From the IMG/VR virus record IMGVR_UViG_3300031998_000026, positions 51,528 to 115,527 of that record: DNA of 64,000 nucleotides; one strand, 5' to 3'. The notes beneath the pieces were generated by a model that was not told where the DNA came from, searched no databases, and was given only the letters and a program-made list of their open reading frames with translations. Made by a program: the position numbers and the translations under genes. Source of the DNA: a virus (lineage: Duplodnaviria > Heunggongvirae > Uroviricota > Caudoviricetes). How positions within the stretch are numbered: position 1 is the stretch's first letter; each line of letters begins with the position of its first letter. Shown piece after piece: positions 1 through 64,000 of this stretch.

Positions 1-646
1 CCCCGACGAGCAGGAGCCACAGCGGCTCGAGGGGCAGCCCCATCATCTTGTCGAACGCCTCGAGCGCGGTCTGCGCGCCCCATACGTCCCTCACCCCCTC
101 TATGGCGGCGAACGGGTCGTCGTCCCACACCGACTCGTCCTCCCACTCGCGCCCCTCGTCGCCGGGGTAGGAGAAGTGCGCCGAGCGTATCGGGTTGCCC
201 GGCAGTATGCCGTGGCGCTCCGCCCAGGTGAGCACGGACGAGAGGGCCGCCTTGCACTGCCTCGCGTCGACCCTGCCGGGGACGCCGTCTATCATGGACT
301 GGACCATGGGGACGGTTATGTGCGACACGTCCTCCCCGCCGAGCGCCGGCAGCACGTGGAGCCTCATGCAGCACTCGTAGCGGTCGAGCGTCGAGTTGGC
401 GAGCCTGCCTCGCCTCTCCGCCTCGTATGCCGACCACAGCGTCGCGAGCGTCCTGCCGGCGGACAGGGCGGGGCTCCTGCCGAGCTCGACCGCGGTCCTC
501 GCGACCCACGCCTCGGCCTCGTCGCGGCCGTCGAACGTCGCGTACCTCCTCCTCGGCGAGCCGTCGACCCTGAAGCCGACCGCCACCGACGCCTCGATCC
601 TCCCGTTCGGCAGCTCGCGTATGCTGCCCACCTTCCTCTTCGCCAT
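1..646 (-). CDS. int: Tyrosine integrase, N-terminal part; the C-terminus lies outside the window
   Basis: Reverse-complement translation MAKRKVGSIRELPNGRIEASVAVGF...SAYEAERRGRLANSTLDRYECCMRLHVLPALG matches a phage-integrase N-terminal SAM-like domain. ATG at 644-646; the ORF runs off the window start. Confidence 0.75.
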   Translation of the reverse strand, partial: MAKRKVGSIRELPNGRIEASVAVGFRVDGSPRRRYATFDGRDEAEAWVARTAVELGRSPALSAGRTLATLWSAYEAERRGRLANSTLDRYECCMRLHVLPALGGEDVSHITVPMVQSMIDGVPGRVDARQCKAALSSVLTWAERHGILPGNPIRSAHFSYPGDEGREWEDESVWDDDPFAAIEGVRDVWGAQTALEAFDKMMGLPLEPLWLLLVG

Positions 647-967
647 GTCGAACCTCCGTTCCCATGCCCGCGAGGGCCGCTGAGGGCCGCTCTGGCGGGA
701 CTTCTCCGCGCGTTACGATAACTTGCCCGTCCGCTTGCCCGAGACGTCTCAGAGCGTATCTCTGCTCGGCCTCGCGGACTTTCTCTTTACGTATTTCTCT
801 TTATCTCAGTACTTTGTAAGTAAGTACTTTGTCCTTAGTACTTAGTAGTGTGCAGCCCACCAGCTATGGAAACGTGCATCTGGACTGAGCTGGGCAAACG
901 CGCGTCTCCGCAGTTCGCGCCAGATGTCGTTTTCCGCATGTGGTTTCCCGCACGTGGGTTGCGGGGC

Positions 968-1672
968 CTAGTACGTCCAGTTGACCGGCTTGCAGTCCCA
1001 GGTCACGCGCCCGATCACCGTGACCGTATCCGTGCCCTCGACGCCGAAGTCGTACACCTTCGGGCGATAGGTCGGGTCGCTCGAGTCGGGCAGCAGCTCG
1101 AACCCGTTCGCGAGCCTGCGCACCCGCTTTATGGTCGCGCTATCGCCGTTTATCGCGACCGCGTACGGCTGCATGTCGTGCTCGACGTAGGGGCACGGGT
1201 CGACGAGCGCGTAGCACCCGTTGGGCAGTATCCGGTCCATCGAATTGCCGACGACCTTCAGCAGGAACGCGTCTGGGTACCTGTCGTGCACCGCGCGCGG
1301 GATGGGGTAGCTGTCCTCGACCTCGACCATGTCGATCGGGGTGCCGGCGGCGATCGAGCCGTAGAGCGGGACCTCGACCATCTCGTGCCCCGTCGTCTTC
1401 CGCACGATGCGCGTTGTGCCGGACATCATGTCGCGCACGACCTTCACGCCCGACAGTCCGTCAGGCTCCAGCAGCGAGGTCTTGCCTATCCCATAGCATG
1501 CGGACATGCGCTCGATTGCGCCCATCCGCGGAATCGCCTTTCCATGCTCCCACTTCGAGATTGCGTTCTCGGAAACCCCGGCCACCTCCGCGAGCTCGCT
1601 CTGAGTCAGGCCGACGATTTCCCTGAGTCTCTTTATGTTATTAGCTACAACCACATTGGAATCATATGCCAT
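968..1672 (-). CDS. CI-like repressor: N-terminal XRE HTH plus C-terminal S24 LexA-type peptidase
   Basis: HTH NNIKRLREIVGLTQSELAEVAGVSENAISKWE; S24 serine motif VVGNSMDRILPNG and a downstream Lys; GGAGG RBS 9 nt before ATG 1672; divergent from the cro-like gene. Confidence 0.8.
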   Translation of the reverse strand: MAYDSNVVVANNIKRLREIVGLTQSELAEVAGVSENAISKWEHGKAIPRMGAIERMSACYGIGKTSLLEPDGLSGVKVVRDMMSGTTRIVRKTTGHEMVEVPLYGSIAAGTPIDMVEVEDSYPIPRAVHDRYPDAFLLKVVGNSMDRILPNGCYALVDPCPYVEHDMQPYAVAINGDSATIKRVRRLANGFELLPDSSDPTYRPKVYDFGVEGTDTVTVIGRVTWDCKPVNWTY

Positions 1673-1713
1673 GGTGACGACCTCCGTAAAATATTTCTTA
1701 TATTCTAGTAAAA

Positions 1714-1774
1714 AAATTCTTGACACGCAACTGGAATTAAATTACAGTAGACACCACCGAAACGGAGGGGGCAA
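1714..1774 (+). promoter_or_regulatory. Divergent repressor/cro promoter-operator region: TTGACA-N17-TAAATT overlapping palindromic 12-mer GAATTAAATTAC
   Basis: TTGACA at 1719-1724; AT-rich -10 overlaps GAATTAAATTAC at 1736-1747; a second copy of the 12-mer at 1966-1977. Confidence 0.45.
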
Positions 1775-1972
1775 ATGAAGACGTTGAAACAGGCACGCGA
1801 GGACAAGGGCGTCATGAAGACGGCCATGGCAAAACACCTCGGAATTACTGCTAAGACGTACGCAACTTACGAAAAGCATCCAGAGAGAATGCGGTTGGAC
1901 ACCGCGATGCGTGCGGCAGAGTTCCTCGGAATGTCGATGAACGATATTTTTTTCTTCTCGAACGAGAATTAA
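1775..1972 (+). CDS. Cro-like XRE-family HTH regulator
   Basis: MKTLKQAREDKGVMKTAMAKHLGITAKTYATYEKHPERMRLDTAMRAAEFLGMSMNDIF; divergent from the CI-like gene. Confidence 0.75.
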   Translation: MKTLKQAREDKGVMKTAMAKHLGITAKTYATYEKHPERMRLDTAMRAAEFLGMSMNDIFFFSNEN

Positions 1973-2612
1973 ATTACGGTTTGACATCCTAAGAGCAAGA
2001 AAACAAGCCCGACGAACGGAGTGATTCGAATGGCGAACGGCAACAGGCAAGGGACTGTAGCGGGGGGCGCGTCGTAGGAAGGCTTTCGGGCGGCGCAGCT
2101 CCCCGATGAGCGGACGGGCAAGGACTCGGACCGCCCGCTCACCGGAGCGTTGCGACGCCCCACCACGTCATGGCCCGAAGTTTCCCGAGTTTGAGGTTGC
2201 GCGGACGAGCGCGTGAAACAGAGGCTAGGCGAGAGGCCCCTCGGGGCAAACCGCGACGGACAGGCGGGACGGACCGCTGCTCCATGACGAGGAATCTATG
2301 GTTTTGGATGACTGCCCGCTAGGTCGCGGGACGTTGGAATCCTGGTAATGGGGAGGTCTCCCCGTAGGTCGACTCGGACAAGCTCCGAGGCGTGGGCCTG
2401 ACGCAAGGCGCACGAAAGAACAAATGAAACCCCGGTCGGCTTGCGAGTCGGTCGGTTGAGATAGCCGCGCCCGTCGAGTGTGCGCGGACAGGCAAGGCAG
2501 TGCCCTCGCGAGGTGAGATTCGCGAGGGCATCTTCGAACTGGGCACACCTTTCGCGGGACATGCCTGGTTCGACATTTTACCAGAGGGAGGCCGCGTAGG
2601 CCTCCCGTCTAT

Positions 2613-2686
2613 CGGGACGTAGCTCAATCGGAGAGAGCGTCCGCCTCCTAAGCGGAAGGTTGCGGGATCGTACCCCGCCGTCCCGT
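2613..2686 (+). tRNA. tRNA-Arg (anticodon CCT)
   Basis: Hand-folded cloverleaf: acceptor CGGGACG/CGTCCCG, D arm GCTC/GAGC, anticodon stem TCCGC/GCGGA with loop CTCCTAA, T arm GCGGG-ATCGTAC-CCCGC; CCA not encoded. Confidence 0.7.
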
Positions 2687-2783
2687 CCTATGGATATGAG
2701 AAGAGCCCGCGCTGCAGCGCGGGCCCACGGTAGCGATGTTTGCAACCACATCGTTGCCATTGTAGCACGAACGGAGGTACGAG

Positions 2784-3839
2784 TTGCCAGACACCAGCAT
2801 ACAACAGGTCGTTGGTGGCGGTCTGGGTTCCGTACGAACGTACGAGCAGGCGATTTCAGAGGTTCCTGCGTTTCGCGACGCGAGCATGGATGACCAAGAC
2901 AGCATTACAGCGTTGCTGAATGCGGTTGCCGCTTTCAACGGCATCATCTCCGCTGGAGAGCGTGAGATACGTAGGGCACACAGTATTGATGACATCAACG
3001 AGTTTAACAAGGCAACCATCGAGGCAAGCCGAAACGCAGGCAACATGGCCCTATGGGGACAGCAGCGTCTCGGAGAGCTGTTGTCGGAGCTGCCAAAAAA
3101 TACTAGCTTCCGTGGCAATCAGCACAGTGAGGCAACTTCCAGCGCTATGGAAGTTACCAAAGCCGACGCAATCGCCAATGCCGGTATATCGAAGTCACAA
3201 GCATATGACCTGCAGAAGATGGCTGAGAATCCAGACATAGTTCAGATGGTAATCGACAAGGCCGAGGCTGACGGAACGGTCGCACGCAAGGCGCAGGTGC
3301 TCCGCGCCATCGACGAGAAGAAGCGTGCCGAGCGCGAGCGCGACATGGCGAACAGGGAGCTCGACGCCGCACGGCAGAACCTCGCCGACGCATATCGCGA
3401 CAGCGAGATGCGCGACGCAGAGATGGCGCAGCTGAGACAGCAGCTTGCCGAGAGGCCCAAGCCCGAGGTCGTCGAGCGCGAGGTTCCACCTGCGGACTAC
3501 GATGAGATTAAGAGACAGGTCGCAGGGACCAAGCGCGAGAGCGAGCGCCTGAACCGCAAGTACCAGGACGTCCTCAGGGAGAACATGGAGCTGCAGCGTC
3601 AGCTCGAGCAGGCGAACGACACCTTGGTTGAGCGCGGTCGAAGCAGCAGCGCGAATCGCGACGTCGAGCAACTCATCAACAACATATACACGCTACTCAG
3701 CAGACATGGCGGAAAGGCCCAGGCATTCGGGGACTTCCACCTCGTCGACAGCGAAACCCAGAGCGAGTGCAGGAAGGCGCTCGTCGCCCTTGACGGTTTC
3801 GCGCAGAACCTATTGGTCATGACTGAAGAAACGACTTAG
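2784..3839 (+). CDS. Hypothetical coiled-coil protein
   Basis: 351 aa ORF with TTG start and GGAGG RBS; Glu/Arg/Gln-rich heptad-like C-terminal half. Confidence 0.5.
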   Translation: MPDTSIQQVVGGGLGSVRTYEQAISEVPAFRDASMDDQDSITALLNAVAAFNGIISAGEREIRRAHSIDDINEFNKATIEASRNAGNMALWGQQRLGELLSELPKNTSFRGNQHSEATSSAMEVTKADAIANAGISKSQAYDLQKMAENPDIVQMVIDKAEADGTVARKAQVLRAIDEKKRAERERDMANRELDAARQNLADAYRDSEMRDAEMAQLRQQLAERPKPEVVEREVPPADYDEIKRQVAGTKRESERLNRKYQDVLRENMELQRQLEQANDTLVERGRSSSANRDVEQLINNIYTLLSRHGGKAQAFGDFHLVDSETQSECRKALVALDGFAQNLLVMTEETT

Positions 3840-3844
3840 ATTGG

Positions 3845-4345
3845 ATGTATTTTATGAGCAACGAACTGGCAAACAACGACTCTGGCGAGCTTGGGGACTT
3901 CCTTCGCAAATTCCTTGAGATGTACGACGACGACAGGAAGAGCCAGAGCAATTCCATTGCGAACGTTGAGCAGAAGGTCGACGACGTCGCCACGACCGTC
4001 GATGACGTTGTCACAACTATAGGCGTCATAAAGGAAAGTCAGTACCTCGAGCCGTGGCAGGCCGCAAAGGTGCAGGAGGCCGCGAAGCTACGCGTGTTCG
4101 ACCTGCTCAAGGAGTACTGCGAAGACAATGGCGAGGACATCGACATAATCTGCCACAGGTACTTCGGCAAGTTCGTGAGGGCCATCCACAACGACGCGAA
4201 GAAGGCCGGCCTCGAGATCGGGAAGATAATCTACACGCCGAAGAAGAACTACGAGCTGCTGCTCGAGTTCATCGGCAAGTGGTACCCGACGCGCGGGGTC
4301 AAGGGGCAGATGGAGCACTATGACAAGCTCGCATCCGACAGATAG
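3845..4345 (+). CDS. Hypothetical protein
   Basis: 166 aa ORF with coherent codon usage. Confidence 0.5.
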   Translation: MYFMSNELANNDSGELGDFLRKFLEMYDDDRKSQSNSIANVEQKVDDVATTVDDVVTTIGVIKESQYLEPWQAAKVQEAAKLRVFDLLKEYCEDNGEDIDIICHRYFGKFVRAIHNDAKKAGLEIGKIIYTPKKNYELLLEFIGKWYPTRGVKGQMEHYDKLASDR

Positions 4346-4496
4346 TCCACGTCATCAATAAGCAGGAAAGCCAAAAGCAAGCGCCCCCGCGAGCGGCAAC
4401 TCGCGAAGGCGACAGAGGGCGATGACCTTTAGTGCGGGCATCGCCCTCAATTCTAACTCAATCTGGCAAGCAGATCAGGAAAGAGGGCAAGAAGGC

Positions 4497-5387
4497 ATGA
4501 AGTACGAAGTAAAGAACGTGACACCCGAGATGGCGAAGGCGTACCTGGCGAGCAACTTCGACCACAACAGGAAGCTGTCCAGGCTGCACGTCAACGACCT
4601 CGCGAGCGCGATGCGCGACGGCACGTACGTCTCGCAGAACGGCCAGACCATAGTGGTGGGCGCCGACGGGACGCTCTACGACGGCCAGCACCGCATGAGC
4701 GCGATAGTCGAGTCGGGCACGACGCAGCAGATGCTCGTCTGCACGCTCGAGGAGTCCGACGACGCCATAGCCACGTTCAGGAGCGTGGACGGCGGCATGA
4801 AGAGGATGGCCTCGACGTTCATAAGTCGTCCGTACCAGCTCGAGAAGGCGGCGATATCGAGGATGTCGTACGGCATCGAGCAGGGGACGGCCCCGCTCAG
4901 GAGCGTGCTCGACGGCAGGGCGACGGCGAGGGAGAAGATCACCAGCAACCAGGCCGTGCGCTTCTTCTACGAGCACGAGGAGCTCATGACCGACGTCGCG
5001 ACCACGTCGAAGAGGGTGCAGCTCAAGGTCGGCAAGGGAAGCCCGTCCATGTTCGCGACGCTGGTCGTCCTGACCCGCTTCGTCGGCAGGGGCGAGCTCG
5101 TCGACCAGTTCATGGCCGACCTCAAGAGCGACATACCGCGCTCGGCGGCGGCGGTCATGCTCACCAACAGGATGCTCAGGGCCTACTCGGGCGGCAAGAA
5201 GCCCGACAACAAGTGGCAGCTCGGCATCCTGCTCGACGCGTACGAGAACTACCGCGCCGGCACCGCCAAGAAGCTCACGAGGTCCACCAGGATGATCGAC
5301 TACTACGACAGGCTCATGTCGGAGGCACGCGGGCGCGGCGCGCGCATAGAGATGCCCGAGAGACGCCTCGTCATGGCGTCGGCGTAG
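4497..5387 (+). CDS. ParB/Srx-like N-terminal nuclease-domain protein
   Basis: ParB-box-like LYDGQHRMSAIV with conserved DGQHR; RBS AAGAGGG before ATG 4497. Confidence 0.7.
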   Translation: MKYEVKNVTPEMAKAYLASNFDHNRKLSRLHVNDLASAMRDGTYVSQNGQTIVVGADGTLYDGQHRMSAIVESGTTQQMLVCTLEESDDAIATFRSVDGGMKRMASTFISRPYQLEKAAISRMSYGIEQGTAPLRSVLDGRATAREKITSNQAVRFFYEHEELMTDVATTSKRVQLKVGKGSPSMFATLVVLTRFVGRGELVDQFMADLKSDIPRSAAAVMLTNRMLRAYSGGKKPDNKWQLGILLDAYENYRAGTAKKLTRSTRMIDYYDRLMSEARGRGARIEMPERRLVMASA

Positions 5388-5403
5388 GGAGGGGGGCGGA
5401 TGA

Positions 5404-5601
5404 ATGAAGGTCCAGTCCCCATGGCTCAAGCCAGAGGGCGTCGCGGAGTACCTCGGCATGTCCGTGAACAGGGTCTACGGGTGGATACGGTCAGGCAAGC
5501 TGAAGAGCCACAGGGACCCGAGCTCGAAGAACGGGGTGCTGGTGAACGTCGCCGAGGTGGACGAGATGGTCTACGGATGGCCCAGCGCGGAGCGGCGGTA
5601 G
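5404..5601 (+). CDS. Excisionase-family / MerR-like HTH DNA-binding protein
   Basis: PEGVAEYLGMSVNRVYGWIRSGKL, typical of Xis-type HTH. Confidence 0.55.
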   Translation: MKVQSPWLKPEGVAEYLGMSVNRVYGWIRSGKLKSHRDPSSKNGVLVNVAEVDEMVYGWPSAERR

Positions 5602-5817
5602 CCGTGGCGCTGGCCCTCGCGCTGGCGCTCGCGGCGCTCCTCGGCGGCGCGGAGTCCGAGGCGCTCGAGTCGCACGGAAGGTGGATGCACGAGGCGAGGG
5701 AGGGCGGCGCATGGGTCATGTGGTAGCGCAGGCGCAGGTGGCGGTGGTCGCGGTGGCGCTCGTCACCGTCCCGTTCGTTGTGGCAGCCGTCGTGCTCGCG
5801 GGGCTGGCGGTGGCGTC

Positions 5818-6045
5818 ATGGCGGTAGAGGTGCCTGACGACGCGCTGTTCGTCTACTGCGAGTACGAGCGGGACGTCCACGGGACGCACCCCGAGACGAA
5901 GGAGCCGATATACCCGCCGCTCGGCATATGCATCATGTGCGAGCCGAGGGCGCTCGGGTGGGCGAAGTCGAGCCTCGCGAGCCTCAACAGGACGCGCGGA
6001 TGGCTCGGCGAGATAACGGTGGAGGAGGTGTCGCGCCATGACTAG
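5818..6045 (+). CDS. Hypothetical small protein
   Basis: 75 aa ORF preceding rusA. Confidence 0.4.
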   Translation: MAVEVPDDALFVYCEYERDVHGTHPETKEPIYPPLGICIMCEPRALGWAKSSLASLNRTRGWLGEITVEEVSRHD

Positions 6046-6484
6046 GTACACGGTCGAGTTCTCGGTCGACTTCCTGCAGGGGAAGCAGAGGCCGCGGTTC
6101 GGCGGGGGCAGGGCGTACACGCCCAAGGAGACCAAGGACGCGGAGCGCCGCATCGGCATTGCGTACAAGGGCGCCTCGATACGCAGGTACGGCCGCGTCG
6201 TCAGCGCGCCGAGGGGCGTGCCGGTGGCGATGAGGATCGACTGCTACACGAAGGCACCGAAGTCGTGGCCGAGCTATCTGCCCAAGTGGCTGAAGCCGCG
6301 CATGCCGTTCGTCACCAAGCCAGACGCCTCGAACGTGCTCAAGGCTGTCGAAGACGGTCTGAACGGCATCGCATATCACGACGACTCGCAGATCATCGCG
6401 ACGCATGCGTATAAGCATGACAGGGACGAAGGCACGACCGACCGCACTGACGTGGTCGTCACATGGGATATCGAGGAGGATTGA
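6038..6484 (+). CDS. rusA: RusA-family Holliday-junction resolvase
   Basis: KPDASNVLKAVEDGLNGIAYHDDSQI catalytic Asp signature of RusA; about 148 aa. Confidence 0.75.
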   Translation: MTRYTVEFSVDFLQGKQRPRFGGGRAYTPKETKDAERRIGIAYKGASIRRYGRVVSAPRGVPVAMRIDCYTKAPKSWPSYLPKWLKPRMPFVTKPDASNVLKAVEDGLNGIAYHDDSQIIATHAYKHDRDEGTTDRTDVVVTWDIEED

Positions 6485-7353
6485 TGCCGGCGCATAAAAA
6501 GGTATCAGATGAACAGATCGCTGAGTCTTACAGGCGACTTAACAGCGTGTGGAAGGTCGGAGATGAGCTTGGCGTGTGTGGGCAGTCGGTGCACGAGCGA
6601 TTGGTGAAGCTTGGCATGAACAACCGCGTAAATGTGTTTACCTCTGAAGATGATAATTATCTCAAAGAGCGATATGTGATTTATCGCGACGCTGGGAAAC
6701 TGCAGGACCTTGCCGACGAGATGGGAAGGACGAAGCCGTTCATATGCAGGCAGGCAAGAAGGCTTGGGCTTACCGACCCACACCACAAGGCAAGATGGCT
6801 GTACACGTGGCAGGACATCCCAGAGTGCGTAGCAAGGCCGATATGGGAGCAGTTCAAGCGTAGCAGCCTTTGTTTAAGCGACTTCTGCTCCAATCGTGGC
6901 TACGACGTGCAGCACTTCGTCGACACCATGAACAAATATTATCCAGACGAATATGACATGGTCATTGAGTCAAAGGGCAACAGGGACACCGCACGTGCTC
7001 GTGGGATGGACTTCGAGTTCGAAACGCAAAAGGACTTGAAGAAGCACGGTTACTGCGCATTGAGGTCCTCTGCATCTAAGTCACCTGCTGACGTGTATGC
7101 ATTCAGATATGGGGAAATGGTATTTGTCCAATGCAAGATCAATGGCGTCTTCAACGTCGACGAGTGGAATGACTTCTACGATTACGCGAACAGTGTCGGC
7201 GCACTTCCCGTCATGGCTGTGTCGGGTCGTGACGGCAGCGGAGTCGGATACTACAGAATCACTGGTTTGAAAAGCGGAAAGAACAATGTTGCGCAACCGA
7301 TGGTTGAGTGGACGCCAACGGTCGTGCAGTTCGACCTAGAGGAGGAATACTGA
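6484..7353 (+). CDS. N-terminal HTH plus C-terminal PD-(D/E)xK-like nuclease domain protein
   Basis: HTH GVCGQSVHERLVKLG; C-terminal ADVYAF...VFVQCK resembles the D...(E/Q)xK nuclease core. Confidence 0.45.
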   Translation: MPAHKKVSDEQIAESYRRLNSVWKVGDELGVCGQSVHERLVKLGMNNRVNVFTSEDDNYLKERYVIYRDAGKLQDLADEMGRTKPFICRQARRLGLTDPHHKARWLYTWQDIPECVARPIWEQFKRSSLCLSDFCSNRGYDVQHFVDTMNKYYPDEYDMVIESKGNRDTARARGMDFEFETQKDLKKHGYCALRSSASKSPADVYAFRYGEMVFVQCKINGVFNVDEWNDFYDYANSVGALPVMAVSGRDGSGVGYYRITGLKSGKNNVAQPMVEWTPTVVQFDLEEEY

Positions 7354-7619
7354 TGGGAAAGAAGTACGACGACGCGATGGCGAGGATACGAGAGATAAGC
7401 GCCGCCCTGCCAAAGGCCGCAGAGAGCGCTTTTCCTGAGGTCCCGCGTGACCTCAGGAGCAAGTTGGCAATGGATGCCATGACCGCGGACATCGTCGTGG
7501 ACGCGCTGCTCGACGCGGTCGACGGCCACATGGCTGACAAGGACGCGGACGAGGTCGCCGAGCTCATCGTGAAGGCGGTCGCGGTGTCGAGCTCGCTCGG
7601 CATGCTCATGCTGGGGTAG
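7353..7619 (+). CDS. Hypothetical protein
   Basis: ATG overlaps the stop of the upstream gene (ATGA junction); 88 aa. Confidence 0.45.
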   Translation: MGKKYDDAMARIREISAALPKAAESAFPEVPRDLRSKLAMDAMTADIVVDALLDAVDGHMADKDADEVAELIVKAVAVSSSLGMLMLG

Positions 7620-7623
7620 CGCG

Positions 7624-8541
7624 ATGCTGGCGAACGAGGGCAGGCTGTTCACGGTCAGGAGGTATGACCGCGAGAGCCGCGACGACGAGTGGCTGAGATT
7701 CAGGCGAAGCGGCATAGGCGGCTCAGACGTCGCGGGGATAATGGGGCTGTCCAGCTGGGCGAGCCCCATCTCCATATGGAGCGAGAAGACGGGCAGGGTC
7801 GAGCCGGCCGACCTCTCGGGCAACGAGTGGGTAGAGTGGGGCACGAGGCTCGAGTCCGTCATCAGGGAGCGGTTCAAGGAGGAGCACCCCGAGACGAGGG
7901 TGATCCACCCAGACGTCACCCTGGTCGGCGTCGACAGGCCGTGGGCGCACGCGAACCTCGACGGCATGGTGCGCGACCCCGAGAGGGGCTGGGGCGTCCT
8001 GGAGGTCAAGACGGCGTCCAGCGACCGCGACTGGTTCGACGAGGACGGCAGCGAGACCGTCCCGATCCACTACCAGACGCAAGCGACGCACTACCTGACC
8101 GTCACGGGGTACGGGTACGTCATGTTCGCGGTCCTCGTGCGCGGCAGCAGGTACATGGAGAGACTCTTCGTCCCAGACGAGGAGGACGTCGAGACCGTGC
8201 GCTCGGCGGTCGACGGGTTCTGGAACGACTACGTGCTCGCCGACGCCATGCCGACGCTCATGACGGGGCTGCAGTCCGAGTCGCAGGCGCTCTACGGAAT
8301 GTACGCCGAGCACGCCGACGACATGCTCGACGGCGACGCCGAGATGGGCAAGAAGATAGCGAAGTACAAGGCGGTGTCGGATGCCGAGAAGAGGATCAAG
8401 TCGCTCAGGTCGAGGATAGGCAACGAGCTCAAGGAGGCCATAGGCGACCTCGCGGGCATCCGCACGGCGTCGTACGAGGCCAAGTGGATACGTTCTGAGA
8501 AGAGGGACAGCGGGCTCAGGGTCAAGGAGACCGCTGCGTAG
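7624..8541 (+). CDS. YqaJ-like viral recombinase exonuclease (lambda-Exo family)
   Basis: RRSGIGGSDVAGIMGLS motif, PD-(D/E)xK core; immediately upstream of recT. Confidence 0.8.
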   Translation: MLANEGRLFTVRRYDRESRDDEWLRFRRSGIGGSDVAGIMGLSSWASPISIWSEKTGRVEPADLSGNEWVEWGTRLESVIRERFKEEHPETRVIHPDVTLVGVDRPWAHANLDGMVRDPERGWGVLEVKTASSDRDWFDEDGSETVPIHYQTQATHYLTVTGYGYVMFAVLVRGSRYMERLFVPDEEDVETVRSAVDGFWNDYVLADAMPTLMTGLQSESQALYGMYAEHADDMLDGDAEMGKKIAKYKAVSDAEKRIKSLRSRIGNELKEAIGDLAGIRTASYEAKWIRSEKRDSGLRVKETAA

Positions 8542-8561
8542 GGATAGAAACGGAGGCACGC

Positions 8562-8723
8562 ATGTCGGCGAACGACAACAAGGCCCTTGTCGAGCGCGTG
8601 TGGACGCTGTTCGACAAGTGGCAGCTCACTCCAGAGCAGATAGACAAGGAGCTCTGCCTGTCTTTTGGCACGGCGAAGAAGCTCCTGTTCGTAAAGTGGC
8701 ACTCGATCGGGAAGGTGGCTTAG
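8562..8723 (+). CDS. Hypothetical small protein (53 aa)
   Basis: ACGGAGG RBS then ATG; MSANDNKALVERVWTLFDKWQLTPEQIDKELCL...; below the ORF-track size cutoff. Confidence 0.4.
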   Translation: MSANDNKALVERVWTLFDKWQLTPEQIDKELCLSFGTAKKLLFVKWHSIGKVA

Positions 8724-8727
8724 GGAT

Positions 8728-9573
8728 ATGGGACAGCTGGCAAAGGCGGCGGCGCAGTCGATGATAGCGCCGGCGCAGAACAAGTCGATCAAGTTCGTCG
8801 ACGACTCGGGCAACGCGATTGTCGTCAACCAGCAGGACGTGATGCAGTACATCTGCCCGACCGCGACCGAGCAGGAGGTCGTGTTCTTCATGGAGCTGTG
8901 CCGCGCGCAGCGGCTCAACCCCTTCATCAAGGAGGCGTACCTCGTCAAGTACAAGGGCGGCCCCGCGTCCATGATAACGGCAGAGATAGTGTTCGAGCGC
9001 AGGGCGAACGCGCACCCAGACTACGAGGGCATGGAGTGCGGCGTGGTGTACATGGACAGGGACGGCAACATACAGAAGCGCGAGGGCACGGCCACGTACA
9101 AGGTCGCGGGCGAGACGCTCATAGGCGGATGGGCGAGGGTCCACCGCAAGGGCCGCTCCGACTCCTACGCCGAGGTGTCGCTCGACGAGTACGACAAGGG
9201 ACAGTCGGTGTGGAAGACGATGCCCGGCGTCATGATCCACAAGTGCGCCAAGGGCGTCGCGCTCAGGCTCGCGTTCCCGTCCGACTTCCAGGGCATGTAC
9301 CTCGAGGAGGAGATGGGCGGGGCCCCGTCCGTCATAGAGGTGCACGACGCCGTGGTGACCGACGCCGAGGAGCCCGCGCAGGACGGGCCGACCGACGAGG
9401 AGAAGGCCGAGCTGCGCAGGCTCACCGACGAGTGCGTGGCCGCTGGCTACGACGGCGCAGAGATGGCGCGCTGGCTGTACGACAGGTACAAGGAGGGTGG
9501 CATCGAGGCCGCGCGCGAGGGGGCTGCGAACGCCATGTCCGCGAACGCGGAGACTGGCGAGGTCGCCGAGTGA
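8728..9573 (+). CDS. recT: RecT-family single-strand annealing recombinase
   Basis: RecT core FIKEAYLVKYKGGPASMITAEIVFERRA...VWKTMPGVMIHKCAKGVALRLAFP; paired with YqaJ. Confidence 0.8.
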   Translation: MGQLAKAAAQSMIAPAQNKSIKFVDDSGNAIVVNQQDVMQYICPTATEQEVVFFMELCRAQRLNPFIKEAYLVKYKGGPASMITAEIVFERRANAHPDYEGMECGVVYMDRDGNIQKREGTATYKVAGETLIGGWARVHRKGRSDSYAEVSLDEYDKGQSVWKTMPGVMIHKCAKGVALRLAFPSDFQGMYLEEEMGGAPSVIEVHDAVVTDAEEPAQDGPTDEEKAELRRLTDECVAAGYDGAEMARWLYDRYKEGGIEAAREGAANAMSANAETGEVAE

Positions 9574-9794
9574 GCGCACCGCCGCCGCCGAGGCGCAGGG
9601 CGCCGTCCCCGTCCGATCCCGAGAGGGCCGAGATGAGGCGTGTGGCGGACGAACTCGCGTCGTACGGGTACGAGAAGGCGGAGGCCGACCACCTCGTGTG
9701 GGACGGGTACAGGGGCGGCATGGCGGGAGTCGCCGCGGTCGCCACCGTGCTGGCCGACATGCCGACGGTCGGCGCCAAGGACATTGTTTTCTAG
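9570..9794 (+). CDS. Hypothetical small protein
   Basis: GTG overlapping the recT stop; C-terminal MRRVADELASYGYEKAEADHLVWDGY looks protein-like. Confidence 0.35.
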   Translation: MSAPPPPRRRAPSPSDPERAEMRRVADELASYGYEKAEADHLVWDGYRGGMAGVAAVATVLADMPTVGAKDIVF

Positions 9795-9919
9795 CAGACG
9801 GGCGGGGCCGCGTGTCCCGCCCGCGACGTTTGCCGACGACGGTCGCGTGCGAAATCGATCTTACAAGGACCGTCCAATGGTCGCGTAGTCTCTTTTGAGA
9901 GGAGTTCCGTACGTCAATT

Positions 9920-10771
9920 ATGGAAGATATAACAAATTGTAGGTTTGGAGCTTTGACGCCAGTTGAGTTCGTTGGACATGGCAAGTGGAGATGTATCTGT
10001 GACTGCGGAAACACAGACTACGTGACACGTGCAGTGTTTCTTAAAAGAGGTGACATAAAGTCATGTGGCTGTGGAATACATCGATTTGGAGTGCTGACTG
10101 GAAGGCGATTTGGTCGTCTGACTGTATCTGAGTTTGTTGGAAGAAGCAGATGGCTTTGCAAGTGCGACTGCGGTAAAACCAAGGTTGTAAAGGCAAGCGA
10201 TTTGGTTCGCGGGGACGTCCAGTCTTGCGGATGTTACAAAATCGAACGGACGAAACAAGGCTCAAAGACGCATGGACTGAGCAAGAACAGCGGTAGATTG
10301 TACAGTTGTTGGATCTCAATGAGAGATAGGTGTAACAATCCAAACAATGCACATTATCATCGCTATGGCGGTCGTGGCATAAAAATATGTGACGAATGGT
10401 CTGACTATAAGAAGTTTTATGAATGGTCACACGGAAACGGATTCGACCCAAGCAAGCCATGGAAAGAGTGTACCTTGGATAGGATTGATAATGACGGCGA
10501 TTACTGTCCAGAAAACTGTCGTTGGACGACGCAGTCGATTCAAATCCTCAACCAAAAGCATGTGAGACACCATAGGCGAGGTGTTCCAGTCGATTTGGTC
10601 GGAGACAACGGAGAAGTAATCTCGACGTTTGAGTCGATTAGCGCCGCCGCAAAAGAGACTGGTTGTAAGTTCACGTCTGTAAGCAATACATGCCGAGGTG
10701 CTCAACATCGAGCGAACGGGATGATATTTCAGTATCACGACGAATCTCTTAGGAGGAAGTATGCAAGGTAG
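9920..10771 (+). CDS. HNH/NUMOD-type homing-endonuclease-like protein with tandem Zn-ribbon repeats (paralog 1 of 3)
   Basis: Two repeats FGxLTVxEFVGxxxWxCxCDCGxxxxVxxxxLxxGxxxSCGC, then YHRYGGRGIKICDEW and LDRIDNDGDYCPENCRW (HNH-like), and a C-terminal NUMOD-like FESISAAAKETG; paralogs at 15788 and 38587. Confidence 0.6.
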   Translation: MEDITNCRFGALTPVEFVGHGKWRCICDCGNTDYVTRAVFLKRGDIKSCGCGIHRFGVLTGRRFGRLTVSEFVGRSRWLCKCDCGKTKVVKASDLVRGDVQSCGCYKIERTKQGSKTHGLSKNSGRLYSCWISMRDRCNNPNNAHYHRYGGRGIKICDEWSDYKKFYEWSHGNGFDPSKPWKECTLDRIDNDGDYCPENCRWTTQSIQILNQKHVRHHRRGVPVDLVGDNGEVISTFESISAAAKETGCKFTSVSNTCRGAQHRANGMIFQYHDESLRRKYAR

Positions 10772-11186
10772 ACTCGGCGAAGACAGGGCTCAAATCATAC
10801 TCAACGCCATCCACAACGACCCAACGTTCTTCTTGAGTGACGGATGGTGCGAGGACCACAATGTGACCAAGGATGAGTGCGAGACGTTCCTCGAATACGG
10901 ACTGCGTCTCGCAAAGATGTACGACTGGCGCGCGGTCAACAGCGAGGTCGGGTCTGTCGAGGTGGGCCTGACGTTCACCAGCCACAGCGGCAAGGTCGGC
11001 TCCGAGGAGGAGAAGTGGACGGTGTTCGCCCCCCAGACGGACACGGCGAGGATAATGCGCGTCGCGGAGACGGGCAGGGTCACCGCGGTACTCACCCCCG
11101 AGCAGATGCCGCTGCCGCTCGACGAGGGCATGGGCGTCTTCGACATAGAGACGGGCGAGGTAATAAGTCAGTCACCCCACGCCTAA
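10761..11186 (+). CDS. Hypothetical protein whose C-terminal 8 codons lie inside the inserted mini-element
   Basis: ORF ends ...EVI|SQSPHA*; the last 8 codons fall within the left end of the omega-RNA-like element. Confidence 0.45.
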   Translation: MQGRLGEDRAQIILNAIHNDPTFFLSDGWCEDHNVTKDECETFLEYGLRLAKMYDWRAVNSEVGSVEVGLTFTSHSGKVGSEEEKWTVFAPQTDTARIMRVAETGRVTAVLTPEQMPLPLDEGMGVFDIETGEVISQSPHA

Positions 11187-11490
11187 ATGCGGGGGCTTGA
11201 AAGCCCTGACTGACTAGCCTGAGCGCCTCGGGCGCTACGTTGCCGACGAATGCATAGGCACCCTGGGATGTCCGCCCTAGTCCCAGGCACTGCGGCAGGT
11301 GGTTAAAGGCTCCGAGGGGTAGGAGCGGTGCCGCCTGCGGGAAACCGTCGGACAACATTGGCGAAGGGCAACTTACGGTTCGGCGCATACCGGCTTACAG
11401 CATAAAATGCGCCACTTCGTCAATATTGTGCAGCATCCTAGTAGAGAGGAGAGGTGCGGCTCCTCCCCATGCCTAAAGGCAGGGGTTCCC
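11167..11490 (+). mobile_element. Non-autonomous omega-RNA-only derivative of the IscB element (iscB deleted)
   Basis: Left end AGTCAGTCACCCCACGCCTAAATGCGGGGGCTTG, internal GGACAACATTGGCGA, and right-end hairpin CCTCCCCATGCCTAAAGGCAGGGG are all shared with the IscB element at 25414-26955; no ORF between the ends. Confidence 0.6.
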
Positions 11491-11503
11491 GCCGCACGAA
11501 ACT

Positions 11504-11875
11504 ATGATGGATAGCGGCTTCGAGCCCGAGTTCACGGGCCAGCACTTCGCGTGGGAGCTCGACCAGCTCAACGACCAGCTCGACGAGTCGATAGGTGCGT
11601 TGAGGATTGCGGGGTCGAAGAAGGCCGAGACCGAGAGGGACTACAGGGTCGCGCTCGCCAAGAAGATAATCGCTCTCAGGGCGCTGGGCACGCCCGTCAC
11701 GATCGTCAACGACCTCGCGAGGGGCGACGAGGAGGTCGCGACGCTGAGGCTCAAGAGGGACGTGGCGGAGTCCGAGTACTGGACCTCGCAGGAGGTAATA
11801 AACGTGGGCAAGCTCCGCGTGCGGACGGTCAACGACCAGATAGCGCGCGAGTGGGGCAGGCCAAGCAACATGTAG
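11504..11875 (+). CDS. Hypothetical protein
   Basis: 123 aa ORF immediately after the mini-element. Confidence 0.45.
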   Translation: MMDSGFEPEFTGQHFAWELDQLNDQLDESIGALRIAGSKKAETERDYRVALAKKIIALRALGTPVTIVNDLARGDEEVATLRLKRDVAESEYWTSQEVINVGKLRVRTVNDQIAREWGRPSNM

Positions 11876-11887
11876 GAGGGAGAACGG

Positions 11888-12184
11888 ATGAAGATACCAA
11901 GCGTTGAGGGCCACCTGACGTCCCTCGGCAACCTGGTGGTCGAGCAGACCGAGGACATGCACGTCAAGGTGACCATGAAGGCGACAAACCCGTCGAGGAT
12001 GCGGACGTCCCTGAGCGACTCTGGCGGCAGGGTCGTCCTCGACATGTGGGAGGGGCCACGCCCCCCGAAGGTGGGAGACGAGGTCAACGTGGACGGCAGC
12101 AGCTTTGCCATCACCAAGGTGGAGGCGTACGGCGGCGACATATGGGTGTACGGGGACAACGGACGGAAGGTCAGGTGGGAATAG
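11888..12184 (+). CDS. Hypothetical protein
   Basis: 98 aa ORF. Confidence 0.4.
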   Translation: MKIPSVEGHLTSLGNLVVEQTEDMHVKVTMKATNPSRMRTSLSDSGGRVVLDMWEGPRPPKVGDEVNVDGSSFAITKVEAYGGDIWVYGDNGRKVRWE

Positions 12185-12714
12185 TGTCGGCAGACATCAA
12201 CTCCGTGTCCGTGTCGGGGCACGTCACCAAGGACCCGACGCTTCGCTCGACGCAGTCGGGCACGGGCATACTCACGTTCTCGGTGGCGGTGAACGAGCGG
12301 CGCAAGACGCAGCAGGGCGAGTGGGAGGACGCGCCGTCCTTCGTGGACGTCGTCGTGTTCGGCAAGCCGACGGAGTGGCTCTCGAAGGACGTACGGAAGG
12401 GACGCTTCGTGTTCGTGCAGGGCAAGCTGAGGCAGACGTCGTGGGAGGACCGCGAGACGGGCCAGCGCAGGTCGAAGGTAGAGATAGTGGCCGACCTCGT
12501 CAAGTACGACAGGCTCCCCGACGCCGAGCGTCAGCAGGGCACGTACCAGCAGCCACAGCAGCAGGCGGCGTACCAGCAGCCACAGCAGGGAGCGTACCAG
12601 CAGCCACAGCAGCAGGCGGCGTACCAGCCGCCGCAGCCGACGAGGAGCGCCTACGTCGACCAGAGCCCCGCGCAGCAGCGTGACGACCCATACGGAGATT
12701 CAATCCCCTTCTAG
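12184..12714 (+). CDS. ssb: Single-stranded DNA-binding protein
   Basis: OB-fold core NSVSVSGHVTKDPTLRSTQSGTGILTFSVAVNERRK...RFVFVQGKLRQTSWEDRETGQRRSKVEIVADLV; Q/P-rich linker; acidic tail DDPYGDSIPF; GTG start overlapping the upstream stop. Confidence 0.85.
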   Translation: MSADINSVSVSGHVTKDPTLRSTQSGTGILTFSVAVNERRKTQQGEWEDAPSFVDVVVFGKPTEWLSKDVRKGRFVFVQGKLRQTSWEDRETGQRRSKVEIVADLVKYDRLPDAERQQGTYQQPQQQAAYQQPQQGAYQQPQQQAAYQPPQPTRSAYVDQSPAQQRDDPYGDSIPF

Positions 12715-12766
12715 CACCCGCTAGACGCACGTGCCAGTACAAGACGAAAGAGAAAGGCCCTCCCAC

Positions 12767-13417
12767 ATGGCAACCTACCGCGTACACAAGACCTCCAACT
12801 ACACCGTCATGAGCAACCGCCACCTGAGGGACGAGTCGCTGTCGCTGAGGGCGAAGGGGCTGCTGTCGGTGATGCTGATGCTGCCCGACGACTGGCGGTT
12901 CAGCGTGTCTGGGCTCGCGTCGATCCTCAAGGAGGGGGTCGGCGCCGTCAGGTCCACCCTCGCCGAGCTCAAGGACGCGGGGTACGTGAGGGTCGAGAAG
13001 GTGCGCGACGAATCCGGCAGGTACCGCTACGAGTACGACATATACGAGGCGCCCGGCAACGACGAGGAGAGGCCGTACGAGGTCGAGGCCCCCGACGTTG
13101 ACGAGCCAGGGCATGAGCCGACGCAAGAGAAGAAGCCCGAGCCGAAGGCCAAGGCGAGGAGGCCCGCCAAGCAGAGGCGGTTCAGCCCGCCCGCGCCCGA
13201 GGAGGTCGAGGAGTACGCGAGGTCGATAGGCTTCGCGCTCGACGGCGGGAGGTTCTGCGACTACTACGAGTCAAGGGGCTGGAAGTACAAGGGGAACGTC
13301 GCCATGCGTGACTGGAAGGCGGCGGTGAGGAACTGGAAGAGGTCGGGGTCTAATGACGTTGGCGGCAAGAGACGCAGCGACGAGGACGCGGAGTGGGACG
13401 CGAGGCACGGCTGGTAG
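12767..13417 (+). CDS. Replication initiation / replisome-organiser protein (DnaD-like N-terminal HTH)
   Basis: YTVMSNRHLRDESLSLRAKGLLSVMLMLPDDWRFSVSGLASIL typical of phage replisome-organiser N-terminal domains; precedes the DnaC-like gene. Confidence 0.6.
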   Translation: MATYRVHKTSNYTVMSNRHLRDESLSLRAKGLLSVMLMLPDDWRFSVSGLASILKEGVGAVRSTLAELKDAGYVRVEKVRDESGRYRYEYDIYEAPGNDEERPYEVEAPDVDEPGHEPTQEKKPEPKAKARRPAKQRRFSPPAPEEVEEYARSIGFALDGGRFCDYYESRGWKYKGNVAMRDWKAAVRNWKRSGSNDVGGKRRSDEDAEWDARHGW

Positions 13418-13418
13418 C

Positions 13419-14153
13419 GTGTGTCCGCTCTGCGGGGCCGTGCTCCCCACGAGGGACTTCGCGCTGCCCGGCCACAGGCCGATGGTGGTGACCATGCCGT
13501 GCGCGTGTCCCGGCGCCGTCGCCGAGGCCGCGGCGGAGGCGGCGGAGCGCACGAGGTCCGAGAGGGCGCGGAGGTTCGCGGAGGTGTGGTCGAGGTCGGG
13601 CGTGCCAGAGGAGTTCGCGCACGTCCGCGCCGACTTCTCGAGGGCCGACGCCATCGACTCGAACAGGAGCGTCTACATAGCGGGGAGGAACGGGCGCGGC
13701 AAGACGCACAGGGCGTGCCAGTACGCCAAGGGATGGCTCGTCAGGCACGTCACCGAGGAGCACGGCGTCATGGCCTGCAGGCGCTCGCTGAGGTTCGTGA
13801 CGTCTCAGAGGCTCGCGTCGCTCCTCAAGTCCTCGTGGCAGCGGTGGGACGAGACCGAGGAGGACGTGTTCCAGAGGCTCGCGGGGGTCGACCTGCTGGT
13901 GCTCGACGACCTCGGCAAGGGCGTGCCGAGCGAGTGGTTCGCTGAGAACCTGCTCAGGCTCATAGACGAGAGGTGGTCGGCGCACAAGCCGATGGTCATA
14001 ACGTCGCAGTACGGCACCTCAGAGCTCGCGGACAGGCTCTGCAAGGCTGACGACAACACGCTCGGGGCGCTCAAGTCGAGGCTCAGGGGATGGTGCGACG
14101 GCGAGGTCATCGAAGGGCCCGACAGGAGGATCGGGGGAGGTGTTGTGGAATGA
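13419..14153 (+). CDS. DnaC/IstB-like AAA+ helicase-loader ATPase
   Basis: Walker A GRNGRGKTH, Walker B LLVLDDLG; N-terminal Cys cluster; GTG start. Confidence 0.75.
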   Translation: MCPLCGAVLPTRDFALPGHRPMVVTMPCACPGAVAEAAAEAAERTRSERARRFAEVWSRSGVPEEFAHVRADFSRADAIDSNRSVYIAGRNGRGKTHRACQYAKGWLVRHVTEEHGVMACRRSLRFVTSQRLASLLKSSWQRWDETEEDVFQRLAGVDLLVLDDLGKGVPSEWFAENLLRLIDERWSAHKPMVITSQYGTSELADRLCKADDNTLGALKSRLRGWCDGEVIEGPDRRIGGGVVE

Positions 14154-14410
14154 GGCTGAGGAGGGACGTCCTTGAGGCCAAGCGCATGCGCATCCTGGCG
14201 TACGTGGTCGAGTACGAAAGGCCGTGGGCGCCGAGCGTCGGAGACGTGAGCCGTGGCTGCGGCATCCCGTCGAGGTCGACGGCTGCCGGGCACCTCAAGG
14301 CGCTCAGGGAGATGGGCCTCGTCGACTGGGACGACGGGAAGAGCAGGACGCTGCACGCGACCGAGGAGGGCATCGAGGCCGTCGGCAGGTGGAGGCAGGC
14401 GGGCCTTTAA
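14150..14410 (+). CDS. Winged-HTH regulator (LexA N-terminal-like)
   Basis: MRLRRDVLEAKRMRILAYVVEY...GHLKALREMGLV. Confidence 0.45.
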   Translation: MRLRRDVLEAKRMRILAYVVEYERPWAPSVGDVSRGCGIPSRSTAAGHLKALREMGLVDWDDGKSRTLHATEEGIEAVGRWRQAGL

Positions 14411-14478
14411 CTAGCGACAAGACAGATTGGGTGAGAGGGCGTCTTGCGGGGCGCCCTCGTGTTTTTAGGGGGTACAGA

Positions 14479-15192
14479 ATGCTCATGTTAGACAACGAGG
14501 TATCGGCGGTCATCTCATCGTGCCAGGTCGAGACGGAAAATCCGTGGGACGGGGGAGCATACGCGACGCTCGACGGATCGTCCCTGACGCTCAAATCGCC
14601 GATTGAGACGCTCAGGGTCGACTTCTGGCGCACGACAAGCTGGAAGCAGCGCATGGAGGCACTCTCGAGGCTGTTCTACGTCAACGACTACGAGGCCAAG
14701 GACGAGCCGACCGAGGTGATCATCCACGGCCCAGCGGTCGTCGCGTACTTCGCCGACGGGAAGAGGACGGTCGCCACGTGCAAGGGAGGCGACAGGTTCA
14801 GGCACGCCATGGGCGTCGTCATATGCGCGTTCAAGAGGGTCTGCGGCAAGAGGGAGCGCGTCGACGAGTGGGAGGACGTGCTCGACGCCGTGTGCCGCCT
14901 GTCACCCGAGCAGATGCGCACGCTGTCCAGGACGCTCTCCGTGGCCGCTGACATGCGCGACGTAATTGGCACGCAGGCGAGCTGGAACGGCGTGCTGTTC
15001 GGCCTCTCCGAGCGTGCCCCGAGGACAGCCAAGGCACTCAAGGGCTCGAGGGCAACCGACGACGGGAAGGTGGTCACCGTGTCCCTGCGCAAGGGCGCGA
15101 GCGTGTCGGGAGGGCAGGTGCGGGCTGTCAGGCGGGCAGTACGCAAGGTGTTCGGCGAGCGCGAGGTCAGGTTCGAGGGCCGCACGCGGTGA
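14479..15192 (+). CDS. Hypothetical protein
   Basis: 237 aa; preceded by the TAACTAGCGACA motif and a terminator hairpin. Confidence 0.45.
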   Translation: MLMLDNEVSAVISSCQVETENPWDGGAYATLDGSSLTLKSPIETLRVDFWRTTSWKQRMEALSRLFYVNDYEAKDEPTEVIIHGPAVVAYFADGKRTVATCKGGDRFRHAMGVVICAFKRVCGKRERVDEWEDVLDAVCRLSPEQMRTLSRTLSVAADMRDVIGTQASWNGVLFGLSERAPRTAKALKGSRATDDGKVVTVSLRKGASVSGGQVRAVRRAVRKVFGEREVRFEGRTR

Positions 15193-15662
15193 TCGAGATG
15201 TCAAGGCTCCAAGGCCTGTCAGTCGACAAGGCCGAGCTGTTCGGAAAGCCCAACGTGGGCTGCGAGTACACGGGTTACGAGTCAGGGGCGTATCGCGTGC
15301 TTGACGGCGCACGCTGCGTCGTATGCGGGTCGTACCACCCACTCAACGCACACCACGTATGTCCCCGGTCGGTGCGACACGTGTTCGTGCTCGGGGGACG
15401 CGAGCTAAGGTCGCCCCTCATGTGCCTGTGCGGGTCTGGCACGCAGGGTTGCCATGGGATGCTGCATGCCGGCAGGTTCGCGGTCAGGTGGGAGTGGGAC
15501 TCGGACGAGTCCATGGAGGCATGGTGGTCGGGCGAGCTGCTCGACCGCCACGGCCCGCACTCCGACGAGCTTTACCGATACGGAAGGTATCTGATAACCG
15601 ACCGCATGCGCGGCTTCGACATGACGGTTAGGGGGAACCCCTTTGGACGACGAGACGGTTGA
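15189..15662 (+). CDS. Putative HNH-like Cys/His nuclease
   Basis: VVCGSYHPLNAHHVCPRS ... CLCGSGTQGCHGMLH resembles a His-Me finger with Zn ligands. Confidence 0.35.
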   Translation: MIEMSRLQGLSVDKAELFGKPNVGCEYTGYESGAYRVLDGARCVVCGSYHPLNAHHVCPRSVRHVFVLGGRELRSPLMCLCGSGTQGCHGMLHAGRFAVRWEWDSDESMEAWWSGELLDRHGPHSDELYRYGRYLITDRMRGFDMTVRGNPFGRRDG

Positions 15663-15669
15663 GCGTGCG

Positions 15670-15807
15670 GTGAGGTACGCGCATGACACGGGATACGACG
15701 AGGGCTACGAGTGCGGATACCAGGACGGCTACGACGTGGGCTACGAGGACGGCGTCGCCTACGGATACGAGAAGGGCATCAGGGAGGATGAGGAAACCAA
15801 AATTTGA
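15670..15807 (+). CDS. Small acidic Gly-Tyr repeat peptide (45 aa)
   Basis: GTG start; VRYAHDTGYDEGYECGYQDGYDVGYEDGVAYGYEKGIREDEETKI; high GC3; not in the ORF track (under 60 aa). Confidence 0.35.
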   Translation: MRYAHDTGYDEGYECGYQDGYDVGYEDGVAYGYEKGIREDEETKI

Positions 15808-16444
15808 CCTTACTGGCATGAGGTTTGGAAGACTGACCGTAATTAGCTATAAGGGGCGGCAGTACTGGAACTGTATGTGTGACTGTGGCAACAGCGTAGC
15901 TGTGCGAGCAAACAACCTGAAGATGGGTACCGCAAAATCCTGTGGATGCTATCACAGAGATAGAGTAAGAGAAACATCAACAAAACATGGTGAGCATAAT
16001 AGACCTTTGTATCACGTATGGCAGTCGATGAAACAACGCTGTGGCAATAAGAATAGCCATGTTTATCAGTATTACGGTGGCAGGGGTATTAGCGTATGCC
16101 ATGAGTGGACTGAGTATATACCGTTTCGAAATTGGGCTTTGGCAAACGGCTACGCGCGTGGTCTTACTCTTGATCGTATTGATACAGATGGTAACTATGA
16201 GCCGTCAAACTGCAGATGGGTAACAATGTCTGTACAGAACTCAAATAAGCGCCACTACGAAAGGCCGTCTCTTTACAAACCTGTTGATGCAATAGGCGAT
16301 GATGGTCTTGTGTCACATTTTCCAAGCATAAAGAGCGCTGCAGAGTCTATCGGAGGAAACGTCAATTCGAATAAGACGCGCATACACAAGGCTCTTCGAG
16401 GGGAGATAAACAAGGCATTCGGCATGAGGTGGGAATATGCGTAA
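15788..16444 (+). CDS. HNH/NUMOD-type homing-endonuclease-like protein (paralog 2 of 3)
   Basis: MRKPKFDLTGMRFGRLTVISYKGRQYWNCMCDCGNS..., YQYYGGRGISVCHEW, LDRIDTDGNYEPSNCRW, C-terminal FPSIKSAAESIGG. Confidence 0.6.
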   Translation: MRKPKFDLTGMRFGRLTVISYKGRQYWNCMCDCGNSVAVRANNLKMGTAKSCGCYHRDRVRETSTKHGEHNRPLYHVWQSMKQRCGNKNSHVYQYYGGRGISVCHEWTEYIPFRNWALANGYARGLTLDRIDTDGNYEPSNCRWVTMSVQNSNKRHYERPSLYKPVDAIGDDGLVSHFPSIKSAAESIGGNVNSNKTRIHKALRGEINKAFGMRWEYA

Positions 16445-18023
16445 GCTCACCTTTATCTCGCTCTTCTCCGGCATAGAGGCTGCGAGCCTCGCGTTCGAGC
16501 CGCTCGGATGGGAGCCGGTGGCCTTCTGCGAGGTCGACGAATTTGCAAGTTCTATCTTGGCGAACAGGTGGCCCGACGTGCCGAACCTCGGGTCGATATG
16601 CGACGTGGATTGGAGTGAGTACCATGGAGCAGCTGACGTTTGCATTGGAGGATTTCCGTGCCAAAGCTACAGCATTGCCGGACTCCGCAAGGGACTGGCT
16701 GACCCTAGAGGTGAGCTCATGCTCGAGTTTCTCAGAGCTTGCAGGGAGGTCGACCCCGAGTGGGTCATCGCGGAGAACGTCCCAGGCCTTCTTTCCTCTC
16801 ACCAAGGAAGGGATTTCCAGACCTTCCTCGACGCGGTGGCTATCCTATGGCCTCGGGGGGGCTGCTGTTGGAGGGTTCTGGACGCGCAATGGTTCGGACT
16901 CGCCCAGCGGAGGCGCCGTCTGTTCGTTGTCGTCAACACTCGAGACTGGAGACGTGCCGCAGCGGTACTATCTGAGCCCGAAGGCGTGCTCTGGGATCTT
17001 GCGCCGCAGCAGGAAAAGAGGAAAGCCCTTGCCTCCGGTCCTGCAGGAGACGCTGGAGAGGGTGGCGGCGGAGGAGTGACGTCGTTCAAATGGTGGCAGG
17101 GAGCCAACGCGAGGTCGGTCGCCGCATACGATGACGGGACCACGTCCACGCTCACCAACTCCGACAGCCACCAGGCCGCCGTAATGTACCCTTCCGACAA
17201 GATGCTGTGCATGGCGAGCGGGCAGGCGCACGCCGAGATAGGCGAGGACGTCAGCCCGACGATGTCGGCGAGGCAGTTCAAGGACCCACCGATCGTCATT
17301 GACCGCGCCGCCTACAACCAGGGCGCGAACGCGCAGTACCCCCCCACATAGAGCAGACCGAGCTGATGGACACCCTGGTGGCGAGGGGTCCGCACGCGAT
17401 TGCGTACTCTCCAACGGACAGGAGATAGTCGGCGCGCTGTGCGTGAGGGACTTCAAGGCGGTGGGGAGCCAGTACGTGCAGGAAGGAAAGGTCATATGCC
17501 AGAGGAAGCGTACGTCCTGAAGGTTCGCATGGGAAGCGACACGTGGGTAAAGCCCGACGGCACCGTTGGCACCGCAGGCAAGGGGGCGCTCATAGAGAGG
17601 GAGGTCACGTTCACGTTGGCTACGAGACAGGACCAGACGCTGTTCCACCCAAGTGGCGGCGGATACGTGGTGAGAAGGCTCACGCCGACCGAGACAGAGA
17701 GGCTGCAGGGAATGCCTGACGGCTACACCGACCTGACTGGCTGCGACGTCAAGGCGGTGACGGACAAGGTGGCCGAGTCGCTCGGATACGACGAGAGGCA
17801 GAAGGCGAAGCTCAGGAGAAACGTCCAGAGGTGGTCGAACGAGTGCCCTGACGGCCCGAGGTACCGGTGCACGGGAAACAGCTTCGCGGTGCCGGTGGTC
17901 GGGTGGATCGGCGCGCGCCTGCAGATGGTGCAGGAAATCATAGACGAGACGGAGGGGGCCGACGAGGCCCCCGACTCATGTAGCGAACGGGATTCATTCG
18001 ATTGGATGCAAGATGCCAAGTAA
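16437..18023 (+). pseudogene. DNA (cytosine-5) methyltransferase interrupted by two compensating frameshifts
   Basis: Motif I FSGIEAASLA, motif IV GGFPCQSYSIAG and ENV in 16437-17351; the TRD-like segment ALCVRDFKAVG lies in the +1 frame (17352-17520); motifs IX/X RRLTPTETERLQGMPDGYTD and CTGNSFAVPV are back in the original frame to 18023; frame breaks at C7 tract 17338-17344 and near GGAAGGAAAGG around 17470. Confidence 0.65.
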
Positions 18024-18249
18024 GTTCCAGAGAAACCTGAAGCTGCTCATGCTCGACAGGGAGATGACGCAGAAGCAGCTCGCCGACGTCATAGGAACGA
18101 GCCAAGGGGACGTCTCCAGATGGGTGAACGGATACGTCTCGCCGACTTTGACAAAGCTCGTGAGGCTGAGGGAAGCGTTCGGCTGCACGTGGGAGGAGCT
18201 GCTCGGGGAAGGCCCCGACCTCGGTGCTGGTCGAAGGAAGCTCTCTTGA
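18013..18249 (+). CDS. XRE-family HTH regulator
   Basis: LMLDREMTQKQLADVIGTSQGDVSRWVNG. Confidence 0.6.
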   Translation: MPSKFQRNLKLLMLDREMTQKQLADVIGTSQGDVSRWVNGYVSPTLTKLVRLREAFGCTWEELLGEGPDLGAGRRKLS

Positions 18250-18971
18250 GGGTCGGGTGGTTCTCGTGCGGATGCTCATCCCTCGTGGCGTGCAAGGTCG
18301 CGCAACCGGACGAGGTCATATACATACACGTCACCGACCAGCATCCCGACACGCTGAGGTTCCTCGCAGACGCGAGGGTGCTTCTTGGGAGGCCGATAAC
18401 GGTACTGCAGTCGATGCGGTATGCGAACGTCGGTGACGTCATAGTCTCGAACGGATACATAAACGGGCCGTCCGGCGCGAGGTGCACGCTCGAGCTCAAG
18501 AAGAGGGTCAGGCAGGACTGGGAGCGCGAGCACTGGGCGAGGCACACGTACCTCTGGGGCTTCGATGTCACGGAGAGGTCTCGCGCCAGGAGGACGGTCG
18601 AGGCGATGCCTGAGTTCGACCACGAGTTCCCGCTGATAGACAGGGGGCTCACCAAGGAGGACTGCCATGCCCTCTGCGAGGAGTGGGGCATACGGAGGCC
18701 CGAGATGTACGACCTCGGGCTGCCGAACAACAACTGCATCTGCTGCGTAAAGGGTTCGAAGGGCTACTACAACAGGATGCGCGAGCTGTTCCCGGAGGCG
18801 TTCGCGAGGAGGGCGCGCGAGGAGCGCGAGGTGGGGCACAGCTGCCTCAGGGGCACGTTTCTCGACGAGCTAAACCCGAGGGCGGGCAGGGGGAAGGTGG
18901 TCGTCCCGGACTGCTCGCTCGCATGCACGTACGTTTTGGAACATGAGGCGGAAGGAGGCCAAGATGGCTGA
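18246..18971 (+). CDS. PAPS-reductase-like (PP-loop ATP pyrophosphatase superfamily, DndC-like) protein
   Basis: TTG start overlapping the upstream stop; PP-loop-like VGWFSCGCSSLVAC; phage PAPS-reductase-like family. Confidence 0.5.
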   Translation: MRVGWFSCGCSSLVACKVAQPDEVIYIHVTDQHPDTLRFLADARVLLGRPITVLQSMRYANVGDVIVSNGYINGPSGARCTLELKKRVRQDWEREHWARHTYLWGFDVTERSRARRTVEAMPEFDHEFPLIDRGLTKEDCHALCEEWGIRRPEMYDLGLPNNNCICCVKGSKGYYNRMRELFPEAFARRAREEREVGHSCLRGTFLDELNPRAGRGKVVVPDCSLACTYVLEHEAEGGQDG

Positions 18972-19227
18972 TCTGGTTTACGAGGAGATGCCCGGCGGCG
19001 GGCGCAAGGAGCGGGTGTACGAGAGGTACATACCGATAGTCGAGGAGTTCGAGCGGTCGCTGCAGCCGACGGCCAGGGTGCGCGACGACGTGAGCCAGGC
19101 GGCGCTCGTCGGCAGGCTGAGGTCAGCCATAGCGCACTCGGACGCGAGGGGCGTCGTCGGGGTGAAGGTGAGCGGCAGGAGGACGTACCTCAAGAGGATC
19201 GACTCGATAGGGGGTGTCGCGCGATGA
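18964..19227 (+). CDS. Hypothetical protein
   Basis: 87 aa starting MADLVYEEM. Confidence 0.4.
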   Translation: MADLVYEEMPGGGRKERVYERYIPIVEEFERSLQPTARVRDDVSQAALVGRLRSAIAHSDARGVVGVKVSGRRTYLKRIDSIGGVAR

Positions 19228-20306
19228 GGTTCACGATATCGCAGCCGACGCTGCTCAGGTCGCTCTCGACGGTCTCGAGGGGAATGGCGTCGAACCCCGA
19301 CAACCCGATGCTCGGCGGGGTGCTCGTCGTCGCCTCAGACGGCATGGTCGAGATGCAGGCGACGGACTCGAACGTCTCCGTCAGGCACGTCGCGCCCGCT
19401 GCCGTGGAGGAGGAGGGCGCCACGGTGCTCTCCGGCAAGCTGCTCGCGAACATGGCGAAGGGGATGCCCGACGAGGCCGTGACGTTCGAGACGAGGGGGC
19501 CGCGCGTGTCGGTCGAGTGCGCGAGGTCGAGGACGCTGCTGAACCCGCTCGACCCGGCGCTTTTCCCGAGGTTCCCGGAGGTCACGCCGACGAGCGGGGC
19601 GAGGCTCCCGGCGGACGTGCTGTCCGAGATGGTGTCGAGGGTGCACAGGATGACGTCGCGGGACAACTCGCGCCCGACCCTCTCCGGCGTGCTTCTGCGG
19701 GTCGGCGACGGGAGCCTCACGGTCGCGGCTACCGACACCTACAGGATAGGCGTGTGCACGGCCCCGTGCGACGGCGGGCCGTTCGAGGCTATCGTGCCGG
19801 GGCAGAGGCTCAACGACGCGCTGAGGGACGCGGCCGGGGAGGTCGTCGTCGGCATGTCCGAGAGCCAGGTCAGCGTGGCATGCGGACAGTCGACCACCGT
19901 CATGCGAAGGGTCGAGGGCACGTTCCCGAACTACGGCGCGGTCATCCCCGCGTCGTTCGGCACCACGGTGACGCTCGACGCGGGCGAGCTCGCGGACGCG
20001 GTGAGGAGGGTGGCCCTCGTCGCTGACGCGAACCCGGCGGTCACGATGCGCGTCTCGGGCGAGCTCCCCGTGGAGGTGACGCTCATGGCTACGTCGCAGG
20101 AGCGCGGCGAGGCGAGCGAGAGCGTGCCGGCCGACACGGAGGGCGTCGACGTGACCGTGCACATGAACCACAGGTACCTGCTCGACGGCATCGGCCACAT
20201 GTCCGGCGGCGTCAGGTGCGGGATAGCGGGCCCGCTGTCGCCGCTTGCGTTCGAGTCCGACGACGGCATCGACTTCACGTTCCTGCTGATGCCGATAAGG
20301 GGGTAG
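19224..20306 (+). CDS. dnaN: DNA polymerase III beta sliding clamp
   Basis: 360 aa; three-domain clamp with LSGVLLRVGDGSLTVAATDTYRIG and MLGGVLVVASDGMVEMQATDSNVSVRH. Confidence 0.8.
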   Translation: MRFTISQPTLLRSLSTVSRGMASNPDNPMLGGVLVVASDGMVEMQATDSNVSVRHVAPAAVEEEGATVLSGKLLANMAKGMPDEAVTFETRGPRVSVECARSRTLLNPLDPALFPRFPEVTPTSGARLPADVLSEMVSRVHRMTSRDNSRPTLSGVLLRVGDGSLTVAATDTYRIGVCTAPCDGGPFEAIVPGQRLNDALRDAAGEVVVGMSESQVSVACGQSTTVMRRVEGTFPNYGAVIPASFGTTVTLDAGELADAVRRVALVADANPAVTMRVSGELPVEVTLMATSQERGEASESVPADTEGVDVTVHMNHRYLLDGIGHMSGGVRCGIAGPLSPLAFESDDGIDFTFLLMPIRG

Positions 20307-20308
20307 CG

Positions 20309-20485
20309 ATGCGCACCGAGAGGGATCGCGAGTACGCGTGGCGCATGAGCAAGGGCGGCATGTCCCACAAGGAGATAGCCGACATGCTCGGCTACCCGAT
20401 AACGACGGTGAGGAACTGGATATCGCTCGGCAACAGGTTCACGCGCGAGGCGATGGACAGGCTCAACAAGGGGAGGCAGGCATGA
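20309..20485 (+). CDS. Small HTH DNA-binding protein
   Basis: MSHKEIADMLGYPITTVRNWISLG. Confidence 0.5.
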   Translation: MRTERDREYAWRMSKGGMSHKEIADMLGYPITTVRNWISLGNRFTREAMDRLNKGRQA

Positions 20486-20589
20486 TTGAAGGTGACGAGC
20501 AGACGGCGGCTGCGATCGTAAGCGCCGCGATTGCGGCGTTCGCGTTCACGGCGATAGTGGCGGTGGTGACATGGGTGTTCCTGGGCTGA
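20482..20589 (+). CDS. Small hydrophobic peptide (35 aa)
   Basis: MIEGDEQTAAAIVSAAIAAFAFTAIVAVVTWVFLG, single TM helix. Confidence 0.3.
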   Translation: MIEGDEQTAAAIVSAAIAAFAFTAIVAVVTWVFLG

Positions 20590-20768
20590 GAAAGAGGGCG
20601 GTGCGCGAGGTGCGCACGTACGGGGCAGTTGGGCGCTGCACGTGCTCGCTGTGCCACTGGCGAATCGACGCGATAGACGCCTACTGCCGCAGGTGCGGCG
20701 CGGAGCTAGTCAGGACGGAATACGTGGAGGTGGGCAAGCATGGACGAGGCAGCGAGGGACAGGCATGA
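20571..20768 (+). CDS. Small Zn-ribbon protein
   Basis: CxxC...CxxC pairs. Confidence 0.35.
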   Translation: MGVPGLRKRAVREVRTYGAVGRCTCSLCHWRIDAIDAYCRRCGAELVRTEYVEVGKHGRGSEGQA

Positions 20769-20945
20769 CACGTGCGTACATTCCGAGGCGTGCGACCGCG
20801 CCTACATGATGCTTGTGCGTTGGTATGAGAGCCAGTCAGAATGGACTCCAAATCGACCTTCTCTGGACTGCGACGGATGCGACGCCTACGACTCGCAGCA
20901 CTGCCCGATGTCCTACTCGGGGACGATGCGGTGCAGGGGGCTGGC

Positions 20946-21152
20946 ATGAGGAGCATAGGCAAAGACCCGTACTATACGCCGCCGTGCCAGTGGGAGATGG
21001 CGCGCGTGGGCACGGACATGTACCAGATCGCCACCTACTGCCCGTACTGCGGCCACCACGGGCGCGACCAGATAACGCAGTATCGCGGCATATGGCTACG
21101 CCTGAAGTGCCGGAAGTGCGGCACGACGTACGAGGTGCATGGAAGAGGCTAG
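20946..21152 (+). CDS. Small Zn-ribbon protein
   Basis: CPYCGHHG...CRKCG. Confidence 0.4.
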   Translation: MRSIGKDPYYTPPCQWEMARVGTDMYQIATYCPYCGHHGRDQITQYRGIWLRLKCRKCGTTYEVHGRG

Positions 21153-21161
21153 GGGGAGAAG

Positions 21162-21599
21162 ATGCTGGATAGCATAGAGAGATTGCGCGATTGCGCGAAA
21201 AGACGCGCCATCACCGTGTCATTTGACAAGACGGAACTGCTCGACCAACTGGACGCCATCGAGCGCGAGGTGGAGGAGAGGTACGTAGAGGGACCGACTG
21301 ACAAGAACGGCGACCCCATCACGTACCACACGATGACGCATCAGTGGGGTGCGCTGGAGTACATCTGCTGTGAGATGTATAAAGACGGCACCTACGAATG
21401 GTTCGTGCGCGGTCATGACATTTCGGCACCATTGGAGAAAGCCAAGCATGTGACGATAGTGAAACCGCCTACCGTCGAGGACGTGCTGAACGAGCTTTGC
21501 ACGAAGGCGTTCCACTCAAGGCAACCCGACGCGCACGTTCGATACAAGGATGTCATAGCGGAATACGCCAAGCGCCTGCAACTGAGGGAGGCGGAGTAG
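21162..21599 (+). CDS. Hypothetical protein
   Basis: 145 aa ORF. Confidence 0.45.
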   Translation: MLDSIERLRDCAKRRAITVSFDKTELLDQLDAIEREVEERYVEGPTDKNGDPITYHTMTHQWGALEYICCEMYKDGTYEWFVRGHDISAPLEKAKHVTIVKPPTVEDVLNELCTKAFHSRQPDAHVRYKDVIAEYAKRLQLREAE

Positions 21600-21794
21600 A
21601 TGCTGGTCAAGTCCATAACGTGCGGGTTGGACGAGGTGCACGTCAATCCGCACCAGATAGTCGACGCATGGGAGTATGACGGCAGGTACAAGTTTCGCCT
21701 GAGCAACGACATATACGTGTACGAGACGGACCGCGAGTCATATGACCGCATAGTGGCGTGGATGGAGCGGCAAGAGAGATTGGAGACTTTCTAA
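21600..21794 (+). CDS. Hypothetical protein
   Basis: 64 aa ORF; ATG overlaps the upstream stop. Confidence 0.4.
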   Translation: MLVKSITCGLDEVHVNPHQIVDAWEYDGRYKFRLSNDIYVYETDRESYDRIVAWMERQERLETF

Positions 21795-22225
21795 TGGGTG
21801 GACTGTATAACATGCTATTCGGATGGAATCCCTCGTGTGTGTTGCTGGCACCGATGCTCACCGAAGAGAACCCGCAAACCTTCTTCCCGAGGTTTCGGGA
21901 CTGCTACCTCAGCGGTGACCGCGAGCACATCGAGATTTACACGAGGGTCGGCGGCGGAAACCGAGAGGAATACGCCGACGAGATAGAGGACTTGCGTTCG
22001 ATGCCGACATACGTATCGGACGAGGACGACGACTTCGACTGCACGTATGCCACGTTCACGTTCGAGGTGCCAGAGGAGTGGCGGGCTGACTTCGAGCACG
22101 TCAAGGCGCGAGAGTTCGGCGAGCTGTCGGATGCCTACGTCGAACGCATGCAGACGTGCTACCCCAAGCTGGACATAAGGGGGATGCTCGACAGCGCGGT
22201 GGAGAAGCTCAAGGGGGACGAATGA
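21794..22225 (+). CDS. Hypothetical protein
   Basis: 143 aa ORF. Confidence 0.45.
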   Translation: MGGLYNMLFGWNPSCVLLAPMLTEENPQTFFPRFRDCYLSGDREHIEIYTRVGGGNREEYADEIEDLRSMPTYVSDEDDDFDCTYATFTFEVPEEWRADFEHVKAREFGELSDAYVERMQTCYPKLDIRGMLDSAVEKLKGDE

Positions 22226-22416
22226 GCGACACACAGGAAATCATACGGTGTCGCGACTGCCAGTACGGCTACCAGCACGACTGCAAGCGATATCCGAAGG
22301 ACAAGAGATATATGGGCCAATGGTACTGCATCGTGTGGGGCGACGGGATGCAGGGCGAGTGGACTAAGGCGGACGGCTACTGCCATCGTGCGAAGAGGAG
22401 AGAGGGGCAACGATGA
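22222..22416 (+). CDS. Small Cys-rich protein
   Basis: CRDCQYGYQHDCKRYP. Confidence 0.4.
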   Translation: MSDTQEIIRCRDCQYGYQHDCKRYPKDKRYMGQWYCIVWGDGMQGEWTKADGYCHRAKRREGQR

Positions 22417-22883
22417 AGAGCCAATACACAAGCATGTACCCGACCGTCGAGGTCAAACGCCTTAACCCAGACGCGCCGATGCCCAAGTTCGCGCGGGACG
22501 GTGACGCGGGCTGCGACCTGTGCTGCATGGATGCGGTAATCATCCAGCCACACCAGACGGTACGGGTGCACAGCGGCATATCGGTTGCCATACCGCGCGG
22601 CTTCGAGGGGACGCTGCGACCGCGAAGCGGCATGGCGTCCAAGCGCGGGATAACCCTCGCGAACGCGCCGTCGACCATCGACAGCAACTATCGCGGCGAG
22701 GTGCTGCTGCCGCTGCACAACATGACCGACGAGACGGTGCGAGTCGAGGCGGGCGAGCGCGTGTGCCAACTGCTGGTAAAGCTGCAACCCGAGCCGAACT
22801 TCGTGGAGGTGGACGAGTTCACCGACGCAGACACCAACAGGGGAGACTCTGGCTTCGGCTCAAGCGGGTACGGGAGGCTGTGA
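22413..22883 (+). CDS. dut: dUTP diphosphatase
   Basis: Motifs AGCDLC, RSGMASKRGITLANAPSTIDSNYRGEV, and C-terminal RGDSGFGSSG. Confidence 0.85.
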   Translation: MKSQYTSMYPTVEVKRLNPDAPMPKFARDGDAGCDLCCMDAVIIQPHQTVRVHSGISVAIPRGFEGTLRPRSGMASKRGITLANAPSTIDSNYRGEVLLPLHNMTDETVRVEAGERVCQLLVKLQPEPNFVEVDEFTDADTNRGDSGFGSSGYGRL

Positions 22884-23443
22884 TGGGCAATCTAACGTAC
22901 GAACTTCCAACGTACGAACTACGAGCCAGATTGGACAAGCTGGGCGTGGAGTGGACGTATGCAAACGGAACGGTAAGGTTCAACGACGGCAGGCGCTGGT
23001 TCCGCGCATGGGCGTACAACGATGACTTGCTATGCGTTTCGATGGGCTACCTCACCCCCGAGCAGGCAATCGCCGCGACGGTGGGCAACGCACGAGAACC
23101 TTCCGATTCCGTTATAGAGCGCATAGAGCGATTCTGCACTGACTATGCGCAATGTCTGATAAACTCCACGATTCTCAGCAAGCGCAATCACGAGTTCGTA
23201 GACCGAAGGGCGGCGGAGAAAGCCGAGGTCGTGGAAGCCGATTTGATACGCGAGCTTGCCGAGGACATAGCGACGGTGGGCGCGGGGACGTGCAACATGG
23301 AGCCAGACGGCTACTACGGAGAGCAATACGGAATCTACAAGTGCTCCAACTGCGGCGAGCTGTGGCAGTTCGACTGCGACGGCCCGAAGGAGCACGGCTG
23401 GACGTGCTGCCCGAAGTGCCAAGCGATAATCAAGGAGGACTAG
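22883..23443 (+). CDS. Hypothetical protein with C-terminal Zn ribbon
   Basis: CSNCG...CCPKC. Confidence 0.45.
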   Translation: MGNLTYELPTYELRARLDKLGVEWTYANGTVRFNDGRRWFRAWAYNDDLLCVSMGYLTPEQAIAATVGNAREPSDSVIERIERFCTDYAQCLINSTILSKRNHEFVDRRAAEKAEVVEADLIRELAEDIATVGAGTCNMEPDGYYGEQYGIYKCSNCGELWQFDCDGPKEHGWTCCPKCQAIIKED

Positions 23444-23445
23444 AC

Positions 23446-24054
23446 ATGGCGACAGCCGACATGCCGACCCCAGCGTGCGACGGCATGAACCGAACTGAGA
23501 TTACCGCGTTGCTGGACTCTGAGCTTATACGTATGAGACTTACCCGAAGGAACGCATACAGCTATTGGGCGCATGAGGTATGGCTCGACAGATACACGGA
23601 ACACGAGAAGCGGGTTGACTTCGTGGAGTTCCTGCCCAAGGGAGGTGTCACGTACAGTGACGCACCGTACATAGAACACGGCACGTTCTCGTTCTATGAG
23701 GTAAAGAGCTGCATGTCCGACCTCAAGAGCGGCCACGGCCTGAACTTTGACGGAGATGAGAACTGGCTGGTTATGCCAGTGGAGATGTTCGAGCCGTACA
23801 AGAATGAGGTAATTGATAACCCGAACGGGTACGTCGCACAACGCACGACACGCTCTAGGTGCCTTTTGTATGGCATCGGGAAGAACGGCAGGCCGACGTT
23901 CTGGGAACAGCCGAGGAAATGGAGTAACAACTGGTCGTGCCGCAAGAGAAGTGCGTCCGAGCTGCTGTTCGCCATGATGCGGGCGATGATAGCGAACTCA
24001 GACCACTCAAACGTCAACCATCAGGTAAGAAGAGCCAAGGAGGAATCCGAATGA
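23446..24054 (+). CDS. Hypothetical protein, possible PD-(D/E)xK-fold nuclease
   Basis: VDFVEF...FYEVKSC resembles the D/ExK core; weak. Confidence 0.35.
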   Translation: MATADMPTPACDGMNRTEITALLDSELIRMRLTRRNAYSYWAHEVWLDRYTEHEKRVDFVEFLPKGGVTYSDAPYIEHGTFSFYEVKSCMSDLKSGHGLNFDGDENWLVMPVEMFEPYKNEVIDNPNGYVAQRTTRSRCLLYGIGKNGRPTFWEQPRKWSNNWSCRKRSASELLFAMMRAMIANSDHSNVNHQVRRAKEESE

Positions 24055-24215
24055 ACGCGACAATCGAACAGCTGGAAACCCTGCGCACCCCACTCGCGAC
24101 CATCACGCCCGTTGTGTGGCGCGACGGTGACATGTGCGGGCTGGCGAGCGTGAGGGTCACTCCGACATGTCCGCTGGCGCGGCTGCTGGGAGCGATTGCG
24201 AGGGCAGTCGCATGA
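24051..24215 (+). CDS. Hypothetical small protein
   Basis: 54 aa. Confidence 0.3.
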   Translation: MNATIEQLETLRTPLATITPVVWRDGDMCGLASVRVTPTCPLARLLGAIARAVA

Positions 24216-24448
24216 CCGACGAGCAACGCGCCAAGCGAATCCACCATCACATGTATGAGACCTGCGAAGGCATCGCCGAGCACGCAGAGCGAATCGTGCG
24301 ACTTGAGGACGAGAACGAGAAGCTGCGAATCATTGTGTGCAATTGGTATCCGCACATGGTCAAGCGAGTCGGCATCGACGCCCTGACTCAGTGGGGGTAC
24401 ATGGACGTGCTTCGCGAGCTGGGAATCGAGGTGACCGAGAATGAATGA
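24212..24448 (+). CDS. Hypothetical small protein
   Basis: 78 aa. Confidence 0.4.
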   Translation: MTDEQRAKRIHHHMYETCEGIAEHAERIVRLEDENEKLRIIVCNWYPHMVKRVGIDALTQWGYMDVLRELGIEVTENE

Positions 24449-24821
24449 CTACAACAAAGGCGCACTGCCAGACCCATGTCTGAGGCTGGACTACGGATTC
24501 GGCGAGCAGTGGGCGTCGGTCGAGCTTGGCGACGGCACGGGATACGTCAGACTAGTCGACTATGAGAAGGCCGTGGCCGAGAACGCCAAACTGCGTCGAG
24601 CGTCAGAGCGGGATGCAGACGTCATGGAGTCGCTGAATCTATCGCTTGAGGAAGCACAGGCCGAGAACGACAAGCTGCGGGAGATGGTCGATGGGCTTAC
24701 ATGGTGCTGTGAGCATTACTCCTGTAGACAAGAGTGCCCGCTGTATGACGTGTCCGAGCCTGACCATTGCCGCGAAGTATCAATCAAGCGCGAGCTGGGA
24801 ATCGAGGTCGAAGATGACTGA
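24441..24821 (+). CDS. Hypothetical coiled-coil protein
   Basis: 126 aa. Confidence 0.4.
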   Translation: MNDYNKGALPDPCLRLDYGFGEQWASVELGDGTGYVRLVDYEKAVAENAKLRRASERDADVMESLNLSLEEAQAENDKLREMVDGLTWCCEHYSCRQECPLYDVSEPDHCREVSIKRELGIEVEDD

Positions 24822-25239
24822 CGCGAAATACCTCGGACTAACCACGAACCAGCTCGCCAAGATTGCCAGCGACCTCAAGGCAGAGAACAAGAAGCTGCGG
24901 AGGGAACTCGACTTCTACAAGGCGCAAGTCGAGCCTGTGGACGAAGACAATCGTCGGCTTAGGGAGAGATGGAAGGAGGCCTTGGCCGAGAACGGGAAGC
25001 TGCGGGACGCCATGTACGCAGACGCAAAGAGACACGGCCTGCAGCACATGGACGCCGACGAGCTGAGGGTATGGGCCACGAGGCAGGCGGAATTGATAGA
25101 CGCGCTGCGGAAGGTGGCAAAGGACATGTACCCGTCGTATTGCTATGCCAACGGCGGCAATGGCGAGACTTACCTGACCTACGAGCAAGACGCGGACATA
25201 CGTGACCGCGTGCGAGAGCTGGGGGTGCTGGACGAATGA
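24814..25239 (+). CDS. Hypothetical coiled-coil protein
   Basis: 141 aa. Confidence 0.4.
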   Translation: MTDAKYLGLTTNQLAKIASDLKAENKKLRRELDFYKAQVEPVDEDNRRLRERWKEALAENGKLRDAMYADAKRHGLQHMDADELRVWATRQAELIDALRKVAKDMYPSYCYANGGNGETYLTYEQDADIRDRVRELGVLDE

Positions 25240-25463
25240 GCACAGGCTTAATCGTTGCGGTCGTGACGCTTGTCATCGTGGCCGCGATATACATGGCCTA
25301 TACGATGGGCGAGATATCGGAGATGCGCCGAGCATTGGAGCGTATCGAGCGCAGGCAGAAGCTGAGCGACATACCCACGGAAAGGCGGCCAGACATAGAG
25401 GTGCTGCCGTATGAGTCAGTCACCCCACGCATAAATGCGGGGGCTTGCAATAGCCCCGACTGA
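25236..25463 (+). CDS. Small membrane protein with C-terminus replaced by the IscB-element insertion
   Basis: TM helix LIVAVVTLVIVAAIYMAY; the ORF reads into the element left end at ...EVLPYE|SVTPRINAG. Confidence 0.4.
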   Translation: MSTGLIVAVVTLVIVAAIYMAYTMGEISEMRRALERIERRQKLSDIPTERRPDIEVLPYESVTPRINAGACNSPD

Positions 25464-25647
25464 CCAGCCTGAGTGCTTCGGGCACTACGTTGTCCGCGTC
25501 ATGGCACCCCGAGATGCCTCCTCAGTCTCGGGCTCTGCCGCCCGTCATTAAACAGCCCGCAGGGGTGTGGGCAGTGTGGCGGGCACGACAAGCGCGGACA
25601 ACATTGGCGAGAGGAACATTACCGCCCTTCTGGGCGAGGAGGTATTT

Positions 25648-25650
<3 letters not shown>
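25414..25650 (+). ncRNA. IscB omega-RNA scaffold; the guide would be the roughly 16 nt 5' of the left end
   Basis: About 235 nt structured non-coding stretch directly upstream of and overlapping the iscB start, conserved in the iscB-less copy at 11167-11400. Confidence 0.55.
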
Positions 25651-26955
<1,305 letters not shown>

Positions 26956-26966
26956 GGTGAGGTCGC

Positions 26967-27302
26967 ATGAGTGACTGGAAGGCGGAGGCGCTCCGCCACA
27001 AGTACGACCCTTTGCCAGAGGAGCCGAAGCACAGGAAGAAGGCCAAGAAGAGGCATGTCCGAAGCGACCACAGGCACGATTACGAGGAAATCGCCATAGA
27101 CGCAGGCACATACACGTTTAGCAGGGGCGAGCGGCGCAAGAACTACCACAAGGGCATGCGATGCAGGATTTGCGGGAGGTTGCATAACGTGAGGTTTTGG
27201 GAGTGGCGTGAGGAGCCGCCAGAGGACATGCCGCTGTACGAGGTGGACGGCATCAAAGGACTGCTTGCCAAGGAGCTTGGCGAGGATAGGAGGGTGCGGT
27301 GA
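26967..27302 (+). CDS. Hypothetical protein
   Basis: 111 aa, basic. Confidence 0.4.
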   Translation: MSDWKAEALRHKYDPLPEEPKHRKKAKKRHVRSDHRHDYEEIAIDAGTYTFSRGERRKNYHKGMRCRICGRLHNVRFWEWREEPPEDMPLYEVDGIKGLLAKELGEDRRVR

Positions 27303-27931
27303 GTAAGGCGTCAATCATAAAGAAGAGCGTTCTTGCGGGCGTCCTGATTGCGATAGGAGCCTTGTTCTCTATTGCCGCAAGGCCATACGGAAGCGTCGTG
27401 CAAGGACTGTGCTTCTCGGTAGGCCTGTTCGCCGTTCTGTGCACGGGGGCGAGGCTGTTCACTGGCTCCATGCTCGCCATCGAGTCCGTGTGGCGCAAGG
27501 ACATGGGCATATCGGACGTTCTGGTCATGTGGGTGACCCTTTGGGCGATGAACCTGCTTGGAGCCGTCTGCGTGGCTCTCATGGCCTCACAGACGGGCTT
27601 CGACGCGACCGCCACGGCACAGTCGAAGGCGGCGCTCCCGTGGCACTCGGTGCTCATGCGGGCGGTGCTGTGCAACGTGCTGGTCTGCCTCGCGGTGTGG
27701 ACGTTCAGCCACGGCAAGCTCACGACAGTCAACGCGTTGGCCGCGTCGTTGCTTCCAGTCGCGTGCTTCGTGGCATGCGGCTTCGAGCATAGCGTTGCCG
27801 ACATGCTCTACCTGCCGCTTGGGATGATGCAGGGCGCGGTGTCGCTGACAGACTGCATGCGGGTGATTCTCACGGCGACGGCGGGCAACATGGTCGGTGG
27901 GATAGCGTTCGCTTGGATGGTAAGGGAATGA
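27299..27931 (+). CDS. Formate/nitrite transporter (FNT) family channel, short form
   Basis: Six predicted TM segments; FNT signatures ARLFTGS and ACGFEHSVADMLY. Confidence 0.6.
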   Translation: MSKASIIKKSVLAGVLIAIGALFSIAARPYGSVVQGLCFSVGLFAVLCTGARLFTGSMLAIESVWRKDMGISDVLVMWVTLWAMNLLGAVCVALMASQTGFDATATAQSKAALPWHSVLMRAVLCNVLVCLAVWTFSHGKLTTVNALAASLLPVACFVACGFEHSVADMLYLPLGMMQGAVSLTDCMRVILTATAGNMVGGIAFAWMVRE

Positions 27932-28137
27932 GTGACTACTACCTCTGCGACTACTGCGACAACCAACACGTCAAAGGAAACGCCTACGAGTGGCAAGAGA
28001 TGTGCGACGCGGGCGAAATCGAGCCGAAGGTCATGCACGACCACCACGGCATGGACGGCAAGAGATACGACGAGCCAACGTATGTATGCGAGCACTACGT
28101 AGCGAGGAGAGGTGAAGCATGTACGGAGAAAACCTAG
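27913..28137 (+). CDS. Small Cys-rich protein
   Basis: YLCDYCDNQH ... YVCEHYV. Confidence 0.35.
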   Translation: MDGKGMSDYYLCDYCDNQHVKGNAYEWQEMCDAGEIEPKVMHDHHGMDGKRYDEPTYVCEHYVARRGEACTEKT

Positions 28138-28457
28138 GGACAGGCACGCTCAAGAAGATGCTCGTCCGCATCGCGACTGCGATAAACAACGATGAGACGT
28201 ATCTCGGTGACACGATTGCGGAGGACTGCCGATACCTCATGGAGGGCGCGACCGTCCTGTGGCTGGCAGAAAAGGAAGAGGAACAGCCAGAGTGCCGCGC
28301 GGAGAGGACTCTGATGTACGAAGGTACGCCCTACGAGCGCTATGGGTACGTATGCGAGCACACGGGAGAGGAGTACGCGATGGGATGGATGCCAAGGCAT
28401 TGCCCAGAGTGTGGCGGGATGCTGGTGGTCACTGGCGAGGAGGTAGTCGATGGGTAA
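28119..28457 (+). CDS. Hypothetical protein with Zn ribbon
   Basis: CPECGG. Confidence 0.4.
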   Translation: MYGENLGTGTLKKMLVRIATAINNDETYLGDTIAEDCRYLMEGATVLWLAEKEEEQPECRAERTLMYEGTPYERYGYVCEHTGEEYAMGWMPRHCPECGGMLVVTGEEVVDG

Positions 28458-28758
28458 GGTTGCAGACCCACTGAGGGAACAGGTTGAGGAGATATTCAAA
28501 ATCATTGACCTCCCGCATTTCACCGATATAGACGAGAATCTTTGCACTGAGTTGCTTCGTATAGCCGACCAGATAGACCGCGAGCACGAGCGCCGCATGG
28601 AGCAATGCAGGCACGAGACGAAGAGGGCGTTTGCCAAGTATTTGCGGCAGATAACTGCGGAGTACGAGCGCGACCACAAGCGAAAGTCATGGGTGGCGCA
28701 GAATAAGATGCAGCTTGAGCTGGATGTGCTCAAGCATAAGGAGGGGATGGGACAATGA
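28450..28758 (+). CDS. Hypothetical protein
   Basis: 102 aa. Confidence 0.4.
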   Translation: MGKVADPLREQVEEIFKIIDLPHFTDIDENLCTELLRIADQIDREHERRMEQCRHETKRAFAKYLRQITAEYERDHKRKSWVAQNKMQLELDVLKHKEGMGQ

Positions 28759-28943
28759 CTACCATAACGCCGTATCAGGCACTTAGAGAGAACGAGTTCG
28801 CGGTGGTGACGCGCAACGAGCCGCGCCATGTGTACGACCTCTACCCGAGCAAGGACATAGCGTGCAGAATATGCAACGACCTCAACCGCAGGTACGGCGA
28901 CATGTACGAGGTTGCTGCGATAGACTTTGGAGAGACGGCATGA
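28755..28943 (+). CDS. Hypothetical small protein
   Basis: 62 aa. Confidence 0.35.
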   Translation: MTTITPYQALRENEFAVVTRNEPRHVYDLYPSKDIACRICNDLNRRYGDMYEVAAIDFGETA

Positions 28944-29230
28944 AGACAGCGACGTTCTACCCTACGCCTTACGGCTCCACGGACGCGGCGCACACATACA
29001 GTACGGCTCTATACGAGATAGAGAACGGGCTGAATGTGAGAACCACTCAGATGTGCCTGCTCAACTACGTAAAGGACTACGACTTAATACGTATCGTAAG
29101 CAATCCCACCGACGTCGTAGAGATCATAAACAACCACGACAAGACCTACGAGTGCGACCGAACGAAAAAGGAGCTTAGGGTTGGGCATAACTTCTTCAAG
29201 CTCTGGGAGAACGGGGAGTTTGACCTATGA
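28940..29230 (+). CDS. Hypothetical protein
   Basis: 96 aa. Confidence 0.4.
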   Translation: MKTATFYPTPYGSTDAAHTYSTALYEIENGLNVRTTQMCLLNYVKDYDLIRIVSNPTDVVEIINNHDKTYECDRTKKELRVGHNFFKLWENGEFDL

Positions 29231-29496
29231 GAAAGGCGGCTATAGCCACACTCGCCCTCGCATTGGCATTGTGCGGTTGCACAAGCGGCGAGAAGGGCGT
29301 GCAACGAACGGAGGGCAGCCCGAAGCCGGAACTGAGCCAGAGGTTCCTCTGCGACAGAGCATATGCCTTTGAGACGGTGGTAGACTCAAAGACGGGCGTC
29401 ACGTACCTGGTTGTGCGCAACGGCGACAACATCGGCATAACACCACTGCTCAATAGGAACGGTTACCCAGTCATAAGCGAGGAGGTGGGCGAGTGA
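29227..29496 (+). CDS. Putative lipoprotein
   Basis: Signal peptide MRKAAIATLALALALCGC with lipobox LALCGC. Confidence 0.55.
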   Translation: MRKAAIATLALALALCGCTSGEKGVQRTEGSPKPELSQRFLCDRAYAFETVVDSKTGVTYLVVRNGDNIGITPLLNRNGYPVISEEVGE

Positions 29497-29660
29497 TTAC
29501 GCTGGGGTCAGGCATCGTCGGCGTAGCTGGAATCGCCGCGTGCCTCTACATGACAGAGCATGGCTACGAGTGGTGGCAGGTAGCACTCATGGCGCTCTTC
29601 ACGCTATGCGTGATGCCGAGATTCAGCCTTAGCTACAGCCACAAGGAGGACGCAGAATGA
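29493..29660 (+). CDS. Small membrane peptide (55 aa)
   Basis: GTG overlapping the upstream stop; two hydrophobic helices. Confidence 0.3.
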   Translation: MITLGSGIVGVAGIAACLYMTEHGYEWWQVALMALFTLCVMPRFSLSYSHKEDAE

Positions 29661-29923
29661 CACGGGAGAACCAAGAGGCGCTGATACGGGCCTACAGGGC
29701 GGCGATAGAGGCGGGGCAAAGCGAGATAGCCGAGCTGTTGGAGAAATTGATATTAAGCGAGATGGGATCAAACGGCCCTGTGATGCGCGGAATCAAGATT
29801 GGCGATGGGGAGCAGCAAATCAAACCGCCTTGGAACGTGACGTGCGAGCCAGGTGTCACGCTGCTCGGCGCGAAGATGGAATGCACAGGAATCGACCATC
29901 TGAGCAAGGAGGCGACGGCATGA
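29657..29923 (+). CDS. Hypothetical protein
   Basis: 88 aa. Confidence 0.4.
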   Translation: MTRENQEALIRAYRAAIEAGQSEIAELLEKLILSEMGSNGPVMRGIKIGDGEQQIKPPWNVTCEPGVTLLGAKMECTGIDHLSKEATA

Positions 29924-31017
29924 CCGAGAGCTTCGATGGCGCGATGGCGTTCGCACGAGCGATTGTGGCCGACTGTGACGCACCAATACTCGACCGCCTG
30001 CAAAGGGCGCACGAGCACGAGATGGAGCAGCTTCGCCGCTTGCGGTTTCGCGAGGGGTACGAGGCTGGGCAGAGGTCGATGGACGCGGAGCACTACGCCG
30101 TCGCGCTAAGGCTCAAGCACCTGCCGTTGGACGAGGACAGCCACGGCAATCTTTCGCAAATCGCACGGGCGGTATGGCACAGCGACTTCGGCTGGACGAG
30201 GGGAGCGTGCGAGGCGCTGCGAGACGAGCTGGTACGACTGTTGGGAGGCGTCCATGACGATCCTGCACCGACTGCTGCAACTTGCGGCGCTTGCGATGCT
30301 GATTGCGATTGTCATAACCAGCAGCCGAAAGCCGTAGCGCATGACGTGCTTGGCAACGAACGGCACAAGGCGGTGTGCGAGCTGAGGAACGCAAGAGACA
30401 GCATGAGCGACAACTTTGCAGACAACGTATCAAGAATCATGTATGCCATCGACGCGAGGCCGAAGGTTTGCGAACGTGCTTGCGAGGCAATCGCCGACCG
30501 TCTCATTCACCTTCTCGGAGGGGACGAGCCTGCGGAGTCACTTATCGAAACCTTGGTCAAAAACACCGAAGAGCTGAGCAGGCAGGGCAAAGTCAGGTTC
30601 CCGCCGAACGCGGATGGAAGCCTAGACAGCCTGAAAACCGTGGAAGAGACGGCGGCGCTCATAGATGAGGTGAAGATGCGAGCCGACCAGTCCCACGAGT
30701 CAAGTCCCATGAGACAAGAAAATGAGACTGGAATCACCGACGAGCTGCGGAAGTGGGCGAGTACGGAGGTGCCGTACAAATACGGTCACCAGCTCCACGC
30801 CATTGCCGACCGCATAGACGCCCAGTTCAAACGCATCTGCTGGCAGCAGGAGGCCGTGCTGCAACATACCATAGACACAATGGTGGACGAGCGCGACGAG
30901 CTGCAAAGGGAGCGCGACGAGCTGCGAACCGAGCTTGAGGACACGCGTGCCGCCCTGAGGCTGCAATTCATAGCGGATCGCGAGGCCGTGCGCAGGATAG
31001 GGGCGCTGCATGGGTAG
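29920..31017 (+). CDS. Hypothetical coiled-coil protein
   Basis: 365 aa. Confidence 0.45.
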   Translation: MTESFDGAMAFARAIVADCDAPILDRLQRAHEHEMEQLRRLRFREGYEAGQRSMDAEHYAVALRLKHLPLDEDSHGNLSQIARAVWHSDFGWTRGACEALRDELVRLLGGVHDDPAPTAATCGACDADCDCHNQQPKAVAHDVLGNERHKAVCELRNARDSMSDNFADNVSRIMYAIDARPKVCERACEAIADRLIHLLGGDEPAESLIETLVKNTEELSRQGKVRFPPNADGSLDSLKTVEETAALIDEVKMRADQSHESSPMRQENETGITDELRKWASTEVPYKYGHQLHAIADRIDAQFKRICWQQEAVLQHTIDTMVDERDELQRERDELRTELEDTRAALRLQFIADREAVRRIGALHG

Positions 31018-31306
31018 CCGAAGGCCATGGACCGAGCCCGAGGTCGATGCGCTCGAGCGCAACTACAAGAGGTACGGCGGCGACGTCGACGCGTGGGACG
31101 AGCGGATCGACAGGACGCGCAGGGCGGTCGTCTCGAAGGCGGAGAAGCTCGGCCTCGCATGCCCGTCCCGTCGCGGCAGCTCGCTCGAAATGGCTGACCA
31201 GCGGCGGCTCGAGTACGTGGTAAACGAGCTGTGCGGGAGGCTCGGCGTGTCCAGGAGGCAGCTCGCAAGAGAGGTCGCGCTCATCGCGGCAAGGGCCGGA
31301 CGATGA
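31010..31306 (+). CDS. Hypothetical protein
   Basis: 98 aa. Confidence 0.4.
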   Translation: MGSRRPWTEPEVDALERNYKRYGGDVDAWDERIDRTRRAVVSKAEKLGLACPSRRGSSLEMADQRRLEYVVNELCGRLGVSRRQLAREVALIAARAGR

Positions 31307-31554
31307 GCGCATGGTACAGGGAATGCGACCATGTTGCGTCCGTCATGGGCAAGAGCGTCGTGTTCGCCAACATCGAGTACCCGTCCGACGAGCCTCCGGA
31401 CGAGATAGTGATCCGCGGCGTGCGGTACGTGCGCGAGGTCGAGCCGAGGGGCAGGCACATGAGGGAAGAGAGAGGGGCGTATATGCCCCTCCTTTCGGTT
31501 AGGGAAGAAGCCGAGATGGGAGAGGGGCATATATCTGCCCCTCCTTTCTGTTAG
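31303..31554 (+). CDS. Hypothetical protein; its 3' end carries two tandem 50-bp hairpin repeats
   Basis: 83 aa; the last ~85 nt contain the tandem hairpins. Confidence 0.35.
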   Translation: MSAWYRECDHVASVMGKSVVFANIEYPSDEPPDEIVIRGVRYVREVEPRGRHMREERGAYMPLLSVREEAEMGEGHISAPPFC

Positions 31555-31556
31555 GA
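31469..31556 (+). repeat. Tandem ~50-bp direct repeat, each copy with an AGGGGC-ATAT-GCCCCT hairpin followed by CCTTTCxGTTAGG
   Basis: gagaggggcgtatatgcccctcctttcggttagg and gagaggggcatatatctgcccctcctttctgttagg. Confidence 0.6.
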
Positions 31557-31568
31557 AGGAACAAGCAG

Positions 31569-32501
31569 ATGGTCTTTTTCGTAATAGCGGTGATATGCGT
31601 CGTGCTGGCAATCGCGATAGTCGCGAGGGGAGGTGTGATGTTCGACGAAGTCTCCAACGAACCCGCGTACGGCCGCGGAGTGGCGGTCGTGCCGCTCGTG
31701 ATCGCTGCGGTGACCCTGGCGATATCCATGGTCTACGCTCAGGACGCCGGCGAGGTGTGCGTGAGGATAAACATGGGCGGGTCGCTTGACGGGTACTCCG
31801 AGGAGGCGGGCTTCCACGTCAAGGCCCCGTGGCAGAGCGTCGTGAGCTATGACGTGCGAAACAACCTCATCAACCTCTACAGGGAGACGGAGTACACATA
31901 TGACGGTGGCGCGGCTCAGGGGTCGTGCGTCACGGTCAACGACAAGGGCGGCGCGTCGGCCGACATAGACCTCCAAGTAGTCTACTCGCTCGACGGCGAC
32001 TCCGCGCTCGCGCTATACCGAGACTACGGCACACAGGAGAAGTTCACGTCAGACGTGATCCTCAACGACGTGCGTGCCGTGGCGCGCGAGGTGGCCGGGC
32101 AGTACGACACGATTACGCTGCTCACCAACAGGGGCGAGTTCACCAAGGGCATGCGCGACGCCCTCACGAGGAGATGGGACGAAATGGGCCTCAACGTCGA
32201 GCAGGTGTCGATTCAGGACGTCCGTTACGCCGACTCCATCAAGCAGAAGTACGCCGAGGCGCAGGCCGCAGAGGTGGCGAAGTCGAAGGCGCTCAACGAC
32301 CAGGAGACGGCCAAGGTCGTCGCGAACACCAAGAAGATAGAGGCGCAGGGCGAGGCGGACGCGAACAGGGTCCTCACCGAGTCGCTCACCCCAGAGGTCA
32401 TACAGCAGCGCTACATCGACACGCTCAGGGAGATAGGCAAGTCAGGCAACCTCGTGGTGGTGCCCGAGGGGTCGACGCCCATGGTGAACGTTTCGAAGTA
32501 A
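31569..32501 (+). CDS. SPFH/Band-7 (stomatin/prohibitin/HflKC-like) membrane protein
   Basis: N-terminal TM helix, SPFH core, C-terminal coiled coil AEAQAAEVAKSKALNDQETAKVVANTKKIEAQGEADANRVL. Confidence 0.65.
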   Translation: MVFFVIAVICVVLAIAIVARGGVMFDEVSNEPAYGRGVAVVPLVIAAVTLAISMVYAQDAGEVCVRINMGGSLDGYSEEAGFHVKAPWQSVVSYDVRNNLINLYRETEYTYDGGAAQGSCVTVNDKGGASADIDLQVVYSLDGDSALALYRDYGTQEKFTSDVILNDVRAVAREVAGQYDTITLLTNRGEFTKGMRDALTRRWDEMGLNVEQVSIQDVRYADSIKQKYAEAQAAEVAKSKALNDQETAKVVANTKKIEAQGEADANRVLTESLTPEVIQQRYIDTLREIGKSGNLVVVPEGSTPMVNVSK

Positions 32502-32713
32502 TGGGCATCGACTACAAGGCCATCTTCTCGCGCGAGCTGGAGAAGATAGTCATGGAGACGCTGGAAGAGCACGGCATCGAGTACATATACGAGGACGAGC
32601 TGAACGAGATAGTCACCGACATCACGCTCGCAGAGTACTGGCCGTGCATACAGGAGCTCAGGCGGACGTACAAGATGCCGAGGGCGACGGACGGCATCCG
32701 GTTCAGGTGGTAG
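32501..32713 (+). CDS. Hypothetical small protein
   Basis: 70 aa; ATG overlaps the upstream TAA. Confidence 0.35.
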   Translation: MGIDYKAIFSRELEKIVMETLEEHGIEYIYEDELNEIVTDITLAEYWPCIQELRRTYKMPRATDGIRFRW

Positions 32714-32719
32714 GAGGGA

Positions 32720-32986
32720 GTGATTGCGATGATGATGGACAGGCTGTTCGACATACCGGCCGTCGCGCAGGAGCGCGGCTGCGGGACGTGCGCACATGCC
32801 GCGCAGAGGCACGGGACGCATGCGAGGGGGACGTATCCGCTCGTGTGCCTCGTCATGGCGTGCCCCGTGAGCGCGAGCTACGAGGGCATGGCAGGCAGGA
32901 AGGCGACGGACTGGCCGTGCAAGGCGGACTTCGACGACCTCGGGCCGTTCCCGAGGGGATGGGAGCCGCGCGATGGTCAGTCTTAG
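32720..32986 (+). CDS. Hypothetical Cys-rich protein
   Basis: 88 aa. Confidence 0.35.
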   Translation: MIAMMMDRLFDIPAVAQERGCGTCAHAAQRHGTHARGTYPLVCLVMACPVSASYEGMAGRKATDWPCKADFDDLGPFPRGWEPRDGQS

Positions 32987-33155
32987 GAACTGCTCCGGAT
33001 GCGAGTACCTCGTGGTCGACGAGGACGGCATGAGGTGCGCGTTCGTGGGGCTGTGCGTCTACAAGAAGGAGTTCGGCAGGCCGTACGGGTACAGGACCCC
33101 GGAGGACAAGATGCCCAAGCCCGAGAGGAGGGACGATGCCGGAGGACGAGGTTAG
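32973..33155 (+). CDS. Hypothetical small Cys-rich protein
   Basis: 60 aa. Confidence 0.3.
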   Translation: MVSLRNCSGCEYLVVDEDGMRCAFVGLCVYKKEFGRPYGYRTPEDKMPKPERRDDAGGRG

Positions 33156-33561
33156 ACGGCCGCTGCTGTTCGGCATGTCCAACGGCGGCGAGTTCGAGCC
33201 GGTCTGCGAGATATCCGATACGTCCCCTTTGTCTAGCGACACGGATGACGGGCCGTACTACGACCCCAGCGTCTTCGACGAGCTCTCGGCCACGGTCGAG
33301 GTCGGCCTCGAGGAGTACGGCGACGCGCTCGCCAAGCTGGGCACGGTGTTCCACGCCACAGGCAGTCAGATACAGCTCATGTTCGATCGCATCGTCCGCG
33401 CGCCGAGGTTCTGGTACATATGGCAGTACAAGTCGCACCCGAAGGGCAGGGGCAGGCGTCGCAGAAGGCCGTCCTGGATGAGGGTGAAGACGGTGCTGCA
33501 CGACGTGGAGGTGGAGTCGAGCGGAGACATCGCGACGTTCAGGGCGGTGATGCCAAGATGA
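33136..33561 (+). CDS. Hypothetical protein
   Basis: 141 aa. Confidence 0.4.
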   Translation: MPEDEVRRPLLFGMSNGGEFEPVCEISDTSPLSSDTDDGPYYDPSVFDELSATVEVGLEEYGDALAKLGTVFHATGSQIQLMFDRIVRAPRFWYIWQYKSHPKGRGRRRRRPSWMRVKTVLHDVEVESSGDIATFRAVMPR

Positions 33562-33908
33562 GCGGCAGGAGGGTGTGCGTCACCGGCGGGCGCGACTTCG
33601 ATGATGCCGCCCTCGTCCGCAAGGCTTTCGACGAGATCGGGCTGCGTGGCGGTGACACCCTCGTGCACGGCTGCTGCAGGGGAGCCGACCTGCTGTGCGA
33701 CCGCATAGCCCGCAACGAGTACGGAGCACGCAGCGAGGCGCACCCTGCCGACTGGTACAGGCACGGAAAGGCCGCAGGGCCAATCAGGAACCGGGAGATG
33801 CTGGGGTCAGGCATCGACGTGCTGCTGGCGTTTCCCGGCGGAAGGGGCACCGAGAACTGCGTTGCCACTGCAATTAGGATGGAAATCGAGGTGAAGAGGT
33901 ATGGATAG
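33558..33908 (+). CDS. SLOG-family / DUF2493-like protein (LOG/DprA-like Rossmann fold)
   Basis: CVTGGRDFDD...VHGCCRGADL...GPIRNREML...AFPGGRGTE. Confidence 0.5.
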   Translation: MSGRRVCVTGGRDFDDAALVRKAFDEIGLRGGDTLVHGCCRGADLLCDRIARNEYGARSEAHPADWYRHGKAAGPIRNREMLGSGIDVLLAFPGGRGTENCVATAIRMEIEVKRYG

Positions 33909-34527
33909 TGCTAACTATGGAACGAGCGGCATCCAAAGGCTCAGGAACATGTCACACGAGTTCGACGGTATGTACGATGGCGGCGACAACAGGAGCTTAG
34001 GATACAGGCTCAGGAGCCTCATATGTGACGTCGAGCGCGAGCTTAGGGAGTCGACGGACTTCTGCAAGAGGGTGGAGCTCGCGGCCTCGAAGGGTGTCGA
34101 CGTCACCCTGTTCGGGGCGGAGTACACGCCTTACCCGAAGGGCAAGGACGGGCAGCCCATACTCCTGGGCCAGAAGGTGTACGGCGAGGACGGCCGCGAG
34201 TGGACAGTATTGCGGATCATAATCGGCAAGCGCCACTGCGTCGTGGGCAACGACGGCTCCGAGACCAAGGAGATGCTGCCGGAGTGGCTTACCCATGAAA
34301 GGCCGGAGACGGCGCGCACGGTGGTGTCGGAGCTTGTCGAGGAGGCGTGGAATGCGTTCTGCCGAGGAGTCACGCTGTCCGAGCTGGAGGTCAAGGGGGC
34401 GTTCGACGGGTATGCCGATAGGCTCGAGCTCAAGAGGCCGTGCGCGTGCGAGTCGACTGGCGTGGTCGCCGACGGCAGGTACGTCGGCAACAGGTGGTTG
34501 GACATGGACGAGGAGGTACGGGCATGA
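33901..34527 (+). CDS. Hypothetical protein
   Basis: 208 aa. Confidence 0.45.
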   Translation: MDSANYGTSGIQRLRNMSHEFDGMYDGGDNRSLGYRLRSLICDVERELRESTDFCKRVELAASKGVDVTLFGAEYTPYPKGKDGQPILLGQKVYGEDGREWTVLRIIIGKRHCVVGNDGSETKEMLPEWLTHERPETARTVVSELVEEAWNAFCRGVTLSELEVKGAFDGYADRLELKRPCACESTGVVADGRYVGNRWLDMDEEVRA

Positions 34528-34685
34528 TCGCCGCGCTCTTTGATGTCGTGGGGGCGATTGCGGCCGTTGGCCTCGGTGTGGTGGTCATCACGCTGATGTG
34601 CGCGTTGGTGCTTTTCTTCGCGACGGTCATACGTGACATGTGGCACGAACTTATGCGCCACGACAAAGGAGGAGGACACCTATGA
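34524..34685 (+). CDS. Small membrane peptide
   Basis: MIAALFDVVGAIAAVGLGVVVITLMCALVLFFATVI. Confidence 0.3.
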   Translation: MIAALFDVVGAIAAVGLGVVVITLMCALVLFFATVIRDMWHELMRHDKGGGHL

Positions 34686-34984
34686 CACCGTGCCCCCAGA
34701 CGACCGAGCTCAGGGAGGGCCTGGACAGGCTCGGGATACCGTACGAGACGAGCGACGCCGAGGGGTGGGTCGACCTGGACGAGTGGACGGAGGTGTTCGC
34801 CCACCACGAGCAGACGGACTTCATCCACGGCGACAGGATATACACGGTGACCTACCATTGGGACAGGGATGCCGACGAGCGCAAGATGGGGCGCTCGCTC
34901 GGATGGCCTGCATTCATGGAGTGCGAGGTCGACGGCATGTCCAAGATGGTGGAGGCGTGGGAGCTCCTCGAGGAACTCGGGTAG
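34682..34984 (+). CDS. Hypothetical protein
   Basis: 100 aa. Confidence 0.4.
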   Translation: MTPCPQTTELREGLDRLGIPYETSDAEGWVDLDEWTEVFAHHEQTDFIHGDRIYTVTYHWDRDADERKMGRSLGWPAFMECEVDGMSKMVEAWELLEELG

Positions 34985-35173
34985 ACGAACAAATTTACTG
35001 GTTCTCGCGCACGTTGCGAACGCGTGTGCTACACTTGAAGAACACTGATGCGCCGTAGTATCGAGCATGGTAGTAGCACAGTCGTGCGACTTGGTACGCC
35101 TTTTTGCCATCAGGACTATCCGTTTTTCCAGCGACGAATGCGCCGCTGGATAGTCCTGCGAAAGGCGTGCCTT

Positions 35174-35890
35174 ATGTCAGACAATAGTGTTGTCAACCAT
35201 GGTGGTGTTGACTATAGAAGGGTTATGCGTGGTGGTTACTTCGTCTTGCATCCCATAGACGGAGAGCGTACGGATTACAGCGTGTCGATACCTGAGCATA
35301 GACTTGTTTATGAAATTGCCCATAACAAAAAATTGCCAAGCGACGTACAGGTCCATCATCTCAACCACGACAAATTGGATAATCGAGTCGCTAATCTGAT
35401 AGCAGTTACTCGCGAGGATCATATGCGCATACATGCATATGAGAACAATCATGTCGATCGCATAACTCGGAAGAGGCGTACTGACGACATACTTGCTAAC
35501 CTTGCGACATATGACGGGCAGATATATTACAGGAGGCTCAGGGACGGAAAATACGTGCTCTCACCGATTGTTGACGGGCATATCGATTTTGAAAAGACTG
35601 TATATGAGCACAGACTTGTCTACGAACTCGCCAACGGAATAGAGCTTGACGCAACGACGCGCATAACGCATATCAATGGTGACGATACAGACAATCGAAT
35701 CGAAAACCTCTCAGTTGACAAAACGCATTTTTCGCGGCCAAGCAAAGATGAGCTTAAAGGCTTGATTAAGGGATACACTGACCGCGAAATTGCTGAGAGG
35801 TTCGGGGTACGTAGGCATACCGTATACAAATGGAGAAGGTTCTATGGCTTTCCTCCTGAGAATGGCTATAGGAATACGAACGAGAAGTAG
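35174..35890 (+). CDS. Tandem double-HNH endonuclease with C-terminal HTH (homing-endonuclease-like)
   Basis: Two HNH_3-type motifs EHRLVYEIA...VHHLNHDKLDNRVANL and EHRLVYELANG...ITHINGDDTDNRIENL; C-terminal GYTDREIAERFGVRRHTVYKW. Confidence 0.7.
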   Translation: MSDNSVVNHGGVDYRRVMRGGYFVLHPIDGERTDYSVSIPEHRLVYEIAHNKKLPSDVQVHHLNHDKLDNRVANLIAVTREDHMRIHAYENNHVDRITRKRRTDDILANLATYDGQIYYRRLRDGKYVLSPIVDGHIDFEKTVYEHRLVYELANGIELDATTRITHINGDDTDNRIENLSVDKTHFSRPSKDELKGLIKGYTDREIAERFGVRRHTVYKWRRFYGFPPENGYRNTNEK

Positions 35891-35932
35891 TTTTAAGGCG
35901 TCCAACGTCTTGATAATAACGGATGTGATGCA

Positions 35933-37033
35933 ATGCAAGACTTGAAGATATACGCCAAGAACCTCGAGCGGGCGGCTCGGGAGCAGATAGACACGCTCGC
36001 GAGCCTGCCCGCCTTCGAGGGGGCGAAGATAAGGATTATGCCCGACGCGCACGCCGGAGCGGGATGCGTCATAGGGTTCACCGCCGACCTCGGCGACAAG
36101 GTGGTCGCGAACCTGGTGGGGGTAGACATCGGCTGCGGGATGCTCACGGTCAAGCTGGACGGGCGCGTGGACTTCGAGCGTCTCGACAAGGTGATCCGCA
36201 AGGTCGTGCCGAACGGCTTCGGAGTGCACGGCAGGCCGACGTGCGACGTGGCGTCCCTCGGCCTCAGGTGCTTCGACAGCCTCAAGAAGGTGGAGCACCT
36301 CGACAGGTCGATGGGGACACTCGGCGGAGGGAACCACTTCGTCGCTGTCGACGAGGACGCCGATGGCAACCAATACCTCATCATCCACACGGGCTCGCGC
36401 AACCTCGGGCTGCAGGTGGCAAACATCTACCAACGGCTCGGCGAGGAGACGTGCGACGCCGACGTGCCGAGGGACCTCAAGTGGCTTGACGGACAGGATG
36501 CCGATGACTACATGCACGACATGAGGATATGCCAGAGGTGGGCGTGGGAGAACCGCGAGGCCATAGCGAAGGCCATCCTCGTCGGAATCAGGTCGGATGC
36601 AGATGACGAGTTCCAGACCGTCCACAACTACATCGGAGACGACAACGTCATACGAAAGGGAGCCATATCCGCAAAGGGCGGCGAGCGCGTGCTCATACCG
36701 CTCAACATGCGTGACGGCTGCCTAGTCTGCACGGGGCTTGGCAACGTTGACTGGAACGAGTCGGCCCCGCACGGAGCAGGGCGCACCATGAGTCGCAGGA
36801 AAGCCAAGGAGACGCTCGATGTCGAGGACTTCAAGGCCCAGATGCAGGGCGTGTATTCCACGACGATATGCGAGGCGACGCTTGACGAGGCGCCGGACGC
36901 GTACAAGCCCGCACGGGACATCATCGACGCAATAGACGGCGTGACCGTCACCGTCGACGAGCACCTGCGGGAGGTCTACAACTTCAAGAGCACCGACGAG
37001 TCAGGCTGGCGAAGGAGGAAGAAACGCTCTTGA
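35933..37033 (+). CDS. rtcB: RtcB-family RNA 3'-phosphate/5'-OH ligase
   Basis: MPDAHAGAGCVIGF, GTLGGGNHF, HGAGR motifs. Confidence 0.8.
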   Translation: MQDLKIYAKNLERAAREQIDTLASLPAFEGAKIRIMPDAHAGAGCVIGFTADLGDKVVANLVGVDIGCGMLTVKLDGRVDFERLDKVIRKVVPNGFGVHGRPTCDVASLGLRCFDSLKKVEHLDRSMGTLGGGNHFVAVDEDADGNQYLIIHTGSRNLGLQVANIYQRLGEETCDADVPRDLKWLDGQDADDYMHDMRICQRWAWENREAIAKAILVGIRSDADDEFQTVHNYIGDDNVIRKGAISAKGGERVLIPLNMRDGCLVCTGLGNVDWNESAPHGAGRTMSRRKAKETLDVEDFKAQMQGVYSTTICEATLDEAPDAYKPARDIIDAIDGVTVTVDEHLREVYNFKSTDESGWRRRKKRS

Positions 37034-37086
37034 CATAGCGACACCATCGGGCGGTCTTCGGGCCGCCCGTTTCGATTGGGGGATGC

Positions 37087-37323
37087 ATGCGATTAGGCAA
37101 CAAGGACGTCCACATATCCGACGTCTCCCCGACCCTGCATCACGGCATAGAGTCCGAGTGCGAGCACGGGCACGTGTGGTACTCCACGGTCAGGGTGTAC
37201 TGCATAGACGACGGCGAGCACAGGCGATGGCTCGCGACTTGCCCCGTGTGCAGGCGGCAGACGGAGACGTGCGCGACTTACCAGGAGCCATTGGAAAGGG
37301 CGGCGATGGAGTGGTGGACATAG
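37087..37323 (+). CDS. Small Zn-ribbon protein
   Basis: CEHGH...CPVCRRQ. Confidence 0.35.
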   Translation: MRLGNKDVHISDVSPTLHHGIESECEHGHVWYSTVRVYCIDDGEHRRWLATCPVCRRQTETCATYQEPLERAAMEWWT

Positions 37324-37385
37324 GCACTATAGCTAGCAACATCATAGGGCGGCCTTCGGGCCACCGCTTTTTCTAAGGAGGGACA

Positions 37386-38504
37386 ATGAATCCGAATCGC
37401 AAGATGGCGACGATGAGGAAGGTGGACGCGATTACGCCCATCGACGGCGCAGACAGGATAGAGTGCGCGCACATCGGTGGATGGACGTGCGTCGTGGGCA
37501 AGGGGGACTTCGGACCCGGCGACCTCTGCGTGTACTACGAGGTCGACTCATTTTTGCCCACATCGGACCCGAGGTACGCGCAGTTCGCCGAGCGTGGCGA
37601 GAAGGTCATGACCATAAACGGCAACCCAACGAGAGGCCACGTGCTCAGGACAATCAAGCTCAGGGGCCAGATAAGCCAGGGCCTGCTGATGAGGCCACGG
37701 GACGTGCTGCCAGAGTCCGTTCCCGAGCATGCCTATCGGCTCATGTACGAGCGCAGGGCGAGGCTCGACGGCATATGCGGCGTGCGCGAGTACCACCCCG
37801 ACCAGAACTCACTTGCCGCCGGGTTCATAGGGAAGTACGACCCATACGTGGCACCCAGGACGGGATGCGAGCGCATCCAGAACATAGACCAGGACGTGTT
37901 CGACCTAATCAAGCGGTGCGTCTACTTCACGAGCGTGAAGGTGGACGGCACGAGCATAACGCTTGTCAACGACTCCCGACACGGCCGCATAAGGGCGTTC
38001 TCGCACAACAACGAGTTCGACGTGGGCGAGGGCCAGGGCAAGCTGGTCATGGAGACTGCAGCGCGGCAATGTCTCGACGTGTTCCTCGACGAGAACCCGG
38101 ACATAGCCATACAAGCCGAGCTATGCGGCCCAAAAATCGGGGGCAACACGCTCAGACTCAATGACTACAAGCTGTTTGTGTTCTCCATGTGGGACATGGT
38201 CGGCAGGCGATACCTGAACCCGTATCTGACGTACAGCCATGCCATAGCGAACTCGACGACTCCATGTCTCGACCTCGACCTCGACCAGTTCGACATGCCG
38301 CAGGACCTCATCGAGTGGACGAACTCCCTTCGCGGGTCGGTCACGAAGGATGCGCTCGACGAGGGGATAGTCGTGCACGTCATGGACACGGGCGACCTGT
38401 CAAAGGACGAGCAGACGATGCTTCGCAATGTGCTGGGCGAGCAGATGCAGATGAAGAGCGTCTCGGCGGCGTTCCTGCTCAAGAAGGCGAAGAAGGCCAT
38501 ATAG
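37386..38504 (+). CDS. ATP-dependent RNA ligase (covalent nucleotidyltransferase superfamily)
   Basis: Motif I KVDGTS (adenylation lysine), motif IV-like EGIVVHV; adjacent to rtcB. Confidence 0.6.
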   Translation: MNPNRKMATMRKVDAITPIDGADRIECAHIGGWTCVVGKGDFGPGDLCVYYEVDSFLPTSDPRYAQFAERGEKVMTINGNPTRGHVLRTIKLRGQISQGLLMRPRDVLPESVPEHAYRLMYERRARLDGICGVREYHPDQNSLAAGFIGKYDPYVAPRTGCERIQNIDQDVFDLIKRCVYFTSVKVDGTSITLVNDSRHGRIRAFSHNNEFDVGEGQGKLVMETAARQCLDVFLDENPDIAIQAELCGPKIGGNTLRLNDYKLFVFSMWDMVGRRYLNPYLTYSHAIANSTTPCLDLDLDQFDMPQDLIEWTNSLRGSVTKDALDEGIVVHVMDTGDLSKDEQTMLRNVLGEQMQMKSVSAAFLLKKAKKAI

Positions 38505-38586
38505 CTAACGACATTACGGCGGCCTTCGGGCCGCCGATTCTTTAAGGAGGATGGCATGAACGAGAAACGCAGCGGAGGATTGAGGG

Positions 38587-39450
38587 ATGCCTAGGAAACC
38601 TATAGACGTATCTGGACAACGTTTTGGGATGCTTGTAGCCAAGGAATACATAGGACTTGGAAACTGGATATGCGAGTGCGACTGCGGCAATGAGACTGTC
38701 GCTCGCAGCACTGCGCTCATAGGCGGAAAAAGGCTTTCATGCGGATGCAATCATCAAGAAGCGCTTCGGCGCGCAAGAGTTGACAGAACCGGGAAGCGAT
38801 ACGGGAGACTCACAGCCATCAGACATGTCGGAAAGCAGAACTGGCTGTGTCGATGCGATTGTGGCAAAGATGTAGTGGTAGATGGAAGAAACCTAACGTG
38901 CGGACACACGAAGTCATGCGGATGTCTAAAGCTCGAAAAATCAAAAGAGCTCAATAGAACACACGGATGTTCAAAGAGTAGGCTCTATCGCGTATGGAAA
39001 GGCATGCGAAAGAGATGCCTAAACAAAAGCGAACCGGCTTATAAGAACTATGGCGGCAGAGGAATCAAGATATGCGATGAGTGGCTTGACGACTATCAAG
39101 CGTTCCGCAATTGGGCCATGGAGCACGGGTATGACGAAAACGCACCCTATGGAGAGTGCACTATCGACAGGATTGACGTAAACGGCAATTACGAGCCAAG
39201 CAATTGCCGGTTCATAACTCTTGGCGAGCAATCGAGAAATACCAGACATTGCAGACAGGTTGAGGTGGTCGACTCTAACAACGACGTCATCGCAACATAT
39301 GGCACGGTCACTGAAGCAGCCGAACGCACAGGCATAAGCAAGTCGTCAATCTATCGAACATGCACTGGCAGACAAAAGAGCACACACGGACTGCGAATGC
39401 GATATAGATCCCGCATTCATGCTCAAGAAGTCGAAGAAGGGATAGGATAA
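38587..39450 (+). CDS. HNH/NUMOD-type homing-endonuclease-like protein (paralog 3 of 3)
   Basis: QRFGMLVAKEYIGLGNWICECDCGNE..., YKNYGGRGIKICDEW, IDRIDVNGNYEPSNCRF, C-terminal YGTVTEAAERTG. Confidence 0.6.
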   Translation: MPRKPIDVSGQRFGMLVAKEYIGLGNWICECDCGNETVARSTALIGGKRLSCGCNHQEALRRARVDRTGKRYGRLTAIRHVGKQNWLCRCDCGKDVVVDGRNLTCGHTKSCGCLKLEKSKELNRTHGCSKSRLYRVWKGMRKRCLNKSEPAYKNYGGRGIKICDEWLDDYQAFRNWAMEHGYDENAPYGECTIDRIDVNGNYEPSNCRFITLGEQSRNTRHCRQVEVVDSNNDVIATYGTVTEAAERTGISKSSIYRTCTGRQKSTHGLRMRYRSRIHAQEVEEGIG

Positions 39451-40472
39451 TGGGCAAAATAACCAGAAAGATACGCATCCCGACGGGATACCTGTTCACC
39501 GGGGAGTACTCCCACGGCGAGCTCGAGACTCTGTCCATAGGCGACTACGGCAAGCGGCACAACATAAAGGCCGACTTCCTCGGGTTCCACGACGACGTGG
39601 AGAAGGTAAGCAACGGCAGGACGGAGCCGCTGTCAGAGAAGTGGGTGGTCACGCTCTCGACCCAGTACGGCTGTCCGATGCGATGCGCGTTCTGCGACTG
39701 CCCCAAGGTGCCGTTCGGTGGCAACGCGACCATCGGAGACCTCAAGGCCCAGCTGTACAACGCGCTGGCGTGCTTCCCGGACGAGCATTACGCCGGCAGA
39801 CTCAACGTCCACTTCGCGCGCATGGGAGAGCCGTCGCTCAACGACTCGAACGTCATCGGCTTCTCCCAGTGGATGGCGACGCACAAGCGTGACATCAAGC
39901 ACGACACCGGGGTCTCGGTTGACGTGCTGCATCCCGTGTTCACAACGATGTGCCCGAAGAGCCTCGGACGGCAGGGGCTCAAGTCCGTGCTCGGGCAATG
40001 GTGCACCGTCAAGAACGAGACGTACGCAGGGTGCGCCGGCCTACAGCTATCGGTGAACTCCACGAGCGACGCCCAGAGGGACGAGATGTTCGGCGGGATG
40101 GCGATGTCTCTCGAGGAGATAGCGGACGTATGCTCGTTCCTGCCCGAGCCGCTCGGCAGGAAGTACTGCCTGAACTTCGCGCTCGCGGACGGGTACGAGG
40201 TCGACGTCGACCGTCTCAGGGAGCTGTTCGCCCCGACCGACTTCATGGTCAAGATCACGCCCATCCACAACAACGACGCCTGCAGGGAGTCAGGCATCGA
40301 GACGAGCCACGGCTACACGGACTCGACGTGGTACCGCAAGGCGGAGGAGGACCTCAAGTCTGTCGGCTTCGACGTGCTCGTGTTCGTCCCGTCCATGGAC
40401 GAGGAGGACGGGCTGGTGACGTGCGGCAACCTCGTGCTCTCCGGGTCTGAGGTCAGGAACGAAGTGCTTTAG
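39450..40472 (+). CDS. Radical-SAM enzyme, RlmN/Cfr-like RNA methyltransferase candidate
   Basis: CPMRCAFCDC (CxxxCxxC) and a downstream MGEP motif (ARMGEPSLN) as in RlmN; 340 aa. Confidence 0.5.
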   Translation: MGKITRKIRIPTGYLFTGEYSHGELETLSIGDYGKRHNIKADFLGFHDDVEKVSNGRTEPLSEKWVVTLSTQYGCPMRCAFCDCPKVPFGGNATIGDLKAQLYNALACFPDEHYAGRLNVHFARMGEPSLNDSNVIGFSQWMATHKRDIKHDTGVSVDVLHPVFTTMCPKSLGRQGLKSVLGQWCTVKNETYAGCAGLQLSVNSTSDAQRDEMFGGMAMSLEEIADVCSFLPEPLGRKYCLNFALADGYEVDVDRLRELFAPTDFMVKITPIHNNDACRESGIETSHGYTDSTWYRKAEEDLKSVGFDVLVFVPSMDEEDGLVTCGNLVLSGSEVRNEVL

Positions 40473-40520
40473 CTAGCGACATTTCGGCGGCCCTTCGGGG
40501 CCGCCTTGTTAGGGGGAAAC

Positions 40521-40796
40521 ATGGGAAACAAGCTCAGGGACGTGCTCTTCCCGACTCGCGAGCAAGCCATGGCGACACGCAAGAGGCTGCTTGGCCTTTT
40601 CGGCTTGCCGGACAGGCACGTCAGGTACCTGTGCGCCGCCGAGTTCCAAGGAATGCAAATCATACACGAGGGGTACGCAGAACAGCACACTCCATGCAGC
40701 TTCTCCGAGGGTCCCGGCGACTGGTACTGCTTCCGATTCGGAAATGGTGGAAGGACATACAGGATCACAGTCGAGGAGGTCGAGGAGGTCGACTAG
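40521..40796 (+). CDS. Hypothetical protein
   Basis: 91 aa. Confidence 0.4.
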   Translation: MGNKLRDVLFPTREQAMATRKRLLGLFGLPDRHVRYLCAAEFQGMQIIHEGYAEQHTPCSFSEGPGDWYCFRFGNGGRTYRITVEEVEEVD

Positions 40797-40797
40797 C

Positions 40798-41103
40798 ATG
40801 CACATATGCGCCGAATGCCTCGACTTCATGGAGTGTGGCGACTGGGACATCTGCTGCAGGCAGCAGGTCAGGCGCCTCACCTACGAGTACTGCGAGGCGT
40901 GCGACACGTTTCGCGAGGGACGCGAGATAAGGCCGGTCATAGTCACTGGGGAGGCGGTTGCCTTCAGGCCGAACGGCGAGGTCACGTTCGACGAGTGCGT
41001 CGCCAAGGCCGAGGAGCTCATCGCCGATGGCTACGAGGACGTGAAGATATGGGACGACCGCAAGGAGCAGCTGTACCCGCTGCTGTGGAGGGAAGGACAA
41101 TGA
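40798..41103 (+). CDS. Hypothetical Cys-rich protein
   Basis: MHICAECLDFMECGDWDICC. Confidence 0.4.
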   Translation: MHICAECLDFMECGDWDICCRQQVRRLTYEYCEACDTFREGREIRPVIVTGEAVAFRPNGEVTFDECVAKAEELIADGYEDVKIWDDRKEQLYPLLWREGQ

Positions 41104-41462
41104 GCATCGTGGAAGGAGAGGCGCCTGTCACGGTCGAGGTCTCCAATACCTGTATGCCGACATATTCCCATGTGCTGTTCGACACCGTCACGAGCACTAC
41201 GTACAGGCCCGTGCAACGACATAAGAGCCTCATACGCTGCGAGTACTGCGACATGTCCTACGACGGCGACGAGCACGAGAACTGCCCTCACTGCATGGCC
41301 CCGAGGCCGAGGGCAAGGCCGAGACCAGCCGTAGAGACGCAAGACAGCGCCGTCTTCTACAGGGATAACGTGGCGTACTTCACTTTCAGGGATGGGATAC
41401 TCACGAACAACGAGGCGAGGCAGATGGTTCCGGAACCGTATGGGACCGTCGACAGGAGGTGA
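41100..41462 (+). CDS. Hypothetical protein with Zn ribbon
   Basis: CEYCD...CPHC. Confidence 0.4.
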   Translation: MSIVEGEAPVTVEVSNTCMPTYSHVLFDTVTSTTYRPVQRHKSLIRCEYCDMSYDGDEHENCPHCMAPRPRARPRPAVETQDSAVFYRDNVAYFTFRDGILTNNEARQMVPEPYGTVDRR

Positions 41463-41704
41463 TTGCCATGGCTGAGAAGCTATACGTCCCCGTGTTCCAA
41501 TTTTTCATGAACGACGAGCTGGGCTTTGCGTACGGCACGACCGGAAGGGCGTACCTCACGTACGACGAGGCGAGGCGGTCCCTCCTTGACGGGGGCTGGG
41601 AGCTCCGCCGCTTCGAGGACGTCGTGTACGACGAGGTGCGGGAGTTCTTCTGGAGGGGCGACGAATCGGCAAAGATAGAGGAGGTGGTGGTCGTAGATGG
41701 CTGA
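41459..41704 (+). CDS. Hypothetical protein
   Basis: 81 aa. Confidence 0.4.
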   Translation: MIAMAEKLYVPVFQFFMNDELGFAYGTTGRAYLTYDEARRSLLDGGWELRRFEDVVYDEVREFFWRGDESAKIEEVVVVDG

Positions 41705-42080
41705 GGGAAAGGCCTACGTGGCATACGAGGTCGTCTACAAGGCATGGGACGATCCCGGCATACCGATTATACATACGTTCGTGTTCTCGACGTTCGACAA
41801 GGCCAAGGCCTTCGTAGAGTCGAGAACCATAGACGTCTGCAAGGTAAAGACGATCGACCCGCGCTATCGCGACGGAGAATGGGAGCGTTGGGAGGAGTGC
41901 GAGGACTTCTACGAAATGGAGGACGAGTGCGAGACCGCCCACTTCAAGCTGTCCCACGAGGAGGAGTCGATGTACTCGAGCCACTACTTCACCTACCCCG
42001 TCGTCGATAAGGACGGTGATGCGGTCGAGAGAGGCGTCACGCACTGGTACGTCGATGTGTGCGAGGTGGATGCCGAATGA
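41697..42080 (+). CDS. Hypothetical protein
   Basis: 127 aa. Confidence 0.4.
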   Translation: MAEGKAYVAYEVVYKAWDDPGIPIIHTFVFSTFDKAKAFVESRTIDVCKVKTIDPRYRDGEWERWEECEDFYEMEDECETAHFKLSHEEESMYSSHYFTYPVVDKDGDAVERGVTHWYVDVCEVDAE

Positions 42081-42646
42081 TCTGGTTCACGGCGGACACA
42101 CACCTCGGGCACGGGAACATAATCATGCAGGCTGGCAGGCCGTTCGAGAGCGTTGGGCAGATGGACGACCATATAATCGGCGTCATAAACGACATGGTCA
42201 CCCCCGGAGACGAGCTGTACGTCCTCGGTGACTTCGCGTTTCGAGTCCCAAGGGAGGACGTGCGGCGCTACAGGTGGCTCATCAGGTGCAACAACGTCTA
42301 TCTGGTTCGGGGCAACCACGACGTCCTGTGGCACGGCGACTCCCCCTTCCAGGCGGAGCACGGGTACTTCGACTGCCTGCACTCTCCGAGGCCGATGAGG
42401 CACCGCATAGTCATGTGCCATTACCCGATACTGAGCTGGCGGTCCATGGATCACGGGTCCATACACCTGCACGGCCACATACACGCAAAGGCCGACTACA
42501 ACCTCAGAAACAGGGAGGATGGCGTGTTCAGGTACGACGTGGGGGTCGAGGCCAACGGATACATGCCCGTCAGCCTAGACCAGATAACCGAGTTCTTCGA
42601 CGGCGTGGAGCCACGGAGGGCTCACCACAAGGAGGAGGGTCTGTGA
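42077..42646 (+). CDS. Calcineurin-like metallophosphoesterase
   Basis: FTADTHLGH, GDFAFR, GNHD, HGHIH metal-binding motifs. Confidence 0.7.
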   Translation: MIWFTADTHLGHGNIIMQAGRPFESVGQMDDHIIGVINDMVTPGDELYVLGDFAFRVPREDVRRYRWLIRCNNVYLVRGNHDVLWHGDSPFQAEHGYFDCLHSPRPMRHRIVMCHYPILSWRSMDHGSIHLHGHIHAKADYNLRNREDGVFRYDVGVEANGYMPVSLDQITEFFDGVEPRRAHHKEEGL

Positions 42647-42649
42647 AGG

Positions 42650-42952
42650 TTGGAAGGGTCGATGGAGAAGAACGATGAGGTCATTTCGATGAGCATCGAG
42701 CGCGACGGACATGTGTACGTCAGCCTTGAGTTTATCGGCAGAATCCTTAGGAACGCGATATGCGTGTGCCACGCCGTCAGGAGTGTCAAGGTCCTTTCCG
42801 CGCATGACCTGTGGGACATCTATTCAAAGATATGCGAAACGGTCGGTGTGGAGAACGACGTGTCGGAACCGCCGAACGTCAGGCTCATGGGCTCAGGATG
42901 GCCTGACGCGTTTGGGTGGTACGGCTTCTGCAAGTGGTGGGAGGAAGTATGA
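42650..42952 (+). CDS. Hypothetical protein
   Basis: 100 aa. Confidence 0.35.
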   Translation: MEGSMEKNDEVISMSIERDGHVYVSLEFIGRILRNAICVCHAVRSVKVLSAHDLWDIYSKICETVGVENDVSEPPNVRLMGSGWPDAFGWYGFCKWWEEV

Positions 42953-43326
42953 GACACTCAACGCCCGAGGAGAACGATTTCTACGAGGCATGGCTCACGA
43001 GCGAGTCCGTGCCGCTGTTCACGGAGGAGGAGCTGATGAAGGACGCACCGACGAAGAGGGAGAGGCGCGTCACCCGGAAGTGCGACTGCGGGTGCTGTAT
43101 GCTGGTGTTCGAGAAGACCGTCTGGGACGACGGCATGACTTGGTACGACGTGTCGGTGCAGGACAACCGCTACGACCATGACGCCAACGGTATCCTGAAC
43201 CGCATCAGGAACGCGCTCAAGGTGCTGTTCGGCAAGACTGTGTCTTGGAACGACGTGTTCTTTGAGAACCCCGAGGACTTCGACGAGCTTCTGTGGGAGC
43301 TGGACGAGCTGCGTGAGTGGTCTTAG
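42949..43326 (+). CDS. Hypothetical protein
   Basis: 125 aa. Confidence 0.4.
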   Translation: MRHSTPEENDFYEAWLTSESVPLFTEEELMKDAPTKRERRVTRKCDCGCCMLVFEKTVWDDGMTWYDVSVQDNRYDHDANGILNRIRNALKVLFGKTVSWNDVFFENPEDFDELLWELDELREWS

Positions 43327-43432
43327 CTAGCGACATGAGGGCGGCAGGGGAATTATGGCAAGGCCGTAGCCATAACTACACGTTATGGTACACTTGTGCG
43401 TACGGTAGAACACACGTACGTCAGGAGGCAGG

Positions 43433-43936
43433 ATGCCAGACAAGGTAGCAATCGCTTCGCCGTGGATGACGTTCGCACGGGAGGTGCATGCGCTGTTCAG
43501 GTACGACCCCGAGGTGGAGGTCGACTTCGACAACGACGCGCCCGAGCTGACGCTCTATGTGGCGAACGCGAGCAAGGCGGACGCGCTCGGCAAGCTCGTG
43601 CCCACCGAGAGGCAGTTCGGCAACGTCACGCTCAGGATAACGGTCGTCCCCGCCAACGAGAACGAGTCCGAGGTGGAGCTGTTCCGTCGCGCCTTCGCGG
43701 GCAACGACGCCGTCGTGGACATACAGACGGTGCAGGACATGTTCGGCTCGGAGGTCTCCTACGTGGAGTTCGCGCCTAAGGTCGTGTCGTTTCCCAACGA
43801 CAACGTCGGAGACTTCAACGGGTACAGCCACACGCTGTACGAGACCATCGCAAAGGAGCTCTTCGCGCCCAGTGCGGGCACTCGCCTCTGCACTGCGCTG
43901 CTTGTGGAGGACGCTCCTCTCGGCGAGTGGCCTTAG
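43433..43936 (+). CDS. Hypothetical protein
   Basis: 167 aa. Confidence 0.45.
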   Translation: MPDKVAIASPWMTFAREVHALFRYDPEVEVDFDNDAPELTLYVANASKADALGKLVPTERQFGNVTLRITVVPANENESEVELFRRAFAGNDAVVDIQTVQDMFGSEVSYVEFAPKVVSFPNDNVGDFNGYSHTLYETIAKELFAPSAGTRLCTALLVEDAPLGEWP

Positions 43937-43946
43937 GAAGTAGCAC

Positions 43947-44019
43947 GGGGATGTAGCTCAGTTGGAAGAGCGCCGGACTGTCTCTCCGGAGGTCGTGGGA
44001 TCGAGGCCCATCATCCTCG
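43947..44019 (+). tRNA. tRNA-Asp (GTC); CCA encoded at 44020-44022
   Basis: Hand-folded: acceptor GGGGATG/CATCCTC, D arm GCTC/GAGC, anticodon stem CCGGA/TCCGG with loop CTGTCTC, T arm GTGGG/CCCAT. Confidence 0.6.
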
Positions 44020-44023
44020 CCAT

Positions 44024-44097
44024 TGGGGCGTAGCTCAGTCGGTATGAGCAGGGGCCTGTTAAGCCTCGTGTCGCTGGTTCGATCCCAGCCGTCCCAG
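44024..44097 (+). tRNA. tRNA-Asn (GTT); CCA encoded
   Basis: Acceptor TGGGGCG/CGTCCCA, anticodon loop CTGTTAA, T arm GCTGG-TTCGATC-CCAGC. Confidence 0.65.
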
Positions 44098-44101
44098 CCA
44101 T

Positions 44102-44173
44102 CGCGGAGTACAGTAGCGGTCACTGGCCGGATTCATGCTCCGGTGCACGTGGGTTCGAATCCCACCTCCGCCA
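44102..44173 (+). tRNA. tRNA-Met (CAT), elongator-type; CCA encoded
   Basis: Anticodon stem CCGGA/TCCGG with loop TTCATGC; T arm GTGGG-TTCGAAT-CCCAC; no GGG/CCC initiator stem signature. Confidence 0.6.
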
Positions 44174-44264
44174 CCAGACACATCCCGCCCCCTGAGGCGG
44201 TGGCCGTTGCGCGGGCCGGAAATCAGCGCCCTCTTGCGGAGTCAGGGGAACCCGCATGCACAAT

Positions 44265-44337
44265 GGGTCGTTAGCTCAGCTGGGAGAGCAGTTGGCTCTT
44301 AACCATCAGGTCCTGGGTTCGAGTCCCAGACGACCCA
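44265..44337 (+). tRNA. tRNA-Lys (CTT); CCA encoded
   Basis: Acceptor GGGTCGT/ACGACCC, anticodon loop CTCTTAA, T arm CTGGG-TTCGAGT-CCCAG. Confidence 0.65.
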
Positions 44338-44341
44338 CCAT

Positions 44342-44413
44342 ACTCCGTTAGCTCATCGGGTAGAGCAGTGGGCTTTTAACCCTCAGAGCAGAGTTCGAGC
44401 CTCTGGCGGAGTA
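44342..44413 (+). tRNA. tRNA-Lys (TTT); CCA encoded
   Basis: Acceptor ACTCCGT/GCGGAGT, anticodon loop CTTTTAA, T arm CAGAG-TTCGAGC-CTCTG. Confidence 0.65.
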
Positions 44414-44424
44414 CCAGGCAATAC

Positions 44425-44498
44425 GGAGTCCGTAGCACAACGGTTTAGTGCGCTGGGTTGTGGCCCCGGATACGAAGGTTCGACTCCTTTCGGACTCC
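44425..44498 (+). tRNA. tRNA-His (GTG) with G-1
   Basis: G-1 opposite C73, acceptor GAGTCCG/CGGACTC, anticodon loop TTGTGGC, T arm GAAGG-TTCGACT-CCTTT. Confidence 0.6.
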
Positions 44499-44505
44499 CA
44501 TCCAT

Positions 44506-44579
44506 TTCCCCGTAGTTCAATCCGGCAGAACGCCTGACTCTGGTTCAGGAGGTACCTTGTTCGACTCAAGGCGGGGAAG
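44506..44579 (+). tRNA. tRNA-Gln (CTG); CCA encoded
   Basis: Acceptor TTCCCCG/CGGGGAA, anticodon stem CCTGA/TCAGG with loop CTCTGGT, T arm CCTTG-TTCGACT-CAAGG. Confidence 0.65.
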
Positions 44580-44768
44580 CCAGAGAAATACCGCGCGATC
44601 GCACTAGTACCTGTCCGGAGGGGAAACTGCGACTGGGGCCAGCCACACTCTGAGCTCGCGCGTCCATACAGGAGGTCGTAGTAAAGGTGAATACGACGCG
44701 TTGCAACAGGGGGGACGCTTCCGCAACACGTAGATGCAAGGTTCGAGTCCTTGCCCTCCCAACCCAAC

Positions 44769-44840
44769 AGGCTCTTGGTGTCAAAGGAAGCACGCTGGTC
44801 TCCAAAACCAGAGGAGGGGGATCGATACCTCCAGGGCCTG
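44769..44840 (+). tRNA. tRNA-Trp (CCA); CCA encoded
   Basis: Acceptor AGGCTCT/AGGGCCT, anticodon stem CTGGT/ACCAG with loop CTCCAAA, T arm GGGGG-ATCGATA-CCTCC. Confidence 0.55.
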
Positions 44841-44908
44841 CCATAGAAGTCACTTGAGGGGCGTGGCCTTCGCGGCTGCGTCCCTCTTCCGTACGAAGGA
44901 AGGAGTCA

Positions 44909-45198
44909 TGGGCAAGAGGCGCCCGCAGAGGTCGAAGCGCGACAGGGACAGGCACAGGTACGCGAGGAAGGCGAGGAAGCATGCCATGATGGCGAACGAG
45001 GCGAGGAGTGCGGCGATCCTCGAGGAGTACGGGCCGCAGGGTACGGCCTGCGCGAGGAAGGTACGGTACCAGTCTTGGTACGAGGCAGAGCGATATGCGG
45101 CACACTACGAGCTGCTGAGGGACGTGAGGCTGAGGTCATACAGGTGCCCGCGATGCGGCGGATGGCACCTTACGCACGAGAGGGGCGGGAAGGGTTGA
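44909..45198 (+). CDS. Small basic Zn-ribbon protein
   Basis: Basic N-terminus; CPRCGGWH. Confidence 0.4.
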
Positions 45199-45761
45199 GG
45201 ACATCCGAGATACTCAAGCAGTCGAGGGCGTCGGTGCTCCGCATGAGGGAGATGGACGAGGACCTGGAGGTCATGCGGAGCCGTGTCGGTGGGCAGGGCA
45301 CGGGTTTCGGAACCAGCATCGACCACAACGTCATACTCGACGTCTTCCGCAACCTCGACGAGTACATAACGGCGTCGTCGGCCGACACCCCGGAGGGTCG
45401 CGAGCGCATACGGGAGTACGAGGAGTGCAGGCGTGACGTGCTTGCAGCAGAGACGCTCATAGCGGGCGCGGAGCAGCTCATAGAGCGGCACTCCGTCGAA
45501 CAGGGCATGGACCGCGCCACGGCCCACAAGAACGCCAACGACATGTGCTACGTGGTTCGGGCGTACTACGTCGAGGCGTGCAGCATGTCGGAGCTGTGCA
45601 GGCGCACGGGCTACGACGGAAGGGTGAACAGGGCGATGCTCGACCTCAGCCTCAGGTGGTTCGACTCCAACGGCATCGCCCACCTGAAGGCGGAGATCGA
45701 GCACGACTACAGGACGAGGGAGCAGCTCCGAATGGAGTATTGCAGGGGGGATGCCGAATGA
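45195..45761 (+). CDS. Hypothetical protein with C-terminal HTH; possible transcriptional activator
   Basis: TTG start overlapping the upstream stop; CSMSELCRRTGYDGRVNRAMLD. Confidence 0.35.
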   Translation: MRTSEILKQSRASVLRMREMDEDLEVMRSRVGGQGTGFGTSIDHNVILDVFRNLDEYITASSADTPEGRERIREYEECRRDVLAAETLIAGAEQLIERHSVEQGMDRATAHKNANDMCYVVRAYYVEACSMSELCRRTGYDGRVNRAMLDLSLRWFDSNGIAHLKAEIEHDYRTREQLRMEYCRGDAE

Positions 45762-46021
45762 CGCCGGAAGAGCTCGACCGATGGGCCAACCTCATAGACG
45801 GTATGATAAGGGGCGAGTACGCCGAGCTGCTTTGTCGTGACCAAATGGCGGCACGGAACGCCCAACACGATTGCATGGGCATCCTCGACGAGATCGACCT
45901 GCCGTACGACGCAGGCAGAAGCGCCAACGACATGTGGGTGAGGGTATGCGGCACGATACGGTTCCTGCCGGACACGAACCCGAACGTGCATTATATGGGG
46001 TGGAAGCAGATTTGGAGATGA
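45758..46021 (+). CDS. Hypothetical protein
   Basis: 87 aa. Confidence 0.4.
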   Translation: MTPEELDRWANLIDGMIRGEYAELLCRDQMAARNAQHDCMGILDEIDLPYDAGRSANDMWVRVCGTIRFLPDTNPNVHYMGWKQIWR

Positions 46022-46335
46022 CGTATCCCACTGAAATGGAAAAGTTCGAGGCCCTCGTCGACATGGTGTGCAGCGTCGCAGGCTGCGAAAGGTGGAAGGC
46101 CGAGTTGGCCGTCGCCACGTACGTCGCACGCGAGATGCGGCTTCGGTGCATGGAGCTGTCCGGCAGGGAAGTGCCGCCAAGCCTGCGAGGCAACGATTTC
46201 AATAAGATTCTGTACGATGAAGTACCCTTTACTAGCGACGTTTTGATCGAGGAGGTCGAGGAGGAATGGAAGAGGGCAAATTCACGGTGGTGGACGGTGG
46301 CAAGGGTGATCGAGGGCCGGCGATCCAAGGCATGA
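46018..46335 (+). CDS. Hypothetical protein
   Basis: 105 aa. Confidence 0.4.
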   Translation: MTYPTEMEKFEALVDMVCSVAGCERWKAELAVATYVAREMRLRCMELSGREVPPSLRGNDFNKILYDEVPFTSDVLIEEVEEEWKRANSRWWTVARVIEGRRSKA

Positions 46336-46727
46336 GGATGGTGGAGGACCCGCATCCGACGCAGTTCATAGGCACGCCGTCGGAAGTCGAGACGGTGCTG
46401 CGTCGCTTCTTCGGGTACCAGCGCAGCTACCTCATAGCACAGACCTCGGAGGCCGGCGATGACGGCATCTTCCTGCGCGACGAGGACGGCGGACTGATAC
46501 CCACCGACGAGCAGGAGGGCGTGCTGGACACGTTCGAGCGCACCGTGTGGCGGGTTGACATAACCCCTCTGGACAAGGTAGCAAAGACCCGGTGCAGGCA
46601 CGCGTTCGAGGCCGACGCCGAGCGCATGCGCACCGAGCGGGAGCTGTACGAGCTGCTCGCGAAGGGGTCGTTTGCGGGGGTCGTGGACGAAACATCAGGC
46701 GAAGGCATGACAACAGACGAGACATAA
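46266..46727 (+). CDS. Hypothetical protein
   Basis: 153 aa. Confidence 0.4.
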   Translation: MEEGKFTVVDGGKGDRGPAIQGMRMVEDPHPTQFIGTPSEVETVLRRFFGYQRSYLIAQTSEAGDDGIFLRDEDGGLIPTDEQEGVLDTFERTVWRVDITPLDKVAKTRCRHAFEADAERMRTERELYELLAKGSFAGVVDETSGEGMTTDET

Positions 46728-46771
46728 GATATGATTATGGGAATGCAGGCTGCGAGGGCAAGGGGTGTCCA

Positions 46772-47035
46772 TTGCTGTTCGAGTGCACCGAGGGCTTCGA
46801 GACGCGCGAGTTCGGTTTCCCGCAACAGGTTGACAGGGGCACGTGCTGGTACAGGGTGAGGGACGTGATAGTCCCCGGCGGATACGAGTGCTGCCACATG
46901 CTCGAGGTCGTGGACGGGCAGTACACGGCAAACTACGTCAGGATCAGGCTGGAGCGACTGTCCGAGAACTTCAGGCAGATGCCCATGAGCGGCTCGGCGC
47001 TGCCAGTGCCGGACTCCCAGTCCCATGCATATTAG
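46772..47035 (+). CDS. Hypothetical Cys-rich protein (start uncertain)
   Basis: Protein-like frame CTEGFETREFGFPQQVDRGTCWYRV...CCHMLEVVDGQYTANYVRI; the only in-frame start candidate is a TTG. Confidence 0.3.
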   Translation: MLFECTEGFETREFGFPQQVDRGTCWYRVRDVIVPGGYECCHMLEVVDGQYTANYVRIRLERLSENFRQMPMSGSALPVPDSQSHAY

Positions 47036-47050
47036 GAAGGGCGGCATTTT

Positions 47051-47257
47051 ATGTCGAACAACGGCGGCGCATCGGGCGGGATAGGGTTCTTGGGCTTGCT
47101 CTGCATCCTGTTCGTCGGCCTCAAGCTCGCGAATATCATAGACTGGGAGTGGTGGGCGGTCCTCATGCCGCTCTGGGCGCCTGTCGCGCTCGTCCTGCTC
47201 CTGCTGCTCGTTCTGATGGCGTACAACTCGTGGGACGACTGGAGGTGGCGGCATTGA
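47051..47257 (+). CDS. Small membrane protein (two TM helices), holin-like topology
   Basis: GFLGLLCILFVGLKLANII...WWAVLMPLWAPVALVLLLLLVLMAY. Confidence 0.35.
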   Translation: MSNNGGASGGIGFLGLLCILFVGLKLANIIDWEWWAVLMPLWAPVALVLLLLLVLMAYNSWDDWRWRH

Positions 47258-47490
47258 CGGAGAAGGAGCAAGTCGAAAGGTTCCGAAAACAGACCGAGAA
47301 CGGCCTCGTGGCGTGCGCGAAGTGGCTCGAGGACAACGCATGGCTCCTCTCGCACGAGATTGCGGGCGGATGCAGGTCGTGGGCGGTGTCGTTCGAGGCC
47401 GGGGAGGACGGGATCTTCCCCGAGATCAAGATTTCGGTCAACAAGATAGACAAAGGCATCATCGAGGCATACGAAGGTGCCTCTAACTAG
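47254..47490 (+). CDS. Hypothetical protein
   Basis: 78 aa, TTG start. Confidence 0.35.
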   Translation: MTEKEQVERFRKQTENGLVACAKWLEDNAWLLSHEIAGGCRSWAVSFEAGEDGIFPEIKISVNKIDKGIIEAYEGASN

Positions 47491-47527
47491 CGACATAAGG
47501 CCCGAAAAGTCATATCAAACGCAGAAA

Positions 47528-47570
47528 ACGCCCCTCCGCACCCATTCTCGGGTCGCGGAGGGGCGTTTTT
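47528..47570 (+). terminator. Rho-independent terminator ending the plus-strand arm
   Basis: CGCCCCTCCGC-N15-GCGGAGGGGCG followed by TTTTTT. Confidence 0.75.
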
Positions 47571-47602
47571 TCGTATAATTCGAGTCGGGGGAGCGATTTG
47601 CA

Positions 47603-47827
47603 ATGTATCCGGAGACGCTTGCATACAAAAACGGCTCGATAAACGATGACATGTGGCGTCTCTTGGGCAAGGATGGCCGTATCAGCGTCCCAGAGCACGT
47701 GAGAGTGCTCATAAACTATGGTAGGCTGTGCATCATGGTGAAAAACAGCCAAGAGACGGTCATCATGCCCGTTCACAAGCGCGTTTCTTGGGCGTTCATC
47801 GCCGCAATCACGTCCATTAGGGCATAA
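47603..47827 (+). CDS. AbrB/MazE/SpoVT-type swapped-hairpin DNA-binding protein
   Basis: LGKDGRISVPEHVRVLINYG. Confidence 0.45.
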   Translation: MYPETLAYKNGSINDDMWRLLGKDGRISVPEHVRVLINYGRLCIMVKNSQETVIMPVHKRVSWAFIAAITSIRA

Positions 47828-47950
47828 TGACGCAGAAATGCGTGGAATTCGTGCCTAGACCACGAATTTGAGGAACACGTCGTCCAAAATCGGCCACTCG
47901 ACCATCTTCGGACGCTCCAAGGTGCCGATTTTTGCCCTGCCTTTCAAAAC

Positions 47951-49099
47951 TTACGCAAACCTACGCTTGCCGTTTGATTCCTGCTTCGTAGGGCGCTCCA
48001 CCTCGACGGCTTCGACGCCCTCCACAGGCATGAGTTCGGGATAGTTCGCCATCCCTACGTTCAGTATGTTTATCGCCGCGTTCACGTCGCGGTCGATGAC
48101 GGCCCCGCAGTCTGGGCACTCGTAAGTGCGCTCGGAGAGCGGCATGTCGCGTACGCACCCGCAGTTTGAGCACGTCTTACTGCTCGGGTACCAGCGGTCT
48201 ATCCTGCCGACCCTCGCCTTGTACTCGAACTGGCTCGCCATCGTCGCCAACGACGCATCGGCTATCGACTTCGCCAGCTTGTGGTTCGAGCGCATGCCCT
48301 TGACGTTGAGATCCTCCAAGAACACGACGCCGTACCTGCGCACGACGTCCGTCGTGGCCTTGTGGATGTAGTCCGCCCTCATGCATGCCGTGCGATACTG
48401 GAACTTGGCGAGCCTGTCCTTCGCCTTGCGCCAGTTCTTGGAACCCTTCTTCTTGCGCGACAGATCCCGCTGCAGGTGCCTCATACGCCTCTCGCGCCTC
48501 CGATACCAGCGAGGATTCTGGACCACCGTACCGTCCGAGAGCGCCATGAGTACGTGGCAACCGAGGTCGATGCCCACGGCGGCTTGGCTTTCGCCCGCCG
48601 TGTCCGGCACCTCGCACGAGATGGCCGCGAACCACATGTTCGCCCTCTTGGATACGGTCACGTTGTATATCTTGGTGCAGTCTTGGTATCTCAGCGGCTC
48701 TGCCATCTTCAGTGTGAGTCCCTTGGGCAACCTGAGGTACCTGCCTTCCACCCTGACGGCCGAGCCGTCGATGCGGAATGAGTCTCTAACGCCCTTCTTG
48801 TGGAACCTCGGGTGCTTCGTGTTGCCCCTGAAGAACGACTTGAACCCCTTGTCGAGATCCTGTATCGCCGCCTCTCCTATCCACTTGGAGTACTCGTACA
48901 TCCACGGGAACTCCGCCTTCTTGCGGGCGTTGAACTTCTTCTTTATCGAATAGTAGTTGTGTCTGACGCCGTTGTCGTAGTCCTCGTTCCACATGCCGAG
49001 GCAGAGGTTGTATGCCGTCCGAGAGAACCCGCAGCAACCCCTCAGATACGACTCCTGCACGTTGTTGGGATATATTCGCGTCTTGAACGTCCGATTCAT
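47951..49099 (-). CDS. tnpB: TnpB RNA-guided nuclease (RuvC plus Zn finger)
   Basis: N-terminus MNRTFKTRIYPN; RuvC-I AVGIDLG; RuvC-II VVFLEDLNVKGM; Zn finger CSNCGCV...CPDCG; RuvC-III DRDVNAAINI. Confidence 0.85.
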   Translation of the reverse strand: MNRTFKTRIYPNNVQESYLRGCCGFSRTAYNLCLGMWNEDYDNGVRHNYYSIKKKFNARKKAEFPWMYEYSKWIGEAAIQDLDKGFKSFFRGNTKHPRFHKKGVRDSFRIDGSAVRVEGRYLRLPKGLTLKMAEPLRYQDCTKIYNVTVSKRANMWFAAISCEVPDTAGESQAAVGIDLGCHVLMALSDGTVVQNPRWYRRRERRMRHLQRDLSRKKKGSKNWRKAKDRLAKFQYRTACMRADYIHKATTDVVRRYGVVFLEDLNVKGMRSNHKLAKSIADASLATMASQFEYKARVGRIDRWYPSSKTCSNCGCVRDMPLSERTYECPDCGAVIDRDVNAAINILNVGMANYPELMPVEGVEAVEVERPTKQESNGKRRFA

Positions 49100-49326
49100 C
49101 GTTGCTCCTCGAGCAACTCGTCGTCGAGCCTCCATTCTATTGTGTCCCTCACCTTCTCGAGCCTCAGGTATTCGGACACTGGCCTGTCGTACACGAACCG
49201 CACGTCGTAGTCCGAATCCTCGCTCGCAAAGCCCCAGCAGCGGCTCCCGGACTCGATTGCGAGCACCAGGTTGACGTTCTTCTCCCTCTCGACGGACTCG
49301 AGCTCACGGATTATTGTCTCACGCAT
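49096..49326 (-). CDS. Minimal nucleotidyltransferase (MNT-like) fragment
   Basis: LVLAIESGSRCWGFASEDSDYDVRFVY is a Pol-beta-type GS...DxD motif; only 76 aa; stop abuts the tnpB start. Confidence 0.45.
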   Translation of the reverse strand: MRETIIRELESVEREKNVNLVLAIESGSRCWGFASEDSDYDVRFVYDRPVSEYLRLEKVRDTIEWRLDDELLEEQR

Positions 49327-49342
49327 CGAAAATCACCCAAAT

Positions 49343-50257
49343 TCAGTAAAGCTGGCACTCTTTGCCACCTGATCTGTAGTACACACTGACACGGAGCGTC
49401 GTCTCGCCCCACCCGCGGTCGGTTCCGTCGTCAAGGCGCCAAAGGTCCCACATCTCGTCCAATTCGGCGTCGCTGGGGTCGTCCTCGAGGTAGCAGAGCA
49501 CCTCGAACCTCGGCCACGAGCGCAGTCCGTAGTCATGGAGGCCGCACTCGGCCACATACGGCATCCCGGACGCCCTCCTGACCCTCAGGCTCGCCCATCT
49601 GCGCCAGCACTCGTGGGAGAGCCTCCTCTTGGCCCGCCTCACGTGCTCAGATGCCATGTACCGCACCGTCATTGCCGCCGGGTGGTAGTCTATGGGAATC
49701 CAGTCCGTTATCCCCTCGTACGACAGGAACGGGTGCATCCTTACCTGCTCTGCGAGGGCCTGGACGTGCCTTTCCGGTCCAGGACGGATGACCACGCCGT
49801 CAGAGCGCACGAAGGGACCGTCCTCGATCATCCGCATAAGGTCATGCCTTGTGACCTCGACCACGAGGTCGGACGCACTCGGCTTGAACTTGTCTATGGC
49901 CGTGTCGTGCTGGCAGAACAGCTGGATTACCTTCGAGTCGCCGTCTGCGTCGCCTGTGAGGTTCTCTGCGTTGAGCCAGATGCCGAAACGCCACCCCGGC
50001 CACACCCTCGACAGCCTGAAGCTGACCACCGAGCACGGGTAGCCGCCGAACACGAAGTACGTGTCGCCCCTCTGCACGTCCCTCGCCCTGTAGCCCTTGG
50101 CGGCGAGCACGTCGAGCACCCAGTCGCACAGGGCCTCGTTCAGCTCGCCCACGACCCTCAGCCTCTCGTCCGGAACGTCCGCCACCAGGTCGAACGGCAG
50201 TCCCAGTCCCTCTATTACGTCCATTGCGTCCCCCTCTTCACAAATACCATCGTACAA
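49343..50257 (-). CDS. Hypothetical protein
   Basis: 304 aa, upstream of the MNT-like gene. Confidence 0.45.
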   Translation of the reverse strand: MYDGICEEGDAMDVIEGLGLPFDLVADVPDERLRVVGELNEALCDWVLDVLAAKGYRARDVQRGDTYFVFGGYPCSVVSFRLSRVWPGWRFGIWLNAENLTGDADGDSKVIQLFCQHDTAIDKFKPSASDLVVEVTRHDLMRMIEDGPFVRSDGVVIRPGPERHVQALAEQVRMHPFLSYEGITDWIPIDYHPAAMTVRYMASEHVRRAKRRLSHECWRRWASLRVRRASGMPYVAECGLHDYGLRSWPRFEVLCYLEDDPSDAELDEMWDLWRLDDGTDRGWGETTLRVSVYYRSGGKECQLY

Positions 50258-50281
50258 CTGTTCGTGCGCGTGTCTGCGAGG

Positions 50282-50449
50282 TCATGCGACTCGTCTTATG
50301 CCCTCGACGTACGCGTGCACGTTCCCGACGAGCTCGCACTCCCTGTAGCGCCTCTCCCAGCGCAGCATGCAAGCGTATGCTTCGGATATGCGCCTGAACC
50401 CGCCGAGTATGGCCCCGTTGGTGTTCTTGACAACCCAAAGCGTCGTCAT
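50282..50449 (-). CDS. Hypothetical small protein
   Basis: MTTLWVVKNTNGAILGGFRRISEAYACMLRWERRYRECELVGNVHAYVEGIRRVA. Confidence 0.3.
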   Translation of the reverse strand: MTTLWVVKNTNGAILGGFRRISEAYACMLRWERRYRECELVGNVHAYVEGIRRVA

Positions 50450-50619
50450 GCCGCCCTCCTCTCTCCGAGGAACCGATACATCTCGTCCACGGCCTCGCCG
50501 AAGTCTCCGAAGAGCCTCCTCTTGAGCAGTCGGCCCCTCTGGTCCCTGATTGTGAGTGTGAAGAGCCCTTCCTTGCCGAGAATCTCGGCAGAGCAGCCAC
50601 CGAACCTGTGCCTGAGCAT
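50446..50619 (-). CDS. Hypothetical small protein
   Basis: GGAGG RBS before MLRHRFGGCSAEILGKEGLFTLTIRDQRGRLL... Confidence 0.35.
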   Translation of the reverse strand: MLRHRFGGCSAEILGKEGLFTLTIRDQRGRLLKRRLFGDFGEAVDEMYRFLGERRAA

Positions 50620-50651
50620 GATTTGCCTCCAATCTCCCCGAAACTCGTCTG

Positions 50652-50996
50652 TCAGAGCACCATCGAGAGCTGTCCGCCCTCTTCTGTGACCGAACACGTG
50701 TTCTTGGCATCGTCTGAGCCATTCTTAGCACATTTGCAGGGCTTTACGACCGAAAATGGGTTACGAGTCGCATGTGTTGTCGAAAAACCCGCAGACACGC
50801 TCTCAGAGGGTCGTTTTTTCTGTGTCGTCCGTGATTTTTCGCCAGCCGGCATGCCTTGGCGCGTCGGGACGAGCGACGAGCCATCCGGCACGCCCCCGAG
50901 AGCCTCGAAGCGCTCCCGGATGGTCATTCTGTCGGGGTCGAGCCCCATCTCGCGCAGCTTGTCGCCGTCGATGTCGAACTGTGACCTCTTTGCCAT
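50652..50996 (-). CDS. Hypothetical protein (low confidence)
   Basis: MAKRSQFDIDGDKLREMGLDPDRMTIRERFEALGG...; its 3' half overlaps a terminator-like T/A-run region. Confidence 0.25.
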   Translation of the reverse strand: MAKRSQFDIDGDKLREMGLDPDRMTIRERFEALGGVPDGSSLVPTRQGMPAGEKSRTTQKKRPSESVSAGFSTTHATRNPFSVVKPCKCAKNGSDDAKNTCSVTEEGGQLSMVL

Positions 50997-51197
50997 GAAA
51001 TCGCCTCCAAAATGCGAGGGGCGAGCCGAAATGGCCCGCCCCGTGTGAAAACTCATATAAAAGAGGCCGCCCATGCTCGGACGGCCGATTGGTTCGCCTT
51101 GTCTGCGTCAGCAGGTCGCTAATCTGCGTCGTCGCACCTAGCCCTGCCCGTACATGTTCTCGTACGCCTCGAAGTCGTCGCGCATGTCTGAGTATCG

Positions 51198-51443
51198 CTA
51201 TGGCTTGGCGACTGCGGCGCCTATCGCGTCCACGATGAACTGGCTTCTGCTCTTGCCGGCCTTCTCCGCCATCCTCTTTGCGGCGTCAAGCACCGACCGC
51301 GGCATGTACACCCTCACCGCAACGTCGACGTTTCCATCTCCGATGTCATCGTGGAACGCCTCGTCCCACTCGAACAGGTCATCCATGTCCTCCCCGCTGT
51401 CGAAGCGGGCGTCGAACTCGTCAGCCGTTAAGATGTCGGTCAT
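51198..51443 (-). CDS. brnA: BrnA-type antitoxin (ribbon-helix-helix)
   Basis: DEFDARFDSGEDMDDLFEWDEA ... C-terminal RHH PRSVLDAAKRMAEKAGKSRSQFIVDAI; overlaps brnT. Confidence 0.65.
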   Translation of the reverse strand: MTDILTADEFDARFDSGEDMDDLFEWDEAFHDDIGDGNVDVAVRVYMPRSVLDAAKRMAEKAGKSRSQFIVDAIGAAVAKP

Positions 51444-51729
51444 ATGCGCTCCTCTCTCGATGGTTTGACGGTCTCGCCGATATTATACGCCTGACCTTCT
51501 TGTCAGGCATGGTATGAATCACCGACCAATAGCCGCCGAACGCCCTGCCTATTATCATGTAGCGTCTTAGGTCGCCTTTTGTTTGCTTTGCTGGCACCGT
51601 GACGCTGTTCGGGTCAGACCACACCTGCATTGCGTAGTCGAAGTTTATGCCGTGCAGCTCCTCGTTAATCGCGTCCTTCGCCTCGTCCCACTCGAAGAAC
51701 AGGTCTATCTCCTCCAATCGAATCACCTC
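51421..51729 (-). CDS. brnT: BrnT-type toxin (RelE/ParE-fold ribonuclease, DUF497)
   Basis: FEWDEAKDAINEELHGINFDYAMQVWSD ... RRIISARPSNHRERSAY. Confidence 0.65.
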   Translation of the reverse strand, partial: EVIRLEEIDLFFEWDEAKDAINEELHGINFDYAMQVWSDPNSVTVPAKQTKGDLRRYMIIGRAFGGYWSVIHTMPDKKVRRIISARPSNHRERSAYDRHLNG

Positions 51730-51746
51730 CATCTTGAAGTATACAT

Positions 51747-52016
51747 TTACCGCCTCACCCACATCGTGTCGGTCATGCAAAGCAGCCAGCCGACGTTCGC
51801 CTCGTACAGCATGGCGGCGTCGTATATGAGCTTCGCCTTCAGCGTCCTCGTGCCCTGCTCGTACTTGTAGAGCGACTGCTGCGACATGCCCAGCGCGTCG
51901 GCGGCTTCGGCGATGGTCAAGCCGGCGAACCTGCGCGCCTCAGAGAGCCTCCTTCCCACCTCGGCGTCGTACTCGTCTATCTCGGCCTTGCTTGCGCTGC
52001 CAGCATTGAAGTCCAT
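51747..52016 (-). CDS. XRE-family HTH regulator
   Basis: LSEARRFAGLTIAEAADALGMSQQSLYKYEQG. Confidence 0.6.
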   Translation of the reverse strand: MDFNAGSASKAEIDEYDAEVGRRLSEARRFAGLTIAEAADALGMSQQSLYKYEQGTRTLKAKLIYDAAMLYEANVGWLLCMTDTMWVRR

Positions 52017-52026
52017 TCCTGCCTCC

Positions 52027-52293
52027 CTACATCCTGCACGTCGGGTTGTGCACGGGGTCGATTATCGTCCAGCGGCTCTCCTCGTACAGCGTCCCGCCCG
52101 TTATCCACGCCGTCCAGTCACGGCACTCTCCGATTACCTCGTCGGGGTCGTCGGCCCACTCACGCTCCTCCTTCAGACCGTCCCACCACTCGCTGTTCAT
52201 GGTCCTGCGTGCGTCGTCGAGCTCCTCGAACGTGCCGCAGACCCTTACCTGCGTGCCCTCGTCGTCCTTGGTTATGCCAATCAGTGTGAACAT
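52027..52293 (-). CDS. Hypothetical protein
   Basis: 88 aa, acidic. Confidence 0.4.
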   Translation of the reverse strand: MFTLIGITKDDEGTQVRVCGTFEELDDARRTMNSEWWDGLKEEREWADDPDEVIGECRDWTAWITGGTLYEESRWTIIDPVHNPTCRM

Positions 52294-52300
52294 GTGTCTC

Positions 52301-52591
52301 CTAGCTCCTTGCCCCGTCGTTTTTCACGGCCTTCATCCCGACGAGCGCGGCGTCGAGCATCGACCCGACCATCACGTTGAGGTCGCTCCACGTCCTCGCA
52401 GACACGGCGAACGCCGTCCTGCCGTCATCGCACAGCATGTCGAACCTGAGCACGTCCCCGTCACGGTACCAGGCGCCGTTCCAGGTGCCGCCCTCGGCGT
52501 CGTGCAGAATGCCCTCGAGCTTGGAGGCGCAGAACCTTATCCACTGCCGGGCCTCTGTCGCCGTCATGTTTTGTCTCGTACCGTATGCCAT
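52301..52591 (-). CDS. Hypothetical protein
   Basis: 96 aa. Confidence 0.4.
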   Translation of the reverse strand: MAYGTRQNMTATEARQWIRFCASKLEGILHDAEGGTWNGAWYRDGDVLRFDMLCDDGRTAFAVSARTWSDLNVMVGSMLDAALVGMKAVKNDGARS

Positions 52592-52604
52592 GTCGCTCTC
52601 CTCC

Positions 52605-53003
52605 CTAAAGGGCTATCCCGAACTTGCCGCCGACCATGTCGAGCGTCTGTCTGTCGTATCCCTGCGCCTTGAGCACTGCGAGCGCGTCCCTCAGCGTGCC
52701 GTGCGTCAGGTCGAACTCGTGGTCCCACCGCTCGTCGGTCAGTATCTGCATGTCGAACACCCTGCACATGCCGTGCCCGAGGTCCTCGTAGCAGTATGCC
52801 AGCTGGTAGCCGAGCCCGTCGTGGCAGTCGTAGTAGGAAACCTCGCCCTCCTGCCACGGCCCGGTTGCCGACTGTCCCGTGCTGCCCTCGCAAGGTATGC
52901 ACTCGTGCCCCGTGGCTATCCACACGAGCCTCCTCATTTCCTCGCTGCTGTCCTGGTGTGCCATCTTCTCCTCGATGTATGCGTCCTCTGCCATGTTGTA
53001 CAT
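52605..53003 (-). CDS. Hypothetical protein
   Basis: RBS GGAGAGAAAGAGGG before MYNMAEDAY. Confidence 0.4.
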   Translation of the reverse strand: MYNMAEDAYIEEKMAHQDSSEEMRRLVWIATGHECIPCEGSTGQSATGPWQEGEVSYYDCHDGLGYQLAYCYEDLGHGMCRVFDMQILTDERWDHEFDLTHGTLRDALAVLKAQGYDRQTLDMVGGKFGIAL

Positions 53004-53049
53004 CTCGTACCCTCTTTCTCTCCGAATCTTTTTCCGATCGAACCCTTGC

Positions 53050-53541
53050 CTATGCCACCTCCGTCGTGACCCTCTTCCTCGGCAGCCTCCTCCCGTCCAG
53101 GTAGAGCCAGTCCTCGAGCTCGGCGATGCCGTCTGCCTTCTCCCACACGGTGCCGAAGTCGTCGTGCTCTGCACGGTACGGCTCGCCCCCGTCGCACCAT
53201 ATCGAGAGCACCGGTATGCCCTCCTGCACGCTCTGCGCCACGTGCGCGTCCCATATCAGCCCGCTTATGGGGACGAGGCAGTTCTCGAACCTGCCCTCCT
53301 CCTCCATGGGGACGTTGGCGTTCCTGTAGAAGCGTCCCTCGTAGTAGTAGACCCAACGGGGGAAGCGCTCGTATCGCTTGCCACCCCTCGGCCCCTTGGT
53401 CTCGGATATTCTGGTGCCCCACTCGTACGTGTAGCGGGTCTGCAGGACCTTCGGCCTGCTCCCGTCCATCATGAGGAACGTACGCCGCCTGTTGCTGTGC
53501 CTCTTCGGCGTGTACGGAAGCCTCGGTACCTTGTATCCCAT
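53050..53541 (-). CDS. Hypothetical protein
   Basis: 163 aa. Confidence 0.4.
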   Translation of the reverse strand: MGYKVPRLPYTPKRHSNRRRTFLMMDGSRPKVLQTRYTYEWGTRISETKGPRGGKRYERFPRWVYYYEGRFYRNANVPMEEEGRFENCLVPISGLIWDAHVAQSVQEGIPVLSIWCDGGEPYRAEHDDFGTVWEKADGIAELEDWLYLDGRRLPRKRVTTEVA

Positions 53542-53627
53542 GCTGGTCTCCTCTCTCCTCGTCAAATGCCCAGCAGAAAGGGCGCCCCTTCCGAGGTGCC
53601 CTTCCGTGACGGGTATTCGTCGTGTCG

Positions 53628-54023
53628 CTAGTCCTGCAACCCGAAGCTCAGGTAGCGTCCCATGCGATCCTCGTCCACCACGTCCATCGAGGCGTACCCT
53701 GCGAGCGTGTCGCACTGCTCGTCCGTGAGCACGTGGCCCGACGCCGCCGCCGACTCTCGCATCTGTGCCCTTGTGAAGGTGAAGGTGTAGGTCTTGTCGG
53801 TCTCGCGCTCCTCGTCGTACGACTGCAGGGACAGGTGGCAGTCTCCGTCGGGCCCCCAGTCCTCGTCGCTGACCGAGTCGTTAAGCGGTGATACGATTTC
53901 GTCCACGGGCAGTATGTCGTAGTCGCCATTGCCGTCGTAGTGCCAAAGCTCAACACCCTGCTTGAGCAGGTGGCGAGGCATCTTGTCCAGCACGTCCATC
54001 AGTTCCAGCCAAGTCATTGCCAT
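53628..54023 (-). CDS. Hypothetical acidic protein
   Basis: 131 aa. Confidence 0.4.
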   Translation of the reverse strand: MAMTWLELMDVLDKMPRHLLKQGVELWHYDGNGDYDILPVDEIVSPLNDSVSDEDWGPDGDCHLSLQSYDEERETDKTYTFTFTRAQMRESAAASGHVLTDEQCDTLAGYASMDVVDEDRMGRYLSFGLQD

Positions 54024-54037
54024 GTCCTTCTCCTCTC

Positions 54038-54304
54038 CTAGACCGCGTACTCCTTGACGAACGCCTTGAGCGGCATGTACTCGTCGGCGTCCCCGTAGTT
54101 GTGCTCCTCGTCCAGGCGGACGAGGAAGTCCGTCTTGTTCATGCACTTGTACGACTGCCTGCACTCGTACAGCTTCTTCTTGATTTGCCTTCCGGCCTTG
54201 TCCATGCCCTCCCAGCAGCGCCTCGTTGGTTTGGCGTCGTCCGTGAACCTGGACACCCTCTTGTACGTGCCGCAGTCGATGGGTCGCACTATCGTTACTC
54301 TCAT
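54038..54304 (-). CDS. Hypothetical protein
   Basis: 88 aa; AAGGAGG RBS. Confidence 0.45.
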   Translation of the reverse strand: MRVTIVRPIDCGTYKRVSRFTDDAKPTRRCWEGMDKAGRQIKKKLYECRQSYKCMNKTDFLVRLDEEHNYGDADEYMPLKAFVKEYAV

Positions 54305-54365
54305 TGCTCCTCCTTAAAACGAAGGCACCCGCAGGTGCCCATCCAAACCTCTGTCGTGTCGCTAG

Positions 54366-54599
54366 CTAGGCCAACGGGTATTGTCCAGGCTCCACCTCCT
54401 TGTATGGGTGCAACTCGATGTTCTCGAGCAGCCAGTCTGTCTGCAGGTGGTCCTTGAGTGCGACGCAGTGATCGGCGAAGAAGTCCTCGTCACCATAGAG
54501 CCGCTTCTCCAGCTTCTCGATTGCCTCCTCCATCGTGTCGGCTTCTACCTCGTACGTCCTCCAGAGTGCCATCTGCGTGTCGATTGCGAACCTTGCCAT
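54366..54599 (-). CDS. Hypothetical protein
   Basis: 77 aa. Confidence 0.4.
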   Translation of the reverse strand: MARFAIDTQMALWRTYEVEADTMEEAIEKLEKRLYGDEDFFADHCVALKDHLQTDWLLENIELHPYKEVEPGQYPLA

Positions 54600-54601
54600 T
54601 G

Positions 54602-54772
54602 CTAGTCCTCCTCTTTCTCTTCCTTCTCGTTAATCTCGATTACGAAGTAGCCGACCACGAAGTAAGACCCACAGTCGTCGCACTCGTACTCCTCGTACTC
54701 TGGGAAGCTGCCCATGCAGCTCGCCTGCCCGCCACATACGGGGCAGTCCCCGTAGAACTCGATTGGTTTCAT
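54602..54772 (-). CDS. Small Zn-ribbon protein
   Basis: CPVCGG...CDDCG. Confidence 0.35.
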   Translation of the reverse strand: MKPIEFYGDCPVCGGQASCMGSFPEYEEYECDDCGSYFVVGYFVIEINEKEEKEED

Positions 54773-54774
54773 GT

Positions 54775-55062
54775 CTAGTCCTCCTTGAAGTTCTCGTCCT
54801 CGTACCTGCTTGCCAGCAGCGACCCGAACAGGTACCCGAACCCGTCGTTCCACGCGTCGTCGTAGAAGTCCTGATTGCTTATGACCCACGCCATGAGGTC
54901 CGTCAGGTCGTCGCCACGCATGACGTTCGTTATGTCGGATGCCGCCCTGTCCCAGCACTCGTCTGGGTTGTAGAAGCTGTACCAGAGGCTCACGTCCTCC
55001 TTCTCGAGGATGCGCTCATAAACTTTGTCTGCCAGTTCCTCGCCGTGCTTTGCGTCGAACAT
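54775..55062 (-). CDS. Hypothetical acidic protein
   Basis: 95 aa. Confidence 0.35.
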   Translation of the reverse strand: MFDAKHGEELADKVYERILEKEDVSLWYSFYNPDECWDRAASDITNVMRGDDLTDLMAWVISNQDFYDDAWNDGFGYLFGSLLASRYEDENFKED

Positions 55063-55556
55063 CAGAACTCCCTCCAATTGTCTCCTGCGTAGTACTTGAC
55101 CGCCCTTCTCGCATACCCCATGCAGGCGTCGAGCATGAAGCACTCGTATCCGTCGCAGAGGTCCGGCCCCTCGCCTTGGGTCGCCGCTTCGGCGTACCCT
55201 CTGAACATGAGGGAGAAGGTCTCGTATGCCGTGCGGTTCGTTGCGTCCTCGCATTTGCCCTCCTCGGCGTACGCCGTCCTCGCAACGAGCATGCACAGCG
55301 CCTCCGCTATCGCATGGTCGGGCGTCGCACTCGTCCATGTCTCGACCGCCGCTCCGTCTGGGTCCTCTATCTCGGCGAACCACAGGCCATCCGCATGCCC
55401 GACGATCATGGTGTAGCTGCCCATCTCGTCGTCGTACTCGAAGCGCCCGTGCCTTGCGGGCCTGTCGGTGTCGTAGCACGGGCCGCCTGCGAAGTAGCCG
55501 TGCTCGTCCATCCAATCCCTCGTGGCTGGCGTCATGTCGGTGAAGTTTATCCTCAT
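55062..55556 (-). CDS. Hypothetical protein
   Basis: 164 aa. Confidence 0.4.
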   Translation of the reverse strand: MRINFTDMTPATRDWMDEHGYFAGGPCYDTDRPARHGRFEYDDEMGSYTMIVGHADGLWFAEIEDPDGAAVETWTSATPDHAIAEALCMLVARTAYAEEGKCEDATNRTAYETFSLMFRGYAEAATQGEGPDLCDGYECFMLDACMGYARRAVKYYAGDNWREF

Positions 55557-55939
55557 GCCAAGTCCCCCTTTATCATGCAGTTCACCTTCGTCATGCTTGC
55601 GAATATGTCCACGCCCTCGCACTGCATGACCTCCTCCCACAGCTCGCCGAACGTGCCGCAGTCGTAGCCGTCACCGGCGATGCGATAGAGGTCCTCGAAC
55701 CCTATCTCGTCCTCGATGCAGTCTCGGCTGCGCTTGTAGCCCGTCCACAGGCCGTCGCCGTACTGGTACGGTTCGTCTGGGCTGTAGTGGATGCCGAGGC
55801 ACCCGAGGTATCCCTCGTCGTACTCAACGTCGTCGTCCTCCCAGTACAGATGCAGCGAGAATATCTCCTCGCCGTTGTAGAACAGCCCCTCGTCCTCGTC
55901 GGGGGCCGTGGTTGGGTCGTATTTGGTCGGCTTCATCAT
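55553..55939 (-). CDS. Hypothetical acidic protein
   Basis: 128 aa. Confidence 0.4.
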   Translation of the reverse strand: MMKPTKYDPTTAPDEDEGLFYNGEEIFSLHLYWEDDDVEYDEGYLGCLGIHYSPDEPYQYGDGLWTGYKRSRDCIEDEIGFEDLYRIAGDGYDCGTFGELWEEVMQCEGVDIFASMTKVNCMIKGDLA

Positions 55940-55952
55940 GTCCTGCCTCCTC

Positions 55953-56522
55953 CTACTTGTAGTCGTCCTGCTCGCTTATGATTTCCTCGACCTCGCTTGC
56001 GTCGAGGGTTATGTCTGCGTACCCATCTTCGTCGCTGTCGCATACGACGTCTGAGAGGAATGCGTTCGACCCGCTGTCTGCGAACACCTTGCCGAGCAGC
56101 TCGTGCAGCCTGTCGGTGTCGGCTACGATGGTCTCCGCCAGGTAGTTCGCCTCCTTCTCACTCTTGGCTCTGAAGTAGATGCTCAATGGCACCATGATGT
56201 GCGCTATGTAGGGCTTGCGCTCGGTGGGGGAGTCGGGCACCTCATGGATGACCCACCTGTGCTCGCCGTCCTCCAGGTATGCGTCGAAGTCGTGGAGGAA
56301 CCCGAGGTACACTTTGCCGCCACCCTCGCCGGCCCAGTCACCGTAGAGGTCATAACGTCCCGGCGCGCACTCGACCTTCCTCGAGATGCTGTAGTCGTCA
56401 TCGGCGAGGATGCGCTCAAGCTGGCCCAACATGACCGCATGCGCCTTCTCTGCGCTGTCGTATGCCCTGCACTCGTTGTCAGTGCTCAGGCTGTTTCCCT
56501 CGCTGTAAACCAATACGAACAT
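55953..56522 (-). CDS. Hypothetical protein
   Basis: 189 aa. Confidence 0.45.
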   Translation of the reverse strand: MFVLVYSEGNSLSTDNECRAYDSAEKAHAVMLGQLERILADDDYSISRKVECAPGRYDLYGDWAGEGGGKVYLGFLHDFDAYLEDGEHRWVIHEVPDSPTERKPYIAHIMVPLSIYFRAKSEKEANYLAETIVADTDRLHELLGKVFADSGSNAFLSDVVCDSDEDGYADITLDASEVEEIISEQDDYK

Positions 56523-56525
56523 GTC

Positions 56526-56864
56526 TTACTCCTCCTCGAATCGGCACCAGTAGGTGCCCTCTTTTGTCTCCTCGTTTACCTCGTTGAGCGGCAGGTGCGT
56601 GCCCGGCTCGCCGTCGTAGTACTCGTTGACGAAGTCCCTTATCCCTTCGTCCGCAAGCTCCTCCCAGTAGTGCGTGACCGCACACTGGGCCGCATCGAGT
56701 TCGCTTGCGCTGTACGAGGACACGGGCACGACGGCGCTCATCTCCTCGTGCACCCAGTAGCCCTCGTCGTGCAGCCACAGGAACCCGAGAAGGTGCACGA
56801 CCTTCTCGCCGTTGCGGACCTCCACCGAGTAGAAGTCACGCTCGTAGTCAGTGTTGAAGCACAT
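56526..56864 (-). CDS. Hypothetical protein
   Basis: 112 aa. Confidence 0.4.
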   Translation of the reverse strand: MCFNTDYERDFYSVEVRNGEKVVHLLGFLWLHDEGYWVHEEMSAVVPVSSYSASELDAAQCAVTHYWEELADEGIRDFVNEYYDGEPGTHLPLNEVNEETKEGTYWCRFEEE

Positions 56865-56867
56865 GCC

Positions 56868-57071
56868 TTACTCCTCCTCGTCCTCGTCGATTACGTTGTC
56901 CAAGAAGTAGTTGAACACCAGCGTGTGGTCGCACTCCGGGCAGTAGTTGATGAGCTGTACGCCTCCGTCCATGAACTCGAGCTCGTCGTAGCCGTCGAGG
57001 TCTGCGCCGCACGTCGGGCAACGGCTGTCGTCGCCGCTCTTGTATTTCTTCCCCATGGTGTACTCCTTCAT
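56868..57071 (-). CDS. Small Zn-ribbon protein
   Basis: CPTCG...CPECD. Confidence 0.4.
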   Translation of the reverse strand: MKEYTMGKKYKSGDDSRCPTCGADLDGYDELEFMDGGVQLINYCPECDHTLVFNYFLDNVIDEDEEE

Positions 57072-57074
57072 GTC

Positions 57075-57335
57075 TTACTCCTCTCCGCCGACGTACTCGG
57101 CAATCTCTTCCTTGGTGAGCGTGACCTCACCGTCCACCTTCCATGCACAGCACCCGCCGTTGACCATGCACTCGTGCTCCTCGTACTCGGCGAGGTCGAC
57201 GACCTTGCACTCGAAGTCCTCGCTGTCGATGAGCTCGTTGGCTATGCGCTCTGCCTCCTCCACCGAGTCGGTCTCGACCGTCTCGTAGTGGTAGTAGGTT
57301 TCCACTTTCTTGAAACACAGTTCGTAGTGCGCCAT
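57075..57335 (-). CDS. Hypothetical acidic protein
   Basis: 86 aa. Confidence 0.35.
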   Translation of the reverse strand: MAHYELCFKKVETYYHYETVETDSVEEAERIANELIDSEDFECKVVDLAEYEEHECMVNGGCCAWKVDGEVTLTKEEIAEYVGGEE

Positions 57336-57577
57336 TACTCGTTTCCCTCCCAGTCGTGCAATCCGATTTCCAAGTACTCGCCATCGGCGCACTCACTGGC
57401 GTTGATGCCGCACACCTCGTAGCCGAGCAGGTCGCTGCTCAGCTCCTCGATGTCCCCGTTTACGTGGCAACCGTCGTGGTAGACCTCCGGCGCTGCGCCA
57501 CAGGCGAATACGTTCGCCCTCGTGAACCCCACGGGTCCGTAGATATCCATGCTGTTTATGAGCTGTCCGAGTGTCAT
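57335..57577 (-). CDS. Hypothetical protein
   Basis: 80 aa. Confidence 0.35.
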   Translation of the reverse strand: MTLGQLINSMDIYGPVGFTRANVFACGAAPEVYHDGCHVNGDIEELSSDLLGYEVCGINASECADGEYLEIGLHDWEGNE

Positions 57578-57581
57578 TGCC

Positions 57582-57917
57582 TTACTCCTCTCCGTATTCC
57601 TCGCACTCGGCGAAGAACTTGTCCGTGAACTCGTACAGTGGGTACGTGCAGTACCCGCTCGGCATCTCGATGCCAGTGGGGTGGGCGAGTCCGTTGCTCT
57701 CCAGGAACTCTGTCGCCCAAGGGCAATTGTTCGTGTCGACGAACGCATGGCGCTCGTCTCCCGTTCCGAGGTTCACCGTGAGCGTCGCCCACGGCTCCCA
57801 GTCTCCGAATCCGTTCGCAATCATCTCGACGGCCAGCGAGCCGTCGTAGTAGCTGCCACGGACGAGGCAGGCGTCCATGGTGTCTCCGTATTGGTCTGTG
57901 TACTTGTAGGTTGCCAT
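57582..57917 (-). CDS. Hypothetical protein
   Basis: 111 aa. Confidence 0.4.
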   Translation of the reverse strand: MATYKYTDQYGDTMDACLVRGSYYDGSLAVEMIANGFGDWEPWATLTVNLGTGDERHAFVDTNNCPWATEFLESNGLAHPTGIEMPSGYCTYPLYEFTDKFFAECEEYGEE

Positions 57918-57931
57918 GCTCGTTCTCCTCT

Positions 57932-58312
57932 CTAAACCTGCCACCATCCGTCGACGGTGCGTACCAGCGTCTCGTCGTGCCATTCGTTCGGCATGCTCTC
58001 GAAGCCGAGAGCCTTGGCGAGGCGGAAGAACTTGTATGCCGAAGGCGCCCACTTCCTTCGTGGGTTCCAGCGGTGGTATGCGATGGGGTGTCGGTGCGCA
58101 ACCTCGCATGCAATCTCTGCGACGGCGCCGAACAGGTCCATCGCAAGCCCGTGCCACTCGTGCTCATCTATTGCCAAGTAGTACTGTGCCTTGGCAAACA
58201 CCTTGCGGGCGGCGGGGGAGTGACGAAGGACGTACAGCTCGTCCTCGAACTCCGCTTGGTCGACCCTCGCAAGCTCCGCCTTGGTGAAGTCGTGCATCTT
58301 CCAGAAACCCAT
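57932..58312 (-). CDS. Hypothetical protein
   Basis: 126 aa. Confidence 0.4.
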   Translation of the reverse strand: MGFWKMHDFTKAELARVDQAEFEDELYVLRHSPAARKVFAKAQYYLAIDEHEWHGLAMDLFGAVAEIACEVAHRHPIAYHRWNPRRKWAPSAYKFFRLAKALGFESMPNEWHDETLVRTVDGWWQV

Positions 58313-58324
58313 GTGTCTTCCTCT

Positions 58325-58537
58325 CTATCGGTTGCTCTCGATGACTCGTGCCGTCTCCTTTATCGCGAAGTCGACGATTGCGTCCATCAGGTGGTCGTTC
58401 CAGTAACCAAGGTTGTCCTCGACCCATTCGAGAATCTCGTCCTCGTCCATCTCAAGCAGGTCTGCCACCGCACTTACGGGAAACCACACTCCGCCCTCGC
58501 AGAGTCCCATCGTGCTGTCTCTCCTGTCGATTACCAT
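58325..58537 (-). CDS. Hypothetical small protein
   Basis: AAAGGAGAA RBS before MVIDRR. Confidence 0.35.
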   Translation of the reverse strand: MVIDRRDSTMGLCEGGVWFPVSAVADLLEMDEDEILEWVEDNLGYWNDHLMDAIVDFAIKETARVIESNR

Positions 58538-58655
58538 GCTTGTTCTCCTTTCGAACGCATGTTCCATTGTCCCATCCTTACGGGACAACATTTCGGCAAG
58601 TGCCGCCATCGGGGGGAGCACCTCCACGGATGCTCCCCATAGGTGGGGGCGCTCG

Positions 58656-58961
58656 CTAACGAATCTCTTCGAGCTTCTCGTCGACATACCTGCTCTCCAT
58701 GTCGTGGATGGTGTCTACCATGAGCATCCACTCCCTCGAATGCTTCTCGTAGAACCACTTCTGGAAGTCGGGTATGTCGTACTCGTCGCGAGTCGCCCCC
58801 ATCCGTGCGACGATGTTGAGCTTGCGCTCCAGGTCGTCAACATCCTCAACATCCATGGGTCTTGCGGAGCCGTCGACGATCCGCTCGAACTCGGCAGGCA
58901 TGAAGTCGCCTGCGTTTATCTCGATGTCGAGCCAGTTGTTCTTTACCTTCGAAAGTGCCAT
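58656..58961 (-). CDS. Hypothetical protein
   Basis: 101 aa. Confidence 0.4.
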   Translation of the reverse strand: MALSKVKNNWLDIEINAGDFMPAEFERIVDGSARPMDVEDVDDLERKLNIVARMGATRDEYDIPDFQKWFYEKHSREWMLMVDTIHDMESRYVDEKLEEIR

Positions 58962-58981
58962 GCTCTCCTCCTCCAAGCTCG

Positions 58982-59341
58982 TTAGAAAAGAAAGTCCTCT
59001 TCGTAAGCCATCTCTATGCCCATCCAAGGTCTCTCGTAACGGATTACTATCGCGGTTAGCTCGCTTGGGTGGTCCTTGCACTCGACGTGCACGAAGCCCC
59101 TTCCCTCTAGGGCCGCCTTCCACTCGTTGCGACACACGTCCCTCGACTGGAGCGCAAGGCCTCTGTCGAACTCAAGCCCGTGCCTCTCGGCGAACACTTC
59201 GAGAGGATTCAGGTTCACCTGCAGGTATCGCGTCCAACACCCGTCGTCAACGCGCTCGTCCTCGGCGAACCTCGTCGCCACCTTTCTCGACCACTCCTCG
59301 ACCTCGTCGAGGAGCATCGCCAACCTCATTCGATCGGTCAT
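58982..59341 (-). CDS. Hypothetical protein
   Basis: 119 aa. Confidence 0.4.
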   Translation of the reverse strand: MTDRMRLAMLLDEVEEWSRKVATRFAEDERVDDGCWTRYLQVNLNPLEVFAERHGLEFDRGLALQSRDVCRNEWKAALEGRGFVHVECKDHPSELTAIVIRYERPWMGIEMAYEEDFLF

Positions 59342-59353
59342 GTCCTACCTCCT

Positions 59354-59641
59354 TCAAAGACCGAGGACGCCACCATTGACGCCATCGTTGTACCTATCGA
59401 CCCTTCGCACGAACCTCTCGTGCCGAAGGTCTATCCTGCAGACCGTGCGACCGTGCCTGTAGACCATGACCAGCACGGCGCCCATGTCCCTCACGGCAGA
59501 CTCGACGAACCTCTCTAGCTCGTCCCTGCTCTCGACGTGTGCCGTCGCCCTTCCGCGTCCCCTCCTTCCGAACGTGCACGCCTCGCAGCCGTTGCTTGGC
59601 GAACGAACTACCTCCGGGTACTGTCTGAACAGCTCGTCCAT
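59354..59641 (-). CDS. Hypothetical protein
   Basis: 95 aa. Confidence 0.35.
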   Translation of the reverse strand: MDELFRQYPEVVRSPSNGCEACTFGRRGRGRATAHVESRDELERFVESAVRDMGAVLVMVYRHGRTVCRIDLRHERFVRRVDRYNDGVNGGVLGL

Positions 59642-59714
59642 GCGCTCTCCCTTCGTCGACCAGTGCGCATCCCAAGGGGCACCGCACGGGTGCCCCGCAG
59701 GACGGGTACTGTGC

Positions 59715-60158
59715 CTACTCGTGCCAGTTGAATCCCATCGCGTCGTAAAGGCTGGTGAAGTGCGTGTCCCTGAAGCCGTAGCCGCAACCGTCCACGGCGA
59801 GGGCATAGAGCTCGTCATTGTGCATGACGAGCGTGAACCCGCATTCTGCAACCTCTCTCAGGTGCTCGTAGCACCAGCGCCAAACGAAGCTGTCGGGAAC
59901 GAACCACGTGTTCCACATCGGCGCCCCTGTCGTGGTGTCCGCCGAGCAGGTGTATGCGAGCCCGTCCATCTCGTCGTACCAGCTCACCTCGTCTGGGCTG
60001 ACGTCGTGCTCCTCGGGGTCGAAGCTCCCGACGAAGCTCCAGACCTCGAACCAGTCGGGCAGCTCCGTTATGAGCGTGCTGTCGATGCCGTCGAAGCACT
60101 CGTCCATGAACAGGCCGACGCACTCCTCTTTCGTCTCGTACTTGCGGATGATTGCCAT
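59715..60158 (-). CDS. Hypothetical protein
   Basis: 147 aa. Confidence 0.45.
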   Translation of the reverse strand: MAIIRKYETKEECVGLFMDECFDGIDSTLITELPDWFEVWSFVGSFDPEEHDVSPDEVSWYDEMDGLAYTCSADTTTGAPMWNTWFVPDSFVWRWCYEHLREVAECGFTLVMHNDELYALAVDGCGYGFRDTHFTSLYDAMGFNWHE

Positions 60159-60210
60159 GCGCTCTCCCTTCGTAAGACGGGCGCCAACGAGCGGCGCCCG
60201 TCGCTTGCGG

Positions 60211-60456
60211 CTATTCCTTCGTCGGCACCTGCTCCAGCAGGTCGACGTAGCGGTCCAGCTTCATGAGGACCTTGTGGACGTCGTGGTTGGCGTTGTTGCG
60301 GCGTGCGAGCATCTCTGCCTTCGACTCGTCGCGTTCGAGCATGTACATCTCGTGCGTATGCTCCATCCGCCCCCTGCTCTCCCTGTAGAGGGCGTCGATC
60401 ATGTGAACGAGCTTGTCGTACTTCTCCTCGATGGTCATTGGCTCGTCGTAATACAT
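60211..60456 (-). CDS. Hypothetical protein
   Basis: 81 aa. Confidence 0.4.
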   Translation of the reverse strand: MYYDEPMTIEEKYDKLVHMIDALYRESRGRMEHTHEMYMLERDESKAEMLARRNNANHDVHKVLMKLDRYVDLLEQVPTKE

Positions 60457-60525
60457 TCGCTATGTCCTCTCTGCTATGCGGGGCGTCCCTCGTGGACGCC
60501 CCGACAACTGACTTCCTGGCGTGTG

Positions 60526-60972
60526 CTACTCGCCGCACATGGCCGCACAATCTGCCTCGAACACCTCGAGGTTTCGCATGGACTCCCTCAAGACCTCAAG
60601 CGGGCGCTCCGACTCGTCCCACTCGAACACCGGTGCGACGTACTCCAAAAACGATGCGGTCGTCATGTGCGGCACGGTGCGGTCGTATGCCACACCCTCT
60701 TCCATGTCGCCGCTCGTGAGGTAGGTGTCGTAATGGCTCAGTAGCGCAGCCCCGAGCCTCACGGCATCGTCATGCGGAAGCTCGTTGGCCTTGCGGAAGA
60801 ACATGTACTCGGGGCGAGCCATGCGGTAGAAGCCCATCTCGATGAACGAGTCGGGCGGCACGGGACCGTCGTAGACGGTCACCTTGCGGACGTTGGCACC
60901 CGCCTCGGTCGCCCTCTCTGCCATTTCCTTTGCGCACTCGGGTGCGGCAAGAATCTCTACGCTGTCAAACAT
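60526..60972 (-). CDS. Hypothetical protein
   Basis: 148 aa. Confidence 0.45.
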   Translation of the reverse strand: MFDSVEILAAPECAKEMAERATEAGANVRKVTVYDGPVPPDSFIEMGFYRMARPEYMFFRKANELPHDDAVRLGAALLSHYDTYLTSGDMEEGVAYDRTVPHMTTASFLEYVAPVFEWDESERPLEVLRESMRNLEVFEADCAAMCGE

Positions 60973-61039
60973 TTGTTTGTCCTCTCTAAGACGCGGGGCG
61001 CCCCTCGTAGGCGCCCCTTCGTTACCTTTCGCTCGTTCC

Positions 61040-61831
61040 TTATGCGATTGCGACCAAGTCCTCCGCCGAGACCAGCTCTCCCTCCTCCCATGCCTCGATG
61101 GCGTCGTATACCTCGTCGCACATGGGGCCGTAGACCATGCACGAGCCGATGTGCTTGCACTTCCCGCAGCACAGGTCGAACACGTCGTCGTACTCGGGAC
61201 CGTATGCGGGGTAGTCGAACCCGTCGTAGTACTCGTCCTCGTAGTCGTAGAGGTCGGCGTACGTCCAGCGCCACGTGGAGTTGGACGCCTGTATGCCCTC
61301 GGTCACGGTCTCCCAGCCGTCGCCGACTCGATACACGCTGCCGTCCTTCGTCATGACCGCGAAGCGGTTGCCCGGCGCTATCTCCCTCATGCGGCGCTTC
61401 ATGTTCTTGGTCACCTTGCCCTCGTACAGCTCGGTCATGTACTCGGACACGAACGTGACCGTGTCGGACACGCCAAGCTCGTCGTTGGTCGGCATGTTCT
61501 TTATGACGCCGTTGTGTGCCACGGCGACGTCGCACTCGACGTCTGGGGCGTGGAGCACGTCGAGGTCTCGGCACACGGGGAAGGGGTGGCACGTGCCCAC
61601 GTTGATGCCGCCGCTCGTCGCTATCCTCATGTGGATTACGAGCTGCGAGTCGATGGGCGTCGACTCGATGGCCTGTATGAGCTGCGGTGCGCTCATGAAT
61701 CCCTTCGATATCTGGACTCGTCCGTCCTCAACCCACATGATGCCAGCGCCGTCGGGGTTGCCGAGGAAGCAGCTCTCGACGAGGTCGTGGGTGGGACGGA
61801 CGTTCTTCTCGCAGGTGAGGATGATGCACAT
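61040..61831 (-). CDS. Class-II (Ntn) glutamine amidotransferase-like protein
   Basis: N-terminal MCIIL (Cys2 nucleophile); YafJ/GATase-II-like fold; adjacent to the amidoligase. Confidence 0.5.
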   Translation of the reverse strand: MCIILTCEKNVRPTHDLVESCFLGNPDGAGIMWVEDGRVQISKGFMSAPQLIQAIESTPIDSQLVIHMRIATSGGINVGTCHPFPVCRDLDVLHAPDVECDVAVAHNGVIKNMPTNDELGVSDTVTFVSEYMTELYEGKVTKNMKRRMREIAPGNRFAVMTKDGSVYRVGDGWETVTEGIQASNSTWRWTYADLYDYEDEYYDGFDYPAYGPEYDDVFDLCCGKCKHIGSCMVYGPMCDEVYDAIEAWEEGELVSAEDLVAIA

Positions 61832-61877
61832 AACAAGTTTCCTTTCGTTTGGCTTTTCTTTTGTTCTGATTCGTTAC

Positions 61878-63392
61878 TTAGAGGCCGCGGCGCTCGATGT
61901 AGGCGTCGAGGTCGTCGTGGGGGAGACCCTGCTCTTCAAGGGCGAACCTGACGAGCACCTTGACCATGCTCCACGTGAGCTGGTCGGCGAACTCGTCCGT
62001 CATGGTGTTGGCGATGATTGCCAGCCCAGTCGTCATCTCGACGGTGGCTCGGAAGGTCTCCATGTTGAGGGTGCCGCGCCACAGTCGGATCTCGACGGTG
62101 GCGAAGTTCGTGTCGTTGACCGCCTCGTAGCGGCCGGCGAACTTCTTCTTGTCCTCCCAGACCTTCTTGCGCTCGGCGACGTCTGGGATGTCGTGCAGGT
62201 CGTCCTCGCCGATGCGGCACCACTCCATCGAGCGCTCGGTTCGACGTGAGAAGTTGACCAGCTGACCCTCGAAGCGATGGAACAGGCGGTCTAGCCTGTA
62301 CACGGCGTCGTGGTCGACGAAGAAGCCCCTCGACAGGTGGACGTGGAGGCCGCAGGTGCAGGCGTCGTGGGACTTGCCGCCGTGGTCCCTCACTATCTGG
62401 GAGATGCGCTCCCACATGCCGCTCGTGAGGTGCACCTCGGGGGTCATGGGCTGGGACACTATCTCGAGCCCGTTGTCGTGCAGGGAGCCGTCCCTCTTGC
62501 ACTCCACGTGCTCTTCGTCGTACTCGTCAGCGATGTCGTTGGCAAGTGCCGCACGGTCGTCGTTCTGGTCGGTCTCAAGCTCGATTCCGAGGAAGAGTGT
62601 CTTCTTGTACTCGTCCCCTAGCTCCCAGCCGTACTTCTTCAGGTCGGACTTGAGCCAGAACGTCGTCCCGTCGGTGTGTCCGTACTCGTGGACGTTTCCG
62701 CCGTGCTCTTCGTAGCAGTCCGGGCAGTAGGGTTCGTCCCACTCGTCCCACTCGGCGTCGTCCAAGGGGACGAGGTCGCCACAGTGGCTGCACGTGCTGT
62801 AGTGGTCGTCTACGCAGCCGTCGCACAGCTGCTGGTAACCCTGCGAGTAGACGCTGTAATCGCTTATTATGCCGCTGTCAACGGAGAACAGGTCCCCGCA
62901 GCAGTCGCACTGGATTGCGTCGCGGTCCACGCATTCCTCGCACCACCCCTCGGACTCGTATCCGCGCCAGTAGGAGCCGCCGACGTACACCTCGGTCAGC
63001 AAGGTGTGGTACGTCTCGCAGCGCTCGCAGTATTCCGCATGGTCGTCCTTGCATTCCTCGCACCACACCTCGGTGGTGCCGTTGTCGCCCTCGACCTCGA
63101 AGGCGCAGTCCTCCTCGACCACCTGGCCGCAGTGGTCGCAGGTGACCGCGTGCGTCTCGACGCAGGCGGGGCACCAGTCCTCGTGGCTTCCGCGCCATCC
63201 GTCTACCAGCACCTCGGTCGCCTCGCCCTCGTGCCAGTCGCCGCAGTGCTCGCACTCGTAGGCGTCGTTCTCGGTGCACTCTTGGCACCATTCCTGCAGG
63301 GTGCCGTCCTTCGCGTAGACCAAGTCGAGGACGTCGTCCTCGACGACCTGACCGCAGTGCTCGCATACGTGCTTACCGTTCTTGTCTATCAT
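61878..63392 (-). CDS. Amidoligase-family enzyme (glutamine-synthetase-like) with six N-terminal Zn-ribbon repeats
   Basis: Six repeats of about 37 aa, each C(E/D)HCG...WCxEC; C-terminal FLGIELETD, KRDGSL, GLEIVSQP, CGLHVHL resemble the Amidoligase_2 family. Confidence 0.55.
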   Translation of the reverse strand: MIDKNGKHVCEHCGQVVEDDVLDLVYAKDGTLQEWCQECTENDAYECEHCGDWHEGEATEVLVDGWRGSHEDWCPACVETHAVTCDHCGQVVEEDCAFEVEGDNGTTEVWCEECKDDHAEYCERCETYHTLLTEVYVGGSYWRGYESEGWCEECVDRDAIQCDCCGDLFSVDSGIISDYSVYSQGYQQLCDGCVDDHYSTCSHCGDLVPLDDAEWDEWDEPYCPDCYEEHGGNVHEYGHTDGTTFWLKSDLKKYGWELGDEYKKTLFLGIELETDQNDDRAALANDIADEYDEEHVECKRDGSLHDNGLEIVSQPMTPEVHLTSGMWERISQIVRDHGGKSHDACTCGLHVHLSRGFFVDHDAVYRLDRLFHRFEGQLVNFSRRTERSMEWCRIGEDDLHDIPDVAERKKVWEDKKKFAGRYEAVNDTNFATVEIRLWRGTLNMETFRATVEMTTGLAIIANTMTDEFADQLTWSMVKVLVRFALEEQGLPHDDLDAYIERRGL

Positions 63393-63475
63393 TTTTCGTC
63401 CCTTCTAAGACGTGGGGCGCCCTCGCAAGGACGCCCCGATTTACAGGTATCTGAAAATTGATGGGTAAAAAATTT

Positions 63476-63814
63476 TCATGCGCTCCAGACGTATTCGCTC
63501 TCGCTGAGGAGCTTGAGCAGGGCGGCGTTCGTCTCCTCCTCGGAGTACGAACGGAGGAACGGGACTGATTCGTTGTTGTAGGCGACGGGGAAGTCCCCGA
63601 TGTACTCGATGTACTCGTCGGGGATGTATCCAAACTCGTCATAATCGTCGTACCAGTCCTCGATGACCTGTGCCACCGACCACTCGGTCAGGCCCCTGCG
63701 GATGAAGAGGTTCGGATACGTAACCTCACCTGCCTGCAACATCTCCATGCCCGTGTCCTCGCCGTACTCGCCGTACTGCGGGACGAGGCTCGTGTAGACC
63801 TTGGTTTCGTTCAT
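63476..63814 (-). CDS. Hypothetical acidic protein
   Basis: GGAGG RBS; 112 aa. Confidence 0.4.
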   Translation of the reverse strand: MNETKVYTSLVPQYGEYGEDTGMEMLQAGEVTYPNLFIRRGLTEWSVAQVIEDWYDDYDEFGYIPDEYIEYIGDFPVAYNNESVPFLRSYSEEETNAALLKLLSESEYVWSA

Positions 63815-63827
63815 TGCTACCTCCTTA

Positions 63828-64000
63828 TTAGCAGAACGTGAACGTCGTGCCGTTCGGCACGAACACCACGTCGGATTTGATCTCAGGGGCGTACTCGCAG
63901 CGGGAGTGCAGGAACTTGACGCCGTTCCATCCCATCTCATCCCTCTGCTCGTCGGTGAGCGGCTTCTCCATCCAGTACATGCGCCCCTTGACACCTTCCC
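63828..64000 (-). CDS. Hypothetical protein, C-terminal fragment; the start lies beyond the window end
   Basis: Open frame to the window edge ending ...VVFVPNGTTFTFC*. Confidence 0.3.
   Translation of the reverse strand, partial: EGVKGRMYWMEKPLTDEQRDEMGWNGVKFLHSRCEYAPEIKSDVVFVPNGTTFTFC

Follow-up and report, generated by a model that had tools for sequence, protein, structure and literature searches.

The seg and mob homing endonuclease genes (HEGs) of phage T4 lie between conserved genes, are patchily distributed, are accompanied by co-conversion or divergence of the flanking sequences, and need the recombination functions of the phage. I-HmuI (PDB 1U3E) and the free-standing HNH enzymes like it in phages (SPO1, Skunavirus) are modular monomers in which a beta-beta-alpha-Me nuclease is followed by a NUMOD-like element and an HTH tail. 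In Skunavirus, these HNHEs are variably present at defined junctions and their lineages cluster with the insertion site (PMC12724721); the same study recognizes, in lactococcal phages, PacI-like HNHEs as a class of presumptive homing enzymes, and the only PacI-like phage HNH assayed in Skunavirus proved to be without exclusion activity (PMC12724721, section 19). PacI is an active His-less HNH enzyme in which a Tyr takes the place of the His (PMC5714182, PMC4081073). The PacI-like group (group 20) is mostly viral, and two other His-less His-Me groups, Smad MH1 and Enpp, are catalytically dead (PMC5714182).

The window analyzed here is a 64,000-nt stretch from a metagenomic, high-GC phage of the temperate type. 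It carries four genes (P1, P2, P3, and HNH4) which are probably free-standing HEGs, each acquired independently and exactly at a gene boundary. Four mobile HEGs are nothing out of the ordinary for a phage; the exception is the P1–P3 family, which is huge and uncharacterized and, as judged from its sequences, lacks the usual catalytic histidine in its nuclease core.

Four Genes Inserted Between Conserved Modules

9920..10771, + strand: P1, 283 aa; two Cys-rich repeats, His-less core (DRIDNDGDYCPENC at aa 187), NUMOD/HTH-like tail
15788..16444, + strand: P2, 218 aa; one Cys-rich repeat
35174..35890, + strand: HNH4, 238 aa; two tandem HNH_3 units, C-terminal HTH_23
38587..39450, + strand: P3, 287 aa; two Cys-rich repeats, core (DRIDVNGNYEPSNC at aa 194), NUMOD/HTH-like tail

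The four genes are inserts of 0.65–0.94 kb located between complete ORFs on the same strand as their neighbors, with reported overlaps of 1–20 nt; no intron was detected at these loci with Rfam, and the genes are not inside an intron or an intein. Their GC content amounts to 0.45–0.49 (0.461 in P1, 0.455 in HNH4) vs. 0.61 in the genome, and their GC3 to 0.45–0.50 vs. 0.73–0.93 in the neighboring genes, a foreign composition that speaks for mobility. They adjoin the genes encoding RecT, an IstB-like loader and LexA-like proteins, an RNA ligase and a CxxxCxxC protein, and RtcB, in keeping with the modules named in the original prediction (the recT, primase/loader region, RNA ligase, and rtcB sides). 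The idea that several of the HEGs are bordered by the TAGCTAGCGACAT repeat had to be abandoned: only one of its six copies (37330, 38502, 40470, 43324, 47484, and 54356, the last on the minus strand) adjoins a P1–P3 paralog, namely that at 38502, next to P3, and the repeat is a stop/terminator/RBS cassette occurring throughout the clade. The clade formed by the phage and its relatives is highly mosaic. Other mobile elements are also present in the phage: an IscB with its omega RNA, a solo omega RNA, and a TnpB.

P1, P2, and P3 are indeed paralogs, as predicted, with 40–45% amino acid identity (tblastn E 1e-50 to 1e-69), and no further paralog was found in the window with tblastn. Alignment of the three ORFs confirmed that the YxxYGGRGIxxCxEW and (L/I)DRIDxxGxYxPxNCR(W/F) blocks are common to all of them, while the two N-terminal Cys-rich repeats that had been attributed to each occur in P1 and P3 but are reduced to one in P2; among the homologs, the number of repeats ranges from 0 to 5 (strict motif). 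The C-terminal NUMOD proposed for the three proteins finds partial support: the tail aligns to residues 83–171 of I-HmuI (HMMER, 1U3E) and adds to the fold match described below, but the Pfam matches to PF22083 (E 2e-4 in P1, 4e-3 in P3) and NUMOD1 are below the cut-off in P1 and P3 and absent in P2. All three proteins match phrog_374 of PHROG, labeled "HNH endonuclease," over the repeats and the core (E 1e-67 to 1e-75). Homologs are present in 1,087 GenBank phage records, where they are called "HNH endonuclease" or "hypothetical protein," and the P1–P3-type family includes more than 100,000 sequence clusters. No biochemical characterization of any phrog_374 member was found in the literature, and the label "HNH endonuclease" is an annotation only. 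One member of the family is nested in a DNA-polymerase intein of Jerseyvirus phages, which is a classic HEG niche.

HNH4 carries the two HNH_3 motifs and the C-terminal HTH expected, with Pfam matches to both (HNH_3, E 2.4e-21 in two stretches; HTH_23, E 6.8e-6). Its units result from the duplication of about 104 aa within the protein, each of them has the His, and the sequence assigns HNH4 to the canonical HNH_3 enzymes. The two catalytic units could enable one monomer to cut both strands.

A Nuclease Core Without the Catalytic Histidine

No HNH-family Pfam match was obtained with the full-length P1–P3 proteins even at E ≤ 1, nor with the core alone at E ≤ 10, and no NCBIfam model matched the core. 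Fold matching nevertheless predicted a beta-beta-alpha-Me fold, the best matches being I-HmuI for the full-length proteins and PacI for the core. In P1–P3, a helical subdomain carrying the YGGRGI loop precedes the beta-beta-alpha element. The three proteins read (L/I)DRID at the site where the catalytic His would be expected, and the whole interval from beta1 to beta2 is devoid of His. The position of the general base at the end of strand beta1 (equivalent to His75 of I-HmuI) is occupied by an Arg which is invariant in 52 aligned homologs and in 139 of the 139 motif instances among the 50%-identity cluster representatives; those exceptions to the strict motif that were checked among the 120 closest homologs also keep this Arg. 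The pattern D/E-R-I-D/N..G.Y.P.N…Q..N is strictly conserved (52 + 120 + 147 homologs). In the HMMER alignment to 1U3E, N206 pairs with N87, the structural Asn of beta2, and Q215 with N96, the metal-binding residue of the helix, and the invariant N218 lies three residues on. Tyr202, which is also invariant, is located in the omega-loop between beta1 and beta2. Residues H126, C144, C163, and C207, each at least 94% conserved in the family alignment, could form a CCCH site.

P1–P3 are not canonical HNH enzymes, and their active site is most likely a His-less one of the PacI type. The similarity to PacI is modest, lies in the fold only, and has no counterpart at the sequence level: no PDB match to PacI was obtained at E ≤ 10 with either single sequences or profiles. 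The initial label "Zn-ribbon/HNH/NUMOD" can therefore be kept with the caveat that the HNH core of P1–P3 is non-canonical. The absence of HNH catalytic residues, which had been named as evidence against the homing interpretation, applies in part: the His of P1–P3 has given way to the invariant Arg, whereas the Asp/Asn residues and the predicted fold are kept, the invariant omega-loop Tyr may parallel that of PacI, and HNH4 is canonical.

Empty and Filled Sites in Related Phages

HEG-less alleles were identified in relatives at three of the junctions: that of P1 (L020 and L021), that of P2 (L020 and L011), and that of P3 (L004). A lack of presence/absence polymorphism, the other finding that would have spoken against homing, was not observed, since these three empty sites are clean and the occupancy of the slot upstream of rtcB varies. 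The fact that empty sites exist in close relatives supports the description of these genes as free-standing and homing-endonuclease-like.

9846..10760: P1 insertion segment, 915 bp here vs. 18 bp in the HEG-less L020 and L021 (blastn breakpoints, junction sequences)
10761..10920, + strand: divergent tract in the 5' part of the 141-aa gene adjoining P1 (comparison with L020)

P1, counted to the end of its stop codon, extends 11 nt into the gene that follows it. The flanks of the empty sites in L020 and L021 are 90–96% identical to those of P1; in L020, they show 95.5% nucleotide identity and RecT shows 99% amino acid identity. On the right-hand side, the identity with L020 amounts to 75, 67, 73, and 82% in successive 40-bp segments of the divergent tract and reaches 100% by position 11001, so that it takes about 240 bp for the divergence to fade. 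Most of the changes in the first 10 codons of the 141-aa gene are synonymous, and the tract looks like the product of either co-conversion or the recoding of a target region. The absence of P1 where the flanks are almost identical, together with this short tract of divergence, points to a recent and targeted gain. The genes encoding the YqaJ exonuclease, RecT, and RusA are located a few kb upstream of P1. No close homologs of P1 or P2 were retrieved, and linkage with a target gene was assessed in the P3 and HNH4 lineages.

16437..17351, + strand: N-terminal subunit of a split C5 DNA methyltransferase, flanking P2

P2 shares 20 nt with the 54-aa ORF that precedes it and 8 nt with the methyltransferase gene, which starts at 16437. 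The gene caller placed its start at the ATG at 15818, but the family consensus N-terminus (DLTGxRFGRL) favors 15788. In L020, which lacks P2, it is a 59-aa ORF that runs into the start of the methyltransferase gene. Identity between the methyltransferase gene and its L020 counterpart is 68% over the first 40 bp and then 95–98%; this gene is the probable target of P2. Both P1 and P2 may be flanked by short duplications of the beginning of the gene that follows them.

37386..38504, + strand: RNA ligase gene (PF09414), associated with the P3 lineage
38469..38496, + strand: left copy of a 28-bp direct repeat (3' end of the RNA ligase gene), flanking the P3 insertion
38497..39440: P3 insertion, 944 bp relative to L004
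39413..39440, + strand: right copy of this repeat, matching the left one at 25/28 positions

In L004, the RNA ligase and CxxxCxxC genes are 4 bp apart. The P3 insertion contains a TAGCTAACGACAT/hairpin/RBS cassette, a 12-codon mini-ORF, P3, and the right copy of the repeat. This copy duplicates the tail of the RNA ligase gene and supplies the 3' end of the P3 ORF, whose stop codon runs into the ATG of the CxxxCxxC gene (TAATG). Homologs of the P3 lineage are located directly downstream of an RNA ligase gene in L017 (90% identity), L026 (64%), and L018 (63%), and a 53%-identical one lies upstream of it in L027, which, with the window, makes five contexts in which this lineage is found beside RNA ligase. 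The ligase alleles concerned are only 45–54% identical. Each of the four downstream HEGs ends with a copy of the ligase tail, which in L017 comes from a different ligase allele. No clear divergence gradient was seen beside P3. The 28-bp duplication is not what would be expected under simple double-strand-break repair.

35933..37033, + strand: rtcB; homology with L023, L024, and L025 starts at or within six bases of the start codon

HNH4 ends 43 bp upstream of rtcB. The point at which the homology starts indicates a mosaic boundary with an HNH slot immediately upstream of rtcB, and since the upstream gene differs among the relatives, this site is a mosaic boundary rather than a clean empty site. 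In L023, the slot is taken by an HNH_3+HTH gene with 36% identity to HNH4, and in L025 it is empty; the HNH4 lineage adjoins rtcB in both the window and L023.

Proposed Mechanism and Alternative Explanations

Sequence comparisons support the interpretation of P1–P3 and HNH4 as putative homing endonucleases. During a mixed infection, the protein would bind a long asymmetric site spanning the uninterrupted junction of a HEG-less allele via its Cys-rich repeat array and its NUMOD/HTH-like tail, and the beta-beta-alpha-Me core would then nick or cut this site. The YqaJ exonuclease, RecT, and RusA of the phage would repair the break from the HEG-bearing genome, and the HEG would be copied along with some flanking sequence. 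In P1–P3, the metal may be held by Asp194 and by Asn218 or Gln215, and the invariant Tyr202 of the omega-loop may either activate the water nucleophile or replace it, the invariant Arg195 standing in place of the canonical His.

Alternatively, P1–P3 might be catalytically dead descendants of HEGs, kept as sequence-specific DNA binders (regulators or site blockers) in old, immobile insertions. The general-base His is absent from every family member examined, His-less His-Me groups such as Smad MH1 only bind DNA (PMC5714182), P1–P3 are rich in DNA-binding modules, and the PacI-like phage HNH was inactive in the Skunavirus assay (PMC12724721). This explanation is nonetheless unlikely, given the recent, targeted gain suggested at the P1 site, the fact that the P3 lineage has reached ligase alleles as distant as those described above, bringing a foreign ligase tail with it, and the occurrence of family members inside inteins. 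Metal-ligand-like Asp and Asn residues along with invariant Arg and Tyr across more than 100,000 clusters also fit an active site better than a relic.

The HEGs might also be passengers, moved independently of their proteins by micro-homologous or homologous recombination at gene ends (RecT cassette exchange, as with morons) or by a transposition-like process duplicating the target. The imperfect direct repeat around P3, the possible short duplications around P1 and P2, the RecT, YqaJ, and RusA genes, the other mobile elements of the phage (IscB/omega RNA, solo omega RNA, TnpB), and the mosaicism of the clade are all compatible with this scenario. However, the inserts have neither a transposase nor terminal inverted repeats, the same nuclease-like family is present at three different junctions, and one lineage is repeatedly tied to one target gene in unrelated backgrounds, which is not what random cassette capture predicts, so that we give this scenario little credence. 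Slightly less probable still is the possibility that the proteins are nucleases serving phage warfare or host takeover (the cutting of competitor or host DNA, marker exclusion) without propagating their own genes. Phage HNH enzymes can exclude related phages (PMC12724721), viral members of the PacI group have been proposed to be viral restrictases (PMC5714182, group 20), and four different nucleases per genome could pay in competition; but exclusion and homing are two outcomes of one activity, and the pattern of empty and filled sites and the carried target fragment indicate that the genes themselves spread.

Comparison With Known Systems

Among the systems to which these HEGs can be compared, the I-HmuI group includes HNH4 as a canonical HNH_3 member, which differs from I-HmuI in having two catalytic units instead of one. 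P1–P3 seem to share the modular plan of I-HmuI but have an Arg where I-HmuI has His75, give no HNH_3 match, and carry an array of Cys-rich small beta-barrel repeats as their N-terminal, DNA-binding part, with the helical subdomain ahead of the beta-beta-alpha element. Their variable presence at defined junctions, and the tie between a lineage and its insertion site, recall the Skunavirus HNHEs (PMC12724721). I-HmuI is encoded in an intron, whereas the four HEGs are free-standing. With R.PacI and the other members of group 20 (PDB 3M7K/3LDY), the P1–P3 sequences share the absence of the catalytic His; their omega-loop Tyr may likewise serve as general base or nucleophile, and their Asp and Asn residues may bind the single metal (PMC5714182, PMC4081073). 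R.PacI is, however, a restriction enzyme, a 142-aa homodimer that contains two Cys4 zinc sites and recognizes a palindrome of 8 bp, whereas P1–P3 are 218–287 aa long, presumably monomeric, and combine long modular DNA-binding arrays with a putative homing lifestyle. The HEGs of the window resemble T4 seg/mob and intronless homing in their placement, patchiness, flanking divergence, and presumed dependence on recombination. They differ from the T4 systems in that the nucleases of the latter belong to families other than that of P1–P3 (GIY-YIG in the case of seg and canonical HNH in that of mob), that the HEG ORFs of the window overlap both neighbors, and that the P3 lineage carries with it a duplicated tail of its target gene.

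Identity and composition of the four genes

The four genes listed below were originally predicted to be homing endonuclease genes (HEGs), and this interpretation is essentially right, being well supported by the existence of empty sites, the foreign composition of the genes and the tracking of a target gene.

9920-10771, P1, 283 aa
15788-16444, P2, 218 aa
35174-35890, HNH4, just upstream of rtcB (35933-37033)
38587-39450, P3, 287 aa, downstream of the RNA ligase gene (37386-38504)

P1, P2 and P3 are real paralogues (E 1e-50 to 1e-69), and no further copy was detected in the window. The YGGRGI block and the (L/I)DRIDxxGxYxPxNCR(W/F) motif are common to all three. The two N-terminal repeats attributed to each of them are present in P1 and P3, but not in P2, since the latter has a single copy of the unit W-x-C-x-C-D-C-G…S-C-G-C. 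NUMOD-type Pfam matches to P1 and P3 were below threshold, P2 had no Pfam match, and NCBIfam gave nothing useful on the three proteins; the PHROGs family phrog_374 ("HNH endonuclease") includes all of them (E 1e-67 to 1e-75). In HNH4, the two HNH_3 units, which form an internal duplication of about 104 aa, and the HTH (HTH_23) were recovered with Pfam.

All four genes form sharp compositional islands (GC 0.45-0.49, GC3 0.45-0.50) in a window where the GC content is 0.606 and the GC3 of ordinary genes is 0.73-0.93. Since the paralogues share just 40-45% identity with each other, and the best match to P1 or P2 in the homologue set retrieved with P3 as the query reaches 47-50%, separate acquisitions would fit better than duplication inside this genome.

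Source phage and search for relatives

The window lies within the 117.8-kb metagenome contig k141_4222975 (ENA ERZ27257204), and megablast searches with 12-kb pieces yielded no near match among GenBank phages. Its gene content is phage-like, including HTH repressor-like genes, RusA, a YqaJ exonuclease, RecT and SSB, along with an IstB-like loader, a C5 methyltransferase, RtcB and an RNA ligase as an RNA-repair set, and an array of tRNAs; with Rfam, nine tRNA genes were found in this array at 43947-44840 (+) and an isolated one at 2613-2686 (+). The host clues consist only of Collinsella and Atopobiaceae homologues. Relatives with empty sites were reached via flanking proteins and exact-protein look-ups. 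IMG/VR single-protein scans with the RNA ligase and with RecT, as well as a scan of the reference genomes with RecT, gave no relatives, and the exact look-ups with the 141-aa and 78-aa proteins of the flanks retrieved the same phage alone, in copies that contain the HEG.

Empty sites for P1 and P2

Comparison with relatives at these junctions, which the original prediction called for, revealed presence/absence polymorphism for P1, P2 and P3. P1 is absent from two related loci, L020 (RecT 99% aa, flanks 95.5% nt) and L021 (RecT 87% aa), where the gene order is RecT, 74-aa ORF, 137-aa ORF, and where 18 bp correspond to 915 bp in the window (9846-10760). On the left, identity to L021 stays at 98-100% up to the breakpoint. 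On the right, in the 141-aa gene, identity in successive 40-bp bins amounts to 75, 67, 73, 82, 90, 92 and 100%, and the differences in the first ten codons are mostly synonymous; such a gradient would be expected where a co-conversion tract or a recoded target lies beside an HEG.

P2 is absent from L020, where a 59-aa GY-rich ORF and the methyltransferase start share 14 nt, and from L011, where the same two genes are less than 100 bp apart. P2 occupies this junction in the window and begins with MRK, as does the methyltransferase, the first 40 bp of which show 68% identity to L020, followed by 95-98%.

The C5 methyltransferase itself consists of two ORFs in the window (16437-17351 and 17400-18023, +), lying in one frame with a single stop (17349-17351) between them, and of overlapping ORFs in different frames in L020 (14062-15488). 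Since the relatives also have two ORFs, the in-frame stop was ruled out as a sign of a pseudogene or of recoding, and the arrangement looks like a natural split enzyme. The methyltransferase gene carries an intein (Hint_2) in L018 (9671-11884) and an insert of approximately 830 bp in L011 (1579-3987): it is a hotspot for selfish elements.

Tracking of the RNA ligase gene by the P3 lineage

At the P3 junction, the window has 944 bp more than L004, in which P3 is absent and the genes encoding the ligase (83% aa) and a CxxxCxxC protein (93% aa) are 4 bp apart. The insertion is bounded by an imperfect direct repeat, formed by the ligase gene's 3' end:

38469-38496 and 39413-39440, 28 bp, 25/28 identical

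The CxxxCxxC gene (39450-40472, +) had been taken for a radical-SAM gene: the motif (CPMRCAFC) is indeed present, but there was no Pfam match, and the sole PHROG match is to phrog_24834, of unknown function (E 3.6e-106).

The nearest P3 homologues (90, 64 and 63% identity) are located directly downstream of an RNA ligase gene of the same type in L017, L026 and L018, respectively, and a 53% homologue in L027 lies just upstream of one, while the ligase alleles of these loci are only 45-54% identical to that of the window. Wherever the HEG lies downstream of the ligase gene (four cases), the end of its ORF is a copy of the ligase tail. In L018 and L026, this copy matches the local ligase, with an in-frame KAKD* or KAKE*. 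In L017, it reads GCGTTCCTGCTCAAGAAG…AAGGGATAG and matches the ligase allele of the L004/window type, unlike the tail of the locus's own ligase (AAATATCTGCTAAGGGGATGA). The P3-lineage cassette was therefore transferred across divergent ligase alleles, carrying a fragment of its former target; the foreign tail is a molecular fossil of that transfer.

A TROVE/Ro60-like gene adjoins the RtcB and RNA ligase genes in relatives (L004 106-1593; L025 5526-7031), and the stretch 35933-38504 of the window contains RtcB and the ligase with no TROVE gene, a sign that these phages have a variable module for RNA repair or RNA quality control.

The site of HNH4

The homology of the relatives to the window starts at the rtcB start codon or within 6 bases of it. 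Since L023 (RtcB 92% aa) carries a different HNH_3+HTH gene in the upstream slot (36% identity to HNH4) and L025 (RtcB 82% aa) lacks an HNH gene at this position, this site is, judging from these loci, a variably filled mosaic boundary rather than a clean empty site. The similarity of 35027-35041 to the rtcB start (13/15 nt) was too weak to be taken as a target duplication.

The TAGCTAGCGACAT cassette and other mobile elements

The repeat TAGCTAGCGACAT is significantly over-represented in the window, with six copies versus 0.06 expected:

37330, 38502, 40470, 43324, 47484 and 54356 (-)

Several of the HEG-like genes were thought to be bordered by this repeat, but only the copy at 38502 adjoins a paralogue (P3). 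Its leading TAG serves ordinary genes as their stop codon; a conserved 10-mer, a GC hairpin, often a T-run, and then an RBS follow. This intergenic cassette is clade-wide, occurring also in L003, L004, L020, L023 and L024, with or without an HEG. Since the motif is found 3' of ordinary stop codons, in the window as in relatives, regardless of HEGs, it was ruled out as a mark of HEG ends; a role as terminator, processing site or promoter is conceivable. Together with its mini-ORF, the 38502 copy is similar to the cassette that precedes the ligase gene (37330) and to the start codon region there. An IMG/VR pattern scan with TAGCTAGCGACAT plus the hairpin gave one match, in the unrelated L019.

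Other mobile elements were identified in the window:

25415-26955 (+), complete IscB/OMEGA element, HEARO (omega) RNA then IscB ORF
25415-25622 (+), HEARO (omega) RNA, Rfam RF02033, 175.9 bits
25648-26955 (+), IscB ORF, 435 aa, Pfam RRXRR (5.7e-65) plus HNH_5/HNH
11167-11376 (+), solo HEARO/omega RNA, 141.9 bits, no adjacent IscB
about 47940-49100 (-), TnpB (OrfB_IS605/Cas12f-like) gene

IscB, absent from the original prediction, is a fifth HNH-containing gene in the span concerned. The solo omega RNA lies in a 340-bp segment (11169-11507) just downstream of the P1-flanking gene; L020 and L021 lack this segment, which therefore constitutes a further presence/absence polymorphism. A 245-bp copy of the TnpB end region (90% identity) occurs between two genes of L020 (10078-10322) and a 47-bp trace in L021 (3242-3288), which suggests a scatter of miniature TnpB-end elements across this phage clade. 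Lastly, another low-GC island (6484-7353, +; GC 0.515) holds the gene for a 289-aa protein whose N-terminus is HTH-like and which weakly matches Hjc and a PHROG Holliday-junction-resolvase family. Possibly, this is one more mobile nuclease gene, the fifth, with a different fold; a 116-aa ORF is present at its position in L020.

Predicted fold and active site of P1-P3

The AF2 model of P3 is confident (pLDDT 91). Each N-terminal repeat is modeled as three strands followed by helices and gives matches to small barrels of the Tudor/SH3/KOW type. A helical subdomain (132-179) lies in front of the beta-beta-alpha unit (strands 192-195 and 207-210, helix 212-217), and a beta-hairpin and then an HTH lie behind it. 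As the "LY…YGGRGI" region is helical in the model, reading it as GIY-YIG was dismissed. The catalytic residues of I-HmuI are D74, H75 and N96 (PMC12724721). Upon profile alignment with this enzyme, N206 and Q215 of P3 correspond to N87 and N96, and the last residue of beta1, in the place of His75, is Arg195, preceded by Asp194. No His occurs between beta1 and beta2 in P1, P2 or P3. Across 52 aligned homologues, Arg195, Tyr202, Asn206 and Asn218 do not vary, and the (Arg, Tyr) pair is present in 139/139 motif instances among representatives of 50%-identity clusters.

Among the His-Me fingers without the His, Smad MH1 and Enpp are dead, and PacI offers an alternative, as it uses an omega-loop Tyr while Asp and Asn hold a single metal (PMC5714182; PMC4081073). 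In P1-P3, the Asp and Asn are retained in the absence of the His, and the Tyr of the omega-loop is invariant. No sequence link between the core and PacI or HNH proteins was obtained with phmmer or hmmsearch versus PDB, hmmscan versus Pfam, or hhalign versus HNH4.

Distribution of the family

The 105-aa core gave 106,704 matches at E<=1e-3 and 64,088 at E<=1e-10 among 50%-identity cluster representatives. Family members, labeled "HNH endonuclease" or "hypothetical protein" in GenBank, are contained in 1,087 GenBank phage records, including Staphylococcus Kayvirus, Salmonella, Pseudomonas, Vibrio, Bacillus and Mycobacterium phages. A motif scan of the reference genomes gave at least 594 confirmed matches, those listed including Bacillota, Collinsella and Bacteroidota, among others. 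The number of Cys-rich repeats ranges from 0 to 5 (strict motif; 120 closest homologues). Many members (representatives P0361-P0507) have two to four His-less core stretches per polypeptide, recalling the tandem HNH_3 units of HNH4.

In Jerseyvirus phages, a family member occurs in an alternative frame within a DNA-polymerase intein, and many records match alike. In Salmonella phage vB_SenS_4FS1 (PP537413.1), a 247-aa ORF (2354-3097), with the DRIDTDGNYEPGN motif intact, lies inside CDS 921-4019, wholly within the part of the DNA polymerase gene that codes for the intein, so that HEG and intein overlap, one nested in the other. Inteins are a classic HEG niche.

Proposed mechanism and alternatives

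The insertions are discrete, compositionally foreign, precise at their junctions and absent from close relatives. Most likely, the HEG proteins would act at co-infection on genomes that lack the HEG, cutting or nicking their uninterrupted junction, and the phage exonuclease, RecT and RusA functions would then copy the HEG in; the short duplications of gene ends, together with the overlaps between genes, would keep the termini and the translational coupling of the neighboring genes.

Alternatively, the proteins might be dead nucleases that only bind DNA, and the absence of the His recalls the dead Smad MH1 and Enpp; since the Asp, the Asn and an invariant omega-loop Tyr are kept, however, a PacI-like active mechanism is more likely, judging from the alignments and the model, and the DNA-binder explanation is rated unlikely. 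If the family is active through this Tyr, a large share of the "HNH" annotations may represent a distinct chemistry; if it is inactive, many annotated phage "endonucleases" would be DNA binders, and the empty-site sequences are concrete substrates for telling these cases apart. The genes could also be passenger cassettes moved by recombination or transposition, which we consider very improbable, or warfare nucleases without self-propagation, to which we give slightly less credence still. Beside the empty sites stand the divergence gradient next to P1, the tracking of the target gene and the transported target fragment.

Tentatively, and with somewhat less than even confidence, we propose that P1-P3 belong to a very large class of homing endonucleases in which the general-base His has been permanently swapped for Arg and an omega-loop Tyr is used as in PacI, the targets being read by 0-5 Cys-rich mini-barrel repeats (strict motif) and a NUMOD/HTH tail, and that the P3 lineage is a cassette dragging along the 3' end of its target gene, so that the C-terminus of the host gene is preserved wherever it lands. 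If so, the repeat array and the NUMOD/HTH tail would form a DNA-recognition scaffold that is modular by nature and possibly re-targetable. The array may also be a modular DNA-recognition code.

Comparison with known systems

Free-standing HEGs are a main source of phage genome mosaicism, and the window provides unusually clean before/after junctions for three of them. As several free-standing HNH-superfamily HEGs per phage are well known in T4, SPO1 and Skunavirus, the finding is of a known type. The interest lies at the family level: it is huge, has no Pfam model, is labeled "HNH", and combines the His-to-Arg change with a PacI-like Tyr and a modular repeat array. The P1-P3 family is apparently uncharacterized biochemically; for the YGGRGI motif, the literature searches yielded nothing but unrelated venom work, and PacI-like homing HNH endonucleases were mentioned in only one of the papers found, from 2025. 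To our knowledge, PacI is the only enzyme relying on an omega-loop Tyr in a beta-beta-alpha-Me site, and P1-P3, if the proposed reading is true, would be the first homing endonucleases with PacI-type chemistry.

Follow-up and report, generated by a model that had tools for sequence, protein, structure and literature searches.

Between two genes of a phage recombination module lies an insertion of about 340 bp that carries the RNA of an IscB system and none of its protein, on a genome that encodes an IscB nuclease 14 kb away. How did this RNA come to stand alone, and is it used by the nuclease that shares its genome? We analysed the 64-kb stretch of phage DNA that holds both copies (hereafter, the window). 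The features discussed below are collected in Table 1.

Table 1. Features of the IscB-less mini-element, its insertion site and the resident full IscB element (window coordinates).
Feature	Position	Strand	Basis or remark
Upstream phage gene, last codons from the element	10761–11186	+	Homologue comparison
Presumed omega-RNA guide ACGGGCGAGGTAATAA, phage DNA directly 5' of the scaffold	11151–11166	+	Published layout
GAGG, native Shine-Dalgarno motif of the downstream gene	11157–11160	+	Empty-site comparison
Whole IscB-less mini-element	11167–11508	+	Ends ambiguous by 2–5 nt
HEARO/IscB omega-RNA scaffold, full length	11167–11376	+	Rfam RF02033
Subterminal hairpin CCCCACGCCTAAATGCGGGGG	11175–11195	+	86% direct repeat of hairpin 11465–11485
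Interior spacer with one stem, 11382–11388/11407–11413 (GGCGCAT..ATGCGCC)	11377–11440	+	
Frame-shifted remnant of iscB 3' codons	11441–11461	+	Translation and DNA alignment
Extended stem-loop around the 21-nt hairpin	11454–11497	+	Inverted repeat; left end in the IS200/IS605 convention
ATGA, conserved target/TAM-like tetranucleotide of the family, right boundary	11504–11507	+	
Downstream phage gene, 123 aa, start ATG 11504 or 11507	11504–11875	+	ORF list
Complete IscB element	25415–26955	+	Omega-RNA, iscB, hairpin, ATGA
Omega-RNA of the complete element	25415–25622	+	
iscB of the complete element	25639–26955	+	
Hairpin of the complete element	26918–26938	+	
ATGA of the complete element	26952–26955	+	

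The RNA is a HEARO (IscB omega-RNA) scaffold. Rfam family RF02033 matches the plus strand over the full length of the model (positions 1–211 of 211) with 141.9 bits and an E-value of 1.5e-29, the gathering score of the family being 83. The scaffold of the resident full element, also on the plus strand, scores 175.9 bits, and a permissive scan of the 64-kb window returned no third HEARO copy. It is the missing adjacent IscB ORF that makes the first copy an orphan; its membership of RF02033 is unaffected. Just 85 nt follow the orphan scaffold within the element, without a nuclease ORF, and the nearest iscB is that of the resident copy. Apart from the tail of the upstream gene, the only ORFs inside the element are spurious ones in antisense, and it contains no protein-coding gene.

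The fold of this RNA has been kept. The orphan forms 53 of the 55 consensus pairs and the resident scaffold 51. When the two are compared pair by pair, 40 are identical, 8 have both partners changed with pairing intact, 1 shows a wobble change and 6 are broken in either copy. In a set of ten scaffolds, five IscB-less and five IscB-linked, the share of paired cells is 96.8%, which falls to 79.5% in column shuffles and to 33–37% when the partners are slid. Both-side changes are found in 33/55 pairs. This retention of pairing together with covariation indicates that selection has preserved the RNA fold since the split between the two copies, and that the fold is not decaying.

The resident element is complete. 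Its iscB runs from the ATG at 25639 to a stop codon provided by the terminal ATGA, and encodes a protein of 438 aa with RRXRR and HNH domains (Pfam E-value 5.8e-65). The protein is homologous to IscB proteins of solved structure, and its alignment to them shows recognisable conserved nuclease motifs. A full-element copy that is 89% identical is present in a rumen Erysipelotrichaceae metagenome-assembled genome (L171) in a different genomic context, which shows that the full element has been mobile recently. Homology to this copy extends over 25415–26960 (1.55 kb), and its limits fix the left boundary at 25415 and leave the right end ambiguous by a few nucleotides. No empty site was found for the full element, every contig with an identical downstream protein carrying the insertion.

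The original prediction described the orphan as a derivative of this same element that had lost iscB while keeping the left end and the right-end hairpin. The structural part of that description holds. The orphan and full elements align over the whole scaffold and at both ends, and thus well beyond short GC hairpins: the left-end alignment spans AGTCAGTCACCCC to GGACAACATTGGCGA, the right-end alignment covers about 50 nt (GAGAGGAG..TCCTCCCCATGCCTAAAGGCAGGGG..CCG), and the 21-nt end hairpin CCCCATGCCTAAAGGCAGGGG is identical at 11465–11485 and in the full element. As judged from the alignments, similarity of scaffold plus ends to this extent is far beyond chance. Where the full copy has IscB between scaffold and hairpin, the orphan has no nuclease gene.

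The claimed descent from the resident copy fares differently. A recent internal deletion of the resident element, following its duplication within the phage, would account for the identical end hairpin and the nearly identical left terminus, for the resident copy being the nearest known scaffold and for the presence of a remnant of iscB 3' codons (ERRGA). However, identity between the two scaffolds reaches only 72% when counted over alignment columns, or 78% in a pairwise global alignment, and they differ by the 8 compensatory double changes; the copy in the Erysipelotrichaceae genome, by comparison, is 89% identical to the resident element over 1.55 kb. In addition, approximately 65 nt of the orphan interior have no counterpart in the resident element, and the tails after the hairpin are unlike in length and in sequence. 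A recent deletion is already contradicted by these data, and we consider it highly improbable. The divergence, the compensatory changes, the unmatched interior and the occurrence of similar mini-elements elsewhere (see below) together indicate that the orphan is an independent and older insertion of the same family.

The ends of the orphan are those of an IS200/IS605-type element. The hairpins at 11175–11195 and 11465–11485 are in direct orientation, as is the case in IS200/IS605 elements. When metagenomes were scanned for the 21-nt hairpin, at least 120 loci were found. More than 13 of these contain matches to an IS608 TnpA transposase at 57–67% identity. Where the transposase gene is close to the hairpin, as in L051 and L092, it is approximately 60–85 nt away on the strand opposite to the plus orientation of the hairpin. 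The position and strand of TnpA relative to the hairpin identify 11465–11485 as the left end and 11175–11195 as the right end in the IS200/IS605 convention. The hairpin at 11175–11195 therefore has two roles, as the right-end hairpin of the transposon and, within the omega-RNA, as its first internal stem-loop. This assignment agrees with the published account in which the IscB scaffold derives from the right end (RE), with a guide located outside the transposon and transcription that has to enter from upstream (Meers et al. 2023, 10.1101/2023.03.14.532601).

Along the plus strand, the right-hand termini of hairpin-bearing elements fall into classes. The class to which the orphan belongs has the form ..AGGA.AGGCGC..CCT[hairpin]T.TCCCGCGCC....CG|ATGA. 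All its members finish in ATGA with the exception of L154 (ATGG), and the sequence that follows varies. This class matches the 'CGATGA-3'' terminus reported by Kapitonov et al. (2016, PMC4810608).

Between the scaffold and the terminal hairpin, the roughly 65 nt without a counterpart in the resident element also have none in any fetched sequence, and sensitive BLAST and nhmmer searches with 11371–11465 found no homologue among the fetched loci. The stem in this spacer resembles a covarying stem of other mini-elements (hp2, below). The remnant of iscB that follows is visible in translation, 11441–11476 reading VERRGAAPPHA* where the C terminus of the resident IscB is TERRGATSSPCLKAGASVTQ*. The segment 11441–11461 is also purine-rich and resembles a Shine-Dalgarno sequence (GAGAGGAGAGG).

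Comparison with close relatives defines the insertion. The upstream protein is 141 aa long here and 134–137 aa in its homologues. The two closest homologues, P0001 (99% identical) and P0002 (86%), are both 137 aa and end ..GEVIRG*, while the protein of the window ends ..GEVISQSPHA*. The last two native codons of the upstream gene have been replaced by six from the element; the original prediction was right that this ORF ends inside the element but overstated the change as eight rewritten codons. The contigs that encode P0001 and P0002 (L166 and L167) have uninterrupted sites, and one of them, L167 (72 kb), comes from a relative that shares the gene order RusA-YqaJ-RecT-...-SSB. Their empty site reads GGTAATACGTGGATAGC, compared with GGTAATAAGT[CAGTCA...CTATGAT]GGATAGC in the window. 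In a longer view, the empty site is GACGGGCGAGGTAATACGTGGATAGCGGCTTCGAG and the window is GACGGGCGAGGTAATAAGT[CAGTCACC...AAACTATGAT]GGATAGCGGCTTCGAG. Because the site is uninterrupted in relatives that are 99% and 86% identical, the element is a true insertion, and the empty site that the original prediction proposed to look for in related phages exists. Searches further afield were uninformative in this respect: BLAST of 9900–12700 against GenBank phages gave one weak match, in the HEARO part, and no close reference phage, and in IMG/VR the upstream protein was unmatched and the downstream protein had only relatives of about 50% identity, which are too distant to provide an empty site.

Two genes of the same orientation overlap here at their stop and start codons, and the insertion falls within this overlap. 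At the empty site in L167, the TAG stop codon of the upstream gene overlaps the downstream start, GTG GAT AGC. The insertion also falls between the ribosome-binding site of the downstream gene and its start codon. At the empty site the GAGG motif is 7 nt upstream of the GTG (GAGGTAATACGTG); in the window it is about 340 nt from the downstream start. A new ATG has formed from the terminal AT of the element and the G of the target, and the ATGA at the right boundary doubles as the site where the downstream gene now starts. This separation of the downstream gene from its Shine-Dalgarno motif, which the original prediction did not mention, outweighs in importance the altered tail of the upstream protein. 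The downstream gene is called on four independent assemblies, and the phage with the insertion was assembled from four samples, once as a 117.8-kb contig.

The exact limits of the element depend on how the junctions are parsed, and N|ATGA, GT|GA and GT|GG were weighed. Parsing at GT|GG, with termini 5'-CA..AT-3' and the element at 11169–11508, requires one substitution relative to the relatives and no indel, and gives the best fit to the empty site. Parsing at N|ATGA, with termini starting 5'-GT.. and the element at 11167–11503, requires a 3-nt indel and fits the family consensus. There is no target-site duplication at the junctions. These features correspond to those of ISC transposons, which insert at GT|GG or N|ATGA and have termini 5'-CA..AT-3' or 5'-GT..CG-3' (Kapitonov et al. 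2016, PMC4810608).

Exact-pattern scans with the orphan interior found no match in viral contigs or genomes, and a gapped pattern extending from scaffold to hairpin found none in viral contigs. The exact mini-element is found at one locus of this phage only, rather than in multiple copies, and with no second location its mobility is putative. No TnpA was detected in the 64-kb window, nor in the Pfam-annotated gene tables over 4.7–37.3 kb.

Mini-elements of this kind recur. IscB-less HEARO copies above the Rfam threshold are present in unrelated metagenome loci (L086, L110, L146 and L149) and in viral contigs (L285, L276 and L277, the last as copy L277b), in each case with the end hairpin within 85–175 nt after the scaffold, and partial copies are found in L154, L165 and L073. 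The mini-elements of L285, L276, L149 and L146 are 79–92% identical among themselves. Most share three hairpins after the scaffold, namely hp1 (CCCGCAAGGG), hp2 (a covarying stem with the loop ..AGGTAACTYAAA) and hp3 (CCCTTCGGGG), as well as a stretch of approximately 45 nt with homology to the iscB 3' end. The orphan in the window keeps only the hp2-like stem and is without hp1 and hp3.

One further viral contig, the 197-kb L277, is the only other to carry both a mini-element and a full IscB element; the two lie 2.6 kb apart and share a strand, an arrangement like that of the window, where the distance is 14 kb. Among the IscB-linked scaffolds examined, the nearest to the orphan is that of the resident element (identity 0.78, followed by 0.75 and 0.74), which is also the result given by a tree. 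Likewise, the mini-element of L277 is nearest to its co-resident full copy (0.70, against 0.67 or less for others). Because the orphan scaffold is closest to the resident one among those examined, it is plausible, on sequence grounds, that the resident IscB loads the orphan RNA in trans.

The guide of such an RNA would come from the phage. The spacer of the OgeuIscB omega-RNA is 16 nt long, and by analogy with this layout the 16 nt directly 5' of the orphan scaffold are predicted to act as its guide. The sequence upstream of the orphan differs from that upstream of the resident scaffold, as originally noted, and the two RNAs would thus have different guides. The predicted guide matches the empty sites of the relatives at 15/16 positions, with the mismatch at the TAM-proximal base, and the match is followed by GTGG. 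This tetranucleotide is compatible with the NWRR part of the OgeuIscB TAM, although the TAM of the resident IscB may differ. With a TAM-proximal mismatch and GTGG instead of ATGA, the extant empty sites may be uncleavable. At three or fewer mismatches, the window contains no further target for either guide.

Taken together, these observations lead us to favour, with somewhat better than even confidence, a reading in which the orphan is a PATE-like ISC mini-element whose omega-RNA is used in trans by the resident IscB for cutting and homing. The element is made up of a right-end hairpin fused to a full scaffold, a short interior, a 3' remnant of iscB and a left-end hairpin. It belongs to the ISC branch of the IS200/IS605 superfamily, is protein-less and non-autonomous, and inserted without duplication at GT|GG or N|ATGA. 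Read-through from the upstream phage genes would yield an RNA consisting of the 16-nt phage guide and the scaffold body. All genes neighbouring the mini-element are co-oriented with it, and a scan found no promoter or terminator of its own in or beside it, an arrangement that fits the published need for read-through transcription. IscB encoded 14 kb downstream would then bind the orphan RNA, and the complex would cut copies of the phage locus that lack the insertion, which could be either the donor joint left by TnpA excision or the site of a co-infecting relative. Recombinational repair from a genome bearing the insertion would restore or spread the element. Homing would accordingly be restorative when it follows excision by TnpA, and non-restorative when it is directed into co-infecting relatives. 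Transposition itself would require a Y1 transposase (TnpA) from elsewhere, and since none was detected in the window, there may seldom be an excision that calls for restorative homing. The loss of the Shine-Dalgarno motif of the downstream gene is a cost that this homing model leaves unexplained.

The main rival is that the insertion is a genuine mini-transposon that is merely carried along. Its omega-RNA would go unused by the resident IscB, owing to an incompatible scaffold or to the lack of a productive transcript, and the element would persist because it is near-neutral and, without TnpA, cannot excise. We regard this as unlikely, but as a possibility of real weight. The 22–28% difference between the scaffolds appears to count against use in trans. 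The failure to detect TnpA in the window, and the absence of a second copy of the exact element from the searches, are also in keeping with a passive passenger, as is an orphan interior that is without the hp1 and hp3 conserved in other mini-elements; furthermore, the conservation of the fold could date from a previous host rather than from this phage. Nevertheless, the orphan retains 53 of its 55 pairs and its orientation suits read-through transcription. In addition, in two independent phage contigs the mini-element is nearest to the co-resident IscB scaffold, which would be unexpected of random hitch-hiking.

A different possibility is that the insert has been domesticated as a structured RNA or translation module that, together with its Shine-Dalgarno-like motif, tunes expression of 11504–11875 independently of any nuclease. 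The insert does replace the native arrangement of Shine-Dalgarno motif and start codon, a purine-rich motif is located just upstream of the extended end stem while an ATG follows 6 nt after that stem, and in 21 of 33 family insertions an ORF of 60 codons or more begins at the target ATG, against a 32% background. However, the part of the element that is conserved and covarying is the IscB scaffold, for which a role in translation has no need, and close relatives do without the insert. Moreover, in full elements the purine-rich motif is iscB coding sequence, a simpler cause of its conservation. We consequently judge this explanation improbable, and return to the reading in which the orphan is a mini-element with an RNA that serves the resident IscB.

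Each component of that reading, and the basic phenomenon, has already been described in the literature. The orphan resembles other members of RF02033 in matching the full-length model, in forming the same helices with compensatory changes and in having its guide 5' of the scaffold, and is unlike them in that no IscB/HNH ORF follows and that the scaffold is 85 nt from the transposon end. It shares with ISC elements the subterminal hairpins, the termini, the target and the lack of target duplication, as well as an IscB strand opposite to that of TnpA/TnpB elements with shared ends, but whereas those elements encode IscB and are 1.3–1.7 kb long, the mini-element is without a gene and spans about 340 bp (Kapitonov et al. 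2016, PMC4810608). PATEs often encode omega-RNAs that are acted on in trans (Meers et al. 2023 preprint, 10.1101/2023.03.14.532601). The omega-RNA-only, non-autonomous and PATE-like character originally proposed for the orphan is supported, as is its retention of both transposon ends of the full element's family. Like a PATE, it is a protein-less IS200/IS605 derivative with both ends and an omega-RNA that would need a nuclease in trans. It is unlike the published cases in that these mainly concern TnpB-type elements on a Geobacillus chromosome, while here the RNA is of the IscB type, the replicon is a phage and a candidate partner IscB is encoded on the same genome.

A comparison with MITEs is less apt. 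The mini-element is similarly a short, non-coding and non-autonomous transposon derivative, but it has neither terminal inverted repeats nor a target duplication and belongs to a family mobilised as single strands by a Y1 transposase. The direct orientation of its end repeats and the lack of duplication at the junctions rule out a MITE, and the suggestion in the original prediction that the element is MITE-like is not upheld. Altae-Tran and colleagues, in their 2021 work on the discovery of OMEGA systems, reportedly described stand-alone omega-RNA loci without an adjacent nuclease gene and proposed that these act in trans; the present case differs in that an empty site and both ends of the transposon could be documented. 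Homing into co-infecting phages is likewise a published concept. What is somewhat new is the documentation: on one phage, a full IscB element is paired with a guide element that is without iscB and has a matching scaffold, relatives have the empty site, and the architecture of the mini-elements recurs.

The locus provides a natural example of an omega-RNA separated from its nuclease, with a filled site here, an empty site in relatives and a candidate nuclease on the same phage genome. If the resident IscB does use the orphan RNA, one phage-borne nuclease would have two guides. This could confer super-Mendelian inheritance at a second locus, or the exclusion of co-infecting relatives there, and would illustrate how guide and effector came to be separable before CRISPR arrays. 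The two copies also offer a cheap test case for the cross-compatibility of diverged omega-RNA scaffolds. Of wider interest is the recurring architecture of the mini-elements, with its extra conserved hairpins, Shine-Dalgarno-like motif and insertion at start codons. A bolder generalization, which we put forward as speculation that is rather unlikely to hold, is that IscB-less mini-elements are not debris but widespread, selected and portable guide cassettes. They would give the cognate IscB of the same phage a second specificity for homing or for killing competitors, and would represent a two-guide stage between OMEGA systems and arrays. In this proposal, genes hit at their ATG(A) start would regain translation through a Shine-Dalgarno motif bridged by the left-end hairpin, making insertions at operon junctions tolerable.

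Two observations concern the right-hand termini of the orphan's class. In 21/33 of them a reading frame of 60 codons or more starts at the ATG of the ATGA, compared with 32% for ATGA tetranucleotides overall at these loci (binomial p ~2e-4, with insertions that are not fully independent). A motif resembling a Shine-Dalgarno sequence, AAAGGAG (GAGAGGAGAGG in the orphan, where the motif occupies 11444–11453), is located a few nucleotides 5' of the extended stem around the end hairpin, and the ATG lies 6–10 nt beyond the stem on its 3' side. Folding of this stem in the mRNA, if it occurs, would bring the motif to a normal Shine-Dalgarno distance from the ATG, which could offset the displacement of the native one.

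In the orphan, the IscB-less HEARO mini-element of the window, the right end (11444-11506) bears a purine-rich, SD-like motif directly 5' of the extended stem that encloses the end hairpin, with the target ATG following 6-10 nt 3' of this stem; 32 related right ends are built alike. At 21 of the 33 right ends this ATG begins an ORF of 60 codons or more, compared with 32% for control ATGA. Judged by sequence, the SD-like motif and the end stem may together form an element-borne, hairpin-bridged ribosome-binding site.

IscB-less mini-elements from unrelated samples (L149, L146, L154, L285 and L276) have in common three conserved hairpins (hp1, hp2 and hp3) that follow the scaffold, where hp2 is a covarying stem with the loop AGGTAACTYAAA and hp3 is CCCTTCGGGG. 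Rfam contains no family matching these hairpins. A full IscB element and an IscB-less HEARO mini-element occur together on a 197-kb viral contig (L277; IMGVR_UViG_3300037067_013660), on the same strand and 2.6 kb apart, and the ATG of a 364-aa ORF in this contig is the exact end point of the mini-element.

In the resident full element of the window, the iscB ORF runs on through the end hairpin and takes its stop codon (TGA) from the ATGA at the right boundary of the element (26952-26955). A full copy of this element, with 89% DNA and 91% protein identity, is present at positions 2252-3814 of L171, a 117.7-kb contig of a rumen Erysipelotrichaceae MAG. There the flanks are AT-richer and unrelated, and the right boundary falls between ..GCAAT and AAAG, giving ATAA in place of ATGA. 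The exact 21-nt end hairpin, CCCCATGCCTAAAGGCAGGGG, is found in at least 120 metagenome contigs (L046-L165) sampled from soil, sludge, gut, rumen and aquatic sources, with many of the matches close to a contig end. It occurs in at least three end contexts, among them IS200/IS605 elements with TnpA.

Coordinates of features in the window and in related contigs.
Feature	Sequence	Position	Strand	Remark
Lone tRNA gene	window	2613-2686		
283-aa ORF	window	9920-10771	+	44-49% GC island within 60-70% GC DNA
Formate/nitrite transporter family protein	window	27299-27931	+	210 aa, PF01226
RtcB ligase gene	window	about 35.9-37.0 kb		
tRNA gene cluster	window	43947-44840		n=9
64-aa gene	L167	8814-9008		Cas12f1-like_TNB (TnpB zinc-ribbon) match
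Pair of IscB-family elements, whole region	L277	7500-10650		
Full IscB element	L277	HEARO 10647-10433, iscB 10476-9130		
IscB-less HEARO mini-element	L277	7871 to about 7500		
IscB-less mini-element (hp1-hp3)	L149	4946-5058		
IscB-less mini-element (hp1-hp3)	L146	743-852		
IscB-less mini-element (hp1-hp3)	L154	58-168		
IscB-less mini-element (hp1-hp3)	L285	about 4297-4412		
IscB-less mini-element (hp1-hp3)	L276	about 4411-4530		

Directly upstream of the gene struck by the orphan is the 283-aa ORF, which the related phage contig L167 lacks at the corresponding position. It has a weak, I-HmuI NUMOD-like Pfam match and, by its sequence, resembles an HNH homing endonuclease of the free-standing type. 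The Cas12f1-like_TNB gene of L167 sits at the next gene junction in the same module as the orphan site, suggesting that this module is a repeated recipient of IS200/IS605-type elements. One gene downstream of the resident IscB element lies the PF01226 formate/nitrite transporter gene, an unusual cargo gene.

Follow-up and report, generated by a model that had tools for sequence, protein, structure and literature searches.

A recurrent, co-oriented sequence box at gene ends of a phage and its possible role in terminator read-through

Gene ends in the phage DNA analyzed here, a stretch of 64 kb referred to as the window, carry an element of 10–13 bases with the core CTAGCGACAY, present in about ten copies that point in the direction of the local genes. 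This box is a real, non-random signal under selection, and its exact job is one that we infer. Our tentative reading is that it is a lineage-specific, orientation-dependent cis-element, located 5'-most in the intercistronic regulatory regions of non-structural operons. With similar reserve, we suggest that box, terminator and SD make up a portable cassette, in which the box would recruit a phage factor that controls read-through; both the binding of this factor and its antitermination effect are inferred.

In the window, exact matches to CTAGCGACAY were found six times, whereas a first-order Markov model predicts 0.30 (P about 8e-7), and exact matches to TAGCGACA eight times (1.65 expected). 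The 13-mer TAGCTAGCGACAT with at most two mismatches was found seven times, above the shuffled background (0.93 expected; seven was reached in 0 of 100 shuffles). The box is enriched despite a strong avoidance of CTAG (46 observed, 170–226 expected). When one mismatch was allowed in the 10-mer, the count did not exceed chance (15 versus 9.5 expected), and degenerate copies were therefore counted only where their position or an ortholog backed them. Two weak versions proposed previously, at 9782 (CTAGCAGAC with a hairpin) and 58656, are indistinguishable from chance. An earlier note on this DNA had described a recurrent motif at gene ends on both strands; the enrichment bears this out, while several of its coordinates and the generality of its description had to be corrected. 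The starts at 14408 and 38502 stand, 37019 becomes 37032, and 37321, which is a real stop codon, becomes 37330. The corrected 13-mers are listed in Table 1 together with two added sites, 46229, which is kept in both close relatives, and 33230, which is inside a gene. The inventory of boxes covers the window and that of ORFs also the genes called in the 2.2 kb beyond it, with 51.5 kb of the source contig lying outside.

With context taken into account, there are 10 gene-junction sites and one intragenic site. The box follows the local coding strand at all of them, being on the plus strand below 47.5 kb and on the minus strand at 53.6 and 54.4 kb. It had been proposed that the motif contains the stop codon of the upstream gene, which is true for 7 of the 10 junction sites; the exceptions are 37032 and 37330, with the offsets given in Table 1, and 46229, where no stop codon is included. 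The TAG or TAA at the 5' end is usually merely the stop codon of the upstream gene. Stop codons are present in two frames of the box, which was predicted to be unpaired in every fold inspected.

Table 1. Boxes, cassettes and neighboring elements in the window.
Feature	Position	Strand	Description
Box TAACTAGCGACAA	14408..14420	+	TAA is the stop of the 106-aa LexA-type wHTH gene (14090-14410)
GC hairpin AGGGCGTCTTGCGGGGCGCCCT and TGTTTTT	14436..14466	+	15 nt past the 14408 box; followed by SD and ATG at 14479
Intragenic copy TGTCTAGCGACAC	33230..33242	+	Stop-free frame, Ser-Ser-Asp-Thr; no hairpin
Compact cassette 3' of rtcB	37032..37085	+	Box GACATAGCGACAC, 2-nt overlap with TGA stop; hairpin 37048-37069 (UUCG loop), TTTCGATT, SD, ATG at 37087
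Compact cassette 5' of RNA ligase gene	37330..37385	+	Box TAGCTAGCAACAT, real stop codon 7 nt upstream; hairpin 37347-37367, T-run, SD, ATG at 37386
Compact cassette 3' of RNA ligase gene	38502..38555	+	Box TAGCTAACGACAT, TAG is the ligase stop; hairpin 38517-38536, SD
Compact cassette 3' of radical-SAM gene	40470..40520	+	Perfect box TAGCTAGCGACAT, TAG is the stop; hairpin 40486-40505, TTGTTA, SD, ATG at 40521
Perfect box	43324..43336	+	TAG is the stop of 42916-43326; then variable 16 nt and hairpin 43353-43375 without T-run
Extended -10 promoter-like TGGTACACT	43386-43394	+	Ahead of gene 43433
Box TTACTAGCGACGT	46229..46241	+	Falls within the overlapping upstream ORF or at its end; no hairpin; 24 nt before ATG 46266
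Box TAACTAGCGACAT	47484..47496	+	Internal TAG is the stop of 46843-47490
Strong A-tract/hairpin/T-tract terminator	47525..47579	+	45 nt past the 47484 box; then TATAAT 47574-47579
Box TAGCTAGCGACAC	54356..54368	-	TAG is the stop of 54366-54599; then hairpin 54340-54324, TTCGTTTT, SD, ATG
Box GGACTAGCGACAC	53622..53634	-	Internal TAG is the stop
Hairpin of the 53634 box	53603-53578	-	18 nt downstream of the box; weak T-run

A hairpin on the same strand was identified 2–45 nt downstream of the box at 8 of the 10 junction sites, while 46229 and the intragenic 33230 have none. The earlier description, which puts a perfect TTCG hairpin and a T-run within some 10 nt past each motif, fits 37032, 37330, 38502 and 40470 and no other site. 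In these four compact cassettes, which are obviously paralogous copies of one cassette, a UUCG-type hairpin starts 2–4 nt past the box. With GC stems of 8–10 bp, hairpin energies of -15 to -20 kcal/mol, T-rich tails and an SD 15–21 nt before the ATG, they agree with the suggested reading as a terminator plus ribosome-binding site. Elsewhere the hairpin sequences are unrelated and lie further from the box, at 15–20 nt for 14408, 54368 and 53634 and at 45 nt for 47484, the last junction of the plus-strand gene array, ahead of a small ORF (47603-47827), where the entire 82-nt folded segment has an energy of -43.5 kcal/mol. A box is missing from about a dozen further GC hairpins in the window. In the series of compact cassettes at 37.0–40.5 kb, only 15–19 nt separate hairpin and ATG, and no sigma-70-like promoter was found between the hairpin and the SD/ATG. 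Where host-type promoters are present, at 43386 and 47574, they are located downstream of box and hairpin, and the same holds for a promoter-like site at the 7951 junction of one close relative (L007). The box thereby goes with the end of the preceding unit and not with a promoter.

We compared the sites with their orthologs in two close relatives, L007 and L018. Across the three genomes, the 13-mer is 92% identical and the core 94%, as compared to 73% for the upstream and 78% for the downstream flanks, and at several sites the box is intact while the flanks are about 50% identical. Orthologs of the 37330 cassette are located at 470 in L007 and 5365 in L018, those of the 46229 box at 7498 and 12308, respectively, and the core of the intragenic copy is conserved in L018. 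Presence in related phages is limited to these two: the box is lacking or degenerate in relatives of 70% identity or less, and it was not found in IMG/VR, JGI metagenomes or GTDB genomes. Within the window, it is common to sites with unrelated spacers and hairpins, indicating that it is maintained in its own right and not just as part of one duplicated repeat.

Gene content between the boxes varies among the relatives. In L007, the block with the HNH and radical-SAM genes (38.5–40.5 kb in the window) is missing, and a single chimeric cassette is found instead, with the left flank of the 38502 cassette and the hairpin and tail of the 40470 cassette as its right half. This chimera shows cassette-to-cassette recombination, as with the PeSLs of T4. 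In L018, the HNH gene is absent together with its upstream cassette (38502), and a Ro60/TROVE block replaces the RtcB block, with the right breakpoint precisely where the 37032 cassette ends. Past the 40470 cassette, both relatives have a gene other than the one in the window. The sequence at 38502 duplicates the 37330 cassette together with the initial codons of the ligase, and a 19-nt direct repeat of the ligase 3' end (38478-38496 and 39422-39440; one mismatch) lies on either side of the HNH insert. The idea that the motifs are module-exchange boundaries is supported directly, though to a limited extent, by these differences, but box-less junctions (e.g., 34.97, 41.7, 42.06 and 42.65 kb) have about as many indels or replacements, and an enrichment of breakpoints at boxes was not demonstrated in this three-way comparison. 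The recognition site for a nuclease or recombinase that had also been suggested found no support in any test; homologous or RecET-type recombination between repeats of 40–55 bp explains the chimera without a dedicated enzyme.

The phage is large and looks temperate, with a host that is probably a gut or rumen member of the Atopobiaceae. It encodes a cI-like repressor with HTH_3 and S24 domains (968-1726, minus strand), cro-like and Xis-like genes, RecE/RecT-like proteins and several HNH genes, and has a rightward operon of roughly 46 kb. Lambdoid phages with a cI/cro architecture and long operons depend on antitermination, and this gene set is one of the grounds for the proposal that the box acts on read-through. 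According to this proposal, RNA polymerase or the nascent RNA would expose the box once the ribosome leaves the upstream gene, and a phage-encoded factor would recognize it, as RNA or as non-template-strand DNA, and decide whether the polymerase gets past the following terminator. Termination at the cassette would be conditional, in analogy to RAT/terminator pairs or to nutR, located between the cro stop and tR1, with accessory modules insulated early and read through later; as a by-product, the repeats could serve as substrates for recombination by which modules are gained, lost or swapped. The enrichment and strict co-orientation of the box, its conservation above the flanks and amid unrelated spacers and hairpins, the frequent downstream hairpin and the position of host-type promoters beyond box and hairpin are consistent with such a role. 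Because four terminators follow each other without a sigma-70-like promoter, ten downstream genes would be expressed only via read-through or initiation at the box. Lambda nut sites must stay free of translating ribosomes, and the stops in two frames and the location at the upstream stop codon suggest that the box is likewise largely ribosome-free. Confinement to close relatives is expected if the box co-evolves with a phage factor.

Several observations speak against read-through control. No antiterminator, NusG paralog, N- or Q-like gene, sigma factor or RNA polymerase was recognized among the best 25 of 52 Pfam families obtained for 117 ORFs or in PHROGs for 50 proteins, most early proteins being ORFans. 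Processive antiterminators normally want one or two loading sites rather than ten, and the beginnings of both early operons lack a box, with the first plus-strand site at 14.4 kb. The hairpins without a box count against it, and the last plus-strand box (47484) precedes a terminal terminator, where a use for read-through is not obvious. A simple steric mechanism is rejected by the variable box-hairpin spacing and the hairpin-less sites.

Initiation at the box, by a phage sigma-like factor or phage RNA polymerase, is in our view unlikely, although it would solve expression beyond the four serial terminators. Transcription would start in the G-rich sequence 2–4 nt downstream, which in the compact cassettes is the 5' arm of the hairpin, and the terminator would halt incoming transcripts rather than those initiated at the box. 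Almost all sites have 2–4 A/T-rich nt and GG after the box, a pattern reminiscent of T7-type promoters, and the box is co-oriented with the genes and upstream of SD and ATG, with just an SD in the 21–24 nt between box and ATG at 46229 and at L007 7498. The cassette also travels 5' of the inserted HNH gene, like PeSL promoters (PMC2839356). Yet the box matches neither the host sigma-70 nor the actinobacterial TANNNT -10 element, and with GCGACA as the -35 the nearest T-rich hexamer is 24–26 nt away. No ORF in the window or among the genes called in the 2.2 kb beyond it exceeds 504 aa, and no sigma factor or RNA polymerase family was seen in the searches described above (best 25 of 52 Pfam families; PHROGs, 50 proteins). 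RNAs initiated at 47484, 54368, 14408 and 53634 would terminate at complete hairpins 15–45 nt downstream, and host-type promoters come after the box at 43324 and 47484. Even less likely than initiation at the box is a stoperator-like DNA site at which a bound phage protein would block elongating RNA polymerase in an orientation-dependent manner, so that lytic and accessory operons would be silenced in the lysogen; stoperators of 13 bp do this in Cluster A mycobacteriophages. An asymmetric 13-bp site in some ten copies, strictly tied to the direction of transcription and located in short intergenic spaces, fits the published description (PMC9283540). The temperate appearance of the phage, the lineage-restricted sequence and the LexA-type wHTH gene that ends in a box also speak for this reading. 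However, L5-type repressors also use the site as operator, and no copy is present in the immunity and early-promoter region (684-2783); the repressor is of the classical HTH_3 plus S24 CI type, for which palindromic operators are expected; a roadblock directly before a terminator would be redundant; and the sites cluster at 37–47.5 kb instead of being spread along the operons.

It is doubtful, more so than for a stoperator, that the box lacks a function of its own and is the slowest-decaying part of a young terminator-cassette repeat, spread by duplication, gene conversion or recombination associated with homing endonucleases, or else the target of an HNH endonuclease or recombinase. The clear paralogy of the four cassettes, the copying of 38502 from 37330, the direct repeat around the HNH insert, the L007 chimera and the presence of RecE/RecT-like and HNH genes would all be accounted for. 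Six sites, however, have the box alone in common, not spacer or hairpin; it is kept across genomes where the flanks fall to about 50%; orientation and gene-end position are strict; many indels occur at box-less junctions; and there is no tyrosine or serine recombinase among the best 25 of 52 Pfam families. The lowest probability is assigned to an RNA processing or stability signal, with an endoribonuclease or RNA-binding protein acting on the single-stranded box 5' of a very stable hairpin, so that cistrons are uncoupled and the downstream mRNA keeps a protective 5' hairpin. While the UUCG-type tetraloops argue that the hairpins act as RNA, and the strand specificity and the unpaired state of the box in the predicted folds are in line with this, there was no match to an Rfam family, the box-hairpin spacing is inconsistent and two sites have no hairpin.

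Overall, the box resembles elements of known phage regulatory cassettes. Promoter-early stem-loop cassettes (PeSLs) have been described in T4-type phages (Arbiol et al., 2010, PMC2839356; Comeau et al., 2014, PMC4122927). Both kinds of cassette are short, conserved and intergenic, lead from the upstream stop codon via a GC stem-loop terminator or attenuator to an SD and start codon, are tied to accessory or ORFan genes, and have a lineage-specific consensus; in both, where one genome has an ORF between two cassettes, a near relative has one chimeric cassette instead. PeSLs carry a recognizable sigma-70 (or Mot-type) promoter, whereas the conserved element here is a box of 10–13 nt upstream of the hairpin, without -35/-10 geometry, in a temperate-type phage of an actinobacterium-type Gram-positive host and known from sequence alone.

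The stoperators of Cluster A mycobacteriophages such as L5 are asymmetric 13-bp sites in many copies in short intergenic spaces (PMC9283540). The box is similarly multi-copy and intergenic, follows the direction of transcription and has a sequence specific to the phage lineage, but the sequences are unrelated, no copy is present at the early promoter/operator, a terminator hairpin usually follows, and the repressor is of the CI/S24 type instead of a monomeric HTH plus stoperator-domain type. Start-associated sequences (SAS/ESAS) of Cluster K mycobacteriophages (PMC3203893) are likewise asymmetric 13-bp repeats of a single orientation, restricted to non-structural genes, sometimes including the upstream stop, accompanied in part by an inverted repeat, missing from host genomes and of no known function. 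They lie 3–7 bp from the start codon and contain the SD core, with the inverted repeat upstream, whereas the box is separate from the SD and abuts the upstream stop, with the hairpin downstream.

In lambda, nutR consists of boxA and boxB between the cro stop and tR1, and RAT/terminator pairs and the RfaH ops element are other site-adjacent antitermination signals. Like nutR, the box is a linear, conserved element on the transcribed strand, in an untranslated gap right after a stop codon and right before a terminator, in a phage of the cI/cro type whose early operons are long. It has no sequence similarity to nutR, RAT or ops, sharing only TAGCG with ops (GGCGGTAGCGTG); its hairpin is the terminator itself and is not conserved, and it is present in ten copies, as compared to two for nut-type signals.

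The box, a 10-13 nt element with the core CTAGCGACAY, is short, strand-specific and selectively maintained. It marks the 3' limit of translation units, in most cases before a hairpin that resembles an intrinsic terminator. With up to two mismatches, the 13-mer TAGCTAGCGACAT was found 7 times as compared to an expectation of 0.93, and 7 copies were reached in 0 of 100 shuffles. This places the motif above a shuffled background and bears out the claim of the earlier note that it recurs at gene ends on both strands. The sequence TAGCGACA occurs 8 times (1.65 expected) and the exact 10-mer CTAGCGACAY 6 times (0.30 expected under a first-order Markov model, P ~8e-7), while the 10-mer alone with one mismatch shows no excess over chance (15 versus 9.5 expected). 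A degenerate copy was accepted only if it marked a gene junction or had a conserved counterpart at the orthologous position of a relative. Ten junction sites, each named by the start of its 13-mer, were identified at 14408, 37032, 37330, 38502, 40470, 43324, 46229 and 47484 on the plus strand and at 54368 and 53634 on the minus strand, along with a single intragenic copy at 33230. The orientation agrees with the local coding strand at every site (P ~0.001 for 10/10). Several positions in the earlier note were off by 1-13 nt and have been corrected, site 46229 is new, and the weak versions suggested at 9782 and 58656 could not be distinguished from chance. The box is enriched even though the tetranucleotide CTAG is depleted four- to five-fold in the window (46 observed versus 170-226 expected), and roughly a quarter of its copies are located in boxes.

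In an alignment of all sites from the window and two close relatives, L007 and L018, CTAGCGACAY was the constrained core. The TAG or TAA at the 5' end of the box in most cases serves as stop codon for the gene upstream, and this triplet is replaced by GGA, TGT, TTA, TAT or TCA where an internal TAG is the stop or where the box is read through, its single stop-free frame being ..CT-AGC-GAC-A.. (Ser-Asp). The stop codon, described earlier as a part of the motif, is within the 13-mer at 7 of the 10 junction sites. The box is followed by 2-4 bases, mostly A/T, and then by GG. A hairpin within about 10 nt, previously attributed to every copy, was recovered only at 37032, 37330, 38502 and 40470, the compact cassettes of box, UUCG-type hairpin and SD, while at the other sites it is 15-45 nt away or missing. 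The hairpins of these four cassettes are near-identical (GGCGGyC-UUCG-GrCCGCC); they are therefore paralogues and represent approximately one independent observation. GC hairpins of unrelated sequence are located 15-20 nt 3' of 14408, 54368 and 53634, a very strong A-tract/hairpin/T-tract terminator is located 45 nt downstream of 47484, and no hairpin follows the box at 46229 and 33230. Since the hairpins at these sites are unrelated, distant or missing, box and hairpin are separable elements. In the intergenic listing, about 20 GC hairpins were counted on the transcribed strands, of which only 8 are preceded by a box. The reading of these hairpins as terminators holds for most of the boxed ones, which have a GC stem-loop with a T-run, but not for the hairpin at 43353-43375 after the 43324 box, which has no T-run; the T-runs at 40505, 37069 and 53578 are imperfect. 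An alternative antiterminator pairing of the box with the hairpin arms or the SD was rejected, as inspection revealed no complementarity.

The scan for promoters identified a sigma-70-like promoter at none of the cassettes. A host sigma-70 promoter was rejected as an identity for the box, since no sigma-70-like -35/-10 is present at the cassettes, and so was a -35 element followed by a hairpin-containing spacer, the arrangement of some T4-type promoter-early stem-loop cassettes (PeSLs), since GCGACA is 24-26 nt from the nearest T-rich hexamer. The gap from hairpin to ATG in the compact cassettes is just 15-19 nt, with the SD inside. The recognisable host-type promoters are all located 3' of box and hairpin, so the box is the 5'-most intergenic element and abuts the end of the upstream gene. 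From 40.5 to 43.3 kb, ten genes are located behind four serial boxed terminators with no host-type promoter between.

Coordinates of promoters, terminators, immunity-type genes and HEARO RNAs (window positions unless stated otherwise)
Feature	Position	Strand	Remarks
Extended -10 TGGTACACT	43386		Conserved as TGrTACACT in L007 and L018
TATAAT	47574		Downstream of box and hairpin
Promoter-like TTATCAT	After the L007 7951 box
Sister promoter TGCTACACT	35027		Heads the RtcB block
Intrinsic terminator (GC stem-loop with T-run)	14436-14466
Intrinsic terminator	37048-37069
Intrinsic terminator	37347-37367
Intrinsic terminator	38517-38536
Intrinsic terminator	40486-40505
Intrinsic terminator	47525-47571		Whole 82-nt folded segment, -43.5 kcal/mol
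Intrinsic terminator	54340-54323
cI-like repressor, HTH_3 + Peptidase_S24	968-1726	-	Divergent from cro-like gene
cro-like gene	1775-1972		Divergent from cI-like gene
Xis-like gene	5404-5601
HEARO RNA (IscB omega-RNA family)	25415-25622	+	175.9 bits; 5' of ORF 25567-26955
HEARO RNA	11167-11376	+	141.9 bits; followed only by 123-aa ORF 11504-11875

Relative contigs were reached via homologues of the Rnl-type RNA ligase, the gene between cassettes 37330 and 38502, and of a 167-aa protein. Six boxes, all on the plus strand, were identified in L007 (9.4 kb; ligase 84% identical) and five in L018 (12.5 kb; ligase 97% identical); L008/L029 is an L007-type fragment. Orthologous junctions carry boxes in all three genomes, and in 14 pairwise comparisons the 13-mer was 92% and the core 94% identical, as compared to 73% in the 30 nt upstream and 78% in the 30 nt downstream; the box is intact in several pairs whose flanks are about 50% identical. 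Gain and loss also occur, with a box at L007 7951 and none at the window junction. The box was found in these three genomes only. It is missing from the distant relatives L009 (67%) and L010-L015 (61%, the phage of an Atopobiaceae MAG), from L016/L017, whose ligase is similar but whose genome is otherwise different, and from L078 (167-aa protein 70% identical). Diverged boxes in L009, L010, L016 and L078 amounted to isolated remnants, such as ATAACGACAC with a hairpin 3' of the ligase in L016 and TAACGACTG at the orthologous junction in L078. The question raised earlier, whether the motif occurs in related phages, is thus answered in the affirmative for close relatives and in the negative for distant ones.

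The pattern TAGCTAGCGACAY-N(1-6)-GGCGG matched 55 loci in the JGI metagenomes, among which L029 (= L008) was the sole relative and the rest were single chance matches in unrelated DNA. The box and hairpin pattern had 4 matches in the 185,579 genomes of GTDB, all by chance, which means that representative genomes do not contain the cassette as a host or prophage element. Homologues of the radical-SAM gene, which in the window ends within the 40470 box, were found in unrelated contexts without the box (L003-L005, 70-73% identity). The L010 lineage has a conserved element of its own, TTTATCAAGMGAC, 3' of terminator hairpins, and because of this element in the Atopobiaceae-MAG phages, lineage-specific boxes beside terminators may be widespread in this group of phages. 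Intergenic copies of TTTATCAAG(A/C)GAC(GACGA) are located between terminator hairpin and SD at L010 7360, 13493 and 16793, and also in L011-L015. In L009 (18.3 kb), the 13-mer GGGAATCGAGGTG recurs and the 10-nt core GAATCGAGGT occurs 8 times.

Module boundaries were read from pairwise blastn and junction sequences. In L018, the radical-SAM gene is located directly 3' of the ligase, whereas cassette 38502 and an HNH/NUMOD gene are inserted between them in the window. The 5' cassette of this insert duplicates the cassette upstream of the ligase, including the first codons, and at the 3' end of the insert the final 19 nt of the ligase gene recur (38478-38496 / 39422-39440, 1 mismatch). The ligase start (ATGAAC...) is retained at 38556-38594 as a 12-codon mini-ORF, the end of which overlaps the HNH start codon at 38587. 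L007 has neither the HNH nor the radical-SAM gene but a single chimeric cassette at L007 1668, with the left flank of 38502 and the hairpin and tail of 40470, which to judge from the junctions is the signature of cassette-to-cassette recombination. The same chimeric-cassette pattern served to define PeSLs (PMC2839356). Where the window has the segment 35036-37085 (HNH_3, RtcB and cassette 37032), L018 has ncRNA genes and Ro60/TROVE instead; the exchanged block is bounded by promoter TGCTACACT, present in both, and the ATG of a 78-aa gene. The slot follows a conserved promoter-like TTCTCGCGCACGTTGCGAACGCGTGTGCTACACT, and its L018 content (2902-5120) includes tRNA-like/Y-RNA-like sequences; the two blocks are alternative RNA-repair or RNA-quality-control modules. 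The first gene 3' of the 40470 cassette is different in both relatives. Box-less junctions show a similar number of insertions and replacements, for example at 34.97, 41.7, 42.06, 42.65 and 45.8 kb, and the pairwise comparisons could not show that indels are more frequent at cassettes than at junctions without a box. The module-exchange boundary of the earlier note thus gains limited support from the L007 chimera and the block swaps at cassettes, but none from the frequency of exchange. Phage RecE/RecT-type functions could recombine the 40-55 bp repeats without a dedicated site-specific enzyme.

The window corresponds to bases 51541-115540 of the metagenomic contig ENA ERZ27257204 k141_4222975 (117,767 bp) and has a G+C content of about 60%. 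At about 48 kb, the GC skew and the coding strand both change, with genes on the plus strand at 1.8-47.5 kb and on the minus strand at 48-64 kb; gene calls in a part of the window are crude codon-usage calls. A nucleotide search with positions 36-48 kb gave zero matches to 50,697 phage records, tblastn with the ligase and clamp proteins retrieved only relatives of less than 35% identity from the phage records, and IMG/VR contained no matches to three window proteins or one box and hairpin pattern. This is a large phage without a close relative in the 50,697 phage records or IMG/VR. The host is likely a member of the Coriobacteriia, because the nearest named relative of the ligase is from an Atopobiaceae MAG.

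Recognised genes encode RusA, RecE/YqaJ, RecT, SSB, a DnaC/IstB-like ATPase, beta clamp and dUTPase, as well as RtcB, the Rnl-type RNA ligase and the radical-SAM enzyme. TnpB, several HNH/NUMOD genes, nine tRNAs and an IscB-like RRXRR/HNH protein with HEARO RNA were also identified. The immunity-type region at 684-2783, with its cI-like/cro-like pair, contains repeated AATTAAATTAC(A/G)GT boxes at about 1745 and 1973 and GTACTTTGT/AGTACTTAG repeats at about 800-850, and then an 811-nt non-coding stretch with tRNA-Arg(CCT) at 2613-2688. The eight tRNAs for Asp, Asn, Met, Lys (two), His, Gln and Trp form an array at 43947-44843 (+), the content of which varies among the window, L007, L018 and L078. 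A C5 cytosine methyltransferase is split over two plus-strand ORFs, with the N-terminal catalytic part at 16437-17351 and a C-terminal fragment at 17400-18023.

Both HEARO RNAs are preceded by GACATAGAG, and a related copy is present in L010 at about 5.5-7.1 kb. ORF 25567-26955 encodes the RRXRR + HNH (IscB-like) protein of 462 aa; the other HEARO may be a decayed copy, since only a short ORF comes after it. A relation of the box to a TnpB/IscB guide or TAM was rejected, as the HEARO 5' flanks show no similarity to it. TnpB (OrfB_IS605/Cas12f-like; 47951-49135, minus strand), without a Y1 transposase, adjoins a small RlaP ORF of the RNA-repair nucleotidyltransferase family (49096-49326, minus strand) at the meeting point of two convergent gene arrays, and the L010 lineage contains a complete Y1_Tnp + TnpB element elsewhere. 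The low-G+C plus-strand ORFs at 9920-10771, 15683-16444, 38587-39450 and 35453-35932, with CxCxCG-type repeats and NUMOD/HNH_3 and HTH features, look like free-standing homing-endonuclease genes between conserved genes, and another is located within the tRNA array of L007 (5434-6006). A second, box-less cassette family on the minus strand, in the leftward early ORFan operon (60159-60210, 60457-60525, 60973-61039, 63393-63475), consists of the hairpin GGGGCGyC...GrCGCCCC without a T-run, then (G/A)CGTCTTAGARRGGAC and ATG. Two near-identical tandem terminator-like hairpins (31472-31491 and 31522-31543, plus strand; GAGGGGCrTATAT..GCCCCTC + CTTTC), each followed by TTAGG(G/A)AAG, are located upstream of a Band_7/SPFH gene, also without the box.

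The box is a real, selected and lineage-specific cis-element and forms portable cassettes of box, terminator and SD in a phage of the cI/cro type whose early operons are very long. Our tentative reading is that a putative phage-encoded factor reads the box as transcription proceeds and decides whether the next terminator is passed; the cassette would thus act as a conditional terminator, by which accessory modules are insulated while read-through is still possible. We prefer this to a promoter, which is unlikely, because complete terminators are located 3' of the box at four or more sites, because host-type promoters come after it at other sites, and because no polymerase or sigma factor is visible (among the best 25 of 52 Pfam families and in 50 proteins searched against PHROGs). 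The preference for a conditional terminator is weak, since the searches yielded no cognate factor, ten is a high copy number for a processive system, operon starts have no nearby box, and the spacing between box and hairpin varies. The searches for the factor gave nothing usable in Pfam (117 ORFs, best 25 of 52 families; 30 selected proteins) or PHROGs (50 proteins). No N-like antiterminator was matched in PHROGs or the best 25 of 52 Pfam families, which says little, given the small size and poor conservation of N-like proteins. A single-subunit RNA polymerase (about 800-900 aa) was not found in the 64 kb window, where the largest ORF is 504 aa; genes called in the adjoining 2.2 kb do not exceed 504 aa either.

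A roadblock like the stoperators of Cluster A mycobacteriophages is distinctly unlikely. Stoperators are 13-bp asymmetric sites, present in many copies in short intergenic spaces with an orientation tied to transcription (PMC9283540), and the box is likewise asymmetric, multi-copy, intergenic and correlated in orientation. It differs in having no operator copy at an early lytic promoter: with up to one mismatch, no plus-strand box was found before 14.4 kb, and the cI/cro region at 684-2783 contains no copy. The stoperator repressor is a monomeric protein with HTH and stoperator domains, whereas the sole recognisable immunity repressor here has HTH_3 and Peptidase_S24. We consider it improbable that the box has no intrinsic function or is a nuclease target, and least probable that it is an RNA processing or stability signal; in Rfam, only HEARO and tRNAs reached the gathering score, with zero credible sub-threshold matches at 36.9-43.5 kb.

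To our knowledge, there is essentially no characterised gene regulation in phages of Atopobiaceae and other Coriobacteriia (gut/rumen Actinomycetota). A short, highly specific and orientation-dependent operon-boundary signal provides a concrete handle, for mutation or as bait for a binding factor, and can be used to annotate transcription units of related metagenomic phages. Box and hairpin together might, although we rate this as somewhat unlikely, constitute a self-contained, factor-switchable terminator carried by mobile accessory genes, in which a phage protein reads the 10-nt signal in RNA or non-template DNA and opens the adjacent terminator; this would be a new antitermination system in Coriobacteriia phages combined with PeSL-like module shuffling. 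If the box controls terminator read-through, it would be a compact portable conditional terminator and an attractive synthetic-biology part. If its role is mainly in recombination, the PeSL principle of regulatory cassettes as vehicles of modular gene exchange, known from T4-like coliphages, extends to temperate phages with Gram-positive hosts; if none of these applies, it is an ordinary lineage-specific repeat.

Among known systems, lambda nutR is located between a stop codon and a terminator, and the box has the same position, but the hairpin here varies between sites and is itself the terminator, and there is no boxA-like sequence. REP/RAYT elements and IS200/IS605 ends do not fit, as the hairpin sequences differ between sites; Y1_Tnp was not among the best 25 of 52 Pfam families of the window, in which TnpB and IscB are present. 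The SAS/ESAS repeats of Cluster K mycobacteriophages, located 3-7 bp upstream of start codons with the SD core inside, are also lineage-specific, associated with non-structural genes and without an assigned function (PMC3203893), but they mark gene starts, whereas the box is found at gene ends, 21 to ~100 nt before the ATG and with a separate SD after the hairpin. The cassette appears to work most like a PeSL, with which it shares the composite of stop codon, stem-loop terminator, SD and start codon within ~50-100 bp, the location beside variable accessory ORFs and, in L007, a chimera that replaces a block. PeSLs are defined by a sigma-70-like or Mot-type -35/-10 inside the cassette, which is absent here, so the cassette is not a PeSL. 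We class it as a variant of the known phage intergenic regulatory and recombination cassettes.
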